Source: a virus. From it: DNA of 64,000 bases. The DNA lies in IMG/VR virus record IMGVR_UViG_3300015024_000001, positions 1 through 64,000 of that record. One strand, 5' to 3'. The position numbers and the translations under genes are program-made. The notes beneath the pieces were generated by a model that was not told the DNA's origin, did not search any database, and was given only the letters and a program-made list of their open reading frames with translations. Below are positions 1 through 64,000 of the stretch, piece after piece. The first letter of the stretch is position 1, and every line of letters starts with the position of its first letter.

Positions 1-405
1 TATGGGAGCAAAAACTAATCAAAAGTTTGTCCAAATTCCTACCGCTAAGCTCAAAGAACGAATTAAACAACTGTGCGAACTCTATGGAATTGAGTTCATA
101 GAAACTGAAGAAAGTTATACTTCCAAGGCTTCGTTTGTGGATAGAGACTACCTACCTACTATTGGTGCAAAACCCGATGGGTGGAAAGAATCTGGCAGAC
201 GGGTTAAGCGTGGTTTGTATCGCACTGGTTCGCTTAATTGGCACATCAATGCAGACTGTAATGGTGCTGCAAATATACTCAGAAAAGTAGCGACAATGTT
301 AGGGCTTTGCCTTAATGGAGTTGGTAGAGGGACTTTGGCAGCCCCTCAGAGAATTAAACTTTAATTACTCTGGAATCTCAGCGCTGAAGCGACTGAGAGT
401 GTCAA
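1..405 (+). mobile_element. 3' part of an IS200/IS605-family (TnpB) element
   Basis: tnpB C-terminus followed by subterminal hairpin ctcagcgctgaagcgactgag and terminal GTGTCAA (TCAA at 402-405), the same right-end pattern as the element ending at 24436. Confidence 0.85.
2..364 (+). CDS. tnpB: TnpB RNA-guided endonuclease, C-terminal fragment (truncated by window edge)
   Basis: EESYTSKAS, GRRVKRGLY and INADCNGAANILRK motifs typical of cyanobacterial TnpB. Confidence 0.9.
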   Translation: MGAKTNQKFVQIPTAKLKERIKQLCELYGIEFIETEESYTSKASFVDRDYLPTIGAKPDGWKESGRRVKRGLYRTGSLNWHINADCNGAANILRKVATMLGLCLNGVGRGTLAAPQRIKL

Positions 406-406
406 T

Positions 407-826
407 GATGCTTTTATATTAGTTATTAAAAGATACCCTAATATTAGATTCTGTGCAGAGAATATGTATACTAAACATACAATTCACTACAAAAACTTAA
501 AATCACTGTTGTTGATTCATAGTATATGGGATGGTGATATTTGTTTATCGTGGGAAGAGGTGCGGTCTGTTTGTTTTATTATGGACTTAATGCTCGTACC
601 TACTATCTATAATGGTCTATATAACGAAACTGCTATCTGTAAACTTGATAATGTCAGTGATTACTTAGGTGATCCAGTTGAAGGTTATGTGGTACGAAAT
701 ACTAATAAATTTTCATATGATGACTTTGCAAAAAACGTAGCTAAATATGTCAGACCTGATTTTGTTATAGAAGGTGATACACATTGGTTTCAACAAGAAA
801 GAGTAAAAAATGAACTTAGAATTTAG
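407..826 (+). pseudogene. RNA ligase (Rnl2-like nucleotidyltransferase family), C-terminal half separated from its start by the IS element
   Basis: Frame is open from the IS end: DAFILVIKRYPNIRFCAENMYTKHTIHY...CLSW...VP...EGYVVR...VAKYVR...HW; the N-terminal KxDG motif is absent. Confidence 0.7.
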
Positions 827-1043
827 TTGGTTAGAAGGTAATAGACCTATTCTTGTACCACCTGATAATAGGATTGATAGATACATAGAGTGTATCCTAG
901 AGTGTTATCCAGAAAACGATGCAACAACTGTATCAGATAATCTTAGACCTAATGCAAGACTAAAACAACACATAGGTGAAATTCTAGATTGGATATATGA
1001 TAAACAAGGTAATAGTTATACAGTAACATGGCATCAAGAATAA
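810..1043 (+). CDS. hypothetical protein
   Basis: ORF overlapping neighbours in the tightly packed + strand block. Confidence 0.6.
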   Translation: MNLEFSWLEGNRPILVPPDNRIDRYIECILECYPENDATTVSDNLRPNARLKQHIGEILDWIYDKQGNSYTVTWHQE

Positions 1044-1621
1044 CAGCTAAGACATTCGGTACGGGTTCTCTCGGATATACAACAGCACGTAGAACAGAGG
1101 CAGGTGATGATGTCCTTAAACGTAAGGATGATATTTCCTGTGAAGCTTATGGGTTGATTGATCTAGTTAATGCATGGCTTGGTAGAGTCAAAAACTATAA
1201 CCAGTCTGTGGAACTCTGTGTGGAACTACAGAATGCCATGTTGAATATAGGCTCTATGATTTTCTCATCATTGTATGCTAACTATGAAGTCAATACATCA
1301 CGTACCATTAAGAATATAGAAAAGAGGTTAGTAGAGATTGATCCTTTGTTATCCTCAACTGAATTTATTTTATATGGTGTTGACATTATACATGCTGATT
1401 GGGGGATTCTCAACACAGAGATCCGTCGTGCAGAATCAAAATTTGTGGGTTGGGTTTATTCACAAGATATATCTATCAAAGATATGCAGAAATATGCACA
1501 ACAAATTGACTTACTTAATATTATGTCTAAGTGGGCTTACTCTGAAGCTCGTTATTACGCACATATAACACAACAACAACAGGAAATTTGGGTATCAGAA
1601 TATGGAACGGCAGATTTATAA
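1028..1621 (+). CDS. PduO-type ATP:cob(I)alamin adenosyltransferase-like protein
   Basis: TFGTGSLGYT, KDDISCEAYGLIDLVNAWLG, LQNAMLNIG, EFILYG, IRRAE and LNIMSKW...ARY match PduO motifs in order, though divergent. Confidence 0.75.
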   Translation: MASRITAKTFGTGSLGYTTARRTEAGDDVLKRKDDISCEAYGLIDLVNAWLGRVKNYNQSVELCVELQNAMLNIGSMIFSSLYANYEVNTSRTIKNIEKRLVEIDPLLSSTEFILYGVDIIHADWGILNTEIRRAESKFVGWVYSQDISIKDMQKYAQQIDLLNIMSKWAYSEARYYAHITQQQQEIWVSEYGTADL

Positions 1622-1838
1622 TGCTACACAAACTTGGACATACAATTAAACAAGGTTGGAGATTATTTTTCTGTACAGTGACACAACTTATCTATGTTTA
1701 TAGCTATACCTATATTCTTTTTGATGGTACTAAATTCTTTGGTTTAGCTAAAGATGATTATGTACTAGTTAGAGGAATATTTGAAACTAGTGTACTTGAA
1801 AGTTTTGAAAAAGATAATAGTTTAGGATACTAAATAAA

Positions 1839-1997
1839 ATGGAAGATGATATTGAAGTATATGAGGATTACGTATATGTTGAGGAATACATAGATAATGA
1901 GCCTGGTATATCGGAAGAGGATAAGGAAGAGTTTATGGAACACTTTTACGCTTCTATAAGAAATGCCTCTTTAGATGATGAAGATGATGAGGATTAA
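1839..1997 (+). CDS. small very acidic protein (52 aa, not in ORF track)
   Basis: Read manually: MEDDIEVYEDYVYVEEYIDNEPGISEEDKEEFMEHFYASIRNASLDDEDDED; fills the gap between flanking genes. Confidence 0.65.
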   Translation: MEDDIEVYEDYVYVEEYIDNEPGISEEDKEEFMEHFYASIRNASLDDEDDED

Positions 1998-2040
1998 TTG
2001 ATACACACACGCGAAGAATTAGAACAGGAAGGTTATATTT

Positions 2041-2451
2041 ATGCTACATATTAAATGGGAAAATGGAGATCACAAGATTGACTGGTTAATCACACGCAAA
2101 CAAGAAGAACTAATGCGTAATTACAGACGACCACTACAGCGAAAATTAGCTGAAGAACAAGCAGCTAAATACAGACGCGATCCTGATAAATATAGAGTTT
2201 TGGGATATGTGACTGATTTACTAGATCAAGATATTTATGCACCTTATCTCGGCGCTGTTGGTGGTGATACATACATTTTTCACAAAATAGATGACGAATA
2301 CGCTATACAGTATCAGTATCTAGATGCAAAGCCTATTTGGTTAACAGCAGAGTTAGGTATTAAAGCTGATGGTGTTTATACAGTGATACCTACTGGATTG
2401 GGTTATATTGTCAAGTATCAAGTGGATATCACAGATTATGATAAATGGTAA
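2041..2451 (+). CDS. hypothetical protein
   Basis: 136-aa ORF in co-oriented block. Confidence 0.65.
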   Translation: MLHIKWENGDHKIDWLITRKQEELMRNYRRPLQRKLAEEQAAKYRRDPDKYRVLGYVTDLLDQDIYAPYLGAVGGDTYIFHKIDDEYAIQYQYLDAKPIWLTAELGIKADGVYTVIPTGLGYIVKYQVDITDYDKW

Positions 2452-2698
2452 TGAAATTGCTGGCGTACTTACAGTTGACTACTTTAAACCATCTGGTAGA
2501 TGGTATGATACTATTGCAATAGAGGTAACTTTTGCAGAGTTATCAGAAAAATGGTTATTTGATGATGGCTACTGTGACCTATTCTTCAAGAAAACAGGTC
2601 ATCCAGTACCACATCCTTATTACACAAGTTTTATTAGACTTGAAAATCAACATCCTAAAGACCATAATTTTTGTCGTTATTTAATACAACCACTATAA
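2408..2698 (+). CDS. hypothetical protein
   Basis: ORF with VDYFKPSGRWY, a motif seen in small phage proteins; true start may be slightly downstream. Confidence 0.6.
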   Translation: MSSIKWISQIMINGNEIAGVLTVDYFKPSGRWYDTIAIEVTFAELSEKWLFDDGYCDLFFKKTGHPVPHPYYTSFIRLENQHPKDHNFCRYLIQPL

Positions 2699-2702
2699 AC
2701 AG

Positions 2703-3434
2703 ATGCATCTTAAAATACAACCATTAACACCTGAAACTCTTTCTTTCTACGGTAATCACAATTATAATTTGCAAGGTGATTGTGGTTATGATTTAGGACT
2801 TGCCAAAGATACAAAAGTATATTTCAAAGCAACAACTAAAATCAATCTACAAGTTATCATTGTTGGTTGGGAGACTATATCAGATTGTGACTTTACAGGT
2901 CAATCTTTTGAAGATCAACTACCATGTGACTTCTTAATTGTACCTCGCTCATCTATTTCCAAGACAGCATTACGTTTGGCTAATGCTATAGGGACTATAG
3001 ATAAGAATTACAGAGGTAGCTTGATTGTAGCATTGGATTACTTAGATTTACGAACAGAACAACAACTACCTTTGCTAACTGAACTAGAGACAGGTTTTCA
3101 GTATTCTATATTACAAAAAGGCACAAGACTGGTGCAGATTATTGCTCCAGTTTTCAGACAGATTGACAGCACACAGATTGTTTCTGAGCATGATACTACA
3201 GAACGTGGTGATGGTAGTTTTGGTAGTACCGATAAAATCTATACACCTGATGAGATTAGAGTTGGTTCTAAAACAGTAATGTCCCATGTAGAGAGAACAG
3301 CTTACCTAAAGAACTCAGAACTTGGGAAGTTATATGGTTTCCCACAAAATGATGAGAAAGTATATAAACCTGAAGATATCTCTCTACCTTATGTTGAACG
3401 TCAAGAACAGATTAGAAAATTGTTAGGTAAGTAA
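2703..3434 (+). CDS. dut: trimeric dUTPase
   Basis: GDCGYDL, PRSSISK, GTIDKNYRG, RLVQI and RGDGSFGST (motifs I-V). Confidence 0.95.
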   Translation: MHLKIQPLTPETLSFYGNHNYNLQGDCGYDLGLAKDTKVYFKATTKINLQVIIVGWETISDCDFTGQSFEDQLPCDFLIVPRSSISKTALRLANAIGTIDKNYRGSLIVALDYLDLRTEQQLPLLTELETGFQYSILQKGTRLVQIIAPVFRQIDSTQIVSEHDTTERGDGSFGSTDKIYTPDEIRVGSKTVMSHVERTAYLKNSELGKLYGFPQNDEKVYKPEDISLPYVERQEQIRKLLGK

Positions 3435-3437
3435 CAC

Positions 3438-3869
3438 ATGATTACCATAGAAGAGGAGTTTAAATTAGAAGCTGACATCATTGCTCTGAAGCAACAGCTT
3501 CTTGTACTAAAAGAAGGTTTGCTGAGTAAAGAAAGAGAATTGTGGTGGCTACAAAGACCACACATTGCAGACTTTGCAAATGAATGGTACTATGAGTCTA
3601 CAGATGATGGTGGTCATTCTCCTGTATGGCGACCTCATCATGTAGACCTTAGCAAGAAGTGGTTATCTATTGTTGGTAATCAAGCATTTATTGATAGACA
3701 ACTTTTCTTTATTGCAGAAAAATATGAATCTGACTGTGATGAGGGAGAGTATCCTAATCACCTTATTTGTGGGTTAGGTGAAGATATTTATTGTGAGTAC
3801 TCTAATAACCCCTATCCTAATTTTGTAGATGCACCAGATACAGTGAGGAATCCTAACTATGCAAACTAA
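3438..3869 (+). CDS. hypothetical protein, WWLxxP paralog family
   Basis: coiled-coil N-terminus then ELWWLQRPHIADF. Confidence 0.65.
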   Translation: MITIEEEFKLEADIIALKQQLLVLKEGLLSKERELWWLQRPHIADFANEWYYESTDDGGHSPVWRPHHVDLSKKWLSIVGNQAFIDRQLFFIAEKYESDCDEGEYPNHLICGLGEDIYCEYSNNPYPNFVDAPDTVRNPNYAN

Positions 3870-4185
3870 TGAACTTATTGACAAAGCACTTGAACTACAA
3901 CAACTAGTTTGGTGGCTAGATAACCCTACTATTAAATCCTTTTTTCTATCTTGTGAATGTCATAGTAATAATGAAAATCGTTCTTTTTATCTAAAGATTC
4001 AGAATAGTGAATATAATCTAACAGTAGATATTACAGCTAGATTTTTAGTAATGGTGTCTAATTATCCAATTGATATCAATAAAACACATAATGAACATGT
4101 ATACAGACCATATCCTACAGATGTTGAAATCGAGACTAGAATCGACCACATTTTATATACACTAACTTTTGACGGTACACCATAA
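3859..4185 (+). CDS. hypothetical protein, WWLxxP paralog family
   Basis: QLVWWLDNPTIKSF. Confidence 0.65.
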   Translation: MQTNELIDKALELQQLVWWLDNPTIKSFFLSCECHSNNENRSFYLKIQNSEYNLTVDITARFLVMVSNYPIDINKTHNEHVYRPYPTDVEIETRIDHILYTLTFDGTP

Positions 4186-4186
4186 T

Positions 4187-4984
4187 ATGCGAGTTCTAAG
4201 CACAACAGCTTGTACAGGTCGTAGCTTTGACGAGTTTCTAGAGATATACCAGATCTTGAAAGAACCCCTTAATCTACAAGGGCTGGAAGTCGCAATTGGC
4301 ATAAATTTCACTACAGATGATATTCCTAAAATCAAACAAGCTAGTATCGACACAGTTTTATGGCATGATGCTTTTTGGTTTGTTGACAACCACAAACAGG
4401 AAACATACCCTACTGTAATTGCTGAGTATTTCGATTTACACGAGCTTTTCTGTCAAAACGACATTAATGTACCTTTATGGTCTATACACCCATACAAAAG
4501 TCATAGACCAGAGGCTATGTGGACAGATGCTTTATATCAAGACTTCCATATCGAATATTGGGCTGATTTTGAGTATGTATTACCTAGGGATAGTGACTGT
4601 GGATCTCATTATTACTACACATCTCGTAATTTTCAGATTGTATTTGAGAATATGTTACCTAATGCACCTTGCTATAATAATCTAGAATCTATCCTGCAAA
4701 GTAGTAGGTACAATAACTTCTGTATTGACTATAGCCATATAAATGTTTGGTGCAACAACAATCGTGAGCAGACTATTATAGAATGTTTGCTAGCTACTGA
4801 AAAAGCTGAAGAAATACACCTATCATCTAATAAAGGTCGTCGTGATTCACATGACTACATAGAAGAAAATGAGTGGTTCATGCCTTACTTAAACTCTATT
4901 GAACAGACACACAAACATCTGTATATCACCTACGAATCACTACCTATAAAATACAAAGAATATGGAAGATTGGACAAACGGTAA
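4187..4984 (+). CDS. xylose-isomerase-like / AP endonuclease 2 TIM-barrel protein
   Basis: metal-ligand pattern FENM...CIDYSH...EIHLSSN...DSH...TYES. Confidence 0.7.
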   Translation: MRVLSTTACTGRSFDEFLEIYQILKEPLNLQGLEVAIGINFTTDDIPKIKQASIDTVLWHDAFWFVDNHKQETYPTVIAEYFDLHELFCQNDINVPLWSIHPYKSHRPEAMWTDALYQDFHIEYWADFEYVLPRDSDCGSHYYYTSRNFQIVFENMLPNAPCYNNLESILQSSRYNNFCIDYSHINVWCNNNREQTIIECLLATEKAEEIHLSSNKGRRDSHDYIEENEWFMPYLNSIEQTHKHLYITYESLPIKYKEYGRLDKR

Positions 4985-5189
4985 AACTTGTATTGACTGC
5001 CAATACTGTGTAGAAGTAAAAAAACATCCTTGGAATAACCTCACACATAGTAAAGGTGGTATGCGAGATCATATGGGTTTTGCTTGTCTTTTATTTCAAG
5101 AGGATAACAAGATAGCTATTTTCATGGATCATGCTGACAGTTTTTGTGAATGTTTTACGACTAAAGATGTAGCCATAGAGGAGGTTTGA
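4962..5189 (+). CDS. small Cys-rich (Zn-binding) hypothetical protein
   Basis: CIDCQYC...C...CECF. Confidence 0.6.
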   Translation: MEDWTNGKTCIDCQYCVEVKKHPWNNLTHSKGGMRDHMGFACLLFQEDNKIAIFMDHADSFCECFTTKDVAIEEV

Positions 5190-5195
5190 TAAACT

Positions 5196-5546
5196 ATGAG
5201 TAACTTTATTGGCATCCAGATCGAGTCCGTAGGAAGAAACATCAGTTTATTGGAATCTAAACTCAAAGAGCAGAAACGACAGTTGGTGTTATGGCAAAGA
5301 CAGAAGTGGTGGTTAGAACATCCCACTGTATCTTACTTTACTGCACGTACAACTTGGGAAACTAACTATGGACATTCAGAATGGGAACAAGAGCTTTCCT
5401 TCTACGTTGATTCTGTTTTTCAGTTAGATAACTCTAGCATAGATTTTCAGAATCGTGGTTTGTTTGATAGTTATCCTCCCTTAGAAGAGGATGTAAGAGA
5501 TGACGATGAATTTGTAACATATAGAAATCTATTTTTATGCACATAA
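5196..5546 (+). CDS. hypothetical protein, WWLxxP paralog family
   Basis: coiled-coil N-terminus then QKWWLEHPTVSYF. Confidence 0.65.
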   Translation: MSNFIGIQIESVGRNISLLESKLKEQKRQLVLWQRQKWWLEHPTVSYFTARTTWETNYGHSEWEQELSFYVDSVFQLDNSSIDFQNRGLFDSYPPLEEDVRDDDEFVTYRNLFLCT

Positions 5547-5863
5547 GACAATGGCTACAAGAAGACTTACAAAAACGGCAGTGTGCTATTGTAATCAACG
5601 AAACATTATGGCAACTGAGTAAGACCGTAGAAAAAGAAGTGGAGGAGAGCTTTTATCAGGAACTGTTAGACCTCAATTATCCTGATGAAACTGAAACCTA
5701 TATGGCTGCAAATTTAGCAGGAGCGAAAGCTAGAAATATACCACTTCAAAACACTATGAATTCTGATGGTGGGATTATTGTTGGTTACAACCATGAGCTT
5801 GCCTCCATACTACTTGTCAATAATTTACAAAGTTTAGTGAGAGAAAAATATGCAAATATTTAG
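5537..5863 (+). CDS. hypothetical protein
   Basis: 108-aa ORF overlapping upstream stop. Confidence 0.6.
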   Translation: MHIRQWLQEDLQKRQCAIVINETLWQLSKTVEKEVEESFYQELLDLNYPDETETYMAANLAGAKARNIPLQNTMNSDGGIIVGYNHELASILLVNNLQSLVREKYANI

Positions 5864-6015
5864 AGTAGGTATGTTTGATGTACAACGTCGTTTACCTAAC
5901 CAAGAGGTGCATCTTGGTTTTAACACAGAGGAAGATTGTCTAGTATGGATTGATGCTAACAATCGTAATTGGGCAGAATACAATACACCAAGTCATTATT
6001 TTATAGGTTTATTAC

Positions 6016-6660
6016 ATGCAGATTGAACTACTATCGCATTTTGGTGACGATACTATGGTGGCAAATGTTGCCAGAGTTTCATATGCTAAAGAAGCATCTA
6101 ATTACACTGAAGAACAAAATGCTAAACTGATCAACTACCTATACAAACATGGTCACACAAGTTGTTTTAGACATCCTCAGTTACAGTTTAGAATTAAGTG
6201 TCCAATTTACGTTGAACGCCAGTTGTTTAAACACCAGACTGGAATTTCTGTTAACTCTATCTCAGGTAGATATGTTGATTTCAGTGACTCTTACTACACT
6301 ATTGACCACTGGCGTAGACAGTCAAAGTCATCTAAACAAGGTAGTGATGGGTTGTTAAGTCCTGACCAGCAACTAACAGCCAAGACCGTAGAAGAAAAGG
6401 TTCTGACTATCTGTAAACAGGCATACCAAGATTTACTAGCTATGGGTGTAGCAAAAGAACAAGCACGGTCTGTACTACCCTTGTCACTAGAAACCGAGTT
6501 TATTTGGACTGGTTCACTTCTAGCTTTCTTTCATATGTGTGACTTACGACTGAAATCTGATGCTCAAGCTGAAACTAGGTGGATTGTGGAGCAGATGTTA
6601 CTACAGATAGTAGAGCTTAAAGACTTCACACACAGTTTACAAGCTTGGTTCGGTAATTAG
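6016..6660 (+). CDS. thyX: FAD-dependent thymidylate synthase
   Basis: ARVSY, GHTSCF, ERQLFKH...NSISGRY, KEQARSVLP, LRLKSDAQAE. Confidence 0.95.
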   Translation: MQIELLSHFGDDTMVANVARVSYAKEASNYTEEQNAKLINYLYKHGHTSCFRHPQLQFRIKCPIYVERQLFKHQTGISVNSISGRYVDFSDSYYTIDHWRRQSKSSKQGSDGLLSPDQQLTAKTVEEKVLTICKQAYQDLLAMGVAKEQARSVLPLSLETEFIWTGSLLAFFHMCDLRLKSDAQAETRWIVEQMLLQIVELKDFTHSLQAWFGN

Positions 6661-7170
6661 GACTTAACTACCGTGCTATATACAATCCTCACACTCTCTT
6701 CTATGTTGGTTATTTTGTTATGACTGTATATGCTGTTGGTTTAATTTACAATGATGAGTGGGAAGGTGAAGTAGTTCAACATTATTCACTTTGGTCTGAT
6801 CACAAGAGAGCTAGAGAAGAAGCACTTAAACAAGATATTCGTTTTGCTAGTGCTATTGTAGTACAACCTTTTACTATAGATAACCCTAACCAATTTTTTG
6901 ATGCTGAAATCATTAAAAGTCATGCTTCTTTTGTGAGGTATGGATGTTGAAAATCATTTTCTCAGATAATGTTGATTTTGGCTTACCTGATCATTTAGTA
7001 GAGGAATCTTGTATTCAAGTACTAGGTAGGTTAGAAAATAACCCAACTAATACTTTCGTACATAGAACAGGTCAGATATTAGTATGGAGTACTTTTATAA
7101 AATTAATTAGGAATGAATATAATGGGTTACGATCTGAAGTTGAATTTCACACTATTGATGGTAAAGGAAA

Positions 7171-7764
7171 ATGCGTAGACGACATGATGCTTACTACACA
7201 GAACAAGGATTGACACTAGAATTGTTGAAGTATCTGAATTTAACACGATACAAAACAATTTTAGAGCCTTGTGTTGGTGATGGTCATATAAGAGATATAG
7301 TCCAAACACGATATCCTCACTTGCAATACACAACTAATGACATAGATCTTACAAAAGATGCTGACAGACATTTTGATGCTACTGTGGACGGTTGTTTATA
7401 TAATCAAATAGATACAGATGAAACAAGTGCTGATTTATTTCACAAACTACCTTACTTCTGGGACTGTTGCATTACTAATTTTCCTTACGATGTGCAGGAT
7501 GATATCTTACCTCTAGTGTGGGAGCATACAGATCTTCTAGCTTTTATACCACGTTTAACATGGCTTGAACCAACTAAAACAAGAGCTAAGTTTCTACAAG
7601 ATAATAAAAAACATTGTAGATACCAAATTATCTTTAATCCACGACCTAAGTATGACAGCAAAGGTTCTGACAATGTTACTTCTATGTTCATAGTATATGA
7701 TAAGAATTTCTATGGAAATCCCGAACAAATCTATGCAACAGATTGGCAGTCGAATGTACTCTAA
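7171..7764 (+). CDS. small amino (N6A/N4C) DNA methyltransferase-like protein
   Basis: DAYYT, ILEPCVGDGHI (SAM-binding) and ITNFPY (NPPY-like). Confidence 0.75.
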   Translation: MRRRHDAYYTEQGLTLELLKYLNLTRYKTILEPCVGDGHIRDIVQTRYPHLQYTTNDIDLTKDADRHFDATVDGCLYNQIDTDETSADLFHKLPYFWDCCITNFPYDVQDDILPLVWEHTDLLAFIPRLTWLEPTKTRAKFLQDNKKHCRYQIIFNPRPKYDSKGSDNVTSMFIVYDKNFYGNPEQIYATDWQSNVL

Positions 7765-8017
7765 TATGGTCAACTCTATAGCAGCTTCTTTGTATGCTAT
7801 TACAGAGGTGTGTGACGACCCCTGATGATACTAAATTTGAACACAACTATTTGTGGTTTTTACGTTATATATTAAAGTATGATAACACACCACATGATGG
7901 TGACTGTACTCAAAAGTGCTTTGCTTGCGATCAATGTATAATTGATAGTTATAGAGAAAAAGCAATTCCACTTATCAACAAACAAGCTTTTGATCAGTAC
8001 TTAGTCGATGAGGAGCT

Positions 8018-8323
8018 ATGCGAATAAAAAATGAATGGTGGGATGTAGTTATAGGTGGTATTTTAGTACTAATCATAGCTTTTCTTCTATGGTGTTTTTC
8101 TGTATTTAATAATTCCTATATCGTAACCACAGATCAAAATGTACATGTAACTGATAAATATCATAAAGCTGAAGATTGTACTACTACATCTGATGGTAAT
8201 GGTAGTACATATGAGTCTTGCGATCCAGAACAATTTGTAGTTATTTTCGACAACAATAAATCAATAGATTTGAAGCAACAAACAGTATGGTCACAAGTAC
8301 GTGTTAACCAGTTATGGCATTAA
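8018..8323 (+). CDS. membrane-anchored hypothetical protein
   Basis: N-terminal TM helix, C-x12-C loop; frame continues past the TAA to 8377. Confidence 0.65.
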   Translation: MRIKNEWWDVVIGGILVLIIAFLLWCFSVFNNSYIVTTDQNVHVTDKYHKAEDCTTTSDGNGSTYESCDPEQFVVIFDNNKSIDLKQQTVWSQVRVNQLWH

Positions 8324-8373
8324 TACCAAGAGCAAGGTCGTTTGTGGACAATCAAAAAGGAGGCTTATAGACT

Positions 8374-8508
8374 ATGATTACACAAGAGAATATCGACAGA
8401 GCTATCGTAGAACATGAAGCTAGAGTTACACAGTCAGGTTTCTGGCTTGTAGCTGCACATGACTTACTTATGATAGGGATCATCTATCTCATCATCAAGA
8501 TCTTCTAA
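8374..8508 (+). CDS. small membrane protein (44 aa, not in ORF track)
   Basis: AAGGAGG upstream; MITQENIDRAIVEHEARVTQSGFWLVAAHDLLMIGIIYLIIKIF. Confidence 0.55.
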   Translation: MITQENIDRAIVEHEARVTQSGFWLVAAHDLLMIGIIYLIIKIF

Positions 8509-8721
8509 TGTTTTAGCATCAACATCAGCTTCAAGATCACGTATATTAATATTAACTAGAAATGATGACATAGTGTATAAGTCTTCTGACAAAGACTCTA
8601 TCTTAGCAGGATCTGTTTTTATTCTGTGAAACAGATCTATAACTTTTACTAGCATGTCTATAGCTGTATAGGGATCATGCATTGGTGACGCTGAAAAAGA
8701 ATCAAGAATATCAATATCCAT
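8464..8721 (-). CDS. acidic hypothetical protein, antisense to the block
   Basis: MDIDILDSF...DLDDEIDDPYHK occupies a gap with no + strand ORF. Confidence 0.55.
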   Translation of the reverse strand: MDIDILDSFSASPMHDPYTAIDMLVKVIDLFHRIKTDPAKIESLSEDLYTMSSFLVNINIRDLEADVDAKTLEDLDDEIDDPYHK

Positions 8722-8751
8722 AAACCGTAGAAAGAAAGGGTTATTAGTAGT

Positions 8752-10714
8752 ATGACACAAGTTGTGGTCAAAAAAGAAAAACCATGTATACTTACAGAAG
8801 AGTTTTTTAAGTCTGGTATGTTTGTAGTAGATTTTGATAATGATGTTTATATAACAGCGTTCGATCAAGATGAAAAGACAATGATTCTAGTTTCTTTAAA
8901 GTTTGGTGAAAGAATTGTATTTTGTGACAACCACCATCAAGATCTTACTATTCTAGAAAAAGGTACAGTGTTGGAGCTAACAGTATGAACCAAAGACGAC
9001 AACAGCTTGAACTGATATTAGGTATGACTTTAAAACCTATAAATGAGACTAGATATGCTTCAGGTCTTATAGATTATGAATTTCCAGCAGGTATTCTGTA
9101 TGAAAATTTACAACTACTACTAACCTGTATAAGCAAAGGTAGTTTGGATTATAATGTATCTTTTGCTAGAGCCACTTATGAAATTACTCCAGATGGTATA
9201 CTACAAACACCACACACTATTATAGTAAATGGTCAACGGATTACTAGTGACTCTATTACTGTATCTTGGACAGACTATGAATGGGCGCAAAAGCAAAGAC
9301 TACAAGAGATGAGAGACTTATACAATGTATAACCATTATTTCTATGACTATCAAGGTGAAATTATTGCACAGTGGTTGCAATATCCTACATTATTAGCAA
9401 GAGGTAAATCTGTGCTTATGACAGGCAACCAACCAGCAGTATATATGATACAAGCTGAAATCCACATCCAAGGAGAAACACCCACAGCTAACAACTTTTG
9501 CTGGCTTGTGAACCGTTTATCTAAAATTGTGGCTGATGTATCATATATAGATACGTCAGCGCCACGTACACCATTACCACTCAAATCTGTGCAAGCTTTT
9601 AGAGGTGAAGCAACATGATTAGATATTCTGAAAAAAGTCAATTCATGATATGGGATCATAAGACACCACTATGGTCAGACCGTTTTGATAAAGCATTTGA
9701 TGACTTGAACGCTATCTATGAATACTGTGACGACTCCTATAACTTAGATGATGACGTAAAAGAGGAGTGGGATTCTTGCAGTCAGAGTCCTACTCTTATG
9801 TGTGAGTTTTTACGACTCTACTGTATGGAGGCTGTATGTTTTCCTGAGCTTAATTTACCTGAATGGTTGCAGGATGACTTACCAGAGGATATGGACAGTT
9901 TGTACGATGCTATACCTCAAGATCATAAAATACTGGAGAAGCTAGAAGAGTTAAATAATTATATCCGTAAACAAAGATGCGTACTATGGTATGAACCTAC
10001 TAACTGGAAGCCAATACCAGAAAGTTTGACAGATCCTAATTATAAAATCAAAATTACTAAGCAACCTAGAAGATTACCATTTGATGACTAAACAGTATGG
10101 AACTTGTAATCCCACAATTATTGAAATCTCATGGTGAACATATACGTCTACCATATGCTTACAAGCGATATCCATCAGGACGTTTAGGTGCTTACTTCAT
10201 AGAACTTATTTGTTATGACGAAGATAGACCTACATCACGACCTTACTTTCTATGGGGTTTTGTATTGTTTACTAAAGATGATGAAGAGATCGTAGAAAGA
10301 GAAAGGGTGAAGTTCTGGATACCTCATAACTGGTACCTATGTGTACAGAAAGATGACATTACAAATCCACGTCGTTATGATCCTGTATTTTTATATAGAC
10401 GTAGTATACAGATAGCTAAGTACTGGTACAAGATATATGCAAAACGTAGTTATATAGTTGATGATGCCGATCTATATCAATTAGATCCACCAGCAATTAA
10501 AAAACCTACTTATGTATATTTAGGATATGAAGTACTTACAGGTTTTCCTATATGTGTGTTGGAAGCACATAATACAAAAGAAGCTTGCCGTTCATTGAAA
10601 AAGATGTATAAAACAGAAGGTACACAAGTAAAGACACGTCTGCTTAACCCTATGTTAGATTACTATTTAGAACATCCAAAATATAAAAAGATGATGCGTA
10701 AAATACTCGGATGA
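8752..10714 (+). other. run of five hypothetical CDSs (8752-8988, 8985-9332, 9325-9618, 9615-10091, 10097-10714)
   Basis: abutting or overlapping co-oriented ORFs without recognisable motifs. Confidence 0.6.
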
Positions 10715-11002
10715 AAAAATATAAAATTAAATTACAGACTGATGGCTATTACTGCATTCAAAAACGATTCTTATTTATCTTTTGGAAAGATATGTTGTTT
10801 TCTAGATAAAAAACAAGCTTTACAATATGCCTCTGAGTATTTATTAGCACATGATGAGACCATGCACAACACTTGGTTAAACAAAAAGATAACTATGAGC
10901 AGTTACTACTAGATCGTATGATTGCTGATGGTTCTATCACGACCGATATATACACAAAATACAGTCCTATTCCTATTGTTGGAATATAAACAAGAGAAAT
11001 AT

Positions 11003-11527
11003 ATGACATTATCAGCTAATCCTTCTATCAATCAAGATCCCACTGATTTTTACAGACCAAAAACAGAATCGATCCCTACTATTTTCGATGAGACCTTTGC
11101 ACCTTTCATTATAGAAACCTTTGGTAATCAACAAAAATCACCCACTTACAGAGGTCAAAAATCACCTGACCAGTATACTTATATACTAGCTATAGAGATT
11201 CCACGTTTGATTTATAATACTATTTCTGTAGAAATTGAGGAAGATCTAAAATCAACTTCACAGTTTAGAAGAGTTGGTTATCCTAGCTATAACATTGTGA
11301 TCAAAGCTGATCAACTGTTACTTGCTATTTACTCAAATGCAACAGAAAGATCTACCAAGAAAAAGTACGAGACAGAATGTGTTTTAGAAGGACAGATTGT
11401 GGCTCTAGATGGCTCTCTAACGCTTGCATACAGTGAAGGTGTACTTATGATTGAAATCCCATTGCAACGTCCTGTAGAAGCTAAAACAAAGGCACTGAGC
11501 GCACGTTTATCTGATATGCCTGTATAA
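11003..11527 (+). CDS. small heat-shock protein (HSP20/alpha-crystallin-like)
   Basis: YILAIEIP...ISVEIE...IVIKA...LAYSEGVLMIEIP matches the HSP20 core; followed by a terminator. Confidence 0.7.
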   Translation: MTLSANPSINQDPTDFYRPKTESIPTIFDETFAPFIIETFGNQQKSPTYRGQKSPDQYTYILAIEIPRLIYNTISVEIEEDLKSTSQFRRVGYPSYNIVIKADQLLLAIYSNATERSTKKKYETECVLEGQIVALDGSLTLAYSEGVLMIEIPLQRPVEAKTKALSARLSDMPV

Positions 11528-11543
11528 ATACACAGTATTCATT

Positions 11544-11579
11544 AAGGAGTCGGCTAAGAACTGACTCCTTTTATTTTTT
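11544..11579 (+). terminator. intrinsic terminator
   Basis: aaggagtcgg-ctaagaa-ctgactcctt stem-loop then T-rich tail. Confidence 0.8.
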
Positions 11580-12113
11580 ATGTCTATCCCACAACAAAAA
11601 TTAGTAGCTGATTCTATACTTACAAAGCTAGAAACTATCGATCCCCATGTTATTCTTGCTGGTGGCGCACCGAGAGACTGGTCATTTGGTAATATAGCTA
11701 CTGACCTTGATTTTTACTTACATCTAACCACTATATCTGTGGTAGAACTCCACATTAAACTATACGATCTAGGTTTGTTACAGAATCCTTTGTACCCTAG
11801 TGATCTTACAATTGCTGAAAATTACCTAGAAACATCTGTTGTGAGGTGGGTTGTTTCTGTTGATTATGAAGGGCATAAAGTACAGATTGTTGTTATGCAC
11901 AGACCTGTTATCGAATCTGTGTTAACACACTTTTCATTATCTATCTACAAGATCTATTATAAAAACCAAATATTTCACACTACACCAGAGTTTTTAAAGA
12001 CCGTAGAAGAGAAAGTAATCAGACAAGTGGAACCAGCTTTCGGTACTGGTTATGTAGATAAAATTTTAGCTGTGTTTCCTGACTATACCTTTATCAATAC
12101 AATGGAGTTTTAA
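11580..12113 (+). CDS. nucleotidyltransferase (CCA-adding/poly(A) polymerase head-domain-like)
   Basis: LAGGAPRD...DLDFY signature. Confidence 0.8.
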   Translation: MSIPQQKLVADSILTKLETIDPHVILAGGAPRDWSFGNIATDLDFYLHLTTISVVELHIKLYDLGLLQNPLYPSDLTIAENYLETSVVRWVVSVDYEGHKVQIVVMHRPVIESVLTHFSLSIYKIYYKNQIFHTTPEFLKTVEEKVIRQVEPAFGTGYVDKILAVFPDYTFINTMEF

Positions 12114-12914
12114 TATGAATAACAAAATACCAACAATTTTACATTGTATTAACAATGGTGATTATGATTATGTTTTACAAGATTTTTATGGTTTAACTAA
12201 GGAAGAAGTTTGGGATTTATGGTCAGAAATAGTTTCTGAGTATAAACCAGCACGTCAAGGTACAGAGTTTGAATACAACTACCTACAAGAGTTATTACAC
12301 CGCCTACTTCAAAATGAACCTGTGATGTAATATATCTAACGAGTAGCAGAAGTTCGTGGATTGATAAGTCGTCTACAAGAAACTCTATTGGAGGGTTATG
12401 ATGATAAATAGAGGTGATAAAGTGATAGCTATGAAAGATATACTATACGGTAATGTGTTTGTGATAGTAGGTAGTGAAGGTATAGTCACAGATTATGATG
12501 CACATGGTAGTGGTCATATAGAGGTGCTATGGACTGATGGTGAACTTACTTGTGCTAGGTTGGGTCATAACACTGAAGAGGTACGACCTGACATCAAAGC
12601 TGCATCAAAAGAAAATTGTATAGAGATCATAGTTGATTCATGATGTGCTAATGCACGTTGTTGCTTTGTTTTTATCCATCTAGTAGAATTAGGAGTAATA
12701 GAGATTGAAAAATGCTACATCTATTCACAACATAATCACAGTTTCGAGATTTTATTGGTACAGCAATAACTATCTTGCATAGCCTAGAAATACATAATAA
12801 GTATAGCAACTTTTTTAAAAATTATTGCAAAAACATTGGATAACAGTAGCAGTTATTTCTATCTTATTTATGCTATACTTATTATATAAACTAAAAGAAG
12901 GCAAATAGTTAAGC

Positions 12915-13607
12915 ATGAAGATAGCTAATCCTGAAGTTGTAGATACATTAAATACAGCACTAGACAAGAAACCACGAGATAGTGATCTTGTTATCGGTTT
13001 ATTTTCAGATGATGACCGTATGGTTGCATCCCTATTGGTGGGTAAATTGTTCCAAACACTCGACTTACTGGAAGCTAGATCAGAAGAAAATCTAAAAATA
13101 CAAAAAGAGACTAAAGACTTAGTAGCTACTTTATTGAAAGATAAAGACTCTACTAATGTAAACCCAACAACTCTTGCACATTTCTTCAACAATAACCCTG
13201 AAATACTTGAAGACTTTTCGTTTGAGAACAACTCTATATCCTACAAAGGTAACTTTCTTGGTAGTGATTCTGAACAACTTATTACACTCTCATTGAAACT
13301 TGAGGATAATTTCGGTACAAAACATGTACCATTCAGTACACTTTTGATGGCTATGAAGCGTTACTTTGTAGCTAAAAAGAACTCTATTAACTACTTAAAA
13401 GAGTTTGTCGAGACTCAATGTGAAGATTATTTATCTGACTATAAAACTAAAAAAAGGACGAAAATCCCAATGAAATTTTTAAAAGGTATTTGTTCAGAAT
13501 TACCTGCTATTACCACCGATACTTTAAGACTGCTCATGTCTGAACTTGGTTACGAAGAAACTAAGAACAATACAAGATCTGTTTTCTTTTCTAAGGTAGT
13601 TGAGTAA
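12915..13607 (+). CDS. hypothetical protein
   Basis: 230-aa ORF, no recognised motif. Confidence 0.7.
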   Translation: MKIANPEVVDTLNTALDKKPRDSDLVIGLFSDDDRMVASLLVGKLFQTLDLLEARSEENLKIQKETKDLVATLLKDKDSTNVNPTTLAHFFNNNPEILEDFSFENNSISYKGNFLGSDSEQLITLSLKLEDNFGTKHVPFSTLLMAMKRYFVAKKNSINYLKEFVETQCEDYLSDYKTKKRTKIPMKFLKGICSELPAITTDTLRLLMSELGYEETKNNTRSVFFSKVVE

Positions 13608-13946
13608 TGGCTGACTACAAAATAACAAGACAACGTATACTGGAACTTACTGAAGGTGAAGAAGAAGGTGAAGACGATAAAGAGTATGTGTTGAGTTTAT
13701 TACAACAATTACATAAAGGCAAGATTCGTTGCCATGAAGAACCATTAGAAGGAATAGAATTAGAAACAACAAGAATATGAAAATTGAACTGAAATGGCTA
13801 CCTAATGGACGTAAGACACCTGCACTACAACAAGTACACACCTATGCCGAGCTAGAGTTATTGGTAGTCAAGGACTTGGATATTGGCGATGGTGTGTTTT
13901 ATATTACAGAAGGTGGTCATATAGTAGCCGAGGCAAAGAGAACAGT

Positions 13947-14774
13947 ATGAATATTCTTTCACTTTTTGATGGTTTATCGTGCGCCCAGATAGCCTTACAA
14001 CGAGCAGGTATACAGTATGATAATTACTATGCATCTGAAATAGACAAATATGCAATCAAAGTCACACAACACCATTTTCCTTCTACGGTTCAACTTGGGG
14101 ATGTACAAAATATTAAAGCTGTAGACTTACCACAAATTGACCTATTATGCGGTGGTTTTCCTTGCCAATCCTTCTCTAGCGCTGGTAAAGGTTTAGGATT
14201 TAATGACCCACGAGGTCAACTATTCTGGCATACGGTACGTTTGTTGAAAGAACTACAACCTCGTTATTTTCTATTTGAAAACGTAATCATGTCTAAAGTA
14301 AACAGAGATGTAATCACAGAAGCATTAGGTGTGGATTGTATAGAGATTGATAGCGCAGTACTAACAGCACAACATAGGCGTAGATTATATTGGACGAATA
14401 TACCTTTCTCGAAAACCATAGAAAATAAAGGTGTAGTGATTGCCGATATACTAAACTCTGAACCAGATCCTTCCTGTTATCTTTCTGTCAAAGGTATTGC
14501 ACGTATCACAAATAGTGCTTATGTCAAAAAATTGGTAACAAAGGATACAGAAAAAACTGGTACATTGCTGTCTGGCTATTATAAGATAGGTGGTGGTCAT
14601 TACTATGTACAAGATGACAAAGGTATTCGTATGTTTACACCTACAGAGTGTGAAAAACTACAAACACTTGATGTAGGATATACCTCTATAATCAGTAAAA
14701 CTCAACGTTATAAAAGCATTGGTAATAGTTGGACAGTAGATGTCATAGCACATATTTTTAAAGGCTTATTATGA
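13947..14774 (+). CDS. DNA cytosine-C5 methyltransferase (copy 1)
   Basis: LSLFDG, GGFPCQ, FENV, QHRRRLYW, GNSW. Confidence 0.95.
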   Translation: MNILSLFDGLSCAQIALQRAGIQYDNYYASEIDKYAIKVTQHHFPSTVQLGDVQNIKAVDLPQIDLLCGGFPCQSFSSAGKGLGFNDPRGQLFWHTVRLLKELQPRYFLFENVIMSKVNRDVITEALGVDCIEIDSAVLTAQHRRRLYWTNIPFSKTIENKGVVIADILNSEPDPSCYLSVKGIARITNSAYVKKLVTKDTEKTGTLLSGYYKIGGGHYYVQDDKGIRMFTPTECEKLQTLDVGYTSIISKTQRYKSIGNSWTVDVIAHIFKGLL

Positions 14775-15678
14775 ATATTCTTTCACTTTTTGATGGTCTA
14801 AGCTGTGGTAGGATAGCTTTAGATCGTATAGGTATTCCTATTGATAATTATTTTTCATCTGAAATAAAAGAAGCAGCATTAGTTGTTGCTAATCATAATT
14901 ATCCACAAGATACTAAAAATAGATTAGGGGACATTACAAAAATAAAAGATTCTGACTTACCTAATATTGATTTATTGATTGGGGGTAGTCCATGCCAAAA
15001 TTTCTCTATAGCTAATAGAGAGAGAAAAGGTTTACAAGGTATAAAGAGTGGTTTGTTTTACGAGTATGTCCGACTGCTAGAAGAGACAAAACCCAAGTAT
15101 TTTTTACTTGAAAATGTTAGAATGGAAAAACAACATCAAAACGTAATTAGTTCTATACTAGGTTGTGAACCTATTATTATTAATTCATCACTAGTAGCGC
15201 CACAGTTACGTCATAGATTGTATTGGACTAATATACCATCTGTCACTGTACCAATAGCTATATGTGTAAGCTTAAATGATTATCTACAAACAGGATATTC
15301 AGATCGTACTAAAGCAAGAGCTTTGTTGGAATCAGATTCACGACCCCTAGCAACACCTATAAAGATGTGTCACAGATATTTCGGCACAGGTTTTTCTACT
15401 CTTGTGTTTAAATCTGAATACCACTACTTACAATGTAAACAACATTACACAGCATTTTTTAAAGGTAAAACAGCTTTAGAAATTGATGCTCTTATTACTG
15501 ATAGTATGGATTTATCGGTATATAATGGTGTTCGTTATATGACCAATCGAGAACGTGAGTATTGTCAAACAGTACCTCAAGGATATACAGATGTTTTGAC
15601 ACAGAATGATGCAGCATCAGTGTTAGGTGATGGCTGGACAGTAGATGTCATAGCACATATTTTTAAAGGCTTATTATG
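14730..15678 (+). repeat. 44-bp direct repeat (14730-14773 and 15635-15678) at the 3' ends of both C5 methyltransferases
   Basis: tggacagtagatgtcatagcacatatttttaaaggcttattatg is identical in both; the first 27 nt of both genes are also identical. Confidence 0.9.
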
Positions 15679-15682
15679 TTAG
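14771..15682 (+). CDS. DNA cytosine-C5 methyltransferase (copy 2)
   Basis: LSLFDG, GGSPCQ, LENV, QLRHRLYW, GDGW. Confidence 0.95.
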   Translation: MNILSLFDGLSCGRIALDRIGIPIDNYFSSEIKEAALVVANHNYPQDTKNRLGDITKIKDSDLPNIDLLIGGSPCQNFSIANRERKGLQGIKSGLFYEYVRLLEETKPKYFLLENVRMEKQHQNVISSILGCEPIIINSSLVAPQLRHRLYWTNIPSVTVPIAICVSLNDYLQTGYSDRTKARALLESDSRPLATPIKMCHRYFGTGFSTLVFKSEYHYLQCKQHYTAFFKGKTALEIDALITDSMDLSVYNGVRYMTNREREYCQTVPQGYTDVLTQNDAASVLGDGWTVDVIAHIFKGLLC

Positions 15683-15784
15683 AAATTAAATTCAACCATG
15701 TGTTAGAGTCATGTAACTCACTGCCCATCTCTAGTAGTGGATTACTAACTTTACCTGACCTACTATGAATATAGAATATTCTTT

Positions 15785-17120
15785 ATGTTTATGATTCTTG
15801 ATCACCAACCTAATAATGAAATCATCATATATAGTGACTCTACTAAAACTGTACAAGTTGGTGCTTATCACAGTATCCCTGAATACCATGACTACTGGCA
15901 ATTCTGGTTAGGTTGGGGTACTTTTGATATTGCATTTCGTCCTGTGCAAGCATGGTCAAAAAGATGTAATATACGAGTAGAAAATCTAACTTATCTTCTA
16001 CGGTTTGATTTACGTTTACCTACAATGTTTATTTGTTTGAGGATTTACAGATGAGTGTTGCGTACAAAACTATTACTGATTATCTGCATAGTGCTGTAAC
16101 TGATGCACATGGTGAAGAGGATGCTACACTAGATATGGCTTTCTGTTGTGATTTATTAGGTTTATTGCTTGAGTCTGATAACACAGAGCTAGTGTTAGAT
16201 TTGTTTCGTACACTTATGAAAGAGCAATGGGGTGAAAATGATAACAATGACACTCCTGACTTTATTCTTAACTATTGGTGTACAAGAGCTAATGAAGGTT
16301 TAATGTCTGAAGTAGCAAGGGAGATTTATGGTTACACTGAATAAAGTAAGACGATTATTTGCAGTTATGAAAGAGTTGGGTATATACACAGAACCTTTAC
16401 TTAATACAGGTTATAATGATGAGCTTATGGCTGAGTTTTGGCAAGGCGACAAATATCTATCTATAGATGTTGATAACTCTTCGCTAGATATCAGTGGTAT
16501 GCAGAGTGGTGTGTTTACTGTCAACTGTGTAGAAAAAGGATGGCTGTACGAATGATAGTTTATATTATCATGCGTCATCATATCCATGACTACCCCGATA
16601 CTAATGTTATTTTGATGGTTTGTGCCACAGAAGAACTTGCTACTTTGAAACTAAAATGGTTAGAAGAGGATAAACCTCATAATATGAAGCTCTGGATTGA
16701 GGATCATATTATTGAAGTATAACAATAAACGTTGGAAACGACATAACAGACATACAAATCCTGAACTGATTGCTGCTCATGTTTTTGCAGCTTGTTTTAA
16801 AAGAGAAGCACCATTTATCTTCCACTATGAGTAAAGTAAAACCTAAATATCAAGCAACACTAGATCGCTATTTGAGATGGTATGACTACATCAATGTTGA
16901 GATTAGACTAGGAACTTTCTTTATACAAGAGGTGGTGGATGATTTGCTGAAGCTAGGTGAAGATCCTATTAGTATACTACAAGGTGTTCGTAATAATTAT
17001 CAAGTCTGTTATCCTAAACAATGGCATGGTTTGGTAATAAACAAGATAGATCCTTATGTATTTTTTGACAGTTTAGAACACAACCAAGAGTGGCAGACCA
17101 TACATAGTGTGCTACAATAG
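15785..17120 (+). other. run of small hypothetical CDSs
   Basis: abutting ORFs 15785-16054, 16033-16344, 16328-16555, 16540-16722 and about 16827-17120. Confidence 0.55.
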
Positions 17121-17165
17121 TAAGGTAGATTTCCATAATCGATGCAGCCTTACTACCAAGACTAG

Positions 17166-17648
17166 ATGATAAAACAAAAGAGATGTGAATGTGGTTGTGG
17201 TGCTTTAATTGAAAATAAAAAGCGGAGATTTATATCAGGACACAATCTTAAACTGATTAAAAGAACAGAGGAACACAATCTAGCTATAGGAAAGAGCCAG
17301 TTAGCAGCTTGGGACACTAAAAGAGAAAGGACAATTTTAGGATCTAAACGATTTAACTCTTCTGGCTATGTGATAGTCAAAGTCAGCCACACTGGTATGA
17401 AATGGAGAGAAGAACACATCCTAGTCGTAGAAGAATCTATAGGTCGAGATGTAGTTGTTGGTACTGAAGTTGCTCATCACATAAATACCGACAGAAAAGA
17501 CAACAGATTGGAAAACTTATATCTGTGCGAAGATAAAAGTCGTCATGGTAGAGTTCATGATTCACTGACAGATGTTGCAAAGCATATGATAAGATGTGGT
17601 CATACAACTTTTAATCACTCTACTGGTGAATATGAAACACTATTATAA
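17166..17648 (+). CDS. HNH homing endonuclease
   Basis: CECGCG...GHN N-terminus; EHILV...HHINTDRKDNRLENL...HGRVH. Confidence 0.9.
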   Translation: MIKQKRCECGCGALIENKKRRFISGHNLKLIKRTEEHNLAIGKSQLAAWDTKRERTILGSKRFNSSGYVIVKVSHTGMKWREEHILVVEESIGRDVVVGTEVAHHINTDRKDNRLENLYLCEDKSRHGRVHDSLTDVAKHMIRCGHTTFNHSTGEYETLL

Positions 17649-18372
17649 GGACGAATTTGTTACATTATATAATGGAAATTGCTTTGATATACTACCCATC
17701 ATAGAAGAAAAAGTAGATATGTATTTTGTCGATGCCCCTTATAATTTGATAAGGTCAGCTTGGGACAGAGATATTATTGACCTTGCCCTCTTATGGCAAG
17801 AGCTACACAGAACAGGTCACACCAACACAGCTTATGTTTTTACAGGCGCACAACCCTTTACGTCTAAGCTTGTAGCTAGCAACTACAAAGAATTTAAACA
17901 AGAGTTGATTTGGCGTAAAACAATGGGTACAGGACATATGAATTGTAAACGTATGGCACTAAAAAACCATGAGAATATACTCATCTTCTATGGCAAACAA
18001 CCTGTATACAACCCACAAATGACTGCTGGTAAACCTTATAGAGCTTCACTAAGAAATGAAAAAGCTAATGTGTATGGTAAATCAGTTTATTACGAAACAC
18101 ATAATATAACAGGTGACCGTTATCCTTTATCAGTATTAGATTTTAAATATGACTCGAAAAGGTATCATCCGACACAAAAACCTGTAGCTTTGTGTGAGTA
18201 TATGGTAAAGACATATACCAACGAAGGTGCTTTGATGGTTGATCCTTTTGCAGGTGGTGGCTCATCACTTGTAGCAGCTAAGAGGTTGCGACGACGAGCT
18301 ATTGGTATTGAGCTTGGTACATCTTATTGTGACATTATAGTAGAGAGAGTAAAAAATGCAGATCCTATATAA
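17632..18372 (+). CDS. N4C/N6A DNA methyltransferase (beta class)
   Basis: DAPY, HPTQKP, DPFAGGGS, GIEL. Confidence 0.92.
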   Translation: MKHYYKDEFVTLYNGNCFDILPIIEEKVDMYFVDAPYNLIRSAWDRDIIDLALLWQELHRTGHTNTAYVFTGAQPFTSKLVASNYKEFKQELIWRKTMGTGHMNCKRMALKNHENILIFYGKQPVYNPQMTAGKPYRASLRNEKANVYGKSVYYETHNITGDRYPLSVLDFKYDSKRYHPTQKPVALCEYMVKTYTNEGALMVDPFAGGGSSLVAAKRLRRRAIGIELGTSYCDIIVERVKNADPI

Positions 18373-19438
18373 AAAGACTTCAACAGGTGCTACTCAACAG
18401 TGGCAACAAGAGGTTATACACGATATGTACAGAACTGTTACAGGTCAAGTTGGTGGTAAACTAACTATATCTGAATGGCATGAATGTACAGGTAAAAATA
18501 TTGGACGTTCTAACGAAACAACACCAGCAGAACAGCGTATAAAAGAAGTTACAGCTAACTATGAAAAGAAGCTAGTAGCAGGTGGTTATACAACTAACAT
18601 AGAAGATATAGGTATTGCTGGTTATTTCAAACCTATGCTTGCTAAGAACTATAAAGATTATGCACAGAAACTACAATATCCTGTATTCGTACAACCTAAA
18701 TATGATGGTATACGTTGTGTAATAAATAGTGCAGGAGCATGGTCACGTAAGGGTGAGCCTATTATCACAATTCCACATATTATTAACTCTTTACGTACTT
18801 TATTTTTGTCTTATCCTGACCTTGTACTAGATGGTGAACTGTATAATCATACGTTGAAAGATGACTTCAACAAGATCTGTTCTGTCGTCAAGAAACTAAA
18901 ACCTACTGAAGAAGATATTATAGATTCAGCAAATAACATTCTCTTCTATGTTTATGATTGTTATTTACCAACTACTTATAAAGAGAGATTGAATTTTCTA
19001 CAAACCTTAGTACCTTACTTATATGTAGATATTAGCATAACAGTTATTGCTACTAATAATACAAAAGTAGATGCCTACCTTGATCAGTTTTTGCAAGAAG
19101 GTTACGAAGGTATAATAATCCGTACTGATTCTTTGTATGAAAACAAGAGATCAAGCAACCTGCTAAAATATAAAGTAGATGAAACAGATGAGTTTGTATT
19201 GCTTGATATTATGGAAGGACAGGGTAATTGGGGTGGTTTAGCAAAGAAAGCTTCCTTAGTCACAGCAGATGGTATTGAATTTGAAGCTAGTATCGCTAAT
19301 ACACAGGAAAACTGTCTTAAGTTCTTACAAAACAAAGAGTTGTATATAGGTCGTCCAACAACTGTGAAGTACAATGGTCTCACACCTGCTGGTAAACCAA
19401 GATTTGGAGTTATTAAAGAATTTGATAGGAGGTTTTAA
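18356..19438 (+). CDS. ATP-dependent DNA ligase
   Basis: PMLA, QPKYDGIR, LDGELY, EGIIIR, LLKYK, GKPRF. Confidence 0.95.
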   Translation: MQILYKKTSTGATQQWQQEVIHDMYRTVTGQVGGKLTISEWHECTGKNIGRSNETTPAEQRIKEVTANYEKKLVAGGYTTNIEDIGIAGYFKPMLAKNYKDYAQKLQYPVFVQPKYDGIRCVINSAGAWSRKGEPIITIPHIINSLRTLFLSYPDLVLDGELYNHTLKDDFNKICSVVKKLKPTEEDIIDSANNILFYVYDCYLPTTYKERLNFLQTLVPYLYVDISITVIATNNTKVDAYLDQFLQEGYEGIIIRTDSLYENKRSSNLLKYKVDETDEFVLLDIMEGQGNWGGLAKKASLVTADGIEFEASIANTQENCLKFLQNKELYIGRPTTVKYNGLTPAGKPRFGVIKEFDRRF

Positions 19439-19732
19439 TGAAGTATGAATTATGTGGTGTAGAAATAGTAGATGGTACTTATAGGTTCTCGTACAGACCT
19501 GACCAACCCGTCCATCCTGATGCTGTATATACTCGTGTGTGTAAATCTGCTGTAGAGGCAGAGTTTAAACGTATGGTAGCAAAAGAAACTGATCTACCAC
19601 CTATTGCTTTGGATTTATGTATCAACACAACAGGTAAGTACAATCTTAAATATAGATGGCTTAAACCAAATGAAGCCTTGTAAATGTACATTCGTAAGTA
19701 AGAAGATTAAACAAGTCACAGAGAGCGAATAA

Positions 19733-20494
19733 ATGACTATTGAAGAGAATATGAGAAAGGTTGTTGAATGTATTGCAAATGGTGTATTTGCGCCACAATC
19801 AGCACAAGATATTACAAACCTTATAGGTATACATAAAGACAATCTTCTTGTGGAAGAAGTAGGAACATTTATTGTAAATGATAGAGTAGATAATAAACTC
19901 AAATACATTGGTTTAGTTGGGTGTCAAAATGCAGGTAAAGATCATATTGCAAATTACATCGCTAAGAACTTAGAAAGAAAATGTGAGGTTGTTAAGTTTG
20001 CAACAAAGTTGACGCAAGTAGTTGCTGCTGTACTTGGTGTTGATGACCTTTCGTTATTCCAAGATAGGCAGTGGAAAGAAAATAAAATCTTTCAGTGGCA
20101 AAATAAAATCGTATCTGCTCGTGATGTACAGATCTCCATAGGTACTGATATCATGCGTAATATTATAGATGATGATATTTGGGTAGACGCTTTTTCAAAA
20201 GCATATAATGACCCTGATATACTCTATATTATTTCAGATTTACGGTTTATCAATGAGTTTGAGTTTGTACAGGCTAATAATGGTGTTGTAGTATTTATTG
20301 AGAATGTAAAAGCAGCAATGGCACAAGCAGATAAAGAGAAAGATGCTTTTGGTGTTTGGAAACCTCATGCTTCAGAAAAATTGGCGTGGGATCTATATGA
20401 CAAGAACATTCAATCTGATTATCATTTGTTAAATAATGACTACTCTGATCCACAACCTTTGCAAGATTTATTAACTTTTATAAATGGTATTTAA
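19733..20494 (+). CDS. deoxynucleoside monophosphate kinase
   Basis: GLVGCQNAGKD P-loop, FATKL, RDVQISIGTD, ISDLRFINE, HASE. Confidence 0.88.
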   Translation: MTIEENMRKVVECIANGVFAPQSAQDITNLIGIHKDNLLVEEVGTFIVNDRVDNKLKYIGLVGCQNAGKDHIANYIAKNLERKCEVVKFATKLTQVVAAVLGVDDLSLFQDRQWKENKIFQWQNKIVSARDVQISIGTDIMRNIIDDDIWVDAFSKAYNDPDILYIISDLRFINEFEFVQANNGVVVFIENVKAAMAQADKEKDAFGVWKPHASEKLAWDLYDKNIQSDYHLLNNDYSDPQPLQDLLTFINGI

Positions 20495-20495
20495 T

Positions 20496-20933
20496 ATGAA
20501 GTTATATTTATCTTTTCCCATGACCTCTAGAAGTTTTGATGACCTTGAGACTTATGTTCTTGAAACAAAAGCACAACTAGAATCTTATGGTTATGATGTC
20601 TTACATCCCCTCACAGCCACTTCCTTTCTACGTTCTTCAGTTATTGCTCATACAGGATATCAACATCCTGAAGCTACTGATCGTGCTGCGTTCTCTAGAG
20701 ATAAAGCAATGGTGCAACTTGCAGACGTAATCTATTGCAATTGTGAAGACTTTGAGAAACCTTCCACTGGCTGTTTATACGAACTTGCATGGGCAGAGGT
20801 CTACAATAAACAAGTGGTGCTAGCTTGTCCACATGAACAACACGCTTTTGTAAAGCAAAGTATAGGTGTACAATTTGAAACACATTCTGAATCTATGGAC
20901 TACTTGAGAAAATTAAACTATGGTATTATTTGA
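20496..20933 (+). CDS. nucleoside 2-deoxyribosyltransferase-like protein
   Basis: LYLSFPM, RDKAMVQLAD, STGCLYELAWA. Confidence 0.8.
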   Translation: MKLYLSFPMTSRSFDDLETYVLETKAQLESYGYDVLHPLTATSFLRSSVIAHTGYQHPEATDRAAFSRDKAMVQLADVIYCNCEDFEKPSTGCLYELAWAEVYNKQVVLACPHEQHAFVKQSIGVQFETHSESMDYLRKLNYGII

Positions 20934-21071
20934 CGAACTAATAGCTTTAGCTACCAAGTAATCGTCCTGCTGAAACAAGACCTCATAGATTTACACCAGA
21001 ATTACTAAGCTATGAGGAGTTCTTAAAAAAGTGATATACTAACTGTATAGTAATATACAAAAGGTTATCTA

Positions 21072-21575
21072 GTGGCTATTGTACAAGTATTAGGTCTCGA
21101 TGGAGGTTCGAGAAATTTGGGAGTATCTATCATAGACTACAACACGGAAATACAAACACTAAATTGTCTTGATGCAACTCATTTCGTTAGTAAAGGTGTT
21201 AGTATACCTGAGCAGTTAGATAGTGTAGCTCAATTCCTAAAACAGTACATAGACACTTATTCACCATCTATTTTTTCGTATGAAGCAATGGTTTTCAAAG
21301 GGAAGTTTAGTGCTGGTAATGGGGTCGGGATACAGAATGCAATGGGAGTTATACGACTTATAGCTTACAAAAAAGGACTGCAAGAATTTTCTTACAGTCC
21401 TAAACATATTAAACTTATAACTACAGGTAAATCAACAGCAGATAAACAAGATATAATTAATAAAGTATCAGCCCTTTTTCCTTCTACGGTCTTTAAGATT
21501 TCACATAATCATGCTGCTGATGCAGTTGCAATTGGACTTACATATCTTGTAGACCAGCATAAAATAAAACTATGA
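21072..21575 (+). CDS. ruvC: Holliday junction resolvase RuvC
   Basis: LGLDGG, YE, YSPKHIK...GKSTADK, HAADAVAIG. Confidence 0.9.
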   Translation: MAIVQVLGLDGGSRNLGVSIIDYNTEIQTLNCLDATHFVSKGVSIPEQLDSVAQFLKQYIDTYSPSIFSYEAMVFKGKFSAGNGVGIQNAMGVIRLIAYKKGLQEFSYSPKHIKLITTGKSTADKQDIINKVSALFPSTVFKISHNHAADAVAIGLTYLVDQHKIKL

Positions 21576-22156
21576 AAAACAGAATAAAGTGGTACTTACA
21601 AGAAACAGAAGAAGATTCTGACATACCTTGTCATACAGATGTTGGTAGGTCTAGACCAGCAAAAGTGAGTAGGTCATACAATAACATACCTCCACGTTTT
21701 ATGATGACAACTATTACACCAGAGATTATAGATATATTAGAAGCTCAACCTATATCAGAGTACATAGAAAAGAAGTTTGATGCTTTTGTGTTAGCATTAC
21801 AATCTATTGCAAATACCAAACACACAAGAGAGTTGACTAATGAACGAGAATATTTTATAAAGTTAACACCTAATAAGATACAGAATTGGTGCCAGATAAC
21901 AAAACAAGAGTTATTAGACTTATCTATATTAGAACTTGTAGATAAATACACAGCGATTAAGTACAGAAAGAACAAGAATATGGTATGTAACTATGACAAC
22001 TCTACACTACACTTGTCTACTACTGATGCAGAGAAGTTTGTGGATATAATGCTTAATCTTCCTGAACCATCTAATAACTTAAAAAACTATTGCAGAATCA
22101 GCAAGATGTTCCTGCTGAGTTTCAACAAATATTGCATGATAATTTTTGGGAGATAG
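21572..22156 (+). CDS. hypothetical protein
   Basis: 194-aa ORF coupled to ruvC. Confidence 0.65.
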   Translation: MKNRIKWYLQETEEDSDIPCHTDVGRSRPAKVSRSYNNIPPRFMMTTITPEIIDILEAQPISEYIEKKFDAFVLALQSIANTKHTRELTNEREYFIKLTPNKIQNWCQITKQELLDLSILELVDKYTAIKYRKNKNMVCNYDNSTLHLSTTDAEKFVDIMLNLPEPSNNLKNYCRISKMFLLSFNKYCMIIFGR

Positions 22157-22159
22157 TCA

Positions 22160-22444
22160 GTGATAAAAATGCATGATAAAGCAGACAGTAAATTAGGAGA
22201 TTCTTTTTATAACGCTAAAGATAATAAGTGGTATTATTTTGACGGTATTAATTGGGTACTAGGACTTTATTTCGTATATGAAAATTATAAAGGCACTGTA
22301 GCAGAACGTTGTGTTATACCACTAAGTATCTTTTTTGGTGTCACAGAATATCATAAACAATCTGCATATATGATGCATACATGGGACATAGAAAAGAAAG
22401 CTTACAGAGACTTTGCTTTAAATAATATTCAGAGATTTTTATGA
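22160..22444 (+). CDS. small WYL-domain protein
   Basis: YENYKG..AERCVIP...FG.TEYH...WDIEKKAYRDFAL..I. Confidence 0.75.
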   Translation: MIKMHDKADSKLGDSFYNAKDNKWYYFDGINWVLGLYFVYENYKGTVAERCVIPLSIFFGVTEYHKQSAYMMHTWDIEKKAYRDFALNNIQRFL

Positions 22445-23096
22445 GTAAACGTATAAAGTATACTACATAAGTGAACTTACTTAGAACTTATATGACAATC
22501 AAATACAGAAAAGAATAAAACTATAGTATGCTACACTATAAAGACTTTATAAAATAAACTATGTATTTACTTCTACTTGACCTTATTTCAAAACGTAAAT
22601 ATCCTAAACGTTATAGTTTAGATGGTAATTACCTAACTTATAGAATCGGTAATCATGTCAACTTAAACTATGACACACGTAAAATTGAAACTGAAACTGA
22701 TTCTGATTCTGATGAATACACTGATTTATTACATTTAATTGAGTGGTCTTGTGATATGGCGGCAAGAGAATCAGGTTATCCTGAACTTCTAACTATAGAA
22801 GAACTTGAAGCACTTGAATCTTCAGAATATTTTGCTACAAAAGATGGCATTGTGATATGTGTTAATCGTGAACTTTTACAGAAACAAATAACAAAGTTAG
22901 ATGTAAACTGTACTATTGAACCCAAAGGAAGACCTGTAGTTGTACACTTCCCAACTTTTGATATTACTATTCCTGAAGGTACATCTCACAAACATATTAA
23001 AACTCTTCTACTAGAAGCTGTTAGTAGATAAATATACAACCACCAATATTTTCTTCTATGGTCTTTACATCCACACTTATGAGTAAACGTATAAAG
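22439..23096 (+). repeat. 20-bp direct repeat (22439-22458 and 23077-23096) flanking one CDS
   Basis: ttatgagtaaacgtataaag present twice. Confidence 0.85.
22561..23031 (+). CDS. hypothetical protein
   Basis: 156-aa ORF between the direct repeats. Confidence 0.65.
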   Translation: MYLLLLDLISKRKYPKRYSLDGNYLTYRIGNHVNLNYDTRKIETETDSDSDEYTDLLHLIEWSCDMAARESGYPELLTIEELEALESSEYFATKDGIVICVNRELLQKQITKLDVNCTIEPKGRPVVVHFPTFDITIPEGTSHKHIKTLLLEAVSR

Positions 23097-23123
23097 CAAA
23101 CTATATGGATTGATGATTCTTAT

Positions 23124-24436
23124 CGGAAAAACGGGTTTAAAACCCCGTGCTTCTAGCACGGCTTTATATCAATAAGCTACATCTTATGTTAGAATATACT
23201 ACATAAGATTAGATAAATCCATGTTAGTTCTCGAAGCAAAACTAAAAGGCAAAGCAGAGCAGTACAACCTCATTGATGAGGCTATCCGTACCGCTCTGTT
23301 TTGTCGCAACAAGGCTTTGAGGTACTGGATAGATAATCGTGACACTGGCAGATATGACCTCAATAAGTTCATGGCTGTGCTTGCCAAGGATTTTGATTTT
23401 GCAAATAAATTAAACTCTCAAGCAAGACAATCAAGTGCTGAAAGAGCATGGTCTGGTATCGCTAGATTTTTTGACAACTGCAAAAAGAAAGTATCAGGTA
23501 AGAAGGGATATCCAAGATTTAAGAAACGTGGTCAATCGGTTGAATACAAACAAACTGGATGGAAGCTTTCTGAAGACAGGAAATACCTAACTTTAACTGA
23601 TGGTTTTAAGATTGGCAAAGTCAAATTAGTCGGTAGCCGTGACCTTAACTTCTATCAGATTGAGCAAATTAAACGAGTCAGGCTGGTTCGCCGTGCTGAC
23701 GGATATTACGCTCAGTTCTGTGTCGATGTTGACCGCAGGGAAGATTTAGAGCCATCTAAATCTACGATTGGTTTAGATGTTGGATTGAATCATTTCTATA
23801 CCGATAGCAATGGTCAAACAGTCAAAAATCCTAGATTCCTTAGAAAGTCAGAACGTCAACTCAAAAAGTTGCAACGTAAAGTTTCTAAGCGTAAAAAGGG
23901 ATCAGTTAATCGCAGAAAAGCAATTAAGTGGTTAGCAAGAAAGCATTTGCAAGTAAGTAGGCAGCGTAAAGACTTTGCGGTAAAAACTGCAAGGTGCGTA
24001 GTTCGGTCTAACGACCTGATTGCCTATGAAGATTTGCAAGTACGGAATATGGTCAAGAATCATAAATTAGCCAAGTCAATATCTGATGCAAGCTGGTCGA
24101 TGTTTCGTGATTGGGTTGAGTATTTTGGCAAAGTGTTTGGTAAGGTCACGATTGCAGTACCACCACAATATACAAGTCAGAATTGCTCAACTTGCGGGAC
24201 TTTAATCAAGAAATCGCTGAGTGAGCGCACTCATCAATGCAGTCATTGCGGTAGGGTTTTAGACCGCGACCACAATGCTGCATTGAATATCTTGGCTATT
24301 GGTTTAAATAGGGTAGGGCTTACCCAAATTTCTACGCCTGTGGAGAGTTCGACCTCTGCCTTGTAGATTTAGGTCTACTTGGTAAGTTGTCTCGCCGAAT
24401 CAGGAATCCTCACGCCTTCAGGCTGAGGAGTGTCAA
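23124..24436 (+). mobile_element. IS200/IS605-family element carrying tnpB only (IS1341-like, no tnpA)
   Basis: TTAT target at 23120-23123; left-end hairpin ccgtgc-ttcta-gcacgg; right-end hairpin cctcacgccttcaggctgagg and terminal TCAA; the reconstructed empty site restores the portal stop codon. Confidence 0.9.
23221..24366 (+). CDS. tnpB: TnpB RNA-guided endonuclease, apparently intact
   Basis: RuvC triad GLDVG / AYEDL / DRDHNAA and zinc finger CSTC...CSHC. Confidence 0.95.
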   Translation: MLVLEAKLKGKAEQYNLIDEAIRTALFCRNKALRYWIDNRDTGRYDLNKFMAVLAKDFDFANKLNSQARQSSAERAWSGIARFFDNCKKKVSGKKGYPRFKKRGQSVEYKQTGWKLSEDRKYLTLTDGFKIGKVKLVGSRDLNFYQIEQIKRVRLVRRADGYYAQFCVDVDRREDLEPSKSTIGLDVGLNHFYTDSNGQTVKNPRFLRKSERQLKKLQRKVSKRKKGSVNRRKAIKWLARKHLQVSRQRKDFAVKTARCVVRSNDLIAYEDLQVRNMVKNHKLAKSISDASWSMFRDWVEYFGKVFGKVTIAVPPQYTSQNCSTCGTLIKKSLSERTHQCSHCGRVLDRDHNAALNILAIGLNRVGLTQISTPVESSTSAL

Positions 24437-24452
24437 GGATAGTTATTAGGTA
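24300..24452 (+). ncRNA. predicted TnpB omegaRNA (right-end scaffold plus flank-derived guide); 5' boundary uncertain
   Basis: Established TnpB biology; hairpins gtagatttaggtctac and the right-end stem; guide would begin at 24437 (ggatagttattagg...). Confidence 0.55.
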
Positions 24453-25926
24453 AATTTTCTAAAGTATCTTTAGGTACTGCTGTAGCTACTTGTGGATCTT
24501 GTTGTTGTAATTGATCTTGTTGTTGTTTTCCTTGATCTACTTGTGTTTTAGCATTAGAGATAGCACTTTGACTATTAAGCCATTTTGTCATTAATTCAAG
24601 ATTTTTTAACTTATTAGCATCTTCAAGTTCAGGTTGTGCCATAGGATTTAATCCTAAATCTTTACGTATTTGATTTTGTATCTCAGTGTCATCAGCAGAG
24701 AATAGACCTGATGCAATACATGATAATACTGTTGATACACGATTATTACGATCTACAGCAGACTCATCAGAGATAAATTCAAAACTACCATATTCTTTTG
24801 ATTCTCCAAACTCCCAAACAAGTAAAGGTTTAACTACTTTATTTATCATTTCTTCACGCATACCTTGTACAACGCTTTCCACACCTGCATCAAACATAGA
24901 TTTATGATTCTGTGAGAGTCCACTATTACCAAATGTACCACTAGTTCCTTCATTAAATAGAGATTGTGGAACACCAAAAGATAGTGATAAATTTTTCTCT
25001 ATAAGATTAAAAGCATAACTCCAGAACTGTTCACCTGTCTGTGTTTGTAATACTTGTAGATTAGTTTCATTATCAGTTACAATAAGATCACTATTCTCAA
25101 GTTCTTTAAGTTGCATATATAATGCTTTTTGCTTTGTTATAGTAATAGCCTTACCTGTCTGATCTACACGTAGTTTGTCATCAGCATCATATAACTGCAT
25201 ACGTTGTGTAGAGTTTGTCTGTCCCCATAATACACCAGTGGCATTATTCTTAGCTGCAATACCAAATTCGGTAGATATTAATTGACGTAATTTATACCAG
25301 TTTAATGCTTTTTCACAATCAGCAGATCCCCATATGAGATCTGTATTGAAAGGGACGGTATCTGTATTAGTTATATGTAGACACTTTCTATAATCTATGT
25401 ATATTGTATTATTATGTCTATCTCTATAACCAAACTCAATTACTCTACCATTTGTACCTCTCACTGAAATATTACGAATATCAAGTACATTAATACTTTT
25501 CAACATCCATTTATTACGAAATCCAGGCATCATAGAAGAGAAATTAACTTCAGCCACAGAATAACCAAAAGTCATAGCACTAGCTAATCGTGCTAATATA
25601 GTACGAAAACTACCTTCCATATTATTTAGATTCTTACGTACAAACTCTTGATAGTCTTTATTATTATGTGTATACTGACCAAAAGTTATCTGTGCGCGTA
25701 ATACTTTTATAGCAGCACAAAAACCAACAAGTGGATCTTTCTCAATCATCTTAATCCACTCCCCATATACACGACGCTTAGGACTATATATTTCTGTAAT
25801 ATATCGTCCTGTAAGTGCTTGGACTGATGTAGTTAGACGAGCATTAGTTGGTATGTACAGGGAAGGTTGAAAATCTTCATAAGAAAGATTTTCGTTGCGG
25901 TTAATAACTTGGGGAAATAATGACAT
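24433..25926 (-). CDS. portal protein (DUF935/Mu gp29-like)
   Basis: 497 aa; MIEKDPLV, AMTFGYSVAEVNF, G.NSGLSQNH, INKVVKPLLVWEFG, IRKDLGL. Confidence 0.8.
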   Translation of the reverse strand: MSLFPQVINRNENLSYEDFQPSLYIPTNARLTTSVQALTGRYITEIYSPKRRVYGEWIKMIEKDPLVGFCAAIKVLRAQITFGQYTHNNKDYQEFVRKNLNNMEGSFRTILARLASAMTFGYSVAEVNFSSMMPGFRNKWMLKSINVLDIRNISVRGTNGRVIEFGYRDRHNNTIYIDYRKCLHITNTDTVPFNTDLIWGSADCEKALNWYKLRQLISTEFGIAAKNNATGVLWGQTNSTQRMQLYDADDKLRVDQTGKAITITKQKALYMQLKELENSDLIVTDNETNLQVLQTQTGEQFWSYAFNLIEKNLSLSFGVPQSLFNEGTSGTFGNSGLSQNHKSMFDAGVESVVQGMREEMINKVVKPLLVWEFGESKEYGSFEFISDESAVDRNNRVSTVLSCIASGLFSADDTEIQNQIRKDLGLNPMAQPELEDANKLKNLELMTKWLNSQSAISNAKTQVDQGKQQQDQLQQQDPQVATAVPKDTLENLPNNYP

Positions 25927-25962
25927 AATTTTTATATATATAATACTATAATATCATATTTT

Positions 25963-27036
25963 ATGCATATAGCTTGGCTTGGAAAAGGAATGCCTGACTC
26001 TGGTAATATCACTTATTCGCGTGAGACAACCAATAGACTTTGCGCCTTTGGTGTGAAAGTTAGTTTCTTAAAACTGATAATTAGTGATGATCTCCAACCA
26101 TTTGATGAGTCAGATTACAAAGCCGATATTTATATTGTGCCACTCAACGCAGACGCTAATTTTATTGAAAAGTTGTTACGCGAACTAAAGCCTGACATTG
26201 TTCATGTTTCGCTAGCTGCTTCGTGCATTGACTTTGAAATCCCAAAAATATGCAAAAGATTGGGTATTCCGATTATTGGGATATTTCATCAGCCGTTTAA
26301 TATTGTATTTAATTATCAAATAGCTCAGGATAATTTCACTTGCTACCAGATCTACGCACCAACATTGTGTGAATACGATCACATAATTGCTATTAGCGAA
26401 TCTCAAAAACAATTACTCCACAGGGTAGGTGTTGACGATGCAAAAATAAGCATCATCCCTTATGGTATGGATACCGACTTTTACTGTCCTAGAGCATCAA
26501 AAAACCACAGTGACTTAATCTTTTTGTATCAAGGGCGTATAGCTAAGGAGAAGAACTTAGAAGCTCTACTAGACGCTTGGGTTGACTGCAATATGCCTCT
26601 AACTAGCAAGCTACTTTTAATGGGTACAGGCGATTTACTTGATGCCTTTAGCGCTAAGTACACAGTGAAAAATATTGAATGGTTAGGTCACATAGCAGAT
26701 AAAAAACATCGGTTAAGAATATTACAAAATGCTGATTTTTTTATTAGTCCATCACTTGCCGATGCAATGTCTCTATCATTACTAGAAGCGATGTCTTGTG
26801 GTATTTACTGTGTTGCAACAGATATAGGAGCGCACAAAGAGCTTTTAGACAGTTTTGGTACGCTGGTATCACCTATTACCACAAAGCAAGATTTGTGTGA
26901 GTTACTACCAATTCTTAGTAGATGTAAAGTTGATGAGATAAGGAATGTTGTTATCAATAAGTACAATATAGCAGACAGTCTAGATAAACTTTTACGATTA
27001 TATAAAAGCTGCAACATCAATTGTAGTAAATGCTGA
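25963..27036 (+). CDS. glycosyltransferase family 4, cyanobacterial type
   Basis: MHIAWLGK...GNITYSRE, GRIAKEKN, SLSLLEAMSCG, ATDIG. Confidence 0.9.
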   Translation: MHIAWLGKGMPDSGNITYSRETTNRLCAFGVKVSFLKLIISDDLQPFDESDYKADIYIVPLNADANFIEKLLRELKPDIVHVSLAASCIDFEIPKICKRLGIPIIGIFHQPFNIVFNYQIAQDNFTCYQIYAPTLCEYDHIIAISESQKQLLHRVGVDDAKISIIPYGMDTDFYCPRASKNHSDLIFLYQGRIAKEKNLEALLDAWVDCNMPLTSKLLLMGTGDLLDAFSAKYTVKNIEWLGHIADKKHRLRILQNADFFISPSLADAMSLSLLEAMSCGIYCVATDIGAHKELLDSFGTLVSPITTKQDLCELLPILSRCKVDEIRNVVINKYNIADSLDKLLRLYKSCNINCSKC

Positions 27037-28668
27037 GTCTTCTGGTATTGTAAAATAATTTACATTTTGTTCATTATTAGATGCTGAATTTAGATTACTT
27101 ATATTTACTGTTCCTTTACTCTTATCTTTGCTATCTACTGTAAAATAGTACAATTTACTATGAACGAGGTTACTACCTAACCTAATCTTCAGTATTTGTT
27201 GATTAGTGTTTGGATCAATAGCAAGTAAATCTAATTTTTTTTCTGTTTTATTCCATAAGTAGTAATCAGAATTTAAGTTATCTAAACGAAGTTTAATATA
27301 AAATGCTTGATAGCTGTTCAAATCTAATAATTTATCTACGATCTCAGTAATTACATAAGAGTTAGGGTCGATAGGTAGAGAGATATTAGGTATTTGTAAT
27401 AACTTAAATTCTTCATATGAGCTAGTACTTGAAGCTAGAAAATCAACCTTTAACAGCCTGTCAGTCTCAGGGTAATTATCAAATCTAATATCATTAATTA
27501 CGTTCTCTTCTGGTCTTATCAAAACAGAAAAACCCTGTCTAAAAGGTATGAATTTTACAGGTGTGATTGGTAGTAAAAAATTACTGTTAAATAGTAGGCT
27601 AGAACTTAAAGTACTATAAAACATAGTATTTATTTCTACCCCTATTAAGATTCCCAAAGCACCATCAGGCAGACCAAGATAAGCTAATGCCTGTTTACTT
27701 TGAGCCATTATAGAATAAACAGGTGGTATATAGTGGGGATTTGATAGAGGAAATTGACCACCACTGTAAGGTACACTATTACTAGCTTGACTATGAGCAT
27801 CTAAAAGTCTATCATTTCTATAGCCGTAGTCAAAATAGCCTGATTCACTAGAATAAGTATAAACTCCCTGTGGAATTTGAGTGCGAGTCCCCCTAACTGA
27901 AAATGAACCGTCACCTGCTACAATAGCACTAATTATAGGGAGATTAAAAAGATCGCTATCTGGAAAAGTGAATCTTGATTTATATATAGTTCCATTACTA
28001 TATACATAAAAATCTAAAGCATTATGATCCTCAATTGGTTGAGTTATAAAATGCACTTTAAAACTATGTAATGTTTTAGTTATAGTGCTAGTGTAGAATG
28101 AAGGATTCAATCTAGAATATATCCCTACAATTCCATTGCAAGGATAAAGCACTGACACCGCTTTACCGCCAACAGTACGACTTAGTTTAAATGTACCTTG
28201 ATTAGCATCACGCACATAATATATACCACCTATACCTGTATTTGTATTTAGTGGATCGGTTATGATACTAGAAATCAACACTTGAGAATTTAAAACAAAG
28301 TTATGTTCGCTTACATTAAAAATACCATCAGTCCCTACCTGAAACTGCTTACTTGGTGTTACTAATGATTCTATTAAAGGATTAATTTTATAAATTAGTG
28401 CAGGGTTAGATTGATGACCACCTACATATAATTCTGTTATAGCATAATCTTTCTCAAATTTTTTGAGTAAGAAGATAACACTAGATTTAAAATTTATAAC
28501 TTGTTGTTTATTTCTATATGTGATTTGTGTTTGTCTAGATATTAAATTAGTACCACCTTTTAATTCTGTACCATTTACAGACATAGAAGAAAAAGATGTC
28601 TGTTGTATAGTATTATTTTTAATAGCTCTCTGCTTATATTTATTTATAAGTTCAGAATCAGATGTCAT
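26998..28668 (-). CDS. putative tail/virion structural protein
   Basis: 556 aa, beta-rich, in tail block. Confidence 0.55.
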   Translation of the reverse strand: MTSDSELINKYKQRAIKNNTIQQTSFSSMSVNGTELKGGTNLISRQTQITYRNKQQVINFKSSVIFLLKKFEKDYAITELYVGGHQSNPALIYKINPLIESLVTPSKQFQVGTDGIFNVSEHNFVLNSQVLISSIITDPLNTNTGIGGIYYVRDANQGTFKLSRTVGGKAVSVLYPCNGIVGIYSRLNPSFYTSTITKTLHSFKVHFITQPIEDHNALDFYVYSNGTIYKSRFTFPDSDLFNLPIISAIVAGDGSFSVRGTRTQIPQGVYTYSSESGYFDYGYRNDRLLDAHSQASNSVPYSGGQFPLSNPHYIPPVYSIMAQSKQALAYLGLPDGALGILIGVEINTMFYSTLSSSLLFNSNFLLPITPVKFIPFRQGFSVLIRPEENVINDIRFDNYPETDRLLKVDFLASSTSSYEEFKLLQIPNISLPIDPNSYVITEIVDKLLDLNSYQAFYIKLRLDNLNSDYYLWNKTEKKLDLLAIDPNTNQQILKIRLGSNLVHSKLYYFTVDSKDKSKGTVNISNLNSASNNEQNVNYFTIPEDSAFTTIDVAAFI

Positions 28669-28835
28669 AGTTTTACTGATTGTGCTTGTGTTTGTGTGCT
28701 ACGAGTCTTATTAACTTCAACTGTCTGTGAACCAACTGTGATGCTAAATGTACGATCATCTTCACTAGGTATAGCTTTATACTTACTAAAAAGACCTTGA
28801 AAATTTTTAAGAATTTGAATTTGTGTATTATTCAT
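28665..28835 (-). CDS. small hypothetical protein (56 aa, not in ORF track)
   Basis: MNNTQIQILKNFQ...QSVKL fills the gap exactly with an ATGA overlap. Confidence 0.6.
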   Translation of the reverse strand: MNNTQIQILKNFQGLFSKYKAIPSEDDRTFSITVGSQTVEVNKTRSTQTQAQSVKL

Positions 28836-28836
28836 A

Positions 28837-31503
28837 TTAAATTATAGTAATTAAAGACGGTTGCTCACTACCTCGATTACCTGTTAGTAAAGGTGTATCT
28901 GGTAATTTATTAAATTCTAAAGGATAACTACCACCTACAACATTATATTTAGAGGGATTATAAGGTAGTTTGTCTGGTGGTTGGCTAGTAAAATTAGAAG
29001 TTGTAATTTGTGATTGTATAAAATACCACTTACCAAGTGTCAAACGTGTAGGTTTATTTACTAAGAAATCCCCACTAAAGTCAAAACTATGTTCTATCTT
29101 ACGTATTAACCATTGACCATCATATTCTTGTAATGAAGTTAAAGAACCTATTTTATACTCAGGTCTATAATAACCTAAATTAACAGTGAGTTCTTGAGTA
29201 CTATTTGCATTTTCTAACTTTAAACGAAAATCTAAAGCAGCACGTGTACGGTCAAGTTCAGATTGCTTAATCTCTAACATAGAAAAAGATGCTGTAGAAT
29301 CTTCTATAGGAAATTCACTATCAAGAATAGATGTGTAATAGTGTTCTTTATCTCTTTTATAAAAAGGATCTTGCTGAATATCAGATTGTAAAGCAGCAGT
29401 TCGTTTAACAGTTGCTAAAGGAGGACGACCTTCAAATTCAGCAAAACTAGTAATCTGTGCTTGTTCATTAAAATACTCACCTCTATTTGTCCTAGTTTTA
29501 TTATACTCTACATATTTATCAATACGGTTAGTATTATTAATAGTTCCATATGAACGTGTGGATAAACCTATATCACTAGTTGGTGGTAGTTTATAACGAT
29601 TGTTTTCTTGTAATACATCTCCATACTTAGATGTTGTGTTACGATTAGGTATAATTTTTCTTTCTATGGTTGATATTGTATTTTCACCTACAACATATGG
29701 TGCTAATGAGGGTAGATATGTTGTAGGAATATCACTAGTTAGTACTGTAGGTGGTATATCACTTAATGTTTGTTTTGAACTATCATACAGTTTAGCTAGA
29801 GGATTTGTTCTCCATCCTAGTGATATTTCTTCTGTCATCTCTGATATAACCATATATTCTTTATATGAATCAGGATCAGGTTTAGCAATACCAACAAAAC
29901 CTTGAGAATCTGGTGCTGTTTTATTTCTTAAATCTTCTGGTAATGAAGACCATGCAACTTTTTCTATATTAGCATTAACTTCTTTGTTTGTATTTATGAA
30001 AGTATCATTATAAATAGATTCTGACTCTACTAAATAATACTGTGTTTTACCATAGATAGGAATCTTACGAAATAGATATAGTTGCAACATATCCTGACAG
30101 TAATTATGTTGTCCTTCATCATTACCACCAGTTCCACCATTAATACCACCTTCTAATCTTTTACCCCAAAAAATAGTACCTGCTATAGAAGTATCTTCTA
30201 CTAAATTCCAACCTCCTTGTTGTTCAGTTTGAAAACGAAAGTAACGCCAACCTGTTGTTGATGTTGATGTTAAATAGAATATATTAGATGCTTGTAATAA
30301 GGATCTTAATGTTGGACTTATAATAGTAGATTGCCAATTTCCACTACGATCTTGATATTTAATATCTGCAAAAGAACGATCTACAGATGTATACTGATGT
30401 ACAGTTTTTTTATATTCAATAGGAACCCAATAGTCAGAAGGTGAGCCACCTCTTGATGCAAAACTATATGTACTAAACATAAAACCATATTTATAAGATT
30501 CAACATATTCAGTTACACCATCTACTTTTTTTGTTATACGTACTTCTTTTGTCTGACCACCATTATCAAAAACTAAATGTAAAATACGAGTAGCTTGATA
30601 CCAATTACCACCTTGATTATCTAAAGGTGTTGTTTTAGGATCAGTAGGATTATCAAGACCTACAGATAATATAGTTTGTCCTTTTTGGTCTTTAAAACCT
30701 ATAATATTATCAGGTGGTTTTGTGACATCTAAATCACCCTCCACTAAATATATTACAACAGGAGTTGGTTTTAAATATATAGGATCATTTCTAAATGGTG
30801 ACAAACTATTATTAACCCAAGTAATAACTGCATTTTTATACTGTACAGGAGGTGATCCTGATACTTGAATAGGACTTATAGTACCAATAATGGGTGGTGA
30901 ATACTGTAAAGGTTTTGTAACAACTTTGTTATTTTCATAATTAATAAACTGTTGAAATTCATAGGATCTAGAATCTATCTCTTGCTTAAGTGAAAAATTA
31001 TAAAAGGAATCAGCATTATCACGAGTAATAGGTATATGAAAATCAAAACCATTATAAACCACATTTGTTTTTGCAGCTATAGCTTGTATTGAAATAAAAG
31101 GGCTTCCCGTAGAAGGGAAAGGTAGTCTAACAGAAAGTTGTGCTTTTAAAAAACTATATACAATTAATACAACTTCAACAGTATAAGTGGAAATAATACC
31201 AAACTGCTGTAAAGATTGTGTAGTAATAGTCTCACTATAGTTTGTTGTTATATACTGATTATTGTCATAACTATGTAGTGATCCTTCTTTAAAACTAGCC
31301 TGTAAAAAATCTATACGATAAGAAGGTACTGTTGTAAAAGATAGGCGTATTTCAGAACCTTGATTCAATGTGTGTGAGATAGATAAAGAACCCTCAACTT
31401 TAGTAGGTATATTTACACCAATAGGGTTAACACCTGTTACACGAGTATTAATATTTATCAAAGGCGTATTAATAAATATCTTAGTGACATTAGCTAAATC
31501 CAT
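28837..31503 (-). CDS. putative tail tip/hub protein
   Basis: 888 aa downstream of tape measure; C-terminal RPEYKIG...WLIRKIEHSF resembles hub proteins. Confidence 0.55.
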   Translation of the reverse strand: MDLANVTKIFINTPLININTRVTGVNPIGVNIPTKVEGSLSISHTLNQGSEIRLSFTTVPSYRIDFLQASFKEGSLHSYDNNQYITTNYSETITTQSLQQFGIISTYTVEVVLIVYSFLKAQLSVRLPFPSTGSPFISIQAIAAKTNVVYNGFDFHIPITRDNADSFYNFSLKQEIDSRSYEFQQFINYENNKVVTKPLQYSPPIIGTISPIQVSGSPPVQYKNAVITWVNNSLSPFRNDPIYLKPTPVVIYLVEGDLDVTKPPDNIIGFKDQKGQTILSVGLDNPTDPKTTPLDNQGGNWYQATRILHLVFDNGGQTKEVRITKKVDGVTEYVESYKYGFMFSTYSFASRGGSPSDYWVPIEYKKTVHQYTSVDRSFADIKYQDRSGNWQSTIISPTLRSLLQASNIFYLTSTSTTGWRYFRFQTEQQGGWNLVEDTSIAGTIFWGKRLEGGINGGTGGNDEGQHNYCQDMLQLYLFRKIPIYGKTQYYLVESESIYNDTFINTNKEVNANIEKVAWSSLPEDLRNKTAPDSQGFVGIAKPDPDSYKEYMVISEMTEEISLGWRTNPLAKLYDSSKQTLSDIPPTVLTSDIPTTYLPSLAPYVVGENTISTIERKIIPNRNTTSKYGDVLQENNRYKLPPTSDIGLSTRSYGTINNTNRIDKYVEYNKTRTNRGEYFNEQAQITSFAEFEGRPPLATVKRTAALQSDIQQDPFYKRDKEHYYTSILDSEFPIEDSTASFSMLEIKQSELDRTRAALDFRLKLENANSTQELTVNLGYYRPEYKIGSLTSLQEYDGQWLIRKIEHSFDFSGDFLVNKPTRLTLGKWYFIQSQITTSNFTSQPPDKLPYNPSKYNVVGGSYPLEFNKLPDTPLLTGNRGSEQPSLITII

Positions 31504-32195
31504 AATAAACCACCTCCTACTCGGATTGTAAATACATTAGTCATAGGTATAGCAGAACGTAACCTACTATACATTATATTATTATACAGTATATAATCTA
31601 CTTGACCAATATTAGAAGATAGATTATATACTGTAAAAAATGTTTGTAAGGATAAATCTAAAGTTAGAGTAAAATGTAAAGCTGCTGGTATAGGAAATTT
31701 AATCTTACTGATAATAGTATTATCTAATGTAAATTCTCGAACCGTAGAAGAAAAAGCAGCTATATGTCCTGTAAGATTTACTTCTGTTAATACACAACCT
31801 TTGTCTGTATAAATACTTATATCAGTTGTCAAACCTACAAGATCTGTAAAAACAACAAACTTTATTTCTATTATTTCACTAGAAGTATTTAAAAGAGGGT
31901 ACAGTGTGTTTAATTTCTTATAATATGTATTCATACCTAAAGAAGATAAACTACCACTAGAAGTCAATAAAAGACTTTCTGTGTTGTTTCTTATACTAAG
32001 TAGTTTCCAACTAGAAGGTGAAATTATAAAAGGATCAAATAATTCTAACTTATAACCATATAAAACAGAAAGAGGATATTCTTGTACAGTATAGATCTTA
32101 GGTTGTAGACGTATAAAATTACCTACACTATGTTGCGTAGTTATTATAGGTTTTTGTCTATCATTCTTTTGTTCTACGGTTGGTATTATATACAT
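31494..32195 (-). CDS. putative tail protein
   Basis: position in tail block. Confidence 0.5.
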   Translation of the reverse strand: MYIIPTVEQKNDRQKPIITTQHSVGNFIRLQPKIYTVQEYPLSVLYGYKLELFDPFIISPSSWKLLSIRNNTESLLLTSSGSLSSLGMNTYYKKLNTLYPLLNTSSEIIEIKFVVFTDLVGLTTDISIYTDKGCVLTEVNLTGHIAAFSSTVREFTLDNTIISKIKFPIPAALHFTLTLDLSLQTFFTVYNLSSNIGQVDYILYNNIMYSRLRSAIPMTNVFTIRVGGGLLWI

Positions 32196-32857
32196 TAAAC
32201 TTCAGGATTATAAGAAAAAGAACTGATGGAAATAGCCTGTCCACTACTGATCTGTAATGGATTTGTATTACCAGAATTTAAAATTAAACTACTAGAATTT
32301 TTTCTAATTTTATGTATACCAGTTCCATTATTAGTCAAGACTATTGTAGATCCTCCTATAGTACTGGAAATCTGAATACTATTACCAGAGGATATTACAA
32401 AATAACTAGTATTATTAAGTAATGGGGAAGGTAGGGTATTATTACTAGAAACTAAGACTTCATCACCTACTGTGAAGTTATTACCAGTAACTGTAAAAAT
32501 ATTAGTTGAATTGTCTGTTGTAAAAATATAATTAGCACCAACGAAACCTCTAAATAATTCATTTGCTGCACCAGAATAAAGTTTAAAGGTAGCTGCAATA
32601 CCTGTACTAATTCCAGATCCTATTAGTATACTACTAGTAGTTGTAATTCCTGTAATACTATCAGGTGTTCCTAGAGGAACAGTGGAATTAAATAAAATAT
32701 TAGCTAAAACTATGGTACTACTATCTATTATAGATATATATCCAGTACCACCTATATTAATTTGAGTAGCAAGATTTCTTGATTCAGACACTAAAAGAGT
32801 AGGAGCTTTTATTATTAATGACATATAATACCTAAAAAGAATTTGGTGGGATAACAA
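32195..32857 (-). CDS. putative virion structural protein
   Basis: Ser/Thr/Gly-rich beta protein; FTVGDEV...LPSPL...YFV module seen in phage tail proteins. Confidence 0.55.
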   Translation of the reverse strand: MLSHQILFRYYMSLIIKAPTLLVSESRNLATQINIGGTGYISIIDSSTIVLANILFNSTVPLGTPDSITGITTTSSILIGSGISTGIAATFKLYSGAANELFRGFVGANYIFTTDNSTNIFTVTGNNFTVGDEVLVSSNNTLPSPLLNNTSYFVISSGNSIQISSTIGGSTIVLTNNGTGIHKIRKNSSSLILNSGNTNPLQISSGQAISISSFSYNPEV

Positions 32858-33887
32858 AGACAGACCCTATTTCTGTTGATGTAGCAAAAATAGAGTTTGT
32901 AGTAGGACAATAAGTAAGTCCTGAAGATGTTGCATCAATCTTAATAGTGCCAATTACACTATTACTATTAGGATCTATAACAGAAATGTAAGGTAAGCTT
33001 CTATTTGAAACATATAAATACCCATCATAGATATTGCGTACTATTTCTCTTGGATTTCCACCAACTGAAATAGTAACTAGTACTGATTGAGAACTACAAC
33101 TGATAACACTAACTGTACCAGTATTTGTATTTGTGACATATATATTATTATAAGCGGAAAGATAGGTAACTCCAATACAACCACCACCTAAAGAAATAGA
33201 CATAAAAATAGTCCAAGATATAGGATCTATTAAATATACACCACCAAAAGAACGACTTGCTAGATATATATACCCATTAGAAGTACAATAGGCAGCCATA
33301 TATGGTTGAGCAATACCCGAAATAGTTGTAGTTAAAGTTTGACTAGCTACATTTATAATCGATATATTATTAGAACCAAAGTTAGAAACAAGAATAGATC
33401 CAGAATAAAAAAATGAATTTAAAGGAGAATTACCTACTACAATACTAGATACTATGGTAGATGTAGAAGGATTTATGCTAACAAGCTGTCCATTGGTAGA
33501 ATAATCATTACACACATATAATAGTCCTGAACTTACATCTTCAGTAAATCCAAAAGGAGTAGCTACATTTATAAATCCTACTTTTTCAAGAGTAGTAGGA
33601 TTTATAACTATAATACCACCACTTCCAACATTAGCTATATATATAAGACCAGAGGTACTACTATACTTAGCACTTATAGTTGTCGTTCCACACTTTATTT
33701 CTGCAAAACGTCCACTAGAATTTATAACAAAAGATTTACTTGCGGAAGGAAACCCATATATATCACCTTCTACTAAAGCACTATTAGATAATTCTAAGCT
33801 TAGACTAGATAATTTTGCACTTGCATATACATCTGCTGACCCAATCCTATAATTTTTTGTAAGATTAAAAGCTGTCTGTGGGAACAT
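32832..33887 (-). CDS. YVTN/YncE-type beta-propeller protein (possible receptor-binding protein)
   Basis: repeats IYIAN, LYVCN, LVSN, IYVTN, LYVSN with VG.P turns. Confidence 0.85.
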   Translation of the reverse strand: MFPQTAFNLTKNYRIGSADVYASAKLSSLSLELSNSALVEGDIYGFPSASKSFVINSSGRFAEIKCGTTTISAKYSSTSGLIYIANVGSGGIIVINPTTLEKVGFINVATPFGFTEDVSSGLLYVCNDYSTNGQLVSINPSTSTIVSSIVVGNSPLNSFFYSGSILVSNFGSNNISIINVASQTLTTTISGIAQPYMAAYCTSNGYIYLASRSFGGVYLIDPISWTIFMSISLGGGCIGVTYLSAYNNIYVTNTNTGTVSVISCSSQSVLVTISVGGNPREIVRNIYDGYLYVSNRSLPYISVIDPNSNSVIGTIKIDATSSGLTYCPTTNSIFATSTEIGSVFVIPPNSF

Positions 33888-33888
33888 A

Positions 33889-36270
33889 TTATGTTATAAA
33901 GCCTGAACTGTACAGTCCATATAATTTACTAGCACGACTAATTATAGTTATTATATCAAACTTACCAACAGTTGTCGATAAAACAGGTACACCAAATAGA
34001 CCCCAATCTACAGCAGTAAAGTTGACTGTATAATTACCAGTGCCTCCTTGTTGTAAGAATAACAACCAGCAACCACCATCTTGAAAATTAGAGAAAGATA
34101 TAATAGTATTATCTGTCAATACAACATCTTGATTACCAATAGATAAATCTAAAACCAACGTAGAAGAAAAAACTTGAACATTACGTTTAACATATTGTGC
34201 TTTAGTAAATGTTTGGTTTTGGTCAACTTGAAAAAATTCGTGTATCCATCTACCTTGATTATCTATTGGTTGCACTACATATAGATTATCAGCAGTTCGT
34301 ATATCAGATTGTTTATAAGTATAAGATAAACCATTAGTAATAACTTTGCGTACTTGCTCATTAGTACGGTATGGATAAACTAGTGCTTTTAAGGTATCTA
34401 TATTTGATGTAGAGTCTGCCCAAAATAATGCACGATTATATGTATCTTTATAAGGTAAGAAACTAGTTGCAATACAACCCTCACTAGTAGCATGTGATAT
34501 ATCAGAGACAGAACTATTATCGTAAAAGAAAGAATAAGCAATAGATACTTGACCTGCTGGTACTGTTGCACCTGCTCCTATTGCTAGATGTGTTATACTT
34601 ACAGGAGCAAATAGACCTTGAGTATATGCATTAATCACTGTCTCTGTAAGTATTGTACCTGCTGACCAATCAGATATTGTACCTGTAATTAATCCAAGTG
34701 TGGGATCTATCGTAATAATAAAACCTTTATAAATAGAACCTGATTTAATTATAATCTGTACTTTATTAGTATTTAATTTTGCTTTGTTTTGTAAACCACG
34801 TATTGCAAGATCCCTGTATAAAGGATTAACTGTATTGTAATCTCCATTCTTTTCTATGGTCAGTGTGTATTGTACAGCTTGCCCATCTGTTAATGTCGTA
34901 GGAGTAGAAAAAGAACTTGCTGTAGTATAACGTCCTACTGTTGAGAATAAAGCTCTTTGAGGTTGTGTTAATGTAGGTGAACTTATTGTTGTAACACCTG
35001 TTCTTGCTATTCTAACAGTTTGATTTACTGTATTACTTACTACTACAGTTAAGTCTTCAACTACAGCATTACGAAATGTGTAAAGATTAATACAACCACT
35101 ACCTTCTAAAACACGTAATACACCTAACCCATAAGGTACAACTAGACGATTATCGGATTCACTAAATATCAAGTCACCTATAGCTATATTTGATTCACTA
35201 TAAGAAGAAACATTAGAATCAAAGTAAGGATATATGGATAAACTTACTGAAGCTGTAATCGTTGTATCAACATCTATAGCAGAAAATCGAGGTGTAACTG
35301 ACAGTAATAAAAATTCATCAGCTAGAAGATCATCCTCTAATAAAATATTACGTGTAAAATGGTCATATGGTACAACAGAACCAGCTGACAGCATATTTGT
35401 TGTATCTAATGAATAATTACTTGTAGCTACTTTTCCATATATAATAACATCAAGTAGACCAGAAAAATTATCTGTCATATCTTTATTATCAATACGTACT
35501 GATAAAGTAATACGAGTACCTTTAGCAATCAATGTATTTGAAGCTGACTTTAAATAGTAACGAATAGGTGTACCTATATTACCTGTTACATCATATACAG
35601 CAAAAATAAGATCAGGATTTTCATCCGATAGATTAATATCTTGATTACAACCATTAATACTTGTTGTTAAAGAGGTGGGATTTTCTACTAAATTACTAGA
35701 TTTACTATATAACCAACGACCTGTTGCTGCTATAAGAACTGTATCTGCATTAGCAGTATCTATAGCTATTGCACTATATCTATATGTACGAGAAAGTGAC
35801 GTAATAAAACGACGCATACCATGTACAGGTATAATGGGTAAATTTGCTGGCACATCAATAGTAGAAGAGAAGTTTAGATGATAATCTTGAGTAAGTATAA
35901 TTTGACTAATATCAGTACTAAGGGGTGTATTACTACCTAATGTCGTATGTGTTACTTGATTTACTTGTAAAGCTGCATAAGTACCAACAAGACGTGCTGT
36001 AGTGAAATCGTTTGTTGTGCTTGTATAAATAAGAAATTCATGCCAATCTTCACTTTCAGTATATGAAAGACCTGGGATTACAATACTTACAGTACTATTA
36101 TTAGGGATAACTATAGAAAAAGGCGTAGATGGTTGATTATAACCAGATCTTGCTCTACACTGAAGCCAGAAAAAATATGTATTATTACCACCTTGTATTA
36201 ATCCACCACTAGTTATATATACTGCTGGTGCTAATACACTCGATCTTCCAGATGCGAATTGAGTTGTCAT
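33889..36270 (-). CDS. putative tail fibre/baseplate protein
   Basis: 793 aa; C-terminal QTFTKAQ...QQGGTGNYTV.F...PVLSTT...DII domain common in phage fibres. Confidence 0.6.
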   Translation of the reverse strand: MTTQFASGRSSVLAPAVYITSGGLIQGGNNTYFFWLQCRARSGYNQPSTPFSIVIPNNSTVSIVIPGLSYTESEDWHEFLIYTSTTNDFTTARLVGTYAALQVNQVTHTTLGSNTPLSTDISQIILTQDYHLNFSSTIDVPANLPIIPVHGMRRFITSLSRTYRYSAIAIDTANADTVLIAATGRWLYSKSSNLVENPTSLTTSINGCNQDINLSDENPDLIFAVYDVTGNIGTPIRYYLKSASNTLIAKGTRITLSVRIDNKDMTDNFSGLLDVIIYGKVATSNYSLDTTNMLSAGSVVPYDHFTRNILLEDDLLADEFLLLSVTPRFSAIDVDTTITASVSLSIYPYFDSNVSSYSESNIAIGDLIFSESDNRLVVPYGLGVLRVLEGSGCINLYTFRNAVVEDLTVVVSNTVNQTVRIARTGVTTISSPTLTQPQRALFSTVGRYTTASSFSTPTTLTDGQAVQYTLTIEKNGDYNTVNPLYRDLAIRGLQNKAKLNTNKVQIIIKSGSIYKGFIITIDPTLGLITGTISDWSAGTILTETVINAYTQGLFAPVSITHLAIGAGATVPAGQVSIAYSFFYDNSSVSDISHATSEGCIATSFLPYKDTYNRALFWADSTSNIDTLKALVYPYRTNEQVRKVITNGLSYTYKQSDIRTADNLYVVQPIDNQGRWIHEFFQVDQNQTFTKAQYVKRNVQVFSSTLVLDLSIGNQDVVLTDNTIISFSNFQDGGCWLLFLQQGGTGNYTVNFTAVDWGLFGVPVLSTTVGKFDIITIISRASKLYGLYSSGFIT

Positions 36271-36304
36271 TCTTTTCTATATGAGTATTTCTTTATTATA
36301 ACGT

Positions 36305-36330
36305 AAAAAAGCACTCGTTTTCACAAGTGC
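36305..36330 (-). terminator. intrinsic terminator
   Basis: minus strand gcacttgt-gaaa-acgagtgc followed by TTTTTT. Confidence 0.8.
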
Positions 36331-36366
36331 ATTACTATGTCTTCTTTTATTTTATACTATTTTAAG

Positions 36367-36744
36367 TTAGACAATCGTTAAATCATTACTTATGCAGTTG
36401 AATGAGACAGCAGGGTAAATCTTATTACCATTTACTGTTACAGCACTACCCTTTTCTAAAGTTTTAAGAGCATAAGATTTACCATCTAAAGTAATATTAG
36501 AAGTGGGTAAAGCACCTGTGACAACAGCAGATGCATAAGCAGATAGGTATGACTCAAGAGTATCTGCAAGAGAAGCAGGAACACCTTTAAGAGTAACCTT
36601 TTGTGTAATACGTGCAAAGTTAAGATCAGTCAAATAAGAGCCACTAGGAGCTTTTAATTGGAAAACTGATTCATTACCTTGTTGAATGTCACCTGGCTCA
36701 ATAGGATGATTAGAGAACGAATCAAATGCGAGAGTAATAGCCAT
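36367..36744 (-). CDS. 125-aa virion protein (possibly abundant tail protein)
   Basis: AAAGGAGA RBS upstream, terminator downstream, directly after the tape measure. Confidence 0.6.
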   Translation of the reverse strand: MAITLAFDSFSNHPIEPGDIQQGNESVFQLKAPSGSYLTDLNFARITQKVTLKGVPASLADTLESYLSAYASAVVTGALPTSNITLDGKSYALKTLEKGSAVTVNGNKIYPAVSFNCISNDLTIV

Positions 36745-36792
36745 TTATAATATATCTCCTTTAATGATATATAATTATCTTATCATATTTTG

Positions 36793-39700
36793 TTATTGGA
36801 ATCTACGAGAGAGTTCCAATAACTCTTGTCTTACTGATTTGCCAATATCATTAGCTACAGCAGTATCTGCATTACCATTAACATTTACATTAACAGTAAA
36901 GGCATTGTTACTAGCCCCATTAGTCTGGGATGTGTTATTTTTATCTGTAACATTAGTAATAGATCCATCTTGTAATAATTTCACTTGTGCTTCTTGTCGT
37001 TGATTAGCTATACCAATACGTTCTTCATTCTTTGCTCTTGCATAATCAATCTGTGCTGATGGATCAGGATTAATATTAGATATAGATCCATCAGCATTAC
37101 GAAAAGTACGAACAATATCATTTCTTGCTTTTGGTGGTTCAGCAATATTGTCATTTAATTGCACTTGTTGATTTAAAGAACGAACAGTAGCATTAACACT
37201 TGCATCACCTACAGGCTGACGTAGATTAACAGCATTTACAGCTAAAAACTGTTGTCTTGCTGTTTTTAGATTAGCTGGATCAAACTCTTTAGTATAATTC
37301 AATGAAGCTGTGGATGCAGCAAGTATTGATTGTTGCTTCTGTAACTGTTGTTGTTGTGCAAATTGAGTAGGAAGTTCAGCTAATTGTGAAGTAACATTAT
37401 TTTGTAATCCAGCTATAGATTTACGAGCATCAGCAATAGCAGCTTTTTGTTCAGGTGTTTTTGCATCTTGTTCTTTAAATGATAACTCAATATCTATTAA
37501 CTTGAGTCTGGCTTGTGTTTCCTCAAGAGTAGATTTTGTTTTTTGCTGTTGGATTTTAAGTAGATTTTCTTCTAGTGCTGCTTGTTGTACAGCAATATTA
37601 ATTGACAAAGCACCAGCTAATTTTCTAGCAGCAACAGCATCTTTACTTCGATCTTCAGAATCAAAAGAACCAGCAAAAGTAGACAGCGCATCTTTTTGCA
37701 ATGTCAAACCTTTAACCTTATTTTCTATGGTTGACTTTAGTTTATTAGCTATTAAATCAAGAGACTCTTGTTTAGCATTGAATTGTAAAGATATTACCTG
37801 AGAAGCAAATTGATTATCAAGTATCTTACGTTTCGTATCAATTTCTTTTTTAGCTTCAACGGTAAGATTACCAGATGATTTTAGAGCCGCCTCTTGTAGA
37901 GTTAATTTCTCTCTCTCTAGTGATAAAGATTCAGTTGCAGCAGTAACTTGTAATTTATTATTTAAACCAATAATACCTAAAGAATTAGCTTGTGAGACGT
38001 ATGTGATGTCAATTTGTTTTAAAGTACCAGCCAGTGTAACCGTAGAAGATAAAGATTCTTGTATTGATGCACTTGACTTTTCAGCTATATCTTTTCTACC
38101 TTGAAAAGTAGTAACAGCTTGATCATTCTTAAACTTATTATCAAAAATATCTCTTTGAGCCTTTAAATCTTTTTGAGCTTCAGGTGTAAAAGTACCTGTT
38201 TCACGTAAAGCTTTTTCTTTTAAATCTAATCTTTTCTTTTCTAGGTCATAATTTTGTTGATTTTCAGTCAACTGTACTTTTAATCCTTGTTGTGCGCCTA
38301 CTATTGAATTAGTACCTAGTACAGCATTGGTTGTTGCTACAGTAATATTTAATCTATCCTGCTCAATATTCTTTACAACCTCAAGATCTTTTATAATACC
38401 ATCGTATATAAGAAGTTGTTTTTGTAACGCAGCTTGTTTACGATCACCTTCTTGTTTATCATTAAAAGCTTTTGATAATTCAAGTTGTTTACGTTTAATC
38501 TCATCGGTTTGATTATCCTTTTGACCTTGACCTGTAATAGTTTTGGTTAAATTAGATAAAGAAAAATTAGGATTCTTTATAGTATTTTGTTGTGCAAACT
38601 GTACTTCAGCTAATCCTTTACGACTAGCCAGCACTGCAGAATCTTTTTCAAAATCTTGTTCAGCATTTTGAATCTTAAGATCAGCTTTTGCTCTATTATC
38701 AGAGTCTTTTGTCTTTCTTATTACTGTACCATACTTATCTTTACTTATAATATCTGTATTGCCATTCATTTTACCATTCATTTTATCAACAATAACTTGT
38801 TGATTATATAAATCATTAGCACTCTCTGTACGATTTTCTAATCTTGTCTGTAGTTTATCCTGTTCTTTAACAAAACTATCAGAATCAAACTTAGATCCTT
38901 TTGATTCTAGTCCTAGAGAGATAGGAGCTATAAGATTAGTTTGTACGGAGGCTTGTGATTGTTCTATAGAAGCTTTTTGTTGTCTTAAAAAATCATCACG
39001 TTCTTTCTTTTGATCTAACTGAAATTGTTTTTCTTTATTATTTGCAATTGAAGTTGAATTTTTTCCACCTTCATCTCTAATACCAAATTTTTCAAATATT
39101 TGTTGTTTTATTTCAAGATCAGTTTGTGATAAACCTAATCTTGCTTTCTCACGATCATATAAAAGATTAGAAGCATTAATCTCTTTTGTAATACGTGCTT
39201 CAATTGTTTTATTCTTTTTATCAAGTTGTAACTGTGCTAAATCATTAAGTGCCTTTTCTTTAACAGCAGAACCCTGTTTTGCAGCAGCTATTTTTTCTTG
39301 AGCTTTAATCTTTATATCTATAACTTGTATTTCAGTTTGATCGATAGATTCTTTAGCTACTGTTGAACCAGCGACTTCAGAGTTACTAGCTAATCCTTGT
39401 AAACGTCTTGCTGATGTTTCAAGTTTTCCTACTTTATCGGCAGCAAGTTTAGCTACATTATCTGTTACTGTATTTATAACACCTAGTACAACTTTAGCAT
39501 CTAGCTTAGAAATAAGTGAACTACCATTAGTGTCTTTTAAGTTAATTAAATTACTTATTTTATCAGTAACATCTTGAAATTTATTTATATCTAGAGATTC
39601 TAAATTTTCTGAACTTACTTTTAAACTATCTAATAAACTAGGTATAGCATTACGTGAAGCATCGGTGTCAGTTTCTAATGCCTTTCTAATGTTATTAATG

Positions 39701-42700
39701 CTAGATACAGCAGATGTTTCTTCTTTTTGTGCTGCATTAGCTCCAACACCTTGCCCACTAGCTGTTTGATTGATTACATCTGTATTACGATTTACAAGTT
39801 TAGATTTAAACTTAGCTCCAAAATTAGTTGTATCCTCAATCTGTTTTGCACCTACAACTATTCTACTTTTTACAGCACTTTTCTGTGCATTATCAAGTTT
39901 AGGATCATTTAAAGTTTCTTCAAGACCTTGTTGTATTACTTTTAATTCAGCTATACGACCTTGTAACTCACTATCAACTCTTGAGGTATCTTCAGCAGTA
40001 ATTTGTGCGCGTCCTGATAATACTTTATTAGCTTTTGTTGTTAAATCTTCACTTAATAATCCTGCTTCTAATTGATTCTTATTTAAGCTACCAATAGCAG
40101 AATCAGTATCAGTCTTAAGTTCAGTTATTTTAGCACTAAATAAATCAATACGATCTACAATATCTTTTGATATAGGGTCATTTTGGTGACGTAATTTATC
40201 GAGTACACCATCATTTAAACCAGCTTGATTTTGTGCAACATCTATTTCTTTATCATAGATATCTAATCCAGATTTAACTTTAGCTTTTCTTTTTTCACGC
40301 TCTTGAGGTGTTACTGCTTTATCTACTTTAAACTTATCATTAAGTTCAGTCTCCTTACGATTTAAAGCTTCTTTTTTAATAGTTTCTTTATCCCCATTGG
40401 CTTCAACAGTTGTAGCGAGTTGACTTATTGCTAAACCAATTGCAAGACCAATACCAGCACCAATAAGAGTTCCAAGTCCAGGTGCTATGCTACCTAAAGT
40501 AGCACCTATACTTGCACCAGCAGAAGCTGCACCAACACCAAAACCTCCCACAACAGCCGCTCCGATTGCTACAGAACCACCAGCTAATGCACCAGTAATT
40601 GCCCCTGCCGCACCACCAGCAACTATACCTGCTGTACCTATTGAAAGTATACCTGTTGTATCAGTTTCTAATTTCTTTCTTGCTTGTCCACCATCAGTAG
40701 CACTAGCAAGACCTAATCTATTATCACGTATCTCTCCTAAAGTTTGTGTTAAAAATTCATCACTAGTACGAAAATCTTTTGTAGCGAGTTGTGTTTGTAA
40801 CCTCTCTCTACGTATGCCTGTTGCATTACCAACAGCTTTTTGTATATTCTTTTCTTGTCTCTCAGATTTAACTTTTTTAGTAGCTTCTTCTTCTGATAAA
40901 CCACCTTTTACTAAAGACTCTATTCTTTTTTGTTCTGTTAAAGCTCTATTAGTACTTTCAATAGCTTGAGTTCTTTTCTTTTCAGCTTCAGCATTCTTTT
41001 CTATGGTATCTGCTCTAAAAGCATTGGATTGTTGAAAACGATCAAATATAGCAAAACCAACTGCGAGAGCAGCTAAACCCAGAGTTAATGGATTTAAAAA
41101 TTGTGAAATTAAAGAACCACCTAATGATAATAAACCTTTACCAGCATTAATAATCCCTGTTTTTAATAAACCAAGACCACTACCAGCCGAAGAGAATAAT
41201 TTACCTACAGCCTGACCTACATTAGATATACCTTGAGAAGTACCTGCTAAACGTAAAGCTTGGTCTACTTCTCTAATTGAACCTGTACTACGACTAAAAG
41301 GTACTGTAATAGCAGTAAGGACACGTGCAATACCTTGACCAACTTTACTAAAAGCCTCACCAGCTACTACTGTCCTTACAAAAGATTTTTCAAGTTCACC
41401 ATTTTTATTTAATAAACCTTGTGTACCAGTTGAAGCTTGTATTAGTGATTGTGATAAATTTGTAATAAGTTTAGAATTAGTAGGTTGCTGTGTTTTAGCT
41501 TCTTCTAATGATGCTTGTATATTTTGAATAGGTGTAACTTTTTGTAGTTTACCCTGATTATTAAGAGTTTTAGAGTAAGGAGATACAGCTTCAGCAGCAC
41601 TAGCAGATCTAGCACGTAACTCTGTAGCCGTATCTGCTGTAATAGTGCCTTTTGCTACTTCATTTCGTAATAGACTCTCTTGTTCTAATTTTAACTTACC
41701 AACTTCTGCAATTTTATCACGTTGCTTAATAGATGATTTCTCAATATTTTTACTATTAGCACCTTGTTGAGTAACTGTACCTTGACCTTCTTTAGATTTT
41801 AATGCAGATAGTTCTTCTTCTAAAGCTAAGACTTCAGCTTTAGCAGCTTCAATTTGTTCAATGTTTAAATTAATAGGTTTTTCAGATGCAATTTGTATAT
41901 CTTTTAAAGCTACTTCTATTTCTCTTATTTGATGAACAACTTTTTTAGCTTCTTCTGTATCAGAACCTCCGGGTATTGCAGAGAAACCAGCAGACTTTGC
42001 TTTTAATTCATCTAACTTACCTTCTAGACCTTTTTTAACATCTTTACTTGTATCTATACCAATAATTTGTTTTAGTGCTGAACCATAATCACCAAGACTA
42101 ATAATAGAATTACTAATTAGCTTGCCTTGACTTATTAATCCACCACTAAATAAATTATTAAATATATTAATTGTTGCCAATATACCAACAACAGATAAGA
42201 AAGCACCACCTAAAGATGATACAACACCAACAACTTTACCTACTGTATCTCCTACAACTAAGATCGTAGAAATAAATTGTTTAACCCCAGGTAGATCAGC
42301 AAGTACTTCAGTACTACTAACAAATATATCAAGACTTTTAATAGCCCCATCAGTAAAACCTGTAAATGATCCACCAAGTTCAGCTACAAGTTCTTCAGCT
42401 TTAGTTGATATACCTCTTAGTTTTATTGTGGGATCTTCTTGTACTTCGCCAAATACTAAGTTAAGTTTAGCAGGTGAACTGTTAGAAACAGCTGCTAATG
42501 AATCAGCAAATAACGCACCACCTTGAGCTGCCAATGCAAGAGCTGCTTGTAAAGCACGAGATTCAGGTATTATTTCACGAATGATTGAGACATTACCATT
42601 AGCTGCTTTAAAAACATCTGTAAGGGCATTACCAAGTCCTTTAGCTTGTACTGTTGCTAAATCAAACTTAACAGCCTGACCATTCAAAGAAAGCTCTCCT

Positions 42701-43821
42701 AGAGCCTTCACAGCTTGAGGTGTCTGAGATGCTAATGTACGAAATAATGCTTCAATACCTGTTAATGCTTCAGGTGTGGATGTACCTTGTGTTGTAATAG
42801 TAGCAACAGCAGCACCTAATTGATTAAGGTCAATACCAAAAGCTTTAGCCGTAACAGCAGTCTCTGCAAAACCAGCGGAAAGCTCAGGTATAGTCGTTAT
42901 ACCAACTTCAACAACTGCATTTAATTTAGCTGCAACATCACCTGCTTTAGATGCTTCAAGACCATATGCCCTTAAAGATTTAGTAACTAGTTCTGCCGTA
43001 GAAAAGAAGTCATTAAAACCAACAACAGATAATTTTGCAGATGCTTCAGCAATTTGTCGTGAATCACCAGAATTAGTAAAACCAGCAGATGCAATTTGAT
43101 ACTGACCAGCAACAATATCACTAGCAGATACAGCACCATTTAAGTCTTTTGATAATCTTTTAGCCTCATTACCAACACCACGTAACTCATCTTTTGAAAT
43201 TTTAAGAATAGTATTAAGTTTAGTTAGATTAAGAGTAAAACTAATATCTTGTGTTTGTGATGCTGTACGAAAGGCTTGTAAAGCTTCTATATTACCAAAT
43301 AAACCAGCTCTAAATAAATCAAGTTCATGTATAGCTGTTGTATTAATTCCTAGAGAATCAGAAAGATCAAGACCTTTTGATTTATCATTTAAAGAGGCAA
43401 AAGCATCTACTATACCTTTTATTGGTACAGTTACTATTTGAATATCTTGTTGTAGTTGAAAGAAAGATCCCGCAACGACAGCAACAGCAGAGCCAACTTG
43501 AAATAATTCTTTGCCAACACCTTTTAAAGTAAAACCAAATGCATCAATACCCTGTTCTGCCGCTTTTATAATTTTAACTGTATTCTGAGCAGACTTACCT
43601 ACTTGATCAAAATCTCTAACTAATCCCGATATATTATTAGATACATCATCTTTAAATTTAACTACATAAGTTAAACTTTGATCTAATTGTTTTTTCAAAT
43701 TAGTAAATATATCTTCTTGTTTTATAGATACTGGTAAAACAGGAGTTGCAATAGGCGCAATAGGTTTACTAGCAATAAAATTAGAAAAATCAGGATTAGT
43801 TAAAGGTGTTGGTGTGACCAT
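36793..43821 (-). CDS. tail tape measure protein
   Basis: 2342 aa, helical and Ala/Gln/Lys-rich; TP901-type core (GQYQIASAG...G.TTIPEL...LGAAVATIT..G...EA); follows G/GT genes. Confidence 0.92.
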   Translation of the reverse strand: MVTPTPLTNPDFSNFIASKPIAPIATPVLPVSIKQEDIFTNLKKQLDQSLTYVVKFKDDVSNNISGLVRDFDQVGKSAQNTVKIIKAAEQGIDAFGFTLKGVGKELFQVGSAVAVVAGSFFQLQQDIQIVTVPIKGIVDAFASLNDKSKGLDLSDSLGINTTAIHELDLFRAGLFGNIEALQAFRTASQTQDISFTLNLTKLNTILKISKDELRGVGNEAKRLSKDLNGAVSASDIVAGQYQIASAGFTNSGDSRQIAEASAKLSVVGFNDFFSTAELVTKSLRAYGLEASKAGDVAAKLNAVVEVGITTIPELSAGFAETAVTAKAFGIDLNQLGAAVATITTQGTSTPEALTGIEALFRTLASQTPQAVKALGELSLNGQAVKFDLATVQAKGLGNALTDVFKAANGNVSIIREIIPESRALQAALALAAQGGALFADSLAAVSNSSPAKLNLVFGEVQEDPTIKLRGISTKAEELVAELGGSFTGFTDGAIKSLDIFVSSTEVLADLPGVKQFISTILVVGDTVGKVVGVVSSLGGAFLSVVGILATINIFNNLFSGGLISQGKLISNSIISLGDYGSALKQIIGIDTSKDVKKGLEGKLDELKAKSAGFSAIPGGSDTEEAKKVVHQIREIEVALKDIQIASEKPINLNIEQIEAAKAEVLALEEELSALKSKEGQGTVTQQGANSKNIEKSSIKQRDKIAEVGKLKLEQESLLRNEVAKGTITADTATELRARSASAAEAVSPYSKTLNNQGKLQKVTPIQNIQASLEEAKTQQPTNSKLITNLSQSLIQASTGTQGLLNKNGELEKSFVRTVVAGEAFSKVGQGIARVLTAITVPFSRSTGSIREVDQALRLAGTSQGISNVGQAVGKLFSSAGSGLGLLKTGIINAGKGLLSLGGSLISQFLNPLTLGLAALAVGFAIFDRFQQSNAFRADTIEKNAEAEKKRTQAIESTNRALTEQKRIESLVKGGLSEEEATKKVKSERQEKNIQKAVGNATGIRRERLQTQLATKDFRTSDEFLTQTLGEIRDNRLGLASATDGGQARKKLETDTTGILSIGTAGIVAGGAAGAITGALAGGSVAIGAAVVGGFGVGAASAGASIGATLGSIAPGLGTLIGAGIGLAIGLAISQLATTVEANGDKETIKKEALNRKETELNDKFKVDKAVTPQEREKRKAKVKSGLDIYDKEIDVAQNQAGLNDGVLDKLRHQNDPISKDIVDRIDLFSAKITELKTDTDSAIGSLNKNQLEAGLLSEDLTTKANKVLSGRAQITAEDTSRVDSELQGRIAELKVIQQGLEETLNDPKLDNAQKSAVKSRIVVGAKQIEDTTNFGAKFKSKLVNRNTDVINQTASGQGVGANAAQKEETSAVSSINNIRKALETDTDASRNAIPSLLDSLKVSSENLESLDINKFQDVTDKISNLINLKDTNGSSLISKLDAKVVLGVINTVTDNVAKLAADKVGKLETSARRLQGLASNSEVAGSTVAKESIDQTEIQVIDIKIKAQEKIAAAKQGSAVKEKALNDLAQLQLDKKNKTIEARITKEINASNLLYDREKARLGLSQTDLEIKQQIFEKFGIRDEGGKNSTSIANNKEKQFQLDQKKERDDFLRQQKASIEQSQASVQTNLIAPISLGLESKGSKFDSDSFVKEQDKLQTRLENRTESANDLYNQQVIVDKMNGKMNGNTDIISKDKYGTVIRKTKDSDNRAKADLKIQNAEQDFEKDSAVLASRKGLAEVQFAQQNTIKNPNFSLSNLTKTITGQGQKDNQTDEIKRKQLELSKAFNDKQEGDRKQAALQKQLLIYDGIIKDLEVVKNIEQDRLNITVATTNAVLGTNSIVGAQQGLKVQLTENQQNYDLEKKRLDLKEKALRETGTFTPEAQKDLKAQRDIFDNKFKNDQAVTTFQGRKDIAEKSSASIQESLSSTVTLAGTLKQIDITYVSQANSLGIIGLNNKLQVTAATESLSLEREKLTLQEAALKSSGNLTVEAKKEIDTKRKILDNQFASQVISLQFNAKQESLDLIANKLKSTIENKVKGLTLQKDALSTFAGSFDSEDRSKDAVAARKLAGALSINIAVQQAALEENLLKIQQQKTKSTLEETQARLKLIDIELSFKEQDAKTPEQKAAIADARKSIAGLQNNVTSQLAELPTQFAQQQQLQKQQSILAASTASLNYTKEFDPANLKTARQQFLAVNAVNLRQPVGDASVNATVRSLNQQVQLNDNIAEPPKARNDIVRTFRNADGSISNINPDPSAQIDYARAKNEERIGIANQRQEAQVKLLQDGSITNVTDKNNTSQTNGASNNAFTVNVNVNGNADTAVANDIGKSVRQELLELSRRFQ

Positions 43822-44271
43822 TTATTTAATAGGCTTTCTATATTGATCTAACTCTAATAATTGTTCAACTGTTAATTCAGCATGACGACCTTGTGCAATT
43901 AAAAGTTCTATTTCAGGTGAAATAATCTTCTTTTCTATGGTCTTAGGTTTAGGAGTCCAAGTTTTACATTTCTCTATAAGTGATTTATATGTAATCTGTA
44001 GACTACCAAACTCTAGTATCTCATCTTCTAATAGTAAAAGTAAATCCTGTAATTTATTATTTTCTCTTTCTTGGTTACGTTCATCAGGAGGCGTTTTAAT
44101 TTGTCCTTGTGTTTCAAGCATGTTCTCAAGTGTTACATGATCAAAATTATGCCATAACCATTCAGCAGAGTGAGGATTTACTTCTACTAGTTGAGCTAAG
44201 AAGTCAGCATCTAGGTCGCCTGTGCCGAAGCTAGAGTATCTGCTAAACGTTTGCTGTCCATCATCTTTCCC
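43822..44271 (-). CDS. tail assembly chaperone, frameshifted GT portion
   Basis: -1 frame is open from GGGAAAG (44271-44265) through ...DLDADFLAQL...MLETQGQ to the stop adjacent to the tape measure start. Confidence 0.8.
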   Translation of the reverse strand, partial: GKDDGQQTFSRYSSFGTGDLDADFLAQLVEVNPHSAEWLWHNFDHVTLENMLETQGQIKTPPDERNQERENNKLQDLLLLLEDEILEFGSLQITYKSLIEKCKTWTPKPKTIEKKIISPEIELLIAQGRHAELTVEQLLELDQYRKPIK

Positions 44272-44660
44272 AAAGCCACTGTATAGTCAAAATGATGTAA
44301 GGAAGCAATAATAGATGGAGTAAGAGGATCATAAGAACCATCTTCTTTATAAGATGAGGAACAAAAAATACGTGCCATTTGTTCATAGTCATCTTCAAGC
44401 TTACTAAAATCTACAGATTCATCACCAATTGTAGATAGCATTTCCAAAGTCAACTGCATATTTTGATATGCATCATCATTCATCATTAGTGCAGCAAAAG
44501 ATAAATTAGAGTTAATATAAATCTCCCACAATTGCTTCTGTAGTTCATATAGGTCACTCAATTTATCACGAGTAACGCGCTTAATATGTACAACAGTGCC
44601 ATCATTATAGATAAGCTTCTCAGTACGAATATCTCTTTTCTCTTTCTTTACAATTGACAT
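44211..44660 (-). CDS. tail assembly chaperone (gpG-like)
   Basis: 149 aa upstream of tape measure with G-GGA-AAG near the 3' end. Confidence 0.8.
   Translation of the reverse strand: MSIVKKEKRDIRTEKLIYNDGTVVHIKRVTRDKLSDLYELQKQLWEIYINSNLSFAALMMNDDAYQNMQLTLEMLSTIGDESVDFSKLEDDYEQMARIFCSSSYKEDGSYDPLTPSIIASLHHFDYTVALGKMMDSKRLADTLASAQAT
44265..44271 (-). other. -1 programmed ribosomal frameshift site GGGAAAG
   Basis: phased G GGA AAG, same as the lambda G/GT slippery site. Confidence 0.85.
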
Positions 44661-44665
44661 AGTAT

Positions 44666-45043
44666 TTATTTATCTATAGTATTTGATTCGTAAGACACGA
44701 ATAATAAATTATCCTTGTCTTTTTCATTATATCTTATTTTATAGGTTAAATTATAACCAAGTTGGGTAAAATCTTTATTATCTTCATCTGGTACTAAAAT
44801 ATTATGTATATGTAATATAGTTAGCTTATCATCTTTAGAAAATAATGTAGTTATTAAACCTTTAAAAGTATTATACTCAAAAGTAAAACTATAATTAGTA
44901 TAACGTAGAGCCAAATAATACTGACCTTCTTTTAAACAAACAATGAAATCTATAGGAGCTTTTACATAGAGAGAAGAATTATCTTCTAACAGTAATAAAA
45001 TATTTCCTATAGATTTATATTGTTTGTCAATGATTTTAATCAT
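44666..45043 (-). CDS. hypothetical protein
   Basis: 125-aa ORF in virion block. Confidence 0.6.
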   Translation of the reverse strand: MIKIIDKQYKSIGNILLLLEDNSSLYVKAPIDFIVCLKEGQYYLALRYTNYSFTFEYNTFKGLITTLFSKDDKLTILHIHNILVPDEDNKDFTQLGYNLTYKIRYNEKDKDNLLFVSYESNTIDK

Positions 45044-45044
45044 C

Positions 45045-45890
45045 CTAAGAAGCGGTACGCGCTACACGAGCATTTACAAAATAATCATCAGTATTTAAAG
45101 TAAAGCTGCCTAACTGTACACTTGATACAGATGCAATAGTGGTAGCATCAGAACCAGTTCCAAGTCCATCATAAGCTAGTAAACCAGTCTGTTTATATAT
45201 TTTAAAACTAGCAGTCATAGTATTACCATCGCGGGTATGAGTACCTTCGATATCATACATAATAGCATCAAATAAACCAGGCGTAAAAGCAATAGAGGTT
45301 GCAACATCAGTACCAGTACCAGCAAAATTGCTAGATAGTGTTACAATTCCAGTAGCAGAAACCAAACTCAGAATGCGTACTAAAGGTGTAACTGTTACAC
45401 TAACAGGTGATGCAAATAAAGATGATTCAGTATTGGGTAAGCTAAGATAAACAATACGAGTGGTAATATCAACACGAACAACTGTAGCACTAATAGCAAT
45501 ACCAGTACCAGAGATAGAATCACCACGTTTAGGAAGTGAGTTAGAACCTGTAAATAGAACAAAGTTCTGACTGTGATATACATGAGCAGTACGACTTAAA
45601 GTAGAAGAAATAGGAATGGTAACAGTACCACCTGTAACAGCAGATATAACATCACCAACACGTAGTTTAGCAAAATCTATAATACTAGGTGTAAATGTTG
45701 CGGTATTAGATACTACTGTTAGTCCTACTAAAGTAAAAGGAGTAGCTAATGTATCTTTAGCAGTAATAGGAAGATAAAAAGATTCATTAGAGATATTACC
45801 TACTGTTGGTAAATCTGCCATTGTAAAATTAAAAGGGACAGTCTGTACTGAACTAGTACGGACACCTGTAATTTCGTTTGTAAAAGCCAT
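45045..45890 (-). CDS. virion structural protein (beta-rich)
   Basis: GAGG RBS; Thr/Ser/Val-rich; internal repeat VGDVISAVTG / RGDSISGTG. Confidence 0.6.
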   Translation of the reverse strand: MAFTNEITGVRTSSVQTVPFNFTMADLPTVGNISNESFYLPITAKDTLATPFTLVGLTVVSNTATFTPSIIDFAKLRVGDVISAVTGGTVTIPISSTLSRTAHVYHSQNFVLFTGSNSLPKRGDSISGTGIAISATVVRVDITTRIVYLSLPNTESSLFASPVSVTVTPLVRILSLVSATGIVTLSSNFAGTGTDVATSIAFTPGLFDAIMYDIEGTHTRDGNTMTASFKIYKQTGLLAYDGLGTGSDATTIASVSSVQLGSFTLNTDDYFVNARVARTAS

Positions 45891-45926
45891 ATATAACCTC
45901 TGTATTTGTTCTATTTTTATTATATA

Positions 45927-46424
45927 CTATATTGAAGTATAAATATTGAATGTAGCTGTAACTATATTCATTACAGGTTCATAATTTTCACTAAATGTAG
46001 TATTATAGTTGATAACTAATGGGGAACTTGTATGTATTTTTATATGTGTATCTGCATAAAAGTTAGGTTCAATTATAGCTAACTTTATAACATCACCTAT
46101 TAATGTTGAAAATGCACCTGTGTTACTTTTCCTTGTATAAGCCATACAGTGTTGTAATACAACTGTAGTTAAACTAATACCTGTATTTGGTAATACTGTA
46201 TCTGTTGTTCTATAACCTTTTAATAAAGGATATCCCTGTAATGGCATATCAAATATATTATAGTCAGCAGCAGATTTAACTATGACTATAGGATCAAAAA
46301 CGTAATTCAACGCTTCTTTTATATATTGTACTAATACCTTAAGATAGGTATCTTCAATAGGTGGTGGCACTATTATTGCACCTAACGCCGTTCTAGTACC
46401 TTGTAAATTTATTTCTATGGACAT
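45927..46424 (-). CDS. putative tail terminator/neck protein
   Basis: 165 aa with YPLL motif, directly after the head-tail adaptor. Confidence 0.5.
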   Translation of the reverse strand: MSIEINLQGTRTALGAIIVPPPIEDTYLKVLVQYIKEALNYVFDPIVIVKSAADYNIFDMPLQGYPLLKGYRTTDTVLPNTGISLTTVVLQHCMAYTRKSNTGAFSTLIGDVIKLAIIEPNFYADTHIKIHTSSPLVINYNTTFSENYEPVMNIVTATFNIYTSI

Positions 46425-47047
46425 CTGTAAGAATCTCCATAGTGATTAGGACGATTATCATAGAAATCAACAGGTACTCTACTTCTATTATCTCTAATAA
46501 TACTACCATCCTCACTTTTATCTCTTTCACCTATATAAAAACTTTGAGGAGTTTCTGTAGTATTCCAAAGATCTGTTCCTAAACCTATAGATGTTTTTAC
46601 TATCTCATTTGGTAGAGGAATAAAACGAGATTGTAGCTGTTGTTGATTAGGACTATTTTGTGGTGTTGCTGTAGCACCTATAATTGTAATACCAGTACCA
46701 CTAAATAAAGACTGAAATAAATCTAAAGCTGCTTGTTTTAGAACAGAGATATAATTATTATCACCACCTAAGCCAACATTACCTTCATATACAGATGTTA
46801 ATATATCCGCCATAATTAATTTTTCAGCTACTGCATTTAAAATAGCATGAGGAAATAAAAGAGGTAAGTTATATATAAGTTGTAAATGAGCATTCATCCA
46901 CTCTTCTATTTGACCAGCACTAATGCGAATAAGATTTATACTAACCGTTTGTTGTAAACCAGAAGGGGTGTCACCCAAACCTGTATCTATAAATACTCTA
47001 GTTGCTAAACGCTCTTTAATATTATCAACTATAGTGTAGTACAACAT
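46415..47047 (-). CDS. head-tail adaptor (Mu gp36-like)
   Basis: MLYYTI..IKERL...MNAHLQLIYNLPL..P..ILNAVAEKL. Confidence 0.6.
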   Translation of the reverse strand: MLYYTIVDNIKERLATRVFIDTGLGDTPSGLQQTVSINLIRISAGQIEEWMNAHLQLIYNLPLLFPHAILNAVAEKLIMADILTSVYEGNVGLGGDNNYISVLKQAALDLFQSLFSGTGITIIGATATPQNSPNQQQLQSRFIPLPNEIVKTSIGLGTDLWNTTETPQSFYIGERDKSEDGSIIRDNRSRVPVDFYDNRPNHYGDSYRCP

Positions 47048-47577
47048 TAGATGTCACATAGAAAAGAAATAGAGTTGGAATATGCTGATGATATAAGTTT
47101 ACCAGTACGAGGATCTTTTGTGTACTTAAGACGTAAAGATCGATTATCGGCAATACCTGCTTTAGAACTAGATTTAGAGAAACGATCAGAAGATCCACGA
47201 TTCACTTGTCTAGCCGAACCTGCTGTTAAATCTGTACGTAATGCTGCTTTTCCCTGTAGATGTAGAGAATCACCAAGACTTTTTGTTTTCTTACCTATAG
47301 TTGATTGTAAAGCAGGTGCATTTTCAACACCAACTGAACCATACTTTTTAAGTGCCATAGCTTCTGCTTTTGCATTTAAACTTACAGGTGGTAATAAACG
47401 TTTCTTGGCAATAATCGCTGATCCTATGTCTTGTTTAGCTTTTTGAGTATTTTGTAGCCAGCTTTTAGCTTTATTAACTGTACTACCAAGTTGACCTGTA
47501 ACCTTACTCAAGACACCTGTTTTTAAACCACCCATTGTGCCTACTAAACCAAATTCTGCTGTTGTTGTATATTTCAT
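47047..47577 (-). CDS. basic protein with xxF leader motif (putative internal head protein)
   Basis: MKYTTTAEFG; Lys/Ser-rich; ends AYSNSISFLCDI. Confidence 0.65.
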   Translation of the reverse strand: MKYTTTAEFGLVGTMGGLKTGVLSKVTGQLGSTVNKAKSWLQNTQKAKQDIGSAIIAKKRLLPPVSLNAKAEAMALKKYGSVGVENAPALQSTIGKKTKSLGDSLHLQGKAALRTDLTAGSARQVNRGSSDRFSKSSSKAGIADNRSLRLKYTKDPRTGKLISSAYSNSISFLCDI

Positions 47578-47578
47578 A

Positions 47579-47935
47579 TTACCTGAACCATCCAAATATT
47601 TTATGACCTGTATTTACCCAACCTTTTCCTTCACGAGATACATTAACTACTGTTGATATATTTTTTCGTGTATCATCGAGTGGTCTTCGTTTATCTTCAC
47701 GTTGTAGTCGTTCTTCACGAGCTTTTGCTTGATCTAAACGTCTTTGCTTATAAACAAGTTCTTCTTGTTTATAAGCTAACTTTTTATCCTCTAAGATAGG
47801 ATTTTTCTTTTTACTAGAATTATAAGATTTTACTACTTTACCAGTCTCAAGATAAGAATCTGTATTATCCTTTTGCTCCTCAGTTTCTGATTTTTTAGTA
47901 TTTTGTTTTGCAAAATCTATTATCAAATAGGTCAT
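47579..47935 (-). CDS. basic protein with xxF leader motif
   Basis: MTYLIIDFAK. Confidence 0.7.
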   Translation of the reverse strand: MTYLIIDFAKQNTKKSETEEQKDNTDSYLETGKVVKSYNSSKKKNPILEDKKLAYKQEELVYKQRRLDQAKAREERLQREDKRRPLDDTRKNISTVVNVSREGKGWVNTGHKIFGWFR

Positions 47936-47990
47936 TTTATTCTTATCTTATCACAACTATAAAGAAATTAGCAATATCATATATAGAAGA

Positions 47991-48437
47991 TCAAAGTTTT
48001 TCATTATTTTTCTTTTGATTTCTTAGATTCTGATAAGCTGCTAAACTACCAAGTGCCAAACCACCAGCAACGCCACCAGCAACACCATATTTTGTTTTTA
48101 TTTTAGCAGATTTTTCTCTACCTAAGTTGTTAGCTATTAAAGCTCCGACACCTATACCACTACCAGCACCAACTAAAGAACCTGATATTAGGGCATCAAC
48201 TTTATCTATCTTTTTCTTTTCTATGGACTTATTTTGTTCAGTAAAATTGGCTATATCAGATAATAAATACATATGTTGTGACTCTTTTGTTTCATAAATT
48301 TTTCTGTAGCGTATACCTTTTAAACCTATTTTGTGTTTACGAACCACACCATTACCTGCTGCTGTTTTAAGATCAGGTTTGGCGATTATCTTACCATTTA
48401 TAGTTTTTATTTTTAATTGTCCATTTTTTATAAGCAT
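47991..48437 (-). CDS. basic Gly-zipper protein with internal xxF motif
   Basis: internal MYLLSDIANF (M at 48272), two Gly-rich hydrophobic segments. Confidence 0.65.
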   Translation of the reverse strand: MLIKNGQLKIKTINGKIIAKPDLKTAAGNGVVRKHKIGLKGIRYRKIYETKESQHMYLLSDIANFTEQNKSIEKKKIDKVDALISGSLVGAGSGIGVGALIANNLGREKSAKIKTKYGVAGGVAGGLALGSLAAYQNLRNQKKNNEKL

Positions 48438-48441
48438 AATT

Positions 48442-49677
48442 TTATACAGGGCAGGTAGGTAAAAGACTACCACAGTTATCAAGCTGTCCATCACTTCTCT
48501 TTACTCCATGAAGAGTAAAATCAAGAGTAAACCCATTAGCAATAGAGCCAATAGAAGAAGATTCAGTCACTAGTTGTCCTGCACTATTTCTAGCCTCTAT
48601 AATATTACTTGAAGCATTTTTTATAATCGAAGCTATTGAACCATTTATTCGCATAGGCTTTAACCTATTAGACCCTATAGGAATATCTGCATCATTCAGC
48701 CTAGATGACCATGTAGAAGCACCATAATTAGGATTATGTACAATGTAATCAAACTCTACAACATATTCTATATTGGGACACTGCCCACCAGTAAATCCTG
48801 GTTGTATTATAGCACTCTGACATGCTGCTTGACTAGTATATGGCGTAGGAGTAGATGAGAAAGTACATTGTCCTCCAGAACATTGCCAGTATTGTATAGG
48901 ACAACTTGCTGGAAGATTTCCACAATTATCTGTAGTACCAGCATCTCTTAAACGAATCCCAGTAATTACACCACGACCAGAAACATAACCAATACCATTA
49001 CCACCACTATTGCTACTCAAAAAGATTAATCCATTTGTAGTCTTTAGCTTCCATGTAATAGAAGTCTTACCATTTGTAAGTGTATCTACTCCATAATCCG
49101 TTTCAATAGATTGAATAGCACCTAAAGCGCCAACTTCGCTCAACTCTTGAATGCTCTCTACACCTTGTAGATTTGTTCTATACAGAGTTGAATCTACAAT
49201 ATAAAAGACTGGGCATTGTCCCCCAGTAAATGTTGCTGGTACTAAAAGACTTTGACAATTAGCAAGAGAAGTATAATTACCTAAATAACTCTCTGAACAA
49301 ATTCCACCAGCGCAATCCCAATATTTAATTAAAGAGTTTACACTTGTCAAATAAGTTATTGACCATAAATTAGCTCCTTGATAAACTAGTTGTATAGATT
49401 GTGAACTAGTGAGATTAATACCACCAACTTGTGCTACTGTAATTATTTCATTTGTTACAGGATTTATAATAGAGTATCCACTTGGTAGACCAACTCTCAA
49501 TACAGAAGTACTATTAGTTGCAAGAGAGATTGTATCACCTATAATAATTGTTGAAGGTAATTGTACAGTACTGTTAGTTGTTGCAATATAATTTTTATTA
49601 CTTTGCAAGGTTTGATTTGTAGATATAGGAATAAAAATATTACTGTTGACAGAAGAAAAATAATTATAAACTAACAT
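48442..49677 (-). CDS. Cys-rich virion protein with tandem duplicated module
   Basis: two copies of YWxCxGGxC...YTSxAxCQS...FTGGQCP...DNCGxLxxxCP. Confidence 0.75.
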   Translation of the reverse strand: MLVYNYFSSVNSNIFIPISTNQTLQSNKNYIATTNSTVQLPSTIIIGDTISLATNSTSVLRVGLPSGYSIINPVTNEIITVAQVGGINLTSSQSIQLVYQGANLWSITYLTSVNSLIKYWDCAGGICSESYLGNYTSLANCQSLLVPATFTGGQCPVFYIVDSTLYRTNLQGVESIQELSEVGALGAIQSIETDYGVDTLTNGKTSITWKLKTTNGLIFLSSNSGGNGIGYVSGRGVITGIRLRDAGTTDNCGNLPASCPIQYWQCSGGQCTFSSTPTPYTSQAACQSAIIQPGFTGGQCPNIEYVVEFDYIVHNPNYGASTWSSRLNDADIPIGSNRLKPMRINGSIASIIKNASSNIIEARNSAGQLVTESSSIGSIANGFTLDFTLHGVKRSDGQLDNCGSLLPTCPV

Positions 49678-50285
49678 TACATAACCTCAGTGATACGAGC
49701 AAATCCATTAACAGCAATCCAAACACCTTTTATTTTACCACTATAATCTTCGCCTTTGATAATAGTAAAAGAAGGTACATTGTTTGATAAAGGTGCAAGA
49801 ACAATAGAATAGCTGTTAGGACTTGCATTACTGTCATGAAAACTGAGATATAAAATAGAAGTAGAGTCATTAGCAATAATTGCAGTTTTACGATTATTAT
49901 TTGCTTCAAGAAGAGTTACTGAACTAATACTACTAGTAATATTAGATAAAATAGAAGTATCTGCAAAAGCTTGTACTACAGATAAAGAATTACTAGAAGA
50001 CTTATTACCTAAACTAGAAGGTAGTTTTGTATTAATTGATGATAAGTTACCACCTGTCTCTAAAACTAAAGCTGAGGTATTAAGATTTGTACCTGCATTA
50101 ACAGTAATAGCAGAAGATCCACTACCATTACTACTATTATTACCACTACCAAGTTCACCAAGTAAGAATCGTACTAAAAATAATCTTTCTAAAAGAGAAT
50201 CTCTTAGATTTAAGTCAGCATATTCTAACTCTAATCTTCGCGTTAGAGCAAGTTTTTCTGTTGTTAAATAGTCTGATAATGCCAT
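49677..50285 (-). CDS. putative virion protein
   Basis: Ser-rich linker, then NNNRK..I.NDST..LY domain common in phage structural proteins. Confidence 0.6.
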   Translation of the reverse strand: MALSDYLTTEKLALTRRLELEYADLNLRDSLLERLFLVRFLLGELGSGNNSSNGSGSSAITVNAGTNLNTSALVLETGGNLSSINTKLPSSLGNKSSSNSLSVVQAFADTSILSNITSSISSVTLLEANNNRKTAIIANDSTSILYLSFHDSNASPNSYSIVLAPLSNNVPSFTIIKGEDYSGKIKGVWIAVNGFARITEVM

Positions 50286-50305
50286 TGTTATACACCTTTA
50301 TTATT

Positions 50306-50695
50306 TTATAATACCATAAAATCTTCTTTTGTTTTTATTTCTATAGGTAGTTTAAGATTATCTATAATTGACATACAAACACCTATATATCTATAATCTA
50401 TAATATCGTTTTTATTTTCTTTAGCAAATATTATAATGACATTCTTAGAGCGTGGAAAATAATGACCATAGAAGAGAATTTGTCCAACAGCGTGTTTGAT
50501 ATTTGACCAGTGTTTAGCTTCATACAAAATATCATCTGTTAATATATCTATATAGCCCACAGGTGTATATACTTCGCGTTGATAACCAATACCTTTCTCT
50601 TCTAAGGTTTGACATATACTGTCCACAAATAGTCGTTCATGTGGATTTTTAGGTTTTTGTAATAACAGACGTGGAGGTTTGGGTAGGTCTATCAT
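50306..50695 (-). CDS. PD-(D/E)xK nuclease-like protein
   Basis: REVYTPVGYIDIL...YEAK...AVGQILFY. Confidence 0.75.
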   Translation of the reverse strand: MIDLPKPPRLLLQKPKNPHERLFVDSICQTLEEKGIGYQREVYTPVGYIDILTDDILYEAKHWSNIKHAVGQILFYGHYFPRSKNVIIIFAKENKNDIIDYRYIGVCMSIIDNLKLPIEIKTKEDFMVL

Positions 50696-51147
50696 TTTTT
50701 CCTATTACCGAATTTCTTTTTATACATATCGTCAATGTGATCATTGATGCCAACAATATGAATATTTCGTTTTCCTACTTTTTTATCTAAGCTAGACAAA
50801 GCTCCACTAAAACGTTCATCATATTGTGAAGCTGGATTACCAACAAGATGTTCAACATGAATAGACTTTGCTGTTTTTATAGGTACTTCAGCAATACCTG
50901 TTACTACTTTTCTTTTCTTTCCACTTTTTAGATCAGTATAAGTTTTCTTTAAAAACTCTAGTTTAGGTTTTGTATTAAGGTGCTGTCTAAGATTAGTAGA
51001 ACCACGCATTGCATTAATTACATCTAACCTATCTTCATTGATAGGATTATGTTCATTCCTAAGAAGATCTTTAGTTGTAGATCCCCATTTATTCAGAACC
51101 TTCATCCAATCAGGATCTTTATAGCCGAAGTCACTCATTAAATACAT
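50692..51147 (-). CDS. GNAT-like protein with xxF leader (paralog of 53467-53883)
   Basis: MYLMSDFG; VVTG...HVEHLVGNP...RFSGA...INDHIDDMYKKKFG. Confidence 0.6.
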   Translation of the reverse strand: MYLMSDFGYKDPDWMKVLNKWGSTTKDLLRNEHNPINEDRLDVINAMRGSTNLRQHLNTKPKLEFLKKTYTDLKSGKKRKVVTGIAEVPIKTAKSIHVEHLVGNPASQYDERFSGALSSLDKKVGKRNIHIVGINDHIDDMYKKKFGNRKK

Positions 51148-51152
51148 AATGG

Positions 51153-51497
51153 TCACCAATTATACTTAGTTGCGTAATAGCTTGACCCAAAAGGATCATC
51201 TTTAGCTACCGAACCATCTTTCTTTTTTATACCAGCAAATCGTTTCTGAAAATTATCACGTCGTTTATCATCTTTATGTACAAGATAATCCTCACGTGTA
51301 TTATCACCCCAAGCTACAGTTTTTTTACGTCCATCAGAACGTTCTACAGTAACTTGATATTTCTTACCTTTTCTTGTAGAAAGTGTTGGCTCAGATATTT
51401 TATGTTCCATATCATTGTATTTAACAGTGTTAGCTTTATTTACTAACAATTTATCTACTGAAGCTACTTCAGCAAAATCACACAGAATAAAGATCAT
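51153..51497 (-). CDS. small viral protein with xxF leader
   Basis: MIFILCDFAE; STRKGKKY...WGD...DY..HKD.KRR..F..R...YY...W resembles a family I recall as DUF5754. Confidence 0.65.
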   Translation of the reverse strand: MIFILCDFAEVASVDKLLVNKANTVKYNDMEHKISEPTLSTRKGKKYQVTVERSDGRKKTVAWGDNTREDYLVHKDDKRRDNFQKRFAGIKKKDGSVAKDDPFGSSYYATKYNW

Positions 51498-51850
51498 GTC
51501 TCAGTACTTGTTGTATATTTTTGTTTCTTTTGCAAAGATTTACTAATAACATTAGTACCTGCTCCTACAATACCTGTAGTTACAGCACCAATACCTGCTG
51601 CTAATGCTGCTTCTTTTGCTGTTCTTCCACGATTAGCTTTTTTAAAAGATTCAGCAATATCGCCACCAGCAACTTTTAAAGATTCACCTAACATACGACC
51701 TTTAGGTGCATGTAATAAGTTACGTTCTAAATTAGTAACAGCGATACCACCTAACGCACCTTCACCTGCACCAACAACCATATCACGAGGATCGATTATT
51801 TTCTTTTTTTCTTGTTGCTCACTAGCAAAATCACACAATAGATAAGTCAT
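51494..51850 (-). CDS. Gly-zipper protein with xxF leader
   Basis: MTYLLCDFASEQQ; GAGEGALGG and AAGIGAVTTGIVGAG. Confidence 0.7.
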   Translation of the reverse strand: MTYLLCDFASEQQEKKKIIDPRDMVVGAGEGALGGIAVTNLERNLLHAPKGRMLGESLKVAGGDIAESFKKANRGRTAKEAALAAGIGAVTTGIVGAGTNVISKSLQKKQKYTTSTET

Positions 51851-52353
51851 TTTTTACCTCTATATTTATCTTTTAAAATATTACTCCTCTTCCAAACTTT
51901 ATTCTGTAAAAGTTCAGAATCTGGTACAGTTTCTTCCATCATACCACCATAACCTTTATAGGGATCTGTACGAAAACCAAGATAACCATTTTTAGAAGCG
52001 GCAGAGTCATCTGTCTTACGGATATCTGTAAAATTAGGATTTTTAGATTGATCTTGTTTTGGTGTGCCTTTTTCTAGTTTATATTTCTTTTTTAGAATAT
52101 CTTTATCAGCATCAGTTCCACGCCAATATCTACTATTTTGTCTATTATTCTTTAAAGTATCATTAACTGTTTCTTTCATAAGATTAGAAAGTTTAATATC
52201 TTTTTTGTTATGTGTTATATTAGTAACGTATTCTCCTAAGTTAGTAGGTTTATCTAGCTTACCATTTCTGATTTTAGATCCACTAAGTTCGTACAAATTT
52301 TTCAACTGCTTATTAGCTTTTTTAATATAACCAAAATCTACTAAAAACCACAT
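51847..52353 (-). CDS. basic protein with xxF leader, possible ADP-ribosyltransferase fold
   Basis: MWFLVDFG; YWRGT...GFRTDP..GYGG.MEE.VP. Confidence 0.55.
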   Translation of the reverse strand: MWFLVDFGYIKKANKQLKNLYELSGSKIRNGKLDKPTNLGEYVTNITHNKKDIKLSNLMKETVNDTLKNNRQNSRYWRGTDADKDILKKKYKLEKGTPKQDQSKNPNFTDIRKTDDSAASKNGYLGFRTDPYKGYGGMMEETVPDSELLQNKVWKRSNILKDKYRGKK

Positions 52354-52354
52354 A

Positions 52355-53470
52355 CTATTTATTTCTCTTATTTTGTAAACTAGAACTGTTCTGTGAAAAC
52401 CAATTGCGTATACCTTTCTGTTTAGGTTTCTTGCTTGTGTAAGAACCACCTTCAGCTTTGTACTTACGTGTTGCTATAGATGCTTTAACAGCTGACCATT
52501 GCCCAGCCACACCTCCTTTATCAGAAGCTTTTGTTTGTGCTACTATGGCACGCCATCTAGGGCTGTTTTTCTCTTTACCAAAATCTACATACTCCCGAGC
52601 TTTATCATACACACCTTGCAAGTCACCGTCACCTTTCTTTTCTATGGTTCTAATTTTCTTGCGTAGTTTAAAAGGTATTTGTGACCACTTTTCTGTTGGT
52701 ATTGATATATGTTGTGAATGTCCAGCATCAAAGTCACATAGAAGGAAAGTGGTACGGGAGAAACCAATACCGAGTGTCTCATACACAGGATGTTTATATC
52801 CAGCTTTGGTTTTTATATATCCAGCAGGTTCTTTGGTGTCAGGATCTATATTAATCTTCTTTTTACCTTTTAATGTGGCTATAACTTGCCTAGGTTCATC
52901 TCCCTGTGTAGGTAGATATAAACCTCCTTTCTTAGCATCAGCACTGTACTTAACATTCTTAGCATAAGTATGTTTACCACCAGATGTTACACTGATAATA
53001 GTTGAAGATTCTTTTAACTTTTTAAGAAGTTTTTCATACTCATCTTTATCTATTTTACCAGCTAAAAAATCGTTAATTACTTTACGTTTATCTACTGTCT
53101 CATTGATTTTAGATATGTTAGATAAATCCAAAGGTTTATCACTTTCTAAGTCTGGATCCCATCTACTTTTACTACGATAAAGATTTGATCGTGTTGTTGC
53201 TGGCTCTAATTTGTTGTTGGAAGGTCTTATAGATTTAGCATAGTCATCTACTTTCATTGTTGGTCTAGCACCAACAACTGATGTAAAAGCTTCGCCATGA
53301 ATATCAACTATAGAAGACTTAGCATTTTTGTTTGTTTTTAAAGGTAAAGGAAGACGAAATACCTTACCTTCAGAACCCATCCAGTCTCTAGTTAATCGCT
53401 TACCATCACGACTTAAACCTGCTGGTCTAGGTACTAAATTCTTCATTTTCTTTAATTGTTCAGGTGTCAT
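52355..53470 (-). CDS. basic multi-segment protein with internal xxF motifs
   Basis: internal FSRTTFLLCDF and EYVDFG; C-terminal KGGVAGQWSAVKA...YK.EGG.Y resembles a family I recall as DUF5872. Confidence 0.7.
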   Translation of the reverse strand: MTPEQLKKMKNLVPRPAGLSRDGKRLTRDWMGSEGKVFRLPLPLKTNKNAKSSIVDIHGEAFTSVVGARPTMKVDDYAKSIRPSNNKLEPATTRSNLYRSKSRWDPDLESDKPLDLSNISKINETVDKRKVINDFLAGKIDKDEYEKLLKKLKESSTIISVTSGGKHTYAKNVKYSADAKKGGLYLPTQGDEPRQVIATLKGKKKINIDPDTKEPAGYIKTKAGYKHPVYETLGIGFSRTTFLLCDFDAGHSQHISIPTEKWSQIPFKLRKKIRTIEKKGDGDLQGVYDKAREYVDFGKEKNSPRWRAIVAQTKASDKGGVAGQWSAVKASIATRKYKAEGGSYTSKKPKQKGIRNWFSQNSSSLQNKRNK

Positions 53471-53883
53471 ACTCTTTTACTTCCCAATTTTTTGTTGTAT
53501 AGACGATCAACAGCATTGTTGATAGGATCAATTTCTATATTTTTAGTACCAGCTCTTTTACGTACAGAATCCACTGCACCCTTGAACTTATTATCTCTCT
53601 TTGAGAAAGGATTACCAACTAGATTTCGTACTATCAGACGGTCAAGTTTATCTTTACCTTGCATCATACCAGTAACTACTCTACGATTACGTCCTTGAGT
53701 ATCTTTATATTCTTTCTTAAGTAGTTCTAGTCCTTGTCTATTACGCATACTGTCCAACATCATTTGTCGATGGTAAGCTGTAGTATCATTAAATGGCTCT
53801 ATTGATTTACTTATACGTGACCATTTATCCAATATTTTATTATAATTCGGTTCTTTAAAAGCAAACTCAGCTAGTAGGTACAT
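53467..53883 (-). CDS. GNAT-like protein with xxF leader (paralog of 50692-51147)
   Basis: MYLLAEFAF; VVTG...IVRNLVGNP...KFKGA...INNAVDRLYNKKLG. Confidence 0.6.
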   Translation of the reverse strand: MYLLAEFAFKEPNYNKILDKWSRISKSIEPFNDTTAYHRQMMLDSMRNRQGLELLKKEYKDTQGRNRRVVTGMMQGKDKLDRLIVRNLVGNPFSKRDNKFKGAVDSVRKRAGTKNIEIDPINNAVDRLYNKKLGSKRV

Positions 53884-54193
53884 TTTGAGAATCCATATGT
53901 TGTTTTATTTTTAGCCATCTCTCTGTGCTAAACTTTTCTTGGTTAAAATACCACTGTCTTATACCACTATGACCTTTACTTACATTACAGGAACGACAAG
54001 CAGGGATCAAATTTGAGTACTCATCACTACCAAATTTAGCTAGAGGTGTTATGTGGTCTATAGTTAGTTCTTTATGTTTTTGGGTATAACCACAATAAGC
54101 ACATTGATTGTTCCATTCTTCTTTTAGATGTTTACGCATCATTGCGGCATGTTGACGAGGGATATACAACTCAAGACCGCTTTGCATGATCAA
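53867..54193 (-). CDS. HNH endonuclease
   Basis: CAYCG...TIDHITP...NLIPACRSCNVSK. Confidence 0.92.
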   Translation of the reverse strand: MIMQSGLELYIPRQHAAMMRKHLKEEWNNQCAYCGYTQKHKELTIDHITPLAKFGSDEYSNLIPACRSCNVSKGHSGIRQWYFNQEKFSTERWLKIKQHMDSQNVPTS

Positions 54194-54408
54194 ACTCCAA
54201 ATATAATCTGAACTTATAGTTTAATTATAACCTATAACTGATAAATCCCCTACTTGACTGCGTTTTGCCCGTTTGTCCTGAATATATATTACAATAAAAG
54301 AAAAATACATATGTCAAATAGTAAGTTTCTCATATTAAAAATCTTTTCGATGAAGAAGCCCAACAAAAAGCTGGCAAGTCAAGCAAGAGTTAGGTGGATT
54401 TGATTAAA

Positions 54409-55674
54409 TCAAGCCAAAACCTCATGAGCTTTATTATAATAAGCTATGCGGTCGTCTATACCGTTGAGTCCTCCGTTGACAACTCTTGTGACCATATAGA
54501 TGTCAGCACCTTCCTTATTAATATAATCAGACAGTGTGTTTTTATTCCAAAACCAACCAGCGCTAGTGAAGGGATAGTTATCAGCTACATAATAACAACC
54601 TTGTTTAATAACTTCAGGATCGTTTATATCTTTTGAGAAACTCGTATAATTTCCACGTCCTGTTAATTGTATAAAACCTGAACCTTTAAATTTACAACCA
54701 TCACCTTTTTGTGTGTTACCTAAATCTTCACGACCTTCATAATCATCACCTGAAGCTATTTCCTTAGTATAAATAAGACCTGCAGATTCAGCCCCAACTT
54801 GCCCTAAGAACTGGCAAACATCTTCATGGGTGTTTATACCAAAAGTCTGCAAACACCTCTTAAAATCGATATACAAGGCATCTGATAGCGTATTATTATA
54901 TATATCTTCTAGTTGTGCTTTTGTTGGTATAAAATCCGTAGAAAAAGAAATTAATTGATCATCTTTATATAGAGAAACATGTTCAGCAAAAGCATATAAA
55001 ATACCAAGTATACTATTACAATTTAATTTTATATGTTTTTGAGATGGTGCTTCATAGCTAGTAATGGATAGTGATTGACCAGAAGCTATTGAAATTTTTT
55101 CATTAGAACTTAGTAAAGAAGAATCAATAGGTTTGGTTTTAAACCATGTCTTTTGATTAGCTTTTACGTACAACCCTGTAGTGTTTTGTTCTTGGCTACT
55201 ACTTGCCGAAGATTTTCCCAGCAAATTAGTTGGGTTAATAATATCATCAGCTATTTCAGCAATTGTATTAATAGTTGGATCTTTTGTTATTGAATTAACA
55301 ATAGATTCAGCAGGTTTTTCTACAACTTGTGTTACCGTTGTAATAATATTAGCGGGTTGATCTTGTACAGCTACAATAGGTACAACAGGTACTACAGGAA
55401 TTTCTACAATAGCAGGTTGCATAACAGCTACTTTTACAACATCTGTCTTATCACGTCCAATAATACCTTTAGGTGTATAAATATTAGGCTCTACTAATTT
55501 TAAAGTAGCAGCAACTCCAGTAGCAATAACAGATGAAATCAAGTGTTCTATATCTTTACGACTTAAATTACCATCAATTGCAGAATCAATAGCTGGTTGA
55601 CAACTAGTTATATAGAATAAACCGATAACTGTCCAAAAATGTTTAGTAGTAAATAAATTACGTTGTTCTAACAT
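54409..55674 (-). CDS. endolysin, glycoside hydrolase family 19, with long N-terminal extension
   Basis: FLGQVGAES, YEGREDLGN, FKGSGFIQLTGRGNY, SAGWFW, VNGGLNGIDDR. Confidence 0.92.
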   Translation of the reverse strand: MLEQRNLFTTKHFWTVIGLFYITSCQPAIDSAIDGNLSRKDIEHLISSVIATGVAATLKLVEPNIYTPKGIIGRDKTDVVKVAVMQPAIVEIPVVPVVPIVAVQDQPANIITTVTQVVEKPAESIVNSITKDPTINTIAEIADDIINPTNLLGKSSASSSQEQNTTGLYVKANQKTWFKTKPIDSSLLSSNEKISIASGQSLSITSYEAPSQKHIKLNCNSILGILYAFAEHVSLYKDDQLISFSTDFIPTKAQLEDIYNNTLSDALYIDFKRCLQTFGINTHEDVCQFLGQVGAESAGLIYTKEIASGDDYEGREDLGNTQKGDGCKFKGSGFIQLTGRGNYTSFSKDINDPEVIKQGCYYVADNYPFTSAGWFWNKNTLSDYINKEGADIYMVTRVVNGGLNGIDDRIAYYNKAHEVLA

Positions 55675-55689
55675 TTTAATTTCCTCCTT

Positions 55690-56409
55690 TTAATTTTTAT
55701 TTTCTTTCTTTTTACGATTGGCTAATGCTAAAGCAGTTCCAACACCAGCAATACCTAACACACCTGCACCGAGAGCTAATCCAAGACCTATACCACCTTT
55801 ACCTTTAGGTTTGACTGCTTCTGTTACTGTCTTTACTTTAGATGTATCAAATTTAACTTGAGGTATATCTAATTTGATATCAGGTACTTTTGTAAACTTC
55901 TTAGCAAGCTTTGTTTGAGCTTTACTTACAGATTGTACTTTAATATCTTTACTTGGACTCTTCGGTGTGAGTATATCTTTAGGATCTAATTTATTCTTTT
56001 TCTCTCCAATAGTTGAGGCTGATTGTGGTATATATTTACCTGTTGATATTTTAGAATCATTGATAATTTTATTACCCTTTTCAGATTTCAGTTGCATACC
56101 AGCAGTATTACTATTGTCAGTATATTTAGTTTTTCGAGGTAGTTGTATATTGTCGTCTGCTAACTGATAAGGTGCTAGAATTTTACCTTTAGTACCGAAA
56201 ACTTTGGTTCGTGCTTCAAGAGGGTCAGCATCTCTTAAATTCTTACGGTTTCGTAAGAACCTTTCTGATACATCTTTATTAGATGGATTAACACCTACTT
56301 CGTCCACAGTCATACGTTTTGCTGTTTTTAACTCAGCTTCACGTTTCTTTTTTTTATTCTCTTTATTACCAAAGGTTGCATAAGGCAACATATTAGCTAG
56401 TATAAACAT
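55690..56409 (-). CDS. Lys-rich protein with xxF leader and C-terminal Gly-rich TM segment
   Basis: MFILANMLPYATFG...GIGLGLALGAGVLGIAGVGTALALANRKKK. Confidence 0.7.
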   Translation of the reverse strand: MFILANMLPYATFGNKENKKKKREAELKTAKRMTVDEVGVNPSNKDVSERFLRNRKNLRDADPLEARTKVFGTKGKILAPYQLADDNIQLPRKTKYTDNSNTAGMQLKSEKGNKIINDSKISTGKYIPQSASTIGEKKNKLDPKDILTPKSPSKDIKVQSVSKAQTKLAKKFTKVPDIKLDIPQVKFDTSKVKTVTEAVKPKGKGGIGLGLALGAGVLGIAGVGTALALANRKKKENKN

Positions 56410-56412
56410 ATA

Positions 56413-56946
56413 TTATTCTATCTCAGAAATAACTATAGAAGTGTCAGCCCAACTTTTGCCGAAGCCCAATTTCTGCCATTTATCGAGGTCAGCCATAGAA
56501 GAGAAAGTAGTACCATTAGATAAAGCCTCAACGAGTTTTTCTGCAGTCTTACGTGAAACATAAGGTAGTGATGCTAGTTCATCAACAGTTGCTATCTTTA
56601 ATGTAATTTGTTTTGCACCTTGCACTACATGGTCAGGTGAATTAAGACTTGTAAGATCAATAACAGTAGGTTGTACTTCAGCAATAGTCTCTGCTTGTCC
56701 ATAAGAAGGTTGAAAATGTTGTTCAATAACATTTTTATTAGCAACTGGATTATAATGAGATTCAATTACATTTCTTTCTATGTGGCTTAATTCTGGTGCT
56801 AAAATTGTACCATGATCAACTAATGTTGCAAAAGTTGACTGTAGTGCAAGTTGAGGTAACTCAGATTCAAAATAAGGTTTGGAACGTTGTTGGTAAACAG
56901 AACCATCTTGAGTTACAAATGTACGATGTAAAATATATTTACGCAT
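56413..56946 (-). CDS. helix-hairpin-helix (ComEA-like) domain protein
   Basis: ITLKIATVDELASLPYVSRKTAEKLV. Confidence 0.7.
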   Translation of the reverse strand: MRKYILHRTFVTQDGSVYQQRSKPYFESELPQLALQSTFATLVDHGTILAPELSHIERNVIESHYNPVANKNVIEQHFQPSYGQAETIAEVQPTVIDLTSLNSPDHVVQGAKQITLKIATVDELASLPYVSRKTAEKLVEALSNGTTFSSMADLDKWQKLGFGKSWADTSIVISEIE

Positions 56947-57196
56947 TAGGGTTATTTAAGATATTGTTAGTTTGTGCAATATTAGGTTGCGGTGTCGGTA
57001 CAGTATAAGTTTTCTTTTTTCCTTTACCAATTAAAGGTGCAGCTATATCATCAGCGACTGGTGCTATAGCTTTTCCAATACTTGCAAGAAAAGAACCTCC
57101 AGAATTTGTAACTGGTGTCGCTACTTTCTGTCCTATAGCTTCTCCAGCATCTTCTATTAATGTGGTGGCTATGCCAAAATCAGATATTATGTGCAT
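56939..57196 (-). CDS. small protein with xxF leader
   Basis: MHIISDFG. Confidence 0.65.
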   Translation of the reverse strand: MHIISDFGIATTLIEDAGEAIGQKVATPVTNSGGSFLASIGKAIAPVADDIAAPLIGKGKKKTYTVPTPQPNIAQTNNILNNPNA

Positions 57197-57353
57197 ATAT
57201 TAATTTCCAATCTGTACCTTGTAATTTATATAAATTAGTTGGTTCTTGTTTTTGTGCTAGTGATGTAATACGGATAGGTAAAGGTAATCTTATTACTGAA
57301 CCTTGTTTATGTAGCATTGTATTTTATAAGTAACTATATCTATTATATCTTAT

Positions 57354-57476
57354 TTATGTATTTCGTGTACTACTACCTTCTGTTTTTTTAGGTGGCTCTC
57401 TTGGAGTAGGTGTAAAATCGCCAATACCTATAATTATAATAAGAACTACTGAAATAAAACTGTAGGTTTTTCTCAT
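57354..57476 (-). CDS. small membrane/secreted peptide (40 aa, not in ORF track)
   Basis: MRKTYSFISVVLIIIIGIGDFTPTPREPPKKTEGSSTRNT. Confidence 0.45.
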   Translation of the reverse strand: MRKTYSFISVVLIIIIGIGDFTPTPREPPKKTEGSSTRNT

Positions 57477-57536
57477 AAGACTTTTATTTTTATTATAACT
57501 TATAAAGATACTTATATGCTATATACAGCATATAAA

Positions 57537-57567
57537 AATAAAGTAGACTTTTACATCTACTTTATTT
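57537..57567 (-). terminator. stem-loop terminator after major capsid gene
   Basis: aaataaagtaga / tctactttattt inverted repeat about 20 nt past the capsid stop. Confidence 0.7.
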
Positions 57568-57586
57568 AATATATTTAAAACTATTA

Positions 57587-58720
57587 CTAAGAAATCTTAC
57601 GACTCAAACCAAATTTACTGCATTCAACAGAAACTGGTAAGATTCTAGCAAGTACTTCACTTACATCCTTGCTTTGAACAAGTAGATCTTGATATGTGCG
57701 TTGATATATACCAGCTGCAGCATTATTTTCAATAACTCCACCCATAGCTTTAAGGATCTTACCTTTCTTAATGAAACAGTAGCGATCAGTATTCAAAAAG
57801 CGAATATTACCACCAGAAGTACCGGGAGTTACGTCCATTTCTGTACGTTCATCAAATGTACTAATTTTAGGTATACCACGAGCTTCAAGAACAGCTTGCA
57901 GACGCTCAGGAGCAACAACACCTTGTAATGCAGCACCACCATCTAAGAATAAGCTAGAAGCTGCTTCTTTAGTAGATTTCTGTTGTAACAATTCTTGCCA
58001 AACCTTACGTGACATAACAATGGCATCAGGAGCCATACCAGTTGAATCATAATACAAGTTAATGTCATTATAGATGTCTTGAATACCATTAGCTGTTGCA
58101 CGATTAGCAGCTGTCCAAGGAATATCAACAACAGCAGTAGGAAAGTGATCTCCTGCTGTAATCAATGAAGAATCTTTCCAATCTAGGTCAACACTCATCT
58201 GAGTACGAGGATCTACATAATTAACAGCACCAAATTGAATAACTTGCCAAGTCATATATTCCAATAGTTCGCCAACAGAACGTACTAGACCTGAGAGATT
58301 ACCAAATAATAAAGCAGCAAGACTGTTATTAGAACCTTCAATGACTTTACCATCAGCACCCATCATATTTTGTACATAGATACCACGAGCTTCTGCTAGT
58401 TCAATAGCATCACGTAGATTCCATTGGTCTTCTTCGTCATATTCATGTCTAAGACCAACCTTGAAGGATTCAGCAGTGATCTTACGAAATTGACCCTTAC
58501 GAGTTGAAGGGATAGCTCCGTTAGGTGCTACAACAGAAGCCATCGTATTAATCTGCTTTGTAATGTAAGCTAAGAAGTTACGATTATCGTATGTCTTAGT
58601 CTCTACATATTGATCTAACCATTTAGATCTTTGTTGAAGTTCCCACAAAGTTTCGTCAACAACCATATCTGCTTGACGGCTTTGGAGTTCTTCGTTTAGC
58701 CAAGTGCTAATATAAGACAT
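57587..58720 (-). CDS. major capsid protein (lambda gpE-like HK97 fold)
   Basis: 377 aa, AGGAG RBS, LEYMTWQVI..G.V.Y, PW...A..IQDI, PDAIVMSRKVW; followed by terminator. Confidence 0.88.
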   Translation of the reverse strand: MSYISTWLNEELQSRQADMVVDETLWELQQRSKWLDQYVETKTYDNRNFLAYITKQINTMASVVAPNGAIPSTRKGQFRKITAESFKVGLRHEYDEEDQWNLRDAIELAEARGIYVQNMMGADGKVIEGSNNSLAALLFGNLSGLVRSVGELLEYMTWQVIQFGAVNYVDPRTQMSVDLDWKDSSLITAGDHFPTAVVDIPWTAANRATANGIQDIYNDINLYYDSTGMAPDAIVMSRKVWQELLQQKSTKEAASSLFLDGGAALQGVVAPERLQAVLEARGIPKISTFDERTEMDVTPGTSGGNIRFLNTDRYCFIKKGKILKAMGGVIENNAAAGIYQRTYQDLLVQSKDVSEVLARILPVSVECSKFGLSRKIS

Positions 58721-58737
58721 TTTTTAATTCTCCTAAT

Positions 58738-59616
58738 TTAATAAAAAACAAATCGGTTGAGACGACGTTTAATGTCCTCATCAACATAAGGTAAATTAAC
58801 AGTATAAATACCTGTATCACAACCAAAACAAGGTGCAATATCTACAGAAGGTTTAGTCATAAAATCGATACCATGACAATATACGCCAAGTAGATTTGTA
58901 AAACGAACTCCAATACGCGCACCAACTGGTACATCTAAACTAGAATTAGCTGTAAGAGTGATAACACCTGTTACAGATACAAAAGCAATAACACCAATAA
59001 CAGTGTTACTAATAGTTAGAGTAGATCCAGAAGCAGTTGAAACACCAGCAACAGAAGCTGCAGTATCATCAACATTACGAGCAGCAGAAGTCAATGTACG
59101 TGCTGTAGAACCATCTTTACCGTATAGATAAACAGTAGCGTTCATTGCGACAGCCTTAACTAAGCCACTAATATTAGGATTATCATTAATAGCATTAGCA
59201 ACAGTAGTAGCAATATCTGTATTAATAGCTGAACCAGTTACAACAAGAACAGAATAACCATCAACAGTTACTTTAACGGTTTCTGTTGTTAAATACGTAC
59301 CACTAAGAACAATACTTCCATAAGGTTCTACGATATATAAAGAATCACCTGTTTTAAAAGTGTTATATGGTAATGCTACAGTACCAATCGTTGCAGCTAC
59401 AGAAAATGCACTAGTTACTAAAGAACGAGCTAAGAAACGTACAGCATTACCTGTTTGTACAACAAATGAGCCAGCAGGTACAATTTTATAACCATAAGCA
59501 TTAGAAGCAATATCAGTACCAGAGACAACGACTGAACGAGGATATTGCGCTCCGTCTTGATTAAATAGAATAGGGAGATCCTGTACATAAGGACTCTCAC
59601 GCTTGATATAAGACAT
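58738..59616 (-). CDS. head decoration protein
   Basis: directly upstream of capsid gene; GYKIVPAGSFV...IY..NLP with inserted beta domain; GAGG RBS. Confidence 0.7.
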   Translation of the reverse strand: MSYIKRESPYVQDLPILFNQDGAQYPRSVVVSGTDIASNAYGYKIVPAGSFVVQTGNAVRFLARSLVTSAFSVAATIGTVALPYNTFKTGDSLYIVEPYGSIVLSGTYLTTETVKVTVDGYSVLVVTGSAINTDIATTVANAINDNPNISGLVKAVAMNATVYLYGKDGSTARTLTSAARNVDDTAASVAGVSTASGSTLTISNTVIGVIAFVSVTGVITLTANSSLDVPVGARIGVRFTNLLGVYCHGIDFMTKPSVDIAPCFGCDTGIYTVNLPYVDEDIKRRLNRFVFY

Positions 59617-59626
59617 TTTTTACCTC

Positions 59627-60421
59627 TTATTTATTAAATAAACCAATCGCTTGCAAAGAACGTTTAGCAGTCTCATCCATATGAGAAGAACGCTCTACAG
59701 CAGCAAAATCAACATCTACATTTACATATTGATTAAAGTCCACCAACTTGCCACAACGCTTAAACAATTCAAGAGCAAATTCTATCGCGTGTAGTTGTGT
59801 ATCTATACTGACTCCATTTTTTGAAGCTAACATAGAAAAAGAAGCAACCATATCTTCTTCACGATTAAAGTTAGCCACCAAAGCTTCTTTAGCAATAGGA
59901 GCTAACCAGCCTTGTTCAACTCCGAACTCAGCCCTAGCATTGATATTAGCTAGACGATCTTTAACAGCACTAAATGTTTCAACAGTTGCTAAACGAGCCT
60001 CAAGTTCAGCAACACGTGTGTCACCTGCGGAAAAAGAAGCTGTATTACGTGTATAAGCAGAATAAGCACCAACAGCTTCATATTCTTCTACGTCTTCATA
60101 CTCTTCTTCATACTCATCTTCTAATTCTGCTGTTAAATCAATTAGATTAGCAGAATCCATAGCAATAGCTAACAAACCATTATAAACATCTCGGTTATTA
60201 GTTTGATCAAATACCGATGCCATGATTTCAAAATCTTCTTGTTCAATATCAATTTCAGAAGCTTCGATTAGACCGACGATTTGCTCATCATCTACTTCAA
60301 AACCTTGCTCTTGGAAAGCTGTTGCGATAGTATACAAACCATCATCAACAGTTTCATATTCATCATTGATTAGATCCAATAAGGACTGACCAAATAAATT
60401 TCCTGCTTGAATATTATACAT
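59627..60421 (-). CDS. capsid scaffolding protein (acidic)
   Basis: very acidic, coiled-coil, between protease and capsid genes; GAGG RBS. Confidence 0.65.
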   Translation of the reverse strand: MYNIQAGNLFGQSLLDLINDEYETVDDGLYTIATAFQEQGFEVDDEQIVGLIEASEIDIEQEDFEIMASVFDQTNNRDVYNGLLAIAMDSANLIDLTAELEDEYEEEYEDVEEYEAVGAYSAYTRNTASFSAGDTRVAELEARLATVETFSAVKDRLANINARAEFGVEQGWLAPIAKEALVANFNREEDMVASFSMLASKNGVSIDTQLHAIEFALELFKRCGKLVDFNQYVNVDVDFAAVERSSHMDETAKRSLQAIGLFNK

Positions 60422-60430
60422 TTATACCTC

Positions 60431-61099
60431 TTATTCTACGTTCTTATTCTTTTTACTTAAAGCACTACCAATTGCTGCAATACCAGCACCAGCAGCACCA
60501 AGACGTACAGCCTTACCTGTTAAAGTACGACCAGCGACTTTGTTCAATACGCCTCTAGCACCAATACCACCTTCTTTAAAGCCCATTTTACCGAACTTCT
60601 CAGCACCTTCAGCAAGTGTTTTACCAAAACCTTCAGAAGCCTTACCTTTAGCAATTAAAGCACGTTCAGGATTACCACCAACAGCAGAAATGTCATTAGC
60701 TAAAGTCTTAACTGATTTACGGAAACCTAAACCATCTGCCACACCTTCAATTGATTTCTGACCATTAAGCTTACCTAATGATTCAGTCCTAGCTTTCTTA
60801 GCTGCTATAAAATTATTAGGGGCAGTACTTGCTTTAGCTTTAGCAAAATCTTCACCAGCTTTAACTTTTCTAGCAGCTTTAATTGCCTCATCAGATTGAG
60901 GTGTAACAGGAACAATAGCAGTAGGTGGTTTTGCTTGTGATTGTCTAGATAGTGCATCTAAAGTTGCTTGACGATTTTCATTAGCACTAGGCATACTACG
61001 TGGAGTATACGTTGGTGCTACTGGTGCTTCAACTACTTTCTTTTTACGAGCAAAGTTTGCTGATTTATTGTACTTAGCGAATGTACCTAATGTACTCAT
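60431..61099 (-). CDS. Ala/Lys-rich protein with xxF leader and C-terminal Gly-rich segment
   Basis: MSTLGTFAKYNKSANFARKKK...LGAAGAGIAAIGSALSKKNK. Confidence 0.7.
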   Translation of the reverse strand: MSTLGTFAKYNKSANFARKKKVVEAPVAPTYTPRSMPSANENRQATLDALSRQSQAKPPTAIVPVTPQSDEAIKAARKVKAGEDFAKAKASTAPNNFIAAKKARTESLGKLNGQKSIEGVADGLGFRKSVKTLANDISAVGGNPERALIAKGKASEGFGKTLAEGAEKFGKMGFKEGGIGARGVLNKVAGRTLTGKAVRLGAAGAGIAAIGSALSKKNKNVE

Positions 61100-61111
61100 T
61101 TAATTACCTCT

Positions 61112-62050
61112 CTAACAAGAGTATTTTTGTTTACTTTTTACGGTTTTACCTGTTGGTTTAACCTTTTTTGTTTTATTAAGCATTTCTGCAAGTCCAAAGT
61201 TAGCTGCTCTGTATTTACTTGCTCTATAAGTTGGCATTATAGTGCCTGTACCTATTACATTTGCTGTATCAGTAATCTCTGTGGATTCTTTCTCATTATT
61301 AAGATCAAGTAATTTTTTAACTCTTTCAACAAAACCATAAAGAGTAACATCTAAGAGTTGGTTTGGATCTTTTCCTTTCAACTCTGCCTCATCGGCTGTA
61401 TAAATATTACGAATATATGACCAAAGTTGTTCTGTTAAATCTTCATACTCTTCTTCTTTATCTTCTAATTCATCTTCAGTTTCTTGGTCATCATCCCAAG
61501 TCAATGCTGAAAACTTAGCTTTACTATATAAAGTAGCATGTTCCCAAGCAGGAATACCAACAAGTGATATTTCTTTTAAAGAATCAGTTAAAAGATCCAA
61601 ACCCATAGAAACAGAAGAAGCTGTTCCTTCTAATACTTTCTCTATAACTTCAGGAGTTTGTATAACTAAGTTACGTACAAATAATGCTGCTTTACCTAAC
61701 AGTTTAATAGCTTTAGGATTGATTTTATCTATATCTTCTTGCGTTACTGTTTTAACATATAGTTCTGCATTATTAGCATTACCAACAGTTGCTAAAGCTG
61801 TCTTATTATGTTCCAATAACAAAGGTAGTTTAATACCTTCCTCAAGTGCAGCATTTGTATTAGCAGCTATATTTGTTAGTCGTTCAGCAGTAAACGTATG
61901 TACAACACCTTTTGAATCAGGTAGTGTACCTTCTAACATTAAAATAGCATCTTTAGTTACACAACCATTAACGTCCTGTGCAAAGGTAGATAGCAATGAA
62001 GCTTGTTTACCTGTGAAGTGTGTAGTAGTTGTGGTTTTTGTTTTTATCAT
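61112..62050 (-). CDS. prohead maturation protease
   Basis: PLLLEH, VG, SVSMG, LKEISLVGIPA (HK97/Mu-type serine protease pattern). Confidence 0.8.
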   Translation of the reverse strand: MIKTKTTTTTHFTGKQASLLSTFAQDVNGCVTKDAILMLEGTLPDSKGVVHTFTAERLTNIAANTNAALEEGIKLPLLLEHNKTALATVGNANNAELYVKTVTQEDIDKINPKAIKLLGKAALFVRNLVIQTPEVIEKVLEGTASSVSMGLDLLTDSLKEISLVGIPAWEHATLYSKAKFSALTWDDDQETEDELEDKEEEYEDLTEQLWSYIRNIYTADEAELKGKDPNQLLDVTLYGFVERVKKLLDLNNEKESTEITDTANVIGTGTIMPTYRASKYRAANFGLAEMLNKTKKVKPTGKTVKSKQKYSC

Positions 62051-62130
62051 CGTTAAAGATGTTTTTGTTACTATTTATAAGATATACTAATATATATACA
62101 GAGACATCTAAAAACTATAATAAATCGGAA

Positions 62131-62355
62131 ATGCCGTTATCTAAATATTCTGTTAATGCTAAGATAGGTTGGAAACTAAGACAAACTAGAGAAGATTTAG
62201 ATCTCAAGCAGAAAGATGTTGCAGCCAAACTACATAGAGATCCTGATTTTGTTTCTATGTCAGAGCTTGATAAACGACAAATCTCCGTTGATGATATTGT
62301 TGCTTTTTCACATATATATAAAAAACCAATTATTTATTTTTTTAGTGACTTATGA
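62131..62355 (+). CDS. XRE-family helix-turn-helix regulator
   Basis: IGWKLRQTREDLDLKQKDVAAKL...VSMSELDKR; divergent from protease gene. Confidence 0.85.
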   Translation: MPLSKYSVNAKIGWKLRQTREDLDLKQKDVAAKLHRDPDFVSMSELDKRQISVDDIVAFSHIYKKPIIYFFSDL

Positions 62356-64000
62356 TATTTGCAGATGATTTCGTAGAATTTAATGAAGAAGTTAAAACTT
62401 ACCAGAGAATGCAAAAAGGTAAACTTATAACTGTAAGACAATACGATAGGAAAGGTGATCCTGCTGAAAAAGAACAAACTATAGAAAAGAATGACAATGC
62501 AATTATGCAAAGTCTGAAGACAGGAGCTATAGTTACTACTGGTGTTGCTTTAGCAGGTTTATCATTAGTTGGTATTGGAGCAGCAACAAAAGCTTATGTA
62601 ATAAATAGACATGCTAAACAAGTATTAAATGAAGCAGAACGTGTGTTACAAGCAAGTGATGTGTCTGACCTTCGTTTCTTATCAAAAGCTAATCCTGAAA
62701 AACTACCTGATAATTTTGATCGGTATGAAGGTATAATTATTGCGACTGGTGGATTTGGTGGTACTAAAGGACAGCATACACTTGAAGTACATAAGTATAT
62801 ACAACAAGAATACCCTAACCACCTAGTTGTATCTGTTGAAAATATGTATCATGATTTAGGTTGGAGAGAAGATGTTGTAGATAGATTTAAAGCTGCTCCT
62901 GCATTATTATGGCGTAATGCAACACAAGGGAATAAAACATCAGAAGAAATAGCTACTTTAACTAAAATGCTACGTAAAAGAACAGATAAACCTATTACTA
63001 TAGTATCTGCTTCTGGTGGTGGTATGGCAGTAAAAGAAGCTCAAGAGATAACAGATAAGTTAGGTTATAAAGATATACAAGGAATAGGTCTAGGAACACC
63101 AACTTTTACACTTGCAAATCCTAAATCCCCTTTTGTTTCTTTTGTAGACAAGAAAGATGCAACAGTGGGTTGGATTCCTAAAACTTCAAAAAAAGATACA
63201 GTATATATAGATAGACCAACAACTAAAGTAAAGTGGAATCTTAATCCATACCAAGGTGAAATACCTCACAATGAACAACATGAGTTTGGTACTTATCTTT
63301 TGCACGGTGAGACAAGATCTAAAGTAGATCAAATACTGTATAGGAACATAGCTAATAAAGATGTATTTAAACTAGAAAACTACACTATTGACTATAAACA
63401 AAATGTAGCGCGTAATCCATATATAAGTAAACAAGGACAAAACTCTAGTTATAGTAAGCTAGAACAACAAGCTTGGGCGAACTTTAATATACTCTTCCCT
63501 TCTATGGATGCTGATTTTGCTAGTGAACAACAAGTAGAAGTTAAATCTTATATGCGTAATGGAAAACTTGTAAAATCTTATACAGCAGGTAGAGATAAAG
63601 CGGTACAAGATTCTAGTTTAACTAATAGACTACGTAATAATATTGCTGGAAACATAGAAAAGAAAGGTCTAAATGAAGATACGGCAGATAAATTAGCCGA
63701 AGTAGCGTTAATTGTTGGTGGTACAGGTGTTGCTTTAATAGGTAGTAAGATGATACTAAATGGTGGTTTAGCAGCAGCTTTAAATATGGGTCGTCATGCT
63801 TGGAATACTAACTTTCTTAAACGTAATAGAATGATTGAAGAGATGGCTGATGAGCTTGTGAGTGGTAGGAAACTGTTCAGAGGTCAGACATTACGTTCTA
63901 CTATAGGTGATGCTGATACAGTAATAACTATCAAAGGTGGCATCAATATGGGTGGTAAAGGTGGTACTACTATTAAAAATGAATACCTTGATAAAATAAG
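62352..64000 (+). CDS. large repeat-unit protein with alpha/beta-hydrolase domain (runs off window; not in ORF track)
   Basis: Read manually with no stop: MIFADDFVEF..., TM segment, IIIATGGFGG, IVSASGGG, GLGTP, D, QHEFGTY; second unit starts at ADFASEQQ (63513). Confidence 0.8.
   Translation, partial: MIFADDFVEFNEEVKTYQRMQKGKLITVRQYDRKGDPAEKEQTIEKNDNAIMQSLKTGAIVTTGVALAGLSLVGIGAATKAYVINRHAKQVLNEAERVLQASDVSDLRFLSKANPEKLPDNFDRYEGIIIATGGFGGTKGQHTLEVHKYIQQEYPNHLVVSVENMYHDLGWREDVVDRFKAAPALLWRNATQGNKTSEEIATLTKMLRKRTDKPITIVSASGGGMAVKEAQEITDKLGYKDIQGIGLGTPTFTLANPKSPFVSFVDKKDATVGWIPKTSKKDTVYIDRPTTKVKWNLNPYQGEIPHNEQHEFGTYLLHGETRSKVDQILYRNIANKDVFKLENYTIDYKQNVARNPYISKQGQNSSYSKLEQQAWANFNILFPSMDADFASEQQVEVKSYMRNGKLVKSYTAGRDKAVQDSSLTNRLRNNIAGNIEKKGLNEDTADKLAEVALIVGGTGVALIGSKMILNGGLAAALNMGRHAWNTNFLKRNRMIEEMADELVSGRKLFRGQTLRSTIGDADTVITIKGGINMGGKGGTTIKNEYLDKI

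Follow-up and report, generated by a model that had tools for sequence, protein, structure and literature searches.

Why does an element that encodes the RNA-guided nuclease TnpB sit on the stop codon of a phage portal gene, and what might the nuclease do there? The locus lies within the window, i.e. the whole 64,000-nt stretch of DNA that was analysed (positions 1 to 64,000 of IMG/VR virus record IMGVR_UViG_3300015024_000001). A first-pass annotation, made from the sequence of the window, had proposed a silent insertion that behaves like a homing endonuclease at a cost-free site, and this overall interpretation is partly supported. The best explanation as a whole, which is considered probable, is that the inserted TnpB element cuts element-free copies of the site and that repair then restores or spreads the element.

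Identity and boundaries of the element

The element is a TnpB-only IS200/IS605 element of 1,313 bp (window positions 23124-24436) that is placed 3' of a TTAT motif. The motif and the parts of the element are as follows.

23120..23123, + strand: TTAT target-adjacent motif (TAM), whose reverse complement, ATAA, held the original TAA stop of the portal gene
23124..23220, + strand: left end of the element, with subterminal hairpins at 23134-23144 and 23145-23161
23221..24366, + strand: tnpB, 381 aa, an apparently intact RNA-guided RuvC nuclease by Pfam and structure match
24311..24436, + strand: predicted omegaRNA scaffold and right end, which ends ...GAGTGTCAA at 24436

On the + strand, the left junction reads gattcTTAT followed by cggaaaaacggg, and the right junction reads ...gaggagtgTCAAggatagttattaggta..., including T24433, C24434, A24435 and A24436. 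These ends and the TTAT motif had been proposed in the first-pass annotation, and they are upheld by the comparison of ends across 88 loci and by alignments of copies. In blastn searches of the element ends against those loci, similarity starts at 23120 and ceases at 24436. Among the aligned copies, GTCAA followed by unrelated flanks is present in 36 of 37 right-end rows, and TTAT is present in 22 of 27 left-end rows (20 directly, and two after an alignment shift of 1-2 nt that was read by eye from the aligned rows); the other five, all of them distant copies, have TTAC instead. Diverged copies in runs X4, X5 and X6 break off exactly at 23120 and 24436, with unrelated flanks, and there is a full-length match of 1,317 nt (89 %) to one Pseudanabaena copy. 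Both ends are confirmed by about 36 independent copies from Pseudanabaena and other cyanobacteria, in which unrelated flanks on both sides show that there is no target-site duplication.

Subterminal hairpins are present at both ends, without terminal inverted repeats. The left end folds as DNA at -8.5 kcal/mol (z -2.7), and its hairpin stem has compensatory changes between copies. Only 97 nt separate the motif from the start of tnpB, which leaves no space for a transposase gene. The protein domains, catalytic residues, hairpins and motif-adjacent insertion are those of the TnpB-only, IS1341-type class, and the element is a non-autonomous member of this class of IS200/IS605, resident in a ~132-kb Pseudanabaena-type cyanophage. 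The anatomy and origin described here are very likely to be correct.

As to expression signals, the hairpin at the left end receives a terminator-like score on the + strand. No sigma-70-like site was found ahead of tnpB at the threshold of the promoter scan, and a tRNA scan of the window found none.

A silent change of stop codon

Facing the element is the following gene.

24433..25926, - strand: portal gene, 497 aa, convergent with the element, with matches to Portal_Mu, PHROG 113 and Pam2

The product of this minus-strand ORF matches Pfam Portal_Mu (2e-12) and PHROG 113 'portal protein' (8e-10) and shares 34 % identity (8e-70) with the protein annotated as portal in Pseudanabaena phage Pam2. 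It ends ...PNNYP, and the end of the gene on its own strand is AAC TAT CCT TGA. Positions 24433-24435, read as their reverse complement, give this TGA, and A24436 pairs with the T of CCT, so that both the stop and the third base of the last proline codon come from the terminal TCAA of the element. Joining ...TTAT to GGATAG... in silico gives AAC TAT CCA TAA on the portal strand. The earlier claim that one stop had been swapped for another, with the portal C-terminus unchanged, holds at the sequence level, and the portals of relatives also end in YP-stop (TAT CCA TAA in L004, TAT CCC TAA in L089 and TAT CCT TAG in L090).

On the opposite strand, TTAT reads ATAA and TCAA reads TTGA, so that any antisense NNA-TAA becomes NNT-TGA. 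The silent swap is deterministic, rather than a matter of luck, once an element occupies an antisense NNA-TAA stop, and an equivalent swap is seen at host genes for an FAD-binding monooxygenase (417 codons; L023) and MsrB/SelR (161 codons; L025). This end rule is simple and general, and it explains how cost-free residence on the stop of an essential gene is possible; a literature search found no paper on stop-codon swapping by IS605 ends.

A preference of the IS family for antisense stops, which had also been raised, did not emerge clearly from a survey of copies, as an ORF of at least 80 codons ends at the right-end TGA in 4 of 36 copies vs 2 and 3 of 36 for the other two frames. The phage genome has 2,612 TTAT sites, of which 1.3 % are at antisense NNA-TAA stops, and 34 of its 152 ORFs of at least 100 aa end in NNA-TAA. 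Set against that 1.3 %, which is a rough proxy for host genomes, the copies suggest enrichment at antisense stops, although this could be survivorship.

Nuclease, guide RNA and predicted target

TnpB matches Pfam OrfB_IS605 (4e-29) and Cas12f1-like_TNB (1.9e-21), both scores exceeding the curated cut-offs, as well as the ISDra2 TnpB structures 8bf8/8exa (1.4e-38), and it has a full-length match (94 %) to a Pseudanabaena copy. When residues are paired by hand counting on the alignment, D186, E270 and D350 fall opposite chain residues D191, E278 and D361 of ISDra2 TnpB, which are taken here to be the catalytic RuvC residues; both CxxC pairs are retained. The protein is full length with its Asp/Glu/Asp residues and the nuclease is apparently intact, as had been claimed. 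An intact sequence is no guarantee of activity, since HpyTnpB of IS608 was inactive in an assay described in part of PMC10055086. A TldR-like, nuclease-dead repressor was also considered and was ruled out by the presence of the catalytic residues.

Covarying helices of the putative omegaRNA lie at 24311-24325, 24337-24404 and 24407-24429. In an alignment of 36 copies, 23 of the 44 pairs of this 3'-end structure have compensatory changes. Slid controls have 33-41 % of cells paired and covariation scores of 0.04-0.07; the corresponding values for the actual alignment are 96.5 % and 0.364. The 3' end of the element is predicted to form a strongly covarying guide-RNA structure; an Rfam scan of the whole window at gathering scores matched no family. 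Directly beyond the element lies its predicted guide.

24437..24452, + strand: predicted guide/target segment, 16 nt at the start of the right flank, antisense to the final codons of the portal gene

The position of this segment follows the family rule, in print in a section of Meers et al. (PMC10055086), that the right flank serves as the guide and that element-free joints beside the motif are cut; the 16-nt length is by analogy. Both the rule and the reading of the guide as antisense of the last portal codons had been put forward in the first-pass annotation, and the latter agrees with the sequence. Within the 132-kb genome, the segment is unique at 0-1 mismatches, and the site with two mismatches, at 54572, follows GAAG in place of TTAT.

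A putative transposase partner and a probable host origin

The same phage contains a second element (genome positions 104494-106173) with an intact TnpA (Y1_Tnp 1.1e-35, whole profile covered). The left end of the portal-stop element is identical at 44 of 46 positions to that of the TnpA-bearing element (genome 104494-104539), whose right end is also similar (...GAGTGTTTCAA). Plausibly, this TnpA can excise and re-insert the portal-stop element in trans, and the partner at 104.5 kb, which the first-pass annotation had not noted, matters for how a TnpB-only element moves. A third, partial element opens the window.

1..405, + strand: partial IS605-type element, comprising the 3' part of another tnpB and a right end whose last bases, up to 405, are GAGTGTCAA; nearly the same sequence recurs at genome 130766-131166

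The element type is host-derived and common in Pseudanabaena and other cyanobacteria. In genome contigs, TnpB relatives were confirmed for 408 of 471 candidate stretches; identity is 94-86 % in the best of them, which are mostly from Pseudanabaena. The GC content of the element is 0.41 vs 0.35 for the genome.

An alternative allele and the assembly of the junctions

The first-pass annotation had anticipated an empty-site allele. A contig of run X1 does have TTAT directly before 24437, with one mismatch over 482 nt of the portal gene; the simple site CTTATGGATAG was not matched, and the TTAT that joins GGATAG is preceded by other DNA, at least 245 nt long. On the opposite side, the left flank of the element, matched with 0 mismatches over 405 nt, is followed in X1, after its TTAT, by other DNA of no less than 200 nt. 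The X1 allele is the predicted target on the portal side, rather than a simple empty site, and other DNA replaces the element. What homing-type behaviour calls for, an element-free allele carrying the recognition site, exists in X1, with other DNA in the place of the element. Since that DNA lies between both TTATs, the element-bearing genome also lacks a segment, and the history of the locus includes a deletion or replacement unforeseen by the simple model. The description of the site as cost-free is, to that extent, not borne out. The two 30-letter ends of the other DNA were found neither in the phage genome, at up to three mismatches, nor in the viral contigs or the 101 loci compared; as a guess, the segment includes a homing nuclease gene.

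Converting the X1 allele would need resection through unshared DNA. TnpB might instead be a competition weapon: by cutting element-free competitors at the 3' end of their portal gene, it would reduce the yield of those phages, while the element itself would be copied rarely, if at all. The X1 allele shares no sequence immediately left of the target, which would hinder conversion, and the effect would resemble published interference between co-infecting phages by an intron endonuclease, a concept cited in part of PMC13565253. However, gap repair could still occur, because shared sequence resumes on both sides of the other DNA (the 405-nt and 482-nt matches given above), and a role confined to competition is considered improbable.

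The junctions themselves call for scrutiny. No contig of runs X1, X4, X5 or X6 bridges either element-phage junction, so the IMG/VR record is the only source of both; in X4, X5 and X6, the phage flanks are thin or absent, making the missing contigs uninformative there, and contigs can drop minor variants. In X1, records 2, 3 and 7 supply all of the depth at both junctions, and in one contig the left flank of the 104.5-kb site continues into the body of the portal-stop element. This link is either a graph path via a common 33-nt core or another arrangement in the X1 population. The unbridged junctions would fit an artefact in which mis-joining of repeats during metagenome assembly set the element at the portal stop, as would the fact that the record begins and ends inside IS copies, the GC-richer last 0.8 kb of the record with its GCGATCGC motif, and the several left-end and right-end repeats in the genome. 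Yet the element shares just one repeat with another place in the genome, a left-end stretch of 46 nt, and none at the right end. Random mis-joining is an unlikely source because both junctions fit the family rules to the base (TTAT, GTCAA and an in-frame stop keeping YP), and an artefact is rated as highly improbable.

Proposed mechanism

Cutting of element-free copies, followed by repair, would proceed as follows. The element would have inserted as single-stranded DNA 3' of the TTAT that overlaps the antisense portal CCA TAA, changing the portal end to CCT TGA, with the protein kept and the stop new. Unable to move alone, it would be mobilized by the Y1 transposase of the 104494-106173 element. 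Its 3' ~130 nt would be transcribed into omegaRNA, with the 16-20 nt at the start of the right flank as its guide. Together with this RNA, TnpB would cut any element-free phage genome copy in which TTAT immediately precedes GGATAGTTATTAGG.... Repair by recombination with an element-bearing genome would then restore or spread the element, the cut genome being that of the same phage after excision or of a co-infecting, near-identical phage. The analysis makes RNA-guided cutting of element-free alleles rather likely. Homing between phages is plausible, and it is somewhat doubtful that spread between co-infecting phages really happens and is selected for; a literature search found no paper on RNA-guided homing between phages.

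The portal 3' end in related phages

To the left of the element, the window has one further gene near the junction.

22561..23031, + strand: 156-aa ORF with no assigned function, left neighbour, convergent with the portal gene

This ORF has no Pfam or PHROG match and no counterpart in the loci of relatives L004 and L090. The nearest portals by similarity are those of Pseudanabaena phages. Directly after the portal gene, relatives have GIY-YIG genes (L004, L003 and L089) or an HNH gene (L090; PHROG 10822, 1.7e-41). No near-identical phage genome was found among the viral and metagenome contigs searched, in which portal relatives are 69-77 % identical; a megablast of 21000-27000 vs phages gave no match, nor did the flanks of viral contigs L085-L087, which contain TnpB relatives, match the phage genome. 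The guide matches L004 over only 5 nt, and L089 and L090 lack TTAT; judging from these alignments, portal relatives at 70-77 % identity would not be TnpB targets.

The element might, alternatively, be a harmless passenger that hopped from the host chromosome during infection and persists only because insertion there is not damaging, with TnpB and its RNA taking no part in phage-to-phage spread and serving at most as a guard against loss after excision within one genome. TnpB-bearing IS are common in cultured cyanophages, 21 phage records having relatives (among them A-1(L), the Ma-LMM01 and MaMV phages, Nodularia phages and PA-SR01), and passages of PMC10286775 and bioRxiv 10.64898/2026.02.14.705889 call their role unknown. 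Insertions that survive in a phage genome with little spare room are to be expected where they do no harm, and the antisense-stop frame is not enriched over the other frames. On the other hand, the nuclease appears intact, as do the guide RNA structure and the transposase partner, X1 provides a natural allele that has both motif and target, and homing nucleases occupy the same spot in relatives. A passenger of this kind is regarded as unlikely, albeit worth weighing.

Returning to cutting and repair, a broader and speculative extension, also thought unlikely, would have selfish nucleases (GIY-YIG, HNH and TnpB) compete for insertion at the portal 3' end in this cyanophage group. TnpB would there act as an RNA-guided homing element between co-infecting phages that replaces rival cassettes, and the TTAT/TCAA ends would make antisense NNA-TAA stops safe harbours in gene-dense genomes. 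The locus is a natural test system, with an intact-looking nuclease, a defined guide, a wild target-bearing allele and an in-genome transposase partner, and the classical homing nucleases at the same spot in relatives add to its value.

Comparison with known systems

IS200/IS605 elements of the ISDra2/ISGst type, with TnpB and omegaRNA, were reportedly the subject of work by Karvelis in 2021. The portal-stop element resembles them in its TnpB fold and catalytic triad, in a structured RNA that overlaps the tnpB 3' end and the right end, and in its subterminal hairpins, lack of target duplication, insertion 3' of a 4-nt motif and right-flank guide. Unlike them, it lacks a tnpA gene, uses TTAT as its motif, occurs in a lytic-type cyanophage and not in a chromosome, and has a right end that also serves as the stop of an essential gene.

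TnpB elements are known in cyanophages, their role being left open in parts of the two reports named above. The IS of cultured cyanophages (A-1(L), Nostoc phage A1, Ma-LMM01, MaMV, Nodularia phages and PA-SR01) belong to the same TnpB family (54-68 % aa identity) and are likewise host-derived. Some of them keep tnpA (2AV2 and Ma-LMM01), unlike the portal-stop element, and a portal stop is not the insertion site of any of the six that were examined. In PA-SR01, the TCA of the right end is also the stop of a convergent gene (159 aa), but the bases before the left end are TTGAC, not TTAT, and the swap, read by eye, would shorten that gene by 6 codons rather than being silent.

Free-standing phage homing endonuclease genes (Seg/Mob of T4; GIY-YIG and HNH) share with the element the post-portal niche in relatives, as well as the proposed cutting of the allele without the gene and repair from the allele with it. 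In contrast to those enzymes, recognition by TnpB would be by an RNA guide plus a 4-nt motif, not by protein, and the element keeps its transposon ends, so that transposition is also open to it.

The phage and its probable host

The IMG/VR virus record whose first 64 kb form the window is linear, 131,991 bp long and rated 95 % complete. Its portal protein is 34 % identical to that of Pseudanabaena phage Pam2 and 32 % to that of Pseudanabaena phage PA-SR01, and the TnpB of its portal-adjoining element reaches 94 % identity to copies in Pseudanabaena genomes; the phage host is therefore probably Pseudanabaena. The runs containing the sequence carry glacier or ice metagenome labels. Directly upstream of the portal gene lies a divergently transcribed group-1 glycosyltransferase gene (window 25963–27036; Pfam Glyco_trans_1_4, 2.9e-18).

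Limits of the element

Genes at the insertion site (window positions)
23221–24366, plus strand: tnpB, 381 aa; Pfam OrfB_IS605 (4e-29) and Cas12f1-like_TNB (1.9e-21)
24433–25926, minus strand: portal gene; Pfam Portal_Mu (2e-12); PHROG 113

The portal 3′ end reads AAC TAT CCT TGA. Its TGA is the reverse complement of 24433–24435 and the last T of CCT is complementary to 24436, so that 24433–24436 make up the element's terminal TCAA. At the left junction, TTAT (23120–23123) is followed by cggaaaaacggg... For a comparison of ends, 80 genomic and four viral loci encoding TnpB relatives were retrieved, 88 loci being compared in total, and in most copies similarity begins at 23120 and ends at 24436. 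The right end is GTCAA in 36 of 37 rows, with unrelated flanks beyond it, while TTAT stands at 22 of 27 left ends, directly in 20 and after a 1–2 nt shift of the extrapolated alignment in two; the other five have TTAC, all of them distant copies (66–72 % amino acid identity). In one Pseudanabaena copy the match extends over all 1,317 nt at 89 %, and three public sequencing runs (X4, X5 and X6) contain diverged high-depth copies with loose ends starting exactly before 23120 and after 24436. Based on the end comparisons and these breakpoints, the element is 23124–24436 and its target-adjacent motif is TTAT, as the first-pass annotation had proposed for both boundaries and the motif.

Silent exchange of the portal stop codon

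Elements of the IS200/IS605 type insert without a scar (PMC10055086). By that mechanism the pre-insertion site would have read ...TTAT/GGATAG..., or TAT CCA TAA on the portal strand, a reconstruction that is supported. The portals of all four relative lineages end in YP-stop, which indicates that the present C-terminus, NNYP, is the native one.

Portal ends in related phages
L003 and L004: CAA TAT CCA TAA
L089: CCA TAT CCC TAA
L090: CCA TAT CCT TAG

The L004 portal ends exactly in TAT CCA TAA, i.e. TTAT/GGATA on the opposite strand. Additionally, a 744-nt contig of another public run, X1, matches 24437–24918 with one mismatch, and since the letters directly before 24437 end in TTAT, a near-identical phage in X1 carries CCA TAA together with the full motif-plus-target. 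The silent change from TAT CCA TAA to TAT CCT TGA is thus upheld by the relatives' YP-stop, by L004 and by the X1 contig.

This silence is built into the element ends: the reverse complements of TTAT and TCAA are ATAA and TTGA, such that wherever an antisense gene has its terminal NNA TAA on the motif, this turns into NNT TGA; the NNA-to-NNT change is synonymous in four-fold codon boxes, that of Pro included. The phage genome has 2,612 TTAT sites; 34 of its 152 ORFs of at least 100 aa end in NNA-TAA, the swap being synonymous in 16 of those 34. Among other copies of the element, the right-end TGA is the stop of a real host gene at two loci, encoding a 417-codon FAD-binding monooxygenase (L023) and a 161-codon MsrB (L025), and at a third (L038) the ORF ending there has 140 codons and no Pfam match. 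A family preference for antisense stop codons, which the first-pass annotation had suggested surveying, did not clearly emerge: antisense ORFs of at least 80 codons occupy the stop-swap frame in 4 of 36 copies versus 2 and 3 of 36 in the other frames. As that frame is not clearly favoured, we take the pattern to reflect the survival of insertions where they do no harm, and not an established preference.

The allele in run X1

In X1 the phage flanks stand at a depth of ~8 and no contig bridges either junction between element and phage. This would be in keeping with an assembly artefact at the record's junctions, but such an artefact is very improbable, because those junctions follow the family rules to the base, a fit that mis-assembly would not yield. 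The X1 bin depths at both junctions are wholly explained by three contigs. One covers 22719–23123 with 0 mismatches and continues past TTAT into 200 nt of unmatched sequence; the second, of 744 nt, has 245 unmatched letters, TTAT-terminated, before 24437; and the third passes from the left flank of a second IS element's site at 104.5 kb through a left end into 23166–23685 of the portal element. Neither unmatched stretch has a match in the phage's own genome, IMG/VR or any locus retrieved. Since the three contigs account for the depth, the main X1 allele consists of left flank, TTAT, a segment without a match (at least 200 nt and at least 245 nt seen), TTAT and portal, with both breakpoints coinciding with the portal element's ends. 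Hence, of the anticipated empty-site allele, TTAT directly before 24437 was found, but the site is not simply empty, other DNA replacing the element. The history we favour, as a guess, is that each TTAT first received an insertion and the two copies then recombined; or else a cassette may have been replaced when a break made by TnpB was repaired. The third contig could represent either a graph path via the 33-nt core common to both left ends or a real population difference.

Nuclease and guide RNA

TnpB aligns with ISDra2 TnpB (8bf8/8exa) at 1.4e-38. Both CxxC pairs are retained, and D186, E270 and D350 fall opposite chain residues D191, E278 and D361 (positions counted by hand), which are the catalytic residues. 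Aligning the terminal 230 nt from 36 copies yielded a consensus fold for the guide RNA in which 23 of 44 pairs show compensatory changes. Pairing holds in 96.5 % of cells versus 33–41 % with partners slid, the covariation score is 0.364 versus 0.04–0.07, and the observed values were reached in 0 of 500 shuffles.

Covarying helices (36-copy alignment, window positions)
24311–24325, plus strand
24337–24404, plus strand
24407–24429, plus strand

The helices span the tnpB stop (24364–24366) and reach the right end, as expected for an omegaRNA, and the last hairpin probably has a second role, in DNA form, as the transposase's hairpin. The predicted guide (24437–24452) is unique in the genome; the sole site with two mismatches, at 54572, is preceded by GAAG.

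The portal 3′ neighbourhood in relatives

In every relative, the segment from the portal to a conserved 94-aa gene is variable.

Nuclease genes beside the portal in relatives
L004 5628–6761, L089 2983–3666, and also L003: homing-type nuclease of the GIY-YIG class immediately downstream of the portal; Pfam 2.6e-10 and 3.8e-11; PHROG 314
L090 3036–3791: HNH nuclease gene that converges on the portal gene and overlaps the portal stop codon; PHROG 10822 (1.7e-41), Pfam HNH below cut-off

The same place is occupied in the window phage by the TnpB element, which fits the first-pass idea that the element may fill a homing-nuclease niche. The relatives L004, L089 and L090 would not themselves be targets of the predicted guide, because the match in L004 is 5 nt only and TTAT is absent at the site in L089 and L090.

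Mobility and other IS605 material

Further IS605 material (positions in the phage's own genome)
104494–106173: second, autonomous and complete element; TnpA (133 aa, minus strand) and TnpB (394 aa)
129429–131166 (~129.4–131.2 kb): third TnpA/TnpB element, near the record's end
131437–131532, minus strand: inverted 96-nt copy of the 104.5-kb element's right end, 99 % identical
~90700–91600 (L102 537–1400), minus strand: tnpA C-terminal remnant beside an HNH-type ORF

The portal element has no tnpA, and all its close host copies are likewise TnpB-only, as their left ends lie ~100 nt before tnpB; to judge from these sequences, the subgroup is probably mobilised in trans. The left end of the 104.5-kb element is identical to the portal element's at 44 of 46 positions, similarity starting exactly at TTAT; its TnpA is intact (Y1_Tnp, 1.1e-35 across the whole profile), its TnpB (394 aa) is a different one, sharing 38 % identity with the portal element's, and its right end terminates ...GAGTGTTTCAA. 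It sits after TTAT near the end of a 62-aa ORF, inside the 3′ part, and alters the final residues of that ORF. Breaks in the assembly seem to fall within IS copies, because window 1–405 is a near-copy of the third element's 3′ 400 nt or so. The record's last 0.8 kb is GC-richer and includes GCGATCGC. The copy at 131437–131532 has no adjoining tnpB and a different flank, being a solo omegaRNA-type end. After the tnpA remnant come an ORF of 191 aa that contains an HNH-like motif and, past its stop, a GC-rich hairpin segment; the whole resembles an IS605 shell housing another nuclease.

Comparison with known systems

The silent stop swap is confirmed, and the interpretation offered in the first-pass annotation, that an intact TnpB guided to the portal acts on element-free alleles like a homing endonuclease, is partly supported. 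In bacteria, homing-like cutting of donor joints by TnpB is established (PMC10055086); for phages, PMC10286775 and bioRxiv 10.64898/2026.02.14.705889 call the role of tnpB unknown or propose roles in recombination. Neither RNA-guided homing between phages nor stop-codon swaps by IS605-type ends were found in a literature search of the main texts of openly available papers. TnpB relatives are present in 21 cyanophage records, six lineages of which were inspected. In PA-SR01, as at the portal, the right-end TCA (L101 2480–2485) forms the TGA stop of a convergent gene, here a 159-aa hypothetical one; unlike at the portal, TTGAC precedes the left end, so the swap would shorten that gene by six codons. 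The portal locus offers a natural setting, already in place, in which RNA-guided homing from virus to virus could be tested.

Follow-up and report, generated by a model that had tools for sequence, protein, structure and literature searches.

Why should about a dozen largely unrelated proteins, whose genes surround those for the capsid in a cyanophage genome, begin with the same few residues? The question arises from the window analysed here, a 64,000-nucleotide stretch (positions 1 to 64,000) of IMG/VR record IMGVR_UViG_3300015024_000001, whose genome of 131,991 bp (~132 kb) is that of a long-tailed cyanophage relative; the one pointer to a possible host is a TnpB 92% identical to the phage copy. 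An initial annotation had read the shared start, a short hydrophobic motif ending in Phe, as a capsid-targeting and cleavage code, an independent version of the T4 internal-protein system that loads a swappable set of effectors into the head. No description of such a motif was found in open-access papers and bioRxiv. A testable proteolytic code with Phe at P1 would be of use for a prohead protease family that lacks a Pfam model, sequence alone could predict which hypothetical cyanophage proteins are processed head or cargo proteins, and cargo genes that fuse and split at the sites illustrate clearly how modules are exchanged at points of processing. T4 and P1 capsid signals have already been used for loading proteins into heads, and a leader that did target the capsid would provide a short tag of that kind for cyanophages.

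Distribution of the leader motif

Genes were called with a crude longest-ORF script, which gave 204, and the 28 lying between 47 and 69 kb were treated as the head module, leaving 176 others. The 12 N-terminal strings first listed as carrying the motif were all found, each at its start coordinate, and the leader proved to be confined to head-module starts: [DE]F[AG] occurred within residues 1-12 of 8/28 head-module genes and 0/176 others (Fisher 4.8e-8), and was thus far from equally frequent at the starts of non-virion genes. The looser [DENT]F[AG] in the first 20 residues was found in 11/28 and 3/176 respectively. An unbiased scan of 181 dipeptides over residues 2-14 ranked DF, FG and FA as the most enriched, with DF present in 8/28 head-module genes against 4/176 elsewhere (p 1.6e-5). 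The 5-mer [LIVMFYA][ASTCVI][DNE]F[AGS] was counted 11 times in the 7,099 residues of the head module and seven times in the 33,017 residues elsewhere, and 7/11 of the head-module copies begin at residue 4 or 5. In every window leader the conserved residue ahead of the small residue at P1' is Phe. A lookalike outside the head module, MLKIIFSDNVDFG, occurs at 6944 on the plus strand.

A caveat is that the core tripeptide is low in information, with [ASTC][DNE]F occurring by chance in the first 25 residues of 9/176 non-head genes, and calls of individual sites are therefore uncertain, above all for internal sites and distant relatives. A Sec-type signal peptide was dropped as a candidate on inspection only, the leaders having 6-16 residues and no basic n-region.

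That the motif has no function, and reflects chance, paralogue ancestry or a DNA element (promoter, translation-initiation region, recombination site or the like), has a practically negligible probability. With a GC content of about 0.30-0.37 the genome is AT-rich, which favours codons for Y, L, I, F, N and K, and BLASTP identifies two paralogous pairs among the leader proteins. Set against this are the absence of the motif from all 176 other genes, its persistence in relatives with a protease of only about 30% identity, and the dissimilarity of the proteins behind it, 87/91 mature pairs being unrelated. Moreover, the motif copies differ from one another in their codons and in the DNA upstream, which places conservation at the protein level and rules out a DNA repeat as the source of the motif.

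Proteins carrying the leader

The leader stands at the N-terminus of about 13-15 head-module proteins, about half of the genes in the module, which are mostly unrelated to each other and very basic. In what follows ↓ marks the predicted cut and genes are on the minus strand unless otherwise stated. A 176-aa basic protein at 47047..47577 has the leader MKYTTTAEF↓G and a mature pI of 10.4, and its orthologue in the relative L001 keeps MKYTTTANF↓A at 50% identity overall. Next to it a 118-aa Lys-rich protein (47579..47935) begins MTYLIIDF↓A, the start originally quoted for it. At 47991..48437 the site MYLLSDIANF↓T is followed by Gly/Ala-rich hydrophobic segments; this gene had been taken to start at 48272, but the Met there is probably internal, since the 55 residues upstream of it (MLIKNGQLKIK...) are kept in L001, and the gene likely starts at 48437.

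Further along are a 151-aa protein with the leader MYLMSDF↓G (50692..51147), a paralogue of the 138-aa protein MYLLAEF↓A at 53467..53883 (BLASTP 7e-24), the L001 orthologue of which begins MYLLHDLCSF↓G, and a 114-aa DUF5754 protein with MIFILCDF↓A (51153..51497; Pfam PF19058, E 7e-10), whose homologues start MISLLCD, then 0-3 aa, then F↓[AS]. A 118-aa protein with MTYLLCDF↓A and a Gly/Ala-rich segment at its C-terminus is encoded at 51494..51850, with a 4-nt overlap between its start and the stop of the gene upstream, and a 168-aa basic protein with MWFLVDF↓G at 51847..52353. The 371-aa protein at 52355..53470 has two internal sites, identified by alignment, ..TTFLLCDF↓DAGH (F247) and ..EYVDF↓GK (F297). 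A 239-aa Lys-rich protein (55690..56409) begins MFILANMLPYATF↓G and ends in a glycine-zipper-like segment, an 85-aa protein at 56939..57196 has the leader MHIISDF↓G, and a 222-aa basic protein at 60431..61099 has the double site MSTLGTF↓AKYNKSANF↓ARKKK. On the plus strand, a 742-aa protein at 62352..64000, continuing to genome position 64580, combines the leader MIFADDFVEF↓N (MIFANELASF↓T in the L001 orthologue) with an internal SMDADF↓A (F389) and two lipase-like domains, two stretches of it being similar to the Lipase_3 protein at 64580-65410. Three extra members lie past the end of the window, at genome 64580 (+, MYIIIDITNAEFG), 65403 (+, MPRLYLISDIAMFS) and 68931 (-, MITNITTQSFADFT), the last a putative portal named from size and position with no family match.

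Two properties first ascribed to these proteins were borne out. The mature parts are indeed unrelated, with BLASTP E<0.01 in only 4/91 pairs, and Lys-rich, with a mature pI >9 in 12/13 leader proteins compared with 32/191 other genes; the median mature pI is 9.86 as against 5.59 for the others (Mann-Whitney 9e-8), and the only leader protein with a mature pI <9 is that at 56939..57196 (8.3). Several leader proteins contain glycine-zipper-like hydrophobic segments and three contain lipase-like domains.

Sites in the protease and scaffold

The initial annotation had also placed the motif inside the scaffold and the protease, and this was confirmed. The prohead serine protease (61112..62050; phrog_976, E 5e-6) has a site on either side of its core, after F23 (SLLSTF↓A) and after F285 (RAANF↓G), and both fall in low-pLDDT flanks of the structure model. 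F285 is invariant and F23 nearly invariant in 13 close homologues. The protease family comprises 194 representatives, and in the 40 diverse homologues in which the flanking motif was examined (24-78% identity) [AST][DNE]F occurs ahead of the core and A-x-F within the tail at the C-terminus. Two residues, H81 and S148, do not vary in 40 homologues and are probably catalytic. Pfam gave no match for the protease or for any of its homologues (0/40), and a search of its sequence against PDB chains gave chance coiled-coil matches only. With the structure model, the top Foldseek matches were all herpesvirus assemblins (best E 3.8e-3), and the model superimposed on the VZV protease with Z 10.7 (rmsd 2.8, 113 aligned) and on T4 gp21 with Z 9.3 (rmsd 3.1, 119 aligned; both VIA), so the predicted fold is that of herpesvirus assemblin and T4 gp21. 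The claim that the system is independent of that of T4 does not survive this comparison: the gp21-fold model makes the enzyme a relative of T4's, and only specificity (Phe rather than Glu at P1) and cargo would differ. A complex prediction for the protease core (22-182, with protease alignment A2) and the first 40 residues of the 51494..51850 protein, run without controls, gave no answer (score 0.02) and speaks neither for nor against binding.

The names scaffold, decoration and portal were given from position, size and composition, without family matches. The acidic scaffold-like protein at 59627..60421, named by position and composition, contains five internal sites (ASF↓S, AEF↓G, ASF↓S, IEF↓A and VDF↓A). 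In its homologues throughout the clade [VLA]-A-[NE]-F↓S-x-G is retained, and A-[NE]-F↓S-type sites were found in the scaffold homologues of 10/12 other loci examined; at one of the two loci lacking them, L034, the ORF was probably mis-picked. There are no sites in the major capsid protein (57587..58720), which is of the lambda gpE type as first proposed (PF03864, Phage_cap_E, E 4.9e-10, 39.4 bits against a Pfam cut-off of 22.9; phrog_29). Nor are there any in the 292-aa putative decoration protein (58738..59616), so called from its position between the scaffold and capsid genes, for which Pfam and PHROG searches gave no family match.

Fusions, fissions and relatives

The suggestion that the motif also marks domain boundaries was upheld by comparison with relatives, in which genes are fused or split at junctions that match the sites. 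In L001 the homologue of the 47579..47935 protein is fused behind the neighbouring gene with the joint VLASF↓SSS. The internal FLLCDF↓DAGH of the 52355..53470 protein is the N-terminal leader of stand-alone genes in relatives (P0182, P0183 and P0187), and these are in turn fused to DUF5754 via a second site, QY[VA]DF↓A. Long protease homologues carry the 60431..61099 protein as a C-terminal extension, with the junction P.A.F↓SM.D.AEF↓G. Close relatives have differing subsets of the proteins as well as differing fusions, in keeping with the idea of a swappable set.

An alternative is that the leader is an uncleaved assembly tag, an N-terminal strand that docks on the scaffold, the portal or the inside of the capsid and is retained by the mature protein. 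The leader is certainly short, hydrophobic, strand-like and mostly strictly N-terminal, as such a tag might be; however, a tag would not account for the motif in the disordered protease flanks, for its many copies in the scaffold or for those at internal fusion joints, and this alternative is considered very unlikely.

An IMG/VR search with the capsid protein or with alignment A1 yielded only three close relatives. For the contig search, alignment A1 and a single distant protease (P0029) each gave no loci, and alignment A2 was too diverse for pattern design, whereas a narrower alignment gave 29 loci. Thirteen of these were pooled, the other 16 being left out as duplicates or near-duplicates (L007-L009, L012, L013, L021-L030 and L033). 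Distant uncultured loci have leaders such as MFFLSD..EF↓A, MYYLSDISEF↓ARKKGSKDK, MAYTLLDAAYEMYYPEAEF↓G, MFQLSHF↓SRKIGSKDK and ..LAEF↓ARKKGSKDKKKRK. The only cultured phages with this protease family in the collection searched were Pam2 and PA-SR01. Pseudanabaena phage Pam2 has MSLKAEF↓A and ..KKAEF↓A beside its protease; the PA-SR01 paper gives four SDS-PAGE bands only, without mass spectrometry. Over the 13 loci [ASTC][DNE]F was found in the first 25 residues of 52/311 ORFs as against 9/176 background genes, and the 12 residues past the site contained on average 3.8 K+R compared with 0.9 in the background; the site lists of the relatives were drawn with window-derived patterns, so that P3-P1' are circular and the flanks alone are independent. 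A loose pattern requiring a hydrophobic start matched 54/581 ORFs in all 29 loci and 7/176 background genes, with almost no matches in Pam2-like loci, whose leaders lack that start, and for these reasons it was kept out of the statistics. The small basic 'ARKKGSKDK' proteins of the relatives belong to no Pfam family, and a scan of 10 leader or small basic proteins from relatives gave one weak glycine-zipper match.

Comparison with known systems

The T4 prohead protease cuts after Glu with the consensus L/I-x-E, and the T4 capsid-targeting motif is found in its scaffold and protease as well. The T4 sequence, as described, is the precedent for a short leader on internal head proteins that is removed by gp21. 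As in T4, one short motif recurs here, at the N-termini of a group of small, basic, putatively internal head proteins and again in the scaffold and the protease. Unlike T4, the window leaders have Phe at P1 and do not conform to Glu-type cleavage, the capsid is of the lambda-E type with a separate scaffold, leader length is variable and about half of the head-module genes are involved. In phages SPN3US and phiKZ, propeptides ending in A-X-E are reported to be cut by gp245 and gp175 respectively (PMC10052503); that account resembles the processing proposed here in that one motif is cut repeatedly in head and ejection proteins, in that the protease cuts itself C-terminally, and in the small P3 (Ala there), whereas it describes Glu at P1, propeptides mostly of 111-254 residues and cleavage of only 9/about 50 head proteins. 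For P1 DarB a 30-residue N-terminal signal is reported to suffice for loading a protein into the head, and in the part of that source available neither a motif common to the cargo nor a defined cleavage motif is described (PMC9024508).

The closest formal likeness is to Prp, which is described as cutting ribosomal protein L27, as well as the capsid and scaffold proteins of Staphylococcus phage 80alpha, at F↓A (PMC9405229), and it could be supposed that a phage or host Prp cysteine protease processes the leaders. The motif reported for Prp, MLxx(D/N)LQ(F/L)F'A(S/H)KK, shares the short leader (about 9-15 residues there), Phe at P1 and Ala at P1' (PMC9405229). The window leaders, however, lack LQ and the double Phe of (D/N)LQ(F/L)F↓A(S/H)KK, the class of enzyme differs, the substrates here are a large cargo set and not the capsid protein, and the motif brackets the phage's own serine protease. 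In addition, searches for PF04327 gave no match in the phage or in any of 84 cyanobacterial genomes, namely the three with the closest TnpB copies (including Pseudanabaena cinerea; 0/3) and 81 sampled (0/81), while control searches of B. subtilis, T. maritima and L. lactis were positive. Processing by Prp is extremely unlikely.

Proposed cleavage, targeting and ejection

The motif occurs in three settings: as a putative N-terminal propeptide of 6-16 residues, in the linkers of fused, polyprotein-like versions, and in the protease flanks and, repeatedly, the scaffold. Of the code originally proposed, the cleavage half is well supported by comparison, through the protease flanks, the density of sites in the scaffold, their absence from the capsid and putative decoration proteins, and the junctions; capsid targeting by a leader has been shown for T4 and is predicted here from sequence. 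Judged from these comparisons, cleavage after Phe probably occurs and is carried out by the phage's own prohead serine protease. The site would have Phe at P1, preceded by D, E or N (sometimes T or S) at P2 and by a P3 residue that is small or aliphatic, with hydrophobic residues upstream of these and A, G or S at P1'. Leader proteins would enter the assembling procapsid along with the scaffold and the protease core, and once the shell had closed the protease would cut after Phe, trimming itself, fragmenting the scaffold into pieces that could exit, stripping the leaders and separating fused modules. The basic mature proteins would then remain DNA-associated and exit the head on infection, and there is about an even chance that they are ejected into the host. 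The strongly conserved hydrophobic start MxYLLxD is unneeded for explaining cleavage alone.

A capsid-targeting role for this hydrophobic start (M-phi-phi-L-x-D) is a more speculative suggestion, possible but less likely than not. A fuller reading, possible but doubtful, is a portable capsid-loading code by which any protein with the 7-16-residue leader would be taken into the procapsid and cut after Phe, at least 10 proteins would be delivered to the host and modules would shuffle at the cut sites. Its setting would be a large clade of cyanobacterial siphoviruses, almost wholly uncultured, with the leader perhaps seated in the substrate groove of a scaffold-tethered protease and a head cargo of DNA-coating, membrane-inserting and lipolytic proteins that evolves as modules are shuffled, fused and split exactly at the cut sites.

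The alternative is that the leader serves cleavage only, as a short pro-sequence or safety catch on membrane-active, DNA-binding or lipolytic proteins, which would stay inactive until the protease cuts, head entry being due to other parts such as basic tails or a hairpin-like module, V-K-x-Y-x-R-K-G-K-x-V. This is rather unlikely as the whole account, yet several observations favour it: the clade-universal part is merely [small]-[DNE]-F↓, the hydrophobic start being clade-specific; the recurrent module follows the site, or follows the initiator Met without a leader, in several relatives; and lipase-like and glycine-zipper cargo could harm the cell that produces it. Against it, the window's clade keeps the M-phi-phi-L-x-D start even where its spacing to Phe differs (by 0-3 residues), which points to a further role apart from the scissile bond.

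Genome setting and probable host

The virus record comprises 131,991 bp and is estimated to be 95% complete, and the window, its first 64 kb, reaches into the head-assembly module. On the minus strand this encodes a major capsid protein of the lambda gpE type (57587-58720; PF03864, phrog_29), a putative decoration protein of 292 aa named by its position (58738-59616), an acidic scaffold-like protein (59627-60421) and a head maturation protease (61112-62050; phrog_976, E 5e-6). A putative portal of 839 aa (66412-68931) and the large terminase (70185-71795; phrog_38, E 6.5e-80) follow beyond the window end. In the phage collection the Pseudanabaena phages Pam2 and PA-SR01 were the sole cultured phages with a detectable homologue of the capsid protein or the protease, at ~32% identity.

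Two ORFs, at genome positions 104980-106164 (+) and window positions 23221-24366 (+), are TnpB-like as judged by eye only. For the former, tblastn against bacterial genome contigs gave at least 442 relatives among 600 candidate stretches; the best 80 of these were mostly cyanobacterial and the closest among the matches listed, those of Pseudanabaena cinerea and of a Pseudanabaenaceae MAG, were 92% identical. Because of this identity the host is probably a Pseudanabaena-like cyanobacterium. Two adjacent paralogous ORFs at 13947-15682 (+), both beginning MNILSLFDGLSC, resemble tandem DNA methyltransferases, again by eye only.

Distribution and conservation of the leader

The initial annotation had listed 12 proteins around the capsid genes that begin with a short leader ending in Phe. 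All 12 N-termini were found in place; the Met at 48272, taken as one of them, probably lies within a longer protein, since a relative keeps the 55 residues that precede it. A crude gene-calling script gave 204 genes for the complete genome and, with the head module taken as 47-69 kb, [DE]F[AG] was found within the first 12 residues of 8/28 head-module genes and 0/176 genes elsewhere (Fisher 4.8e-8). Counts for [DENT]F[AG] in the first 20 residues were 11/28 and 3/176, and for the dipeptide DF in residues 2-14 they were 8/28 and 4/176 (p 1.6e-5), DF, FG and FA being the three most enriched of 181 dipeptides tested. The 5-mer [LIVMFYA][ASTCVI][DNE]F[AGS] occurred 11 times in 7,099 aa of the head module, seven of these beginning at residue 4 or 5, and seven times in 33,017 aa of the rest. 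The leader thus stands confirmed and reaches well beyond the window, with further leader proteins at genome 64580 (+, MYIIIDITNAEFG) and 65403 (+, MPRLYLISDIAMFS) and in the putative portal (MITNITTQSFADFT). The sole good lookalike outside the head module is an 89-aa ORF amid early or metabolic genes (6944-7213, +; MLKIIFSDNVDFG), either a chance match or a cargo gene encoded elsewhere.

In the clade of the window the leader has the form M-x-[YF]-[LI]-[LI]-x-[DN]-(0-6 residues)-F, with A, G or S as the next residue. Among orthologues of the DUF5754 protein (51153-51497) the start is MISLLCD, and 0-3 variable residues separate it from F/[AS] (a slash marks the predicted cut), so that the leader consists of two conserved parts and a variable stretch between them. 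Its conservation often exceeds that of the remaining protein, as in MKYTTTAEF and MKYTTTANF of orthologues with 50% overall identity, or MSTLGTFAKYNKSANFARKKK and MSTLGTFAKFSSEANFARGKK of a pair with 46%. The shared residues are written with different codons in different copies and the upstream DNA varies too; conservation therefore acts on the protein. The mature parts are mostly unrelated, as had been proposed, with 4/91 pairs alike at BLASTP E<0.01 (a pair of paralogues, two pairs that include lipase-like proteins, and one pair that shares a short module). As the origin of the shared starts, chance, paralogy or a DNA element is disfavoured by these 4/91 pairs, by the codon differences and by the enrichment of 8/28 over 0/176. 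The leader proteins are also a distinct basic class, the mature pI exceeding 9 in 12/13 (median 9.86) as against 32/191 other genes (median 5.59; Mann-Whitney 9e-8).

A 177-aa protein (56413-56946, -) is without an N-terminal leader and carries LALQSTF/A at residue 40, kept as LALQSAF/A in the relative L001, which may be the end of a longer propeptide. The same protein has a helix-hairpin-helix region (HHH_3, E 2.9e-5, 24.5 bits, under the 27-bit cut-off).

Leaders in relatives

The narrower of the protease alignments retrieved 29 IMG/VR loci, of which 16 duplicates or near-duplicates were dropped and 13 counted. Head modules of the relatives share the leader habit with local variants: MFFLSDVKSVEF/AKSK and MFFLSDFQENLEF/SKGRKKGS in L006, MYYLSDISEF/ARKKGSKDK and MKTLFISDINTNF/AREIK in L011 and L016, MAYTLLDAAYEMYYPEAEF/G in L015, MFQLSHF/SRKIGSKDKHKR in L032, and at least eight proteins with leaders ending ..LAEF/ARKKGSKDKKKRK or similar in L034. 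Pam2 has MSLKAEF/AAKQQ and MNKKSLLLKKAEF/AQPS immediately after the protease gene, and its protease has a predicted site of its own after ..STANF. The universal core is [small]-[N/E/D]-F plus a small residue, often followed by a very basic stretch, and the M-phi-phi-L-S-D start is clade-specific. [ASTC][DNE]F was found in the first 25 residues of 52/311 ORFs of the 13 loci as against 9/176 non-head genes of this genome (Fisher 1.7e-4), and the 12 residues after the called site held on average 3.8 K+R (92 sites) against a background of 0.9 (15 sites); since the search patterns came from the window, only the flanking positions are independent evidence.

A recurrent basic module of ~20 residues, V-[KR]-x-[YFHS]-x-[RK]-..-[KR]-G-[KR]-x-V-..-[YH]-x-R (e.g. 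VKTYQRMQKGKLITVRQYDR), has two strict matches in this genome (window 62391-62450 and genome 65460-65519) and 14 in L006, L011, L016 and L032, placed right behind the leader, behind the initiator Met or near the C-termini of head-module proteins. A search for a family to which it belongs found none; it could be the actual capsid- or DNA-binding anchor. In the Pam2 record (L004, ON014754.1) a 613-aa head-module CDS at 1227-3068 carries the depositors' label 'botulinum neurotoxin type B', and its placement between the terminase and head genes suggests mis-annotation.

Sites in the protease, the scaffold and at module joints

That the motif also occurs in the scaffold and the protease, as first noted, proved correct. 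In the protease, F23 (SLLSTF/A) is near-invariant across 13 close homologues and F285 (KYRAANF/G) is invariant in them amid an otherwise variable tail. With a profile built from these 13, a library of 1.84 billion proteins gave 194 representatives at E<=1e-3. Forty diverse representatives (24-78% identity) all keep H81 and S148, and in them [AST]-[DNE]-F lies ahead of the folded core and A-x-F in the C-terminal tail; a Pfam scan matched 0/40, so the family is without a Pfam model. T4 gp21 is the enzyme that removes the capsid targeting sequence of T4. The AlphaFold model of the phage protease (mean pLDDT 79.8) has a confident core at residues 25-178 followed by helices at 185-247, with both F23 and F285 in low-confidence flanks. 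Every one of the best Foldseek matches in the PDB was a herpesvirus assemblin (best E 3.8e-3, probability 1.0). In an all-against-representatives structure alignment the top row was varicella-zoster protease (Z 10.7, rmsd 2.8, 113 aligned) and the next was T4 gp21 (Z 9.3, rmsd 3.1, 119 aligned). Each of the two spans the catalytic core; lower-ranked rows covered only the helical tail. Because of these two fold matches the enzyme, as modelled, is a structural relative of gp21.

The scaffold holds five sites in 264 residues; scanning of the capsid and decoration proteins gave none. Scaffold homologues in 10/12 other loci examined retain sites, e.g. SAEF/SVGN, VANF/SIGN and LQAEF/SSGQ, and for one of the two loci without them, L034, the ORF was probably mis-picked. 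A 2,342-aa ORF of tape-measure size among the tail genes downstream of the head module (36793-43821, -) contains ..LQKDALSTF/AGSFD, resembling SLLSTF/A of the protease, ~300 residues before its C-terminus, as seen within an internal TTG-start ORF.

Internal copies of the motif had been placed at apparent domain boundaries, and fusion and fission joints agree. In L001 the homologues of two adjacent window genes form one ORF with the joint VLASF/SSS. A 371-aa protein (52355-53470) has an internal TTFLLCDF/DAGH which aligns with the leaders of stand-alone relatives, MWLLSDIQF/DAGH and MVFLLCDF/YAGH; those stand-alone genes are fused to a DUF5754 domain via a second site, QY[VA]DF/A, kept in the 371-aa protein as EYVDF/G. 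A 742-aa protein starting at 62352 has SMDADF/A between two lipase-like halves, and in long protease homologues the downstream basic protein forms a tail that follows P.A.F/SM.D.AEF/G. Module boundaries therefore coincide with the motif, as would be expected for processing sites in polyproteins. A docking tag that stays uncleaved fails to account for sites within the scaffold, at the joints and in the flanks of the protease.

Proposed mechanism and known systems

We propose that the prohead protease encoded by the phage itself cuts at the motif, with Phe at P1. Proteins with the leader would co-assemble with the scaffold and protease core; once the shell closes, the protease would trim itself, cut up the scaffold, strip the leaders and split fused modules, and the basic products would stay with the DNA. 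Cleavage by this protease seems to us somewhat probable. That the conserved hydrophobic start has a targeting role is a tentative suggestion that we incline against. The main rival, which we hold less probable, would be a pro-sequence serving cleavage only. By analogy with T4, P22 and giant phages, leader proteins may plausibly be ejected into the host, and we put this at about an even chance. The original interpretation, a capsid-targeting and cleavage code for packaged cargo, is partly supported: the cleavage code has gained strong comparative evidence from the protease and scaffold sites and the fusion joints, and targeting and injection are conjectural.

A search of open-access papers and bioRxiv found no description of the motif. 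Structural proteins of Pam2 have been identified by mass spectrometry (PMC9382816), and their list may bear directly on the proposed cleavage. Among known systems the T4 capsid targeting sequence and gp21 come closest, followed by the A-X-E propeptides of SPN3US and phiKZ (PMC10052503), the P1 DarB signal (PMC9024508) and the Prp/80alpha system (PMC9405229). The system here would work like those of T4 and SPN3US/phiKZ. It differs from both in having Phe rather than Glu at P1, short and variable leaders, about half of the head-module genes involved, sites at fusion and fission joints, and a lambda-E-type capsid in a cyanobacterial siphovirus as its setting. A Prp-type system would also cut after Phe, and the leaders resemble the published motif MLxx(D/N)LQ(F/L)F'A(S/H)KK (PMC9405229), but a search for Prp (PF04327) that did match control genomes found none in the phage, in the three genomes with the closest TnpB copies or in 81 sampled cyanobacterial genomes.

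Leader proteins as candidate cargo

Close relatives hold different subsets and fusions of the leader proteins, and the candidate cargo set is therefore variable, as the term 'swappable' had implied. The leader protein at 51153-51497 contains DUF5754 (E 7e-10) and has a weak match (E 3.7e-3) to the PHROG 'minor head protein and DNA pilot'. Lipase_3 scored 28.3 bits (Pfam cut-off 22) in the leader protein encoded at genome positions 64580-65410 (+), and by BLASTP similar regions occur twice in the 742-aa protein (62352-64580, +) and once in 65403-66431 (+). These three adjacent leader proteins with lipase-like (alpha/beta hydrolase) regions are candidate virion-borne lipolytic enzymes. Domain and PHROG searches found no family for the remaining leader proteins. 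Gly/Ala-rich hydrophobic segments occur in six head-module motif proteins, of which five have leaders and the sixth is the 47991 protein, whose site is internal.

Amid the leader genes of the head module, and itself without an N-terminal leader, sits a 421-aa protein (54409-55674, -) with a hydrophobic N-terminus and a C-terminal endolysin/chitinase-like domain (phrog_181, E 5e-44). The cargo cluster also includes an HNH endonuclease gene (53867-54187, -; PF01844, E 1.8e-14). In L001 a different insertion of 527 aa (11249-12832) directly follows the capsid gene; it begins ..GIYVIRN.. and is GIY-YIG-like by eye only.
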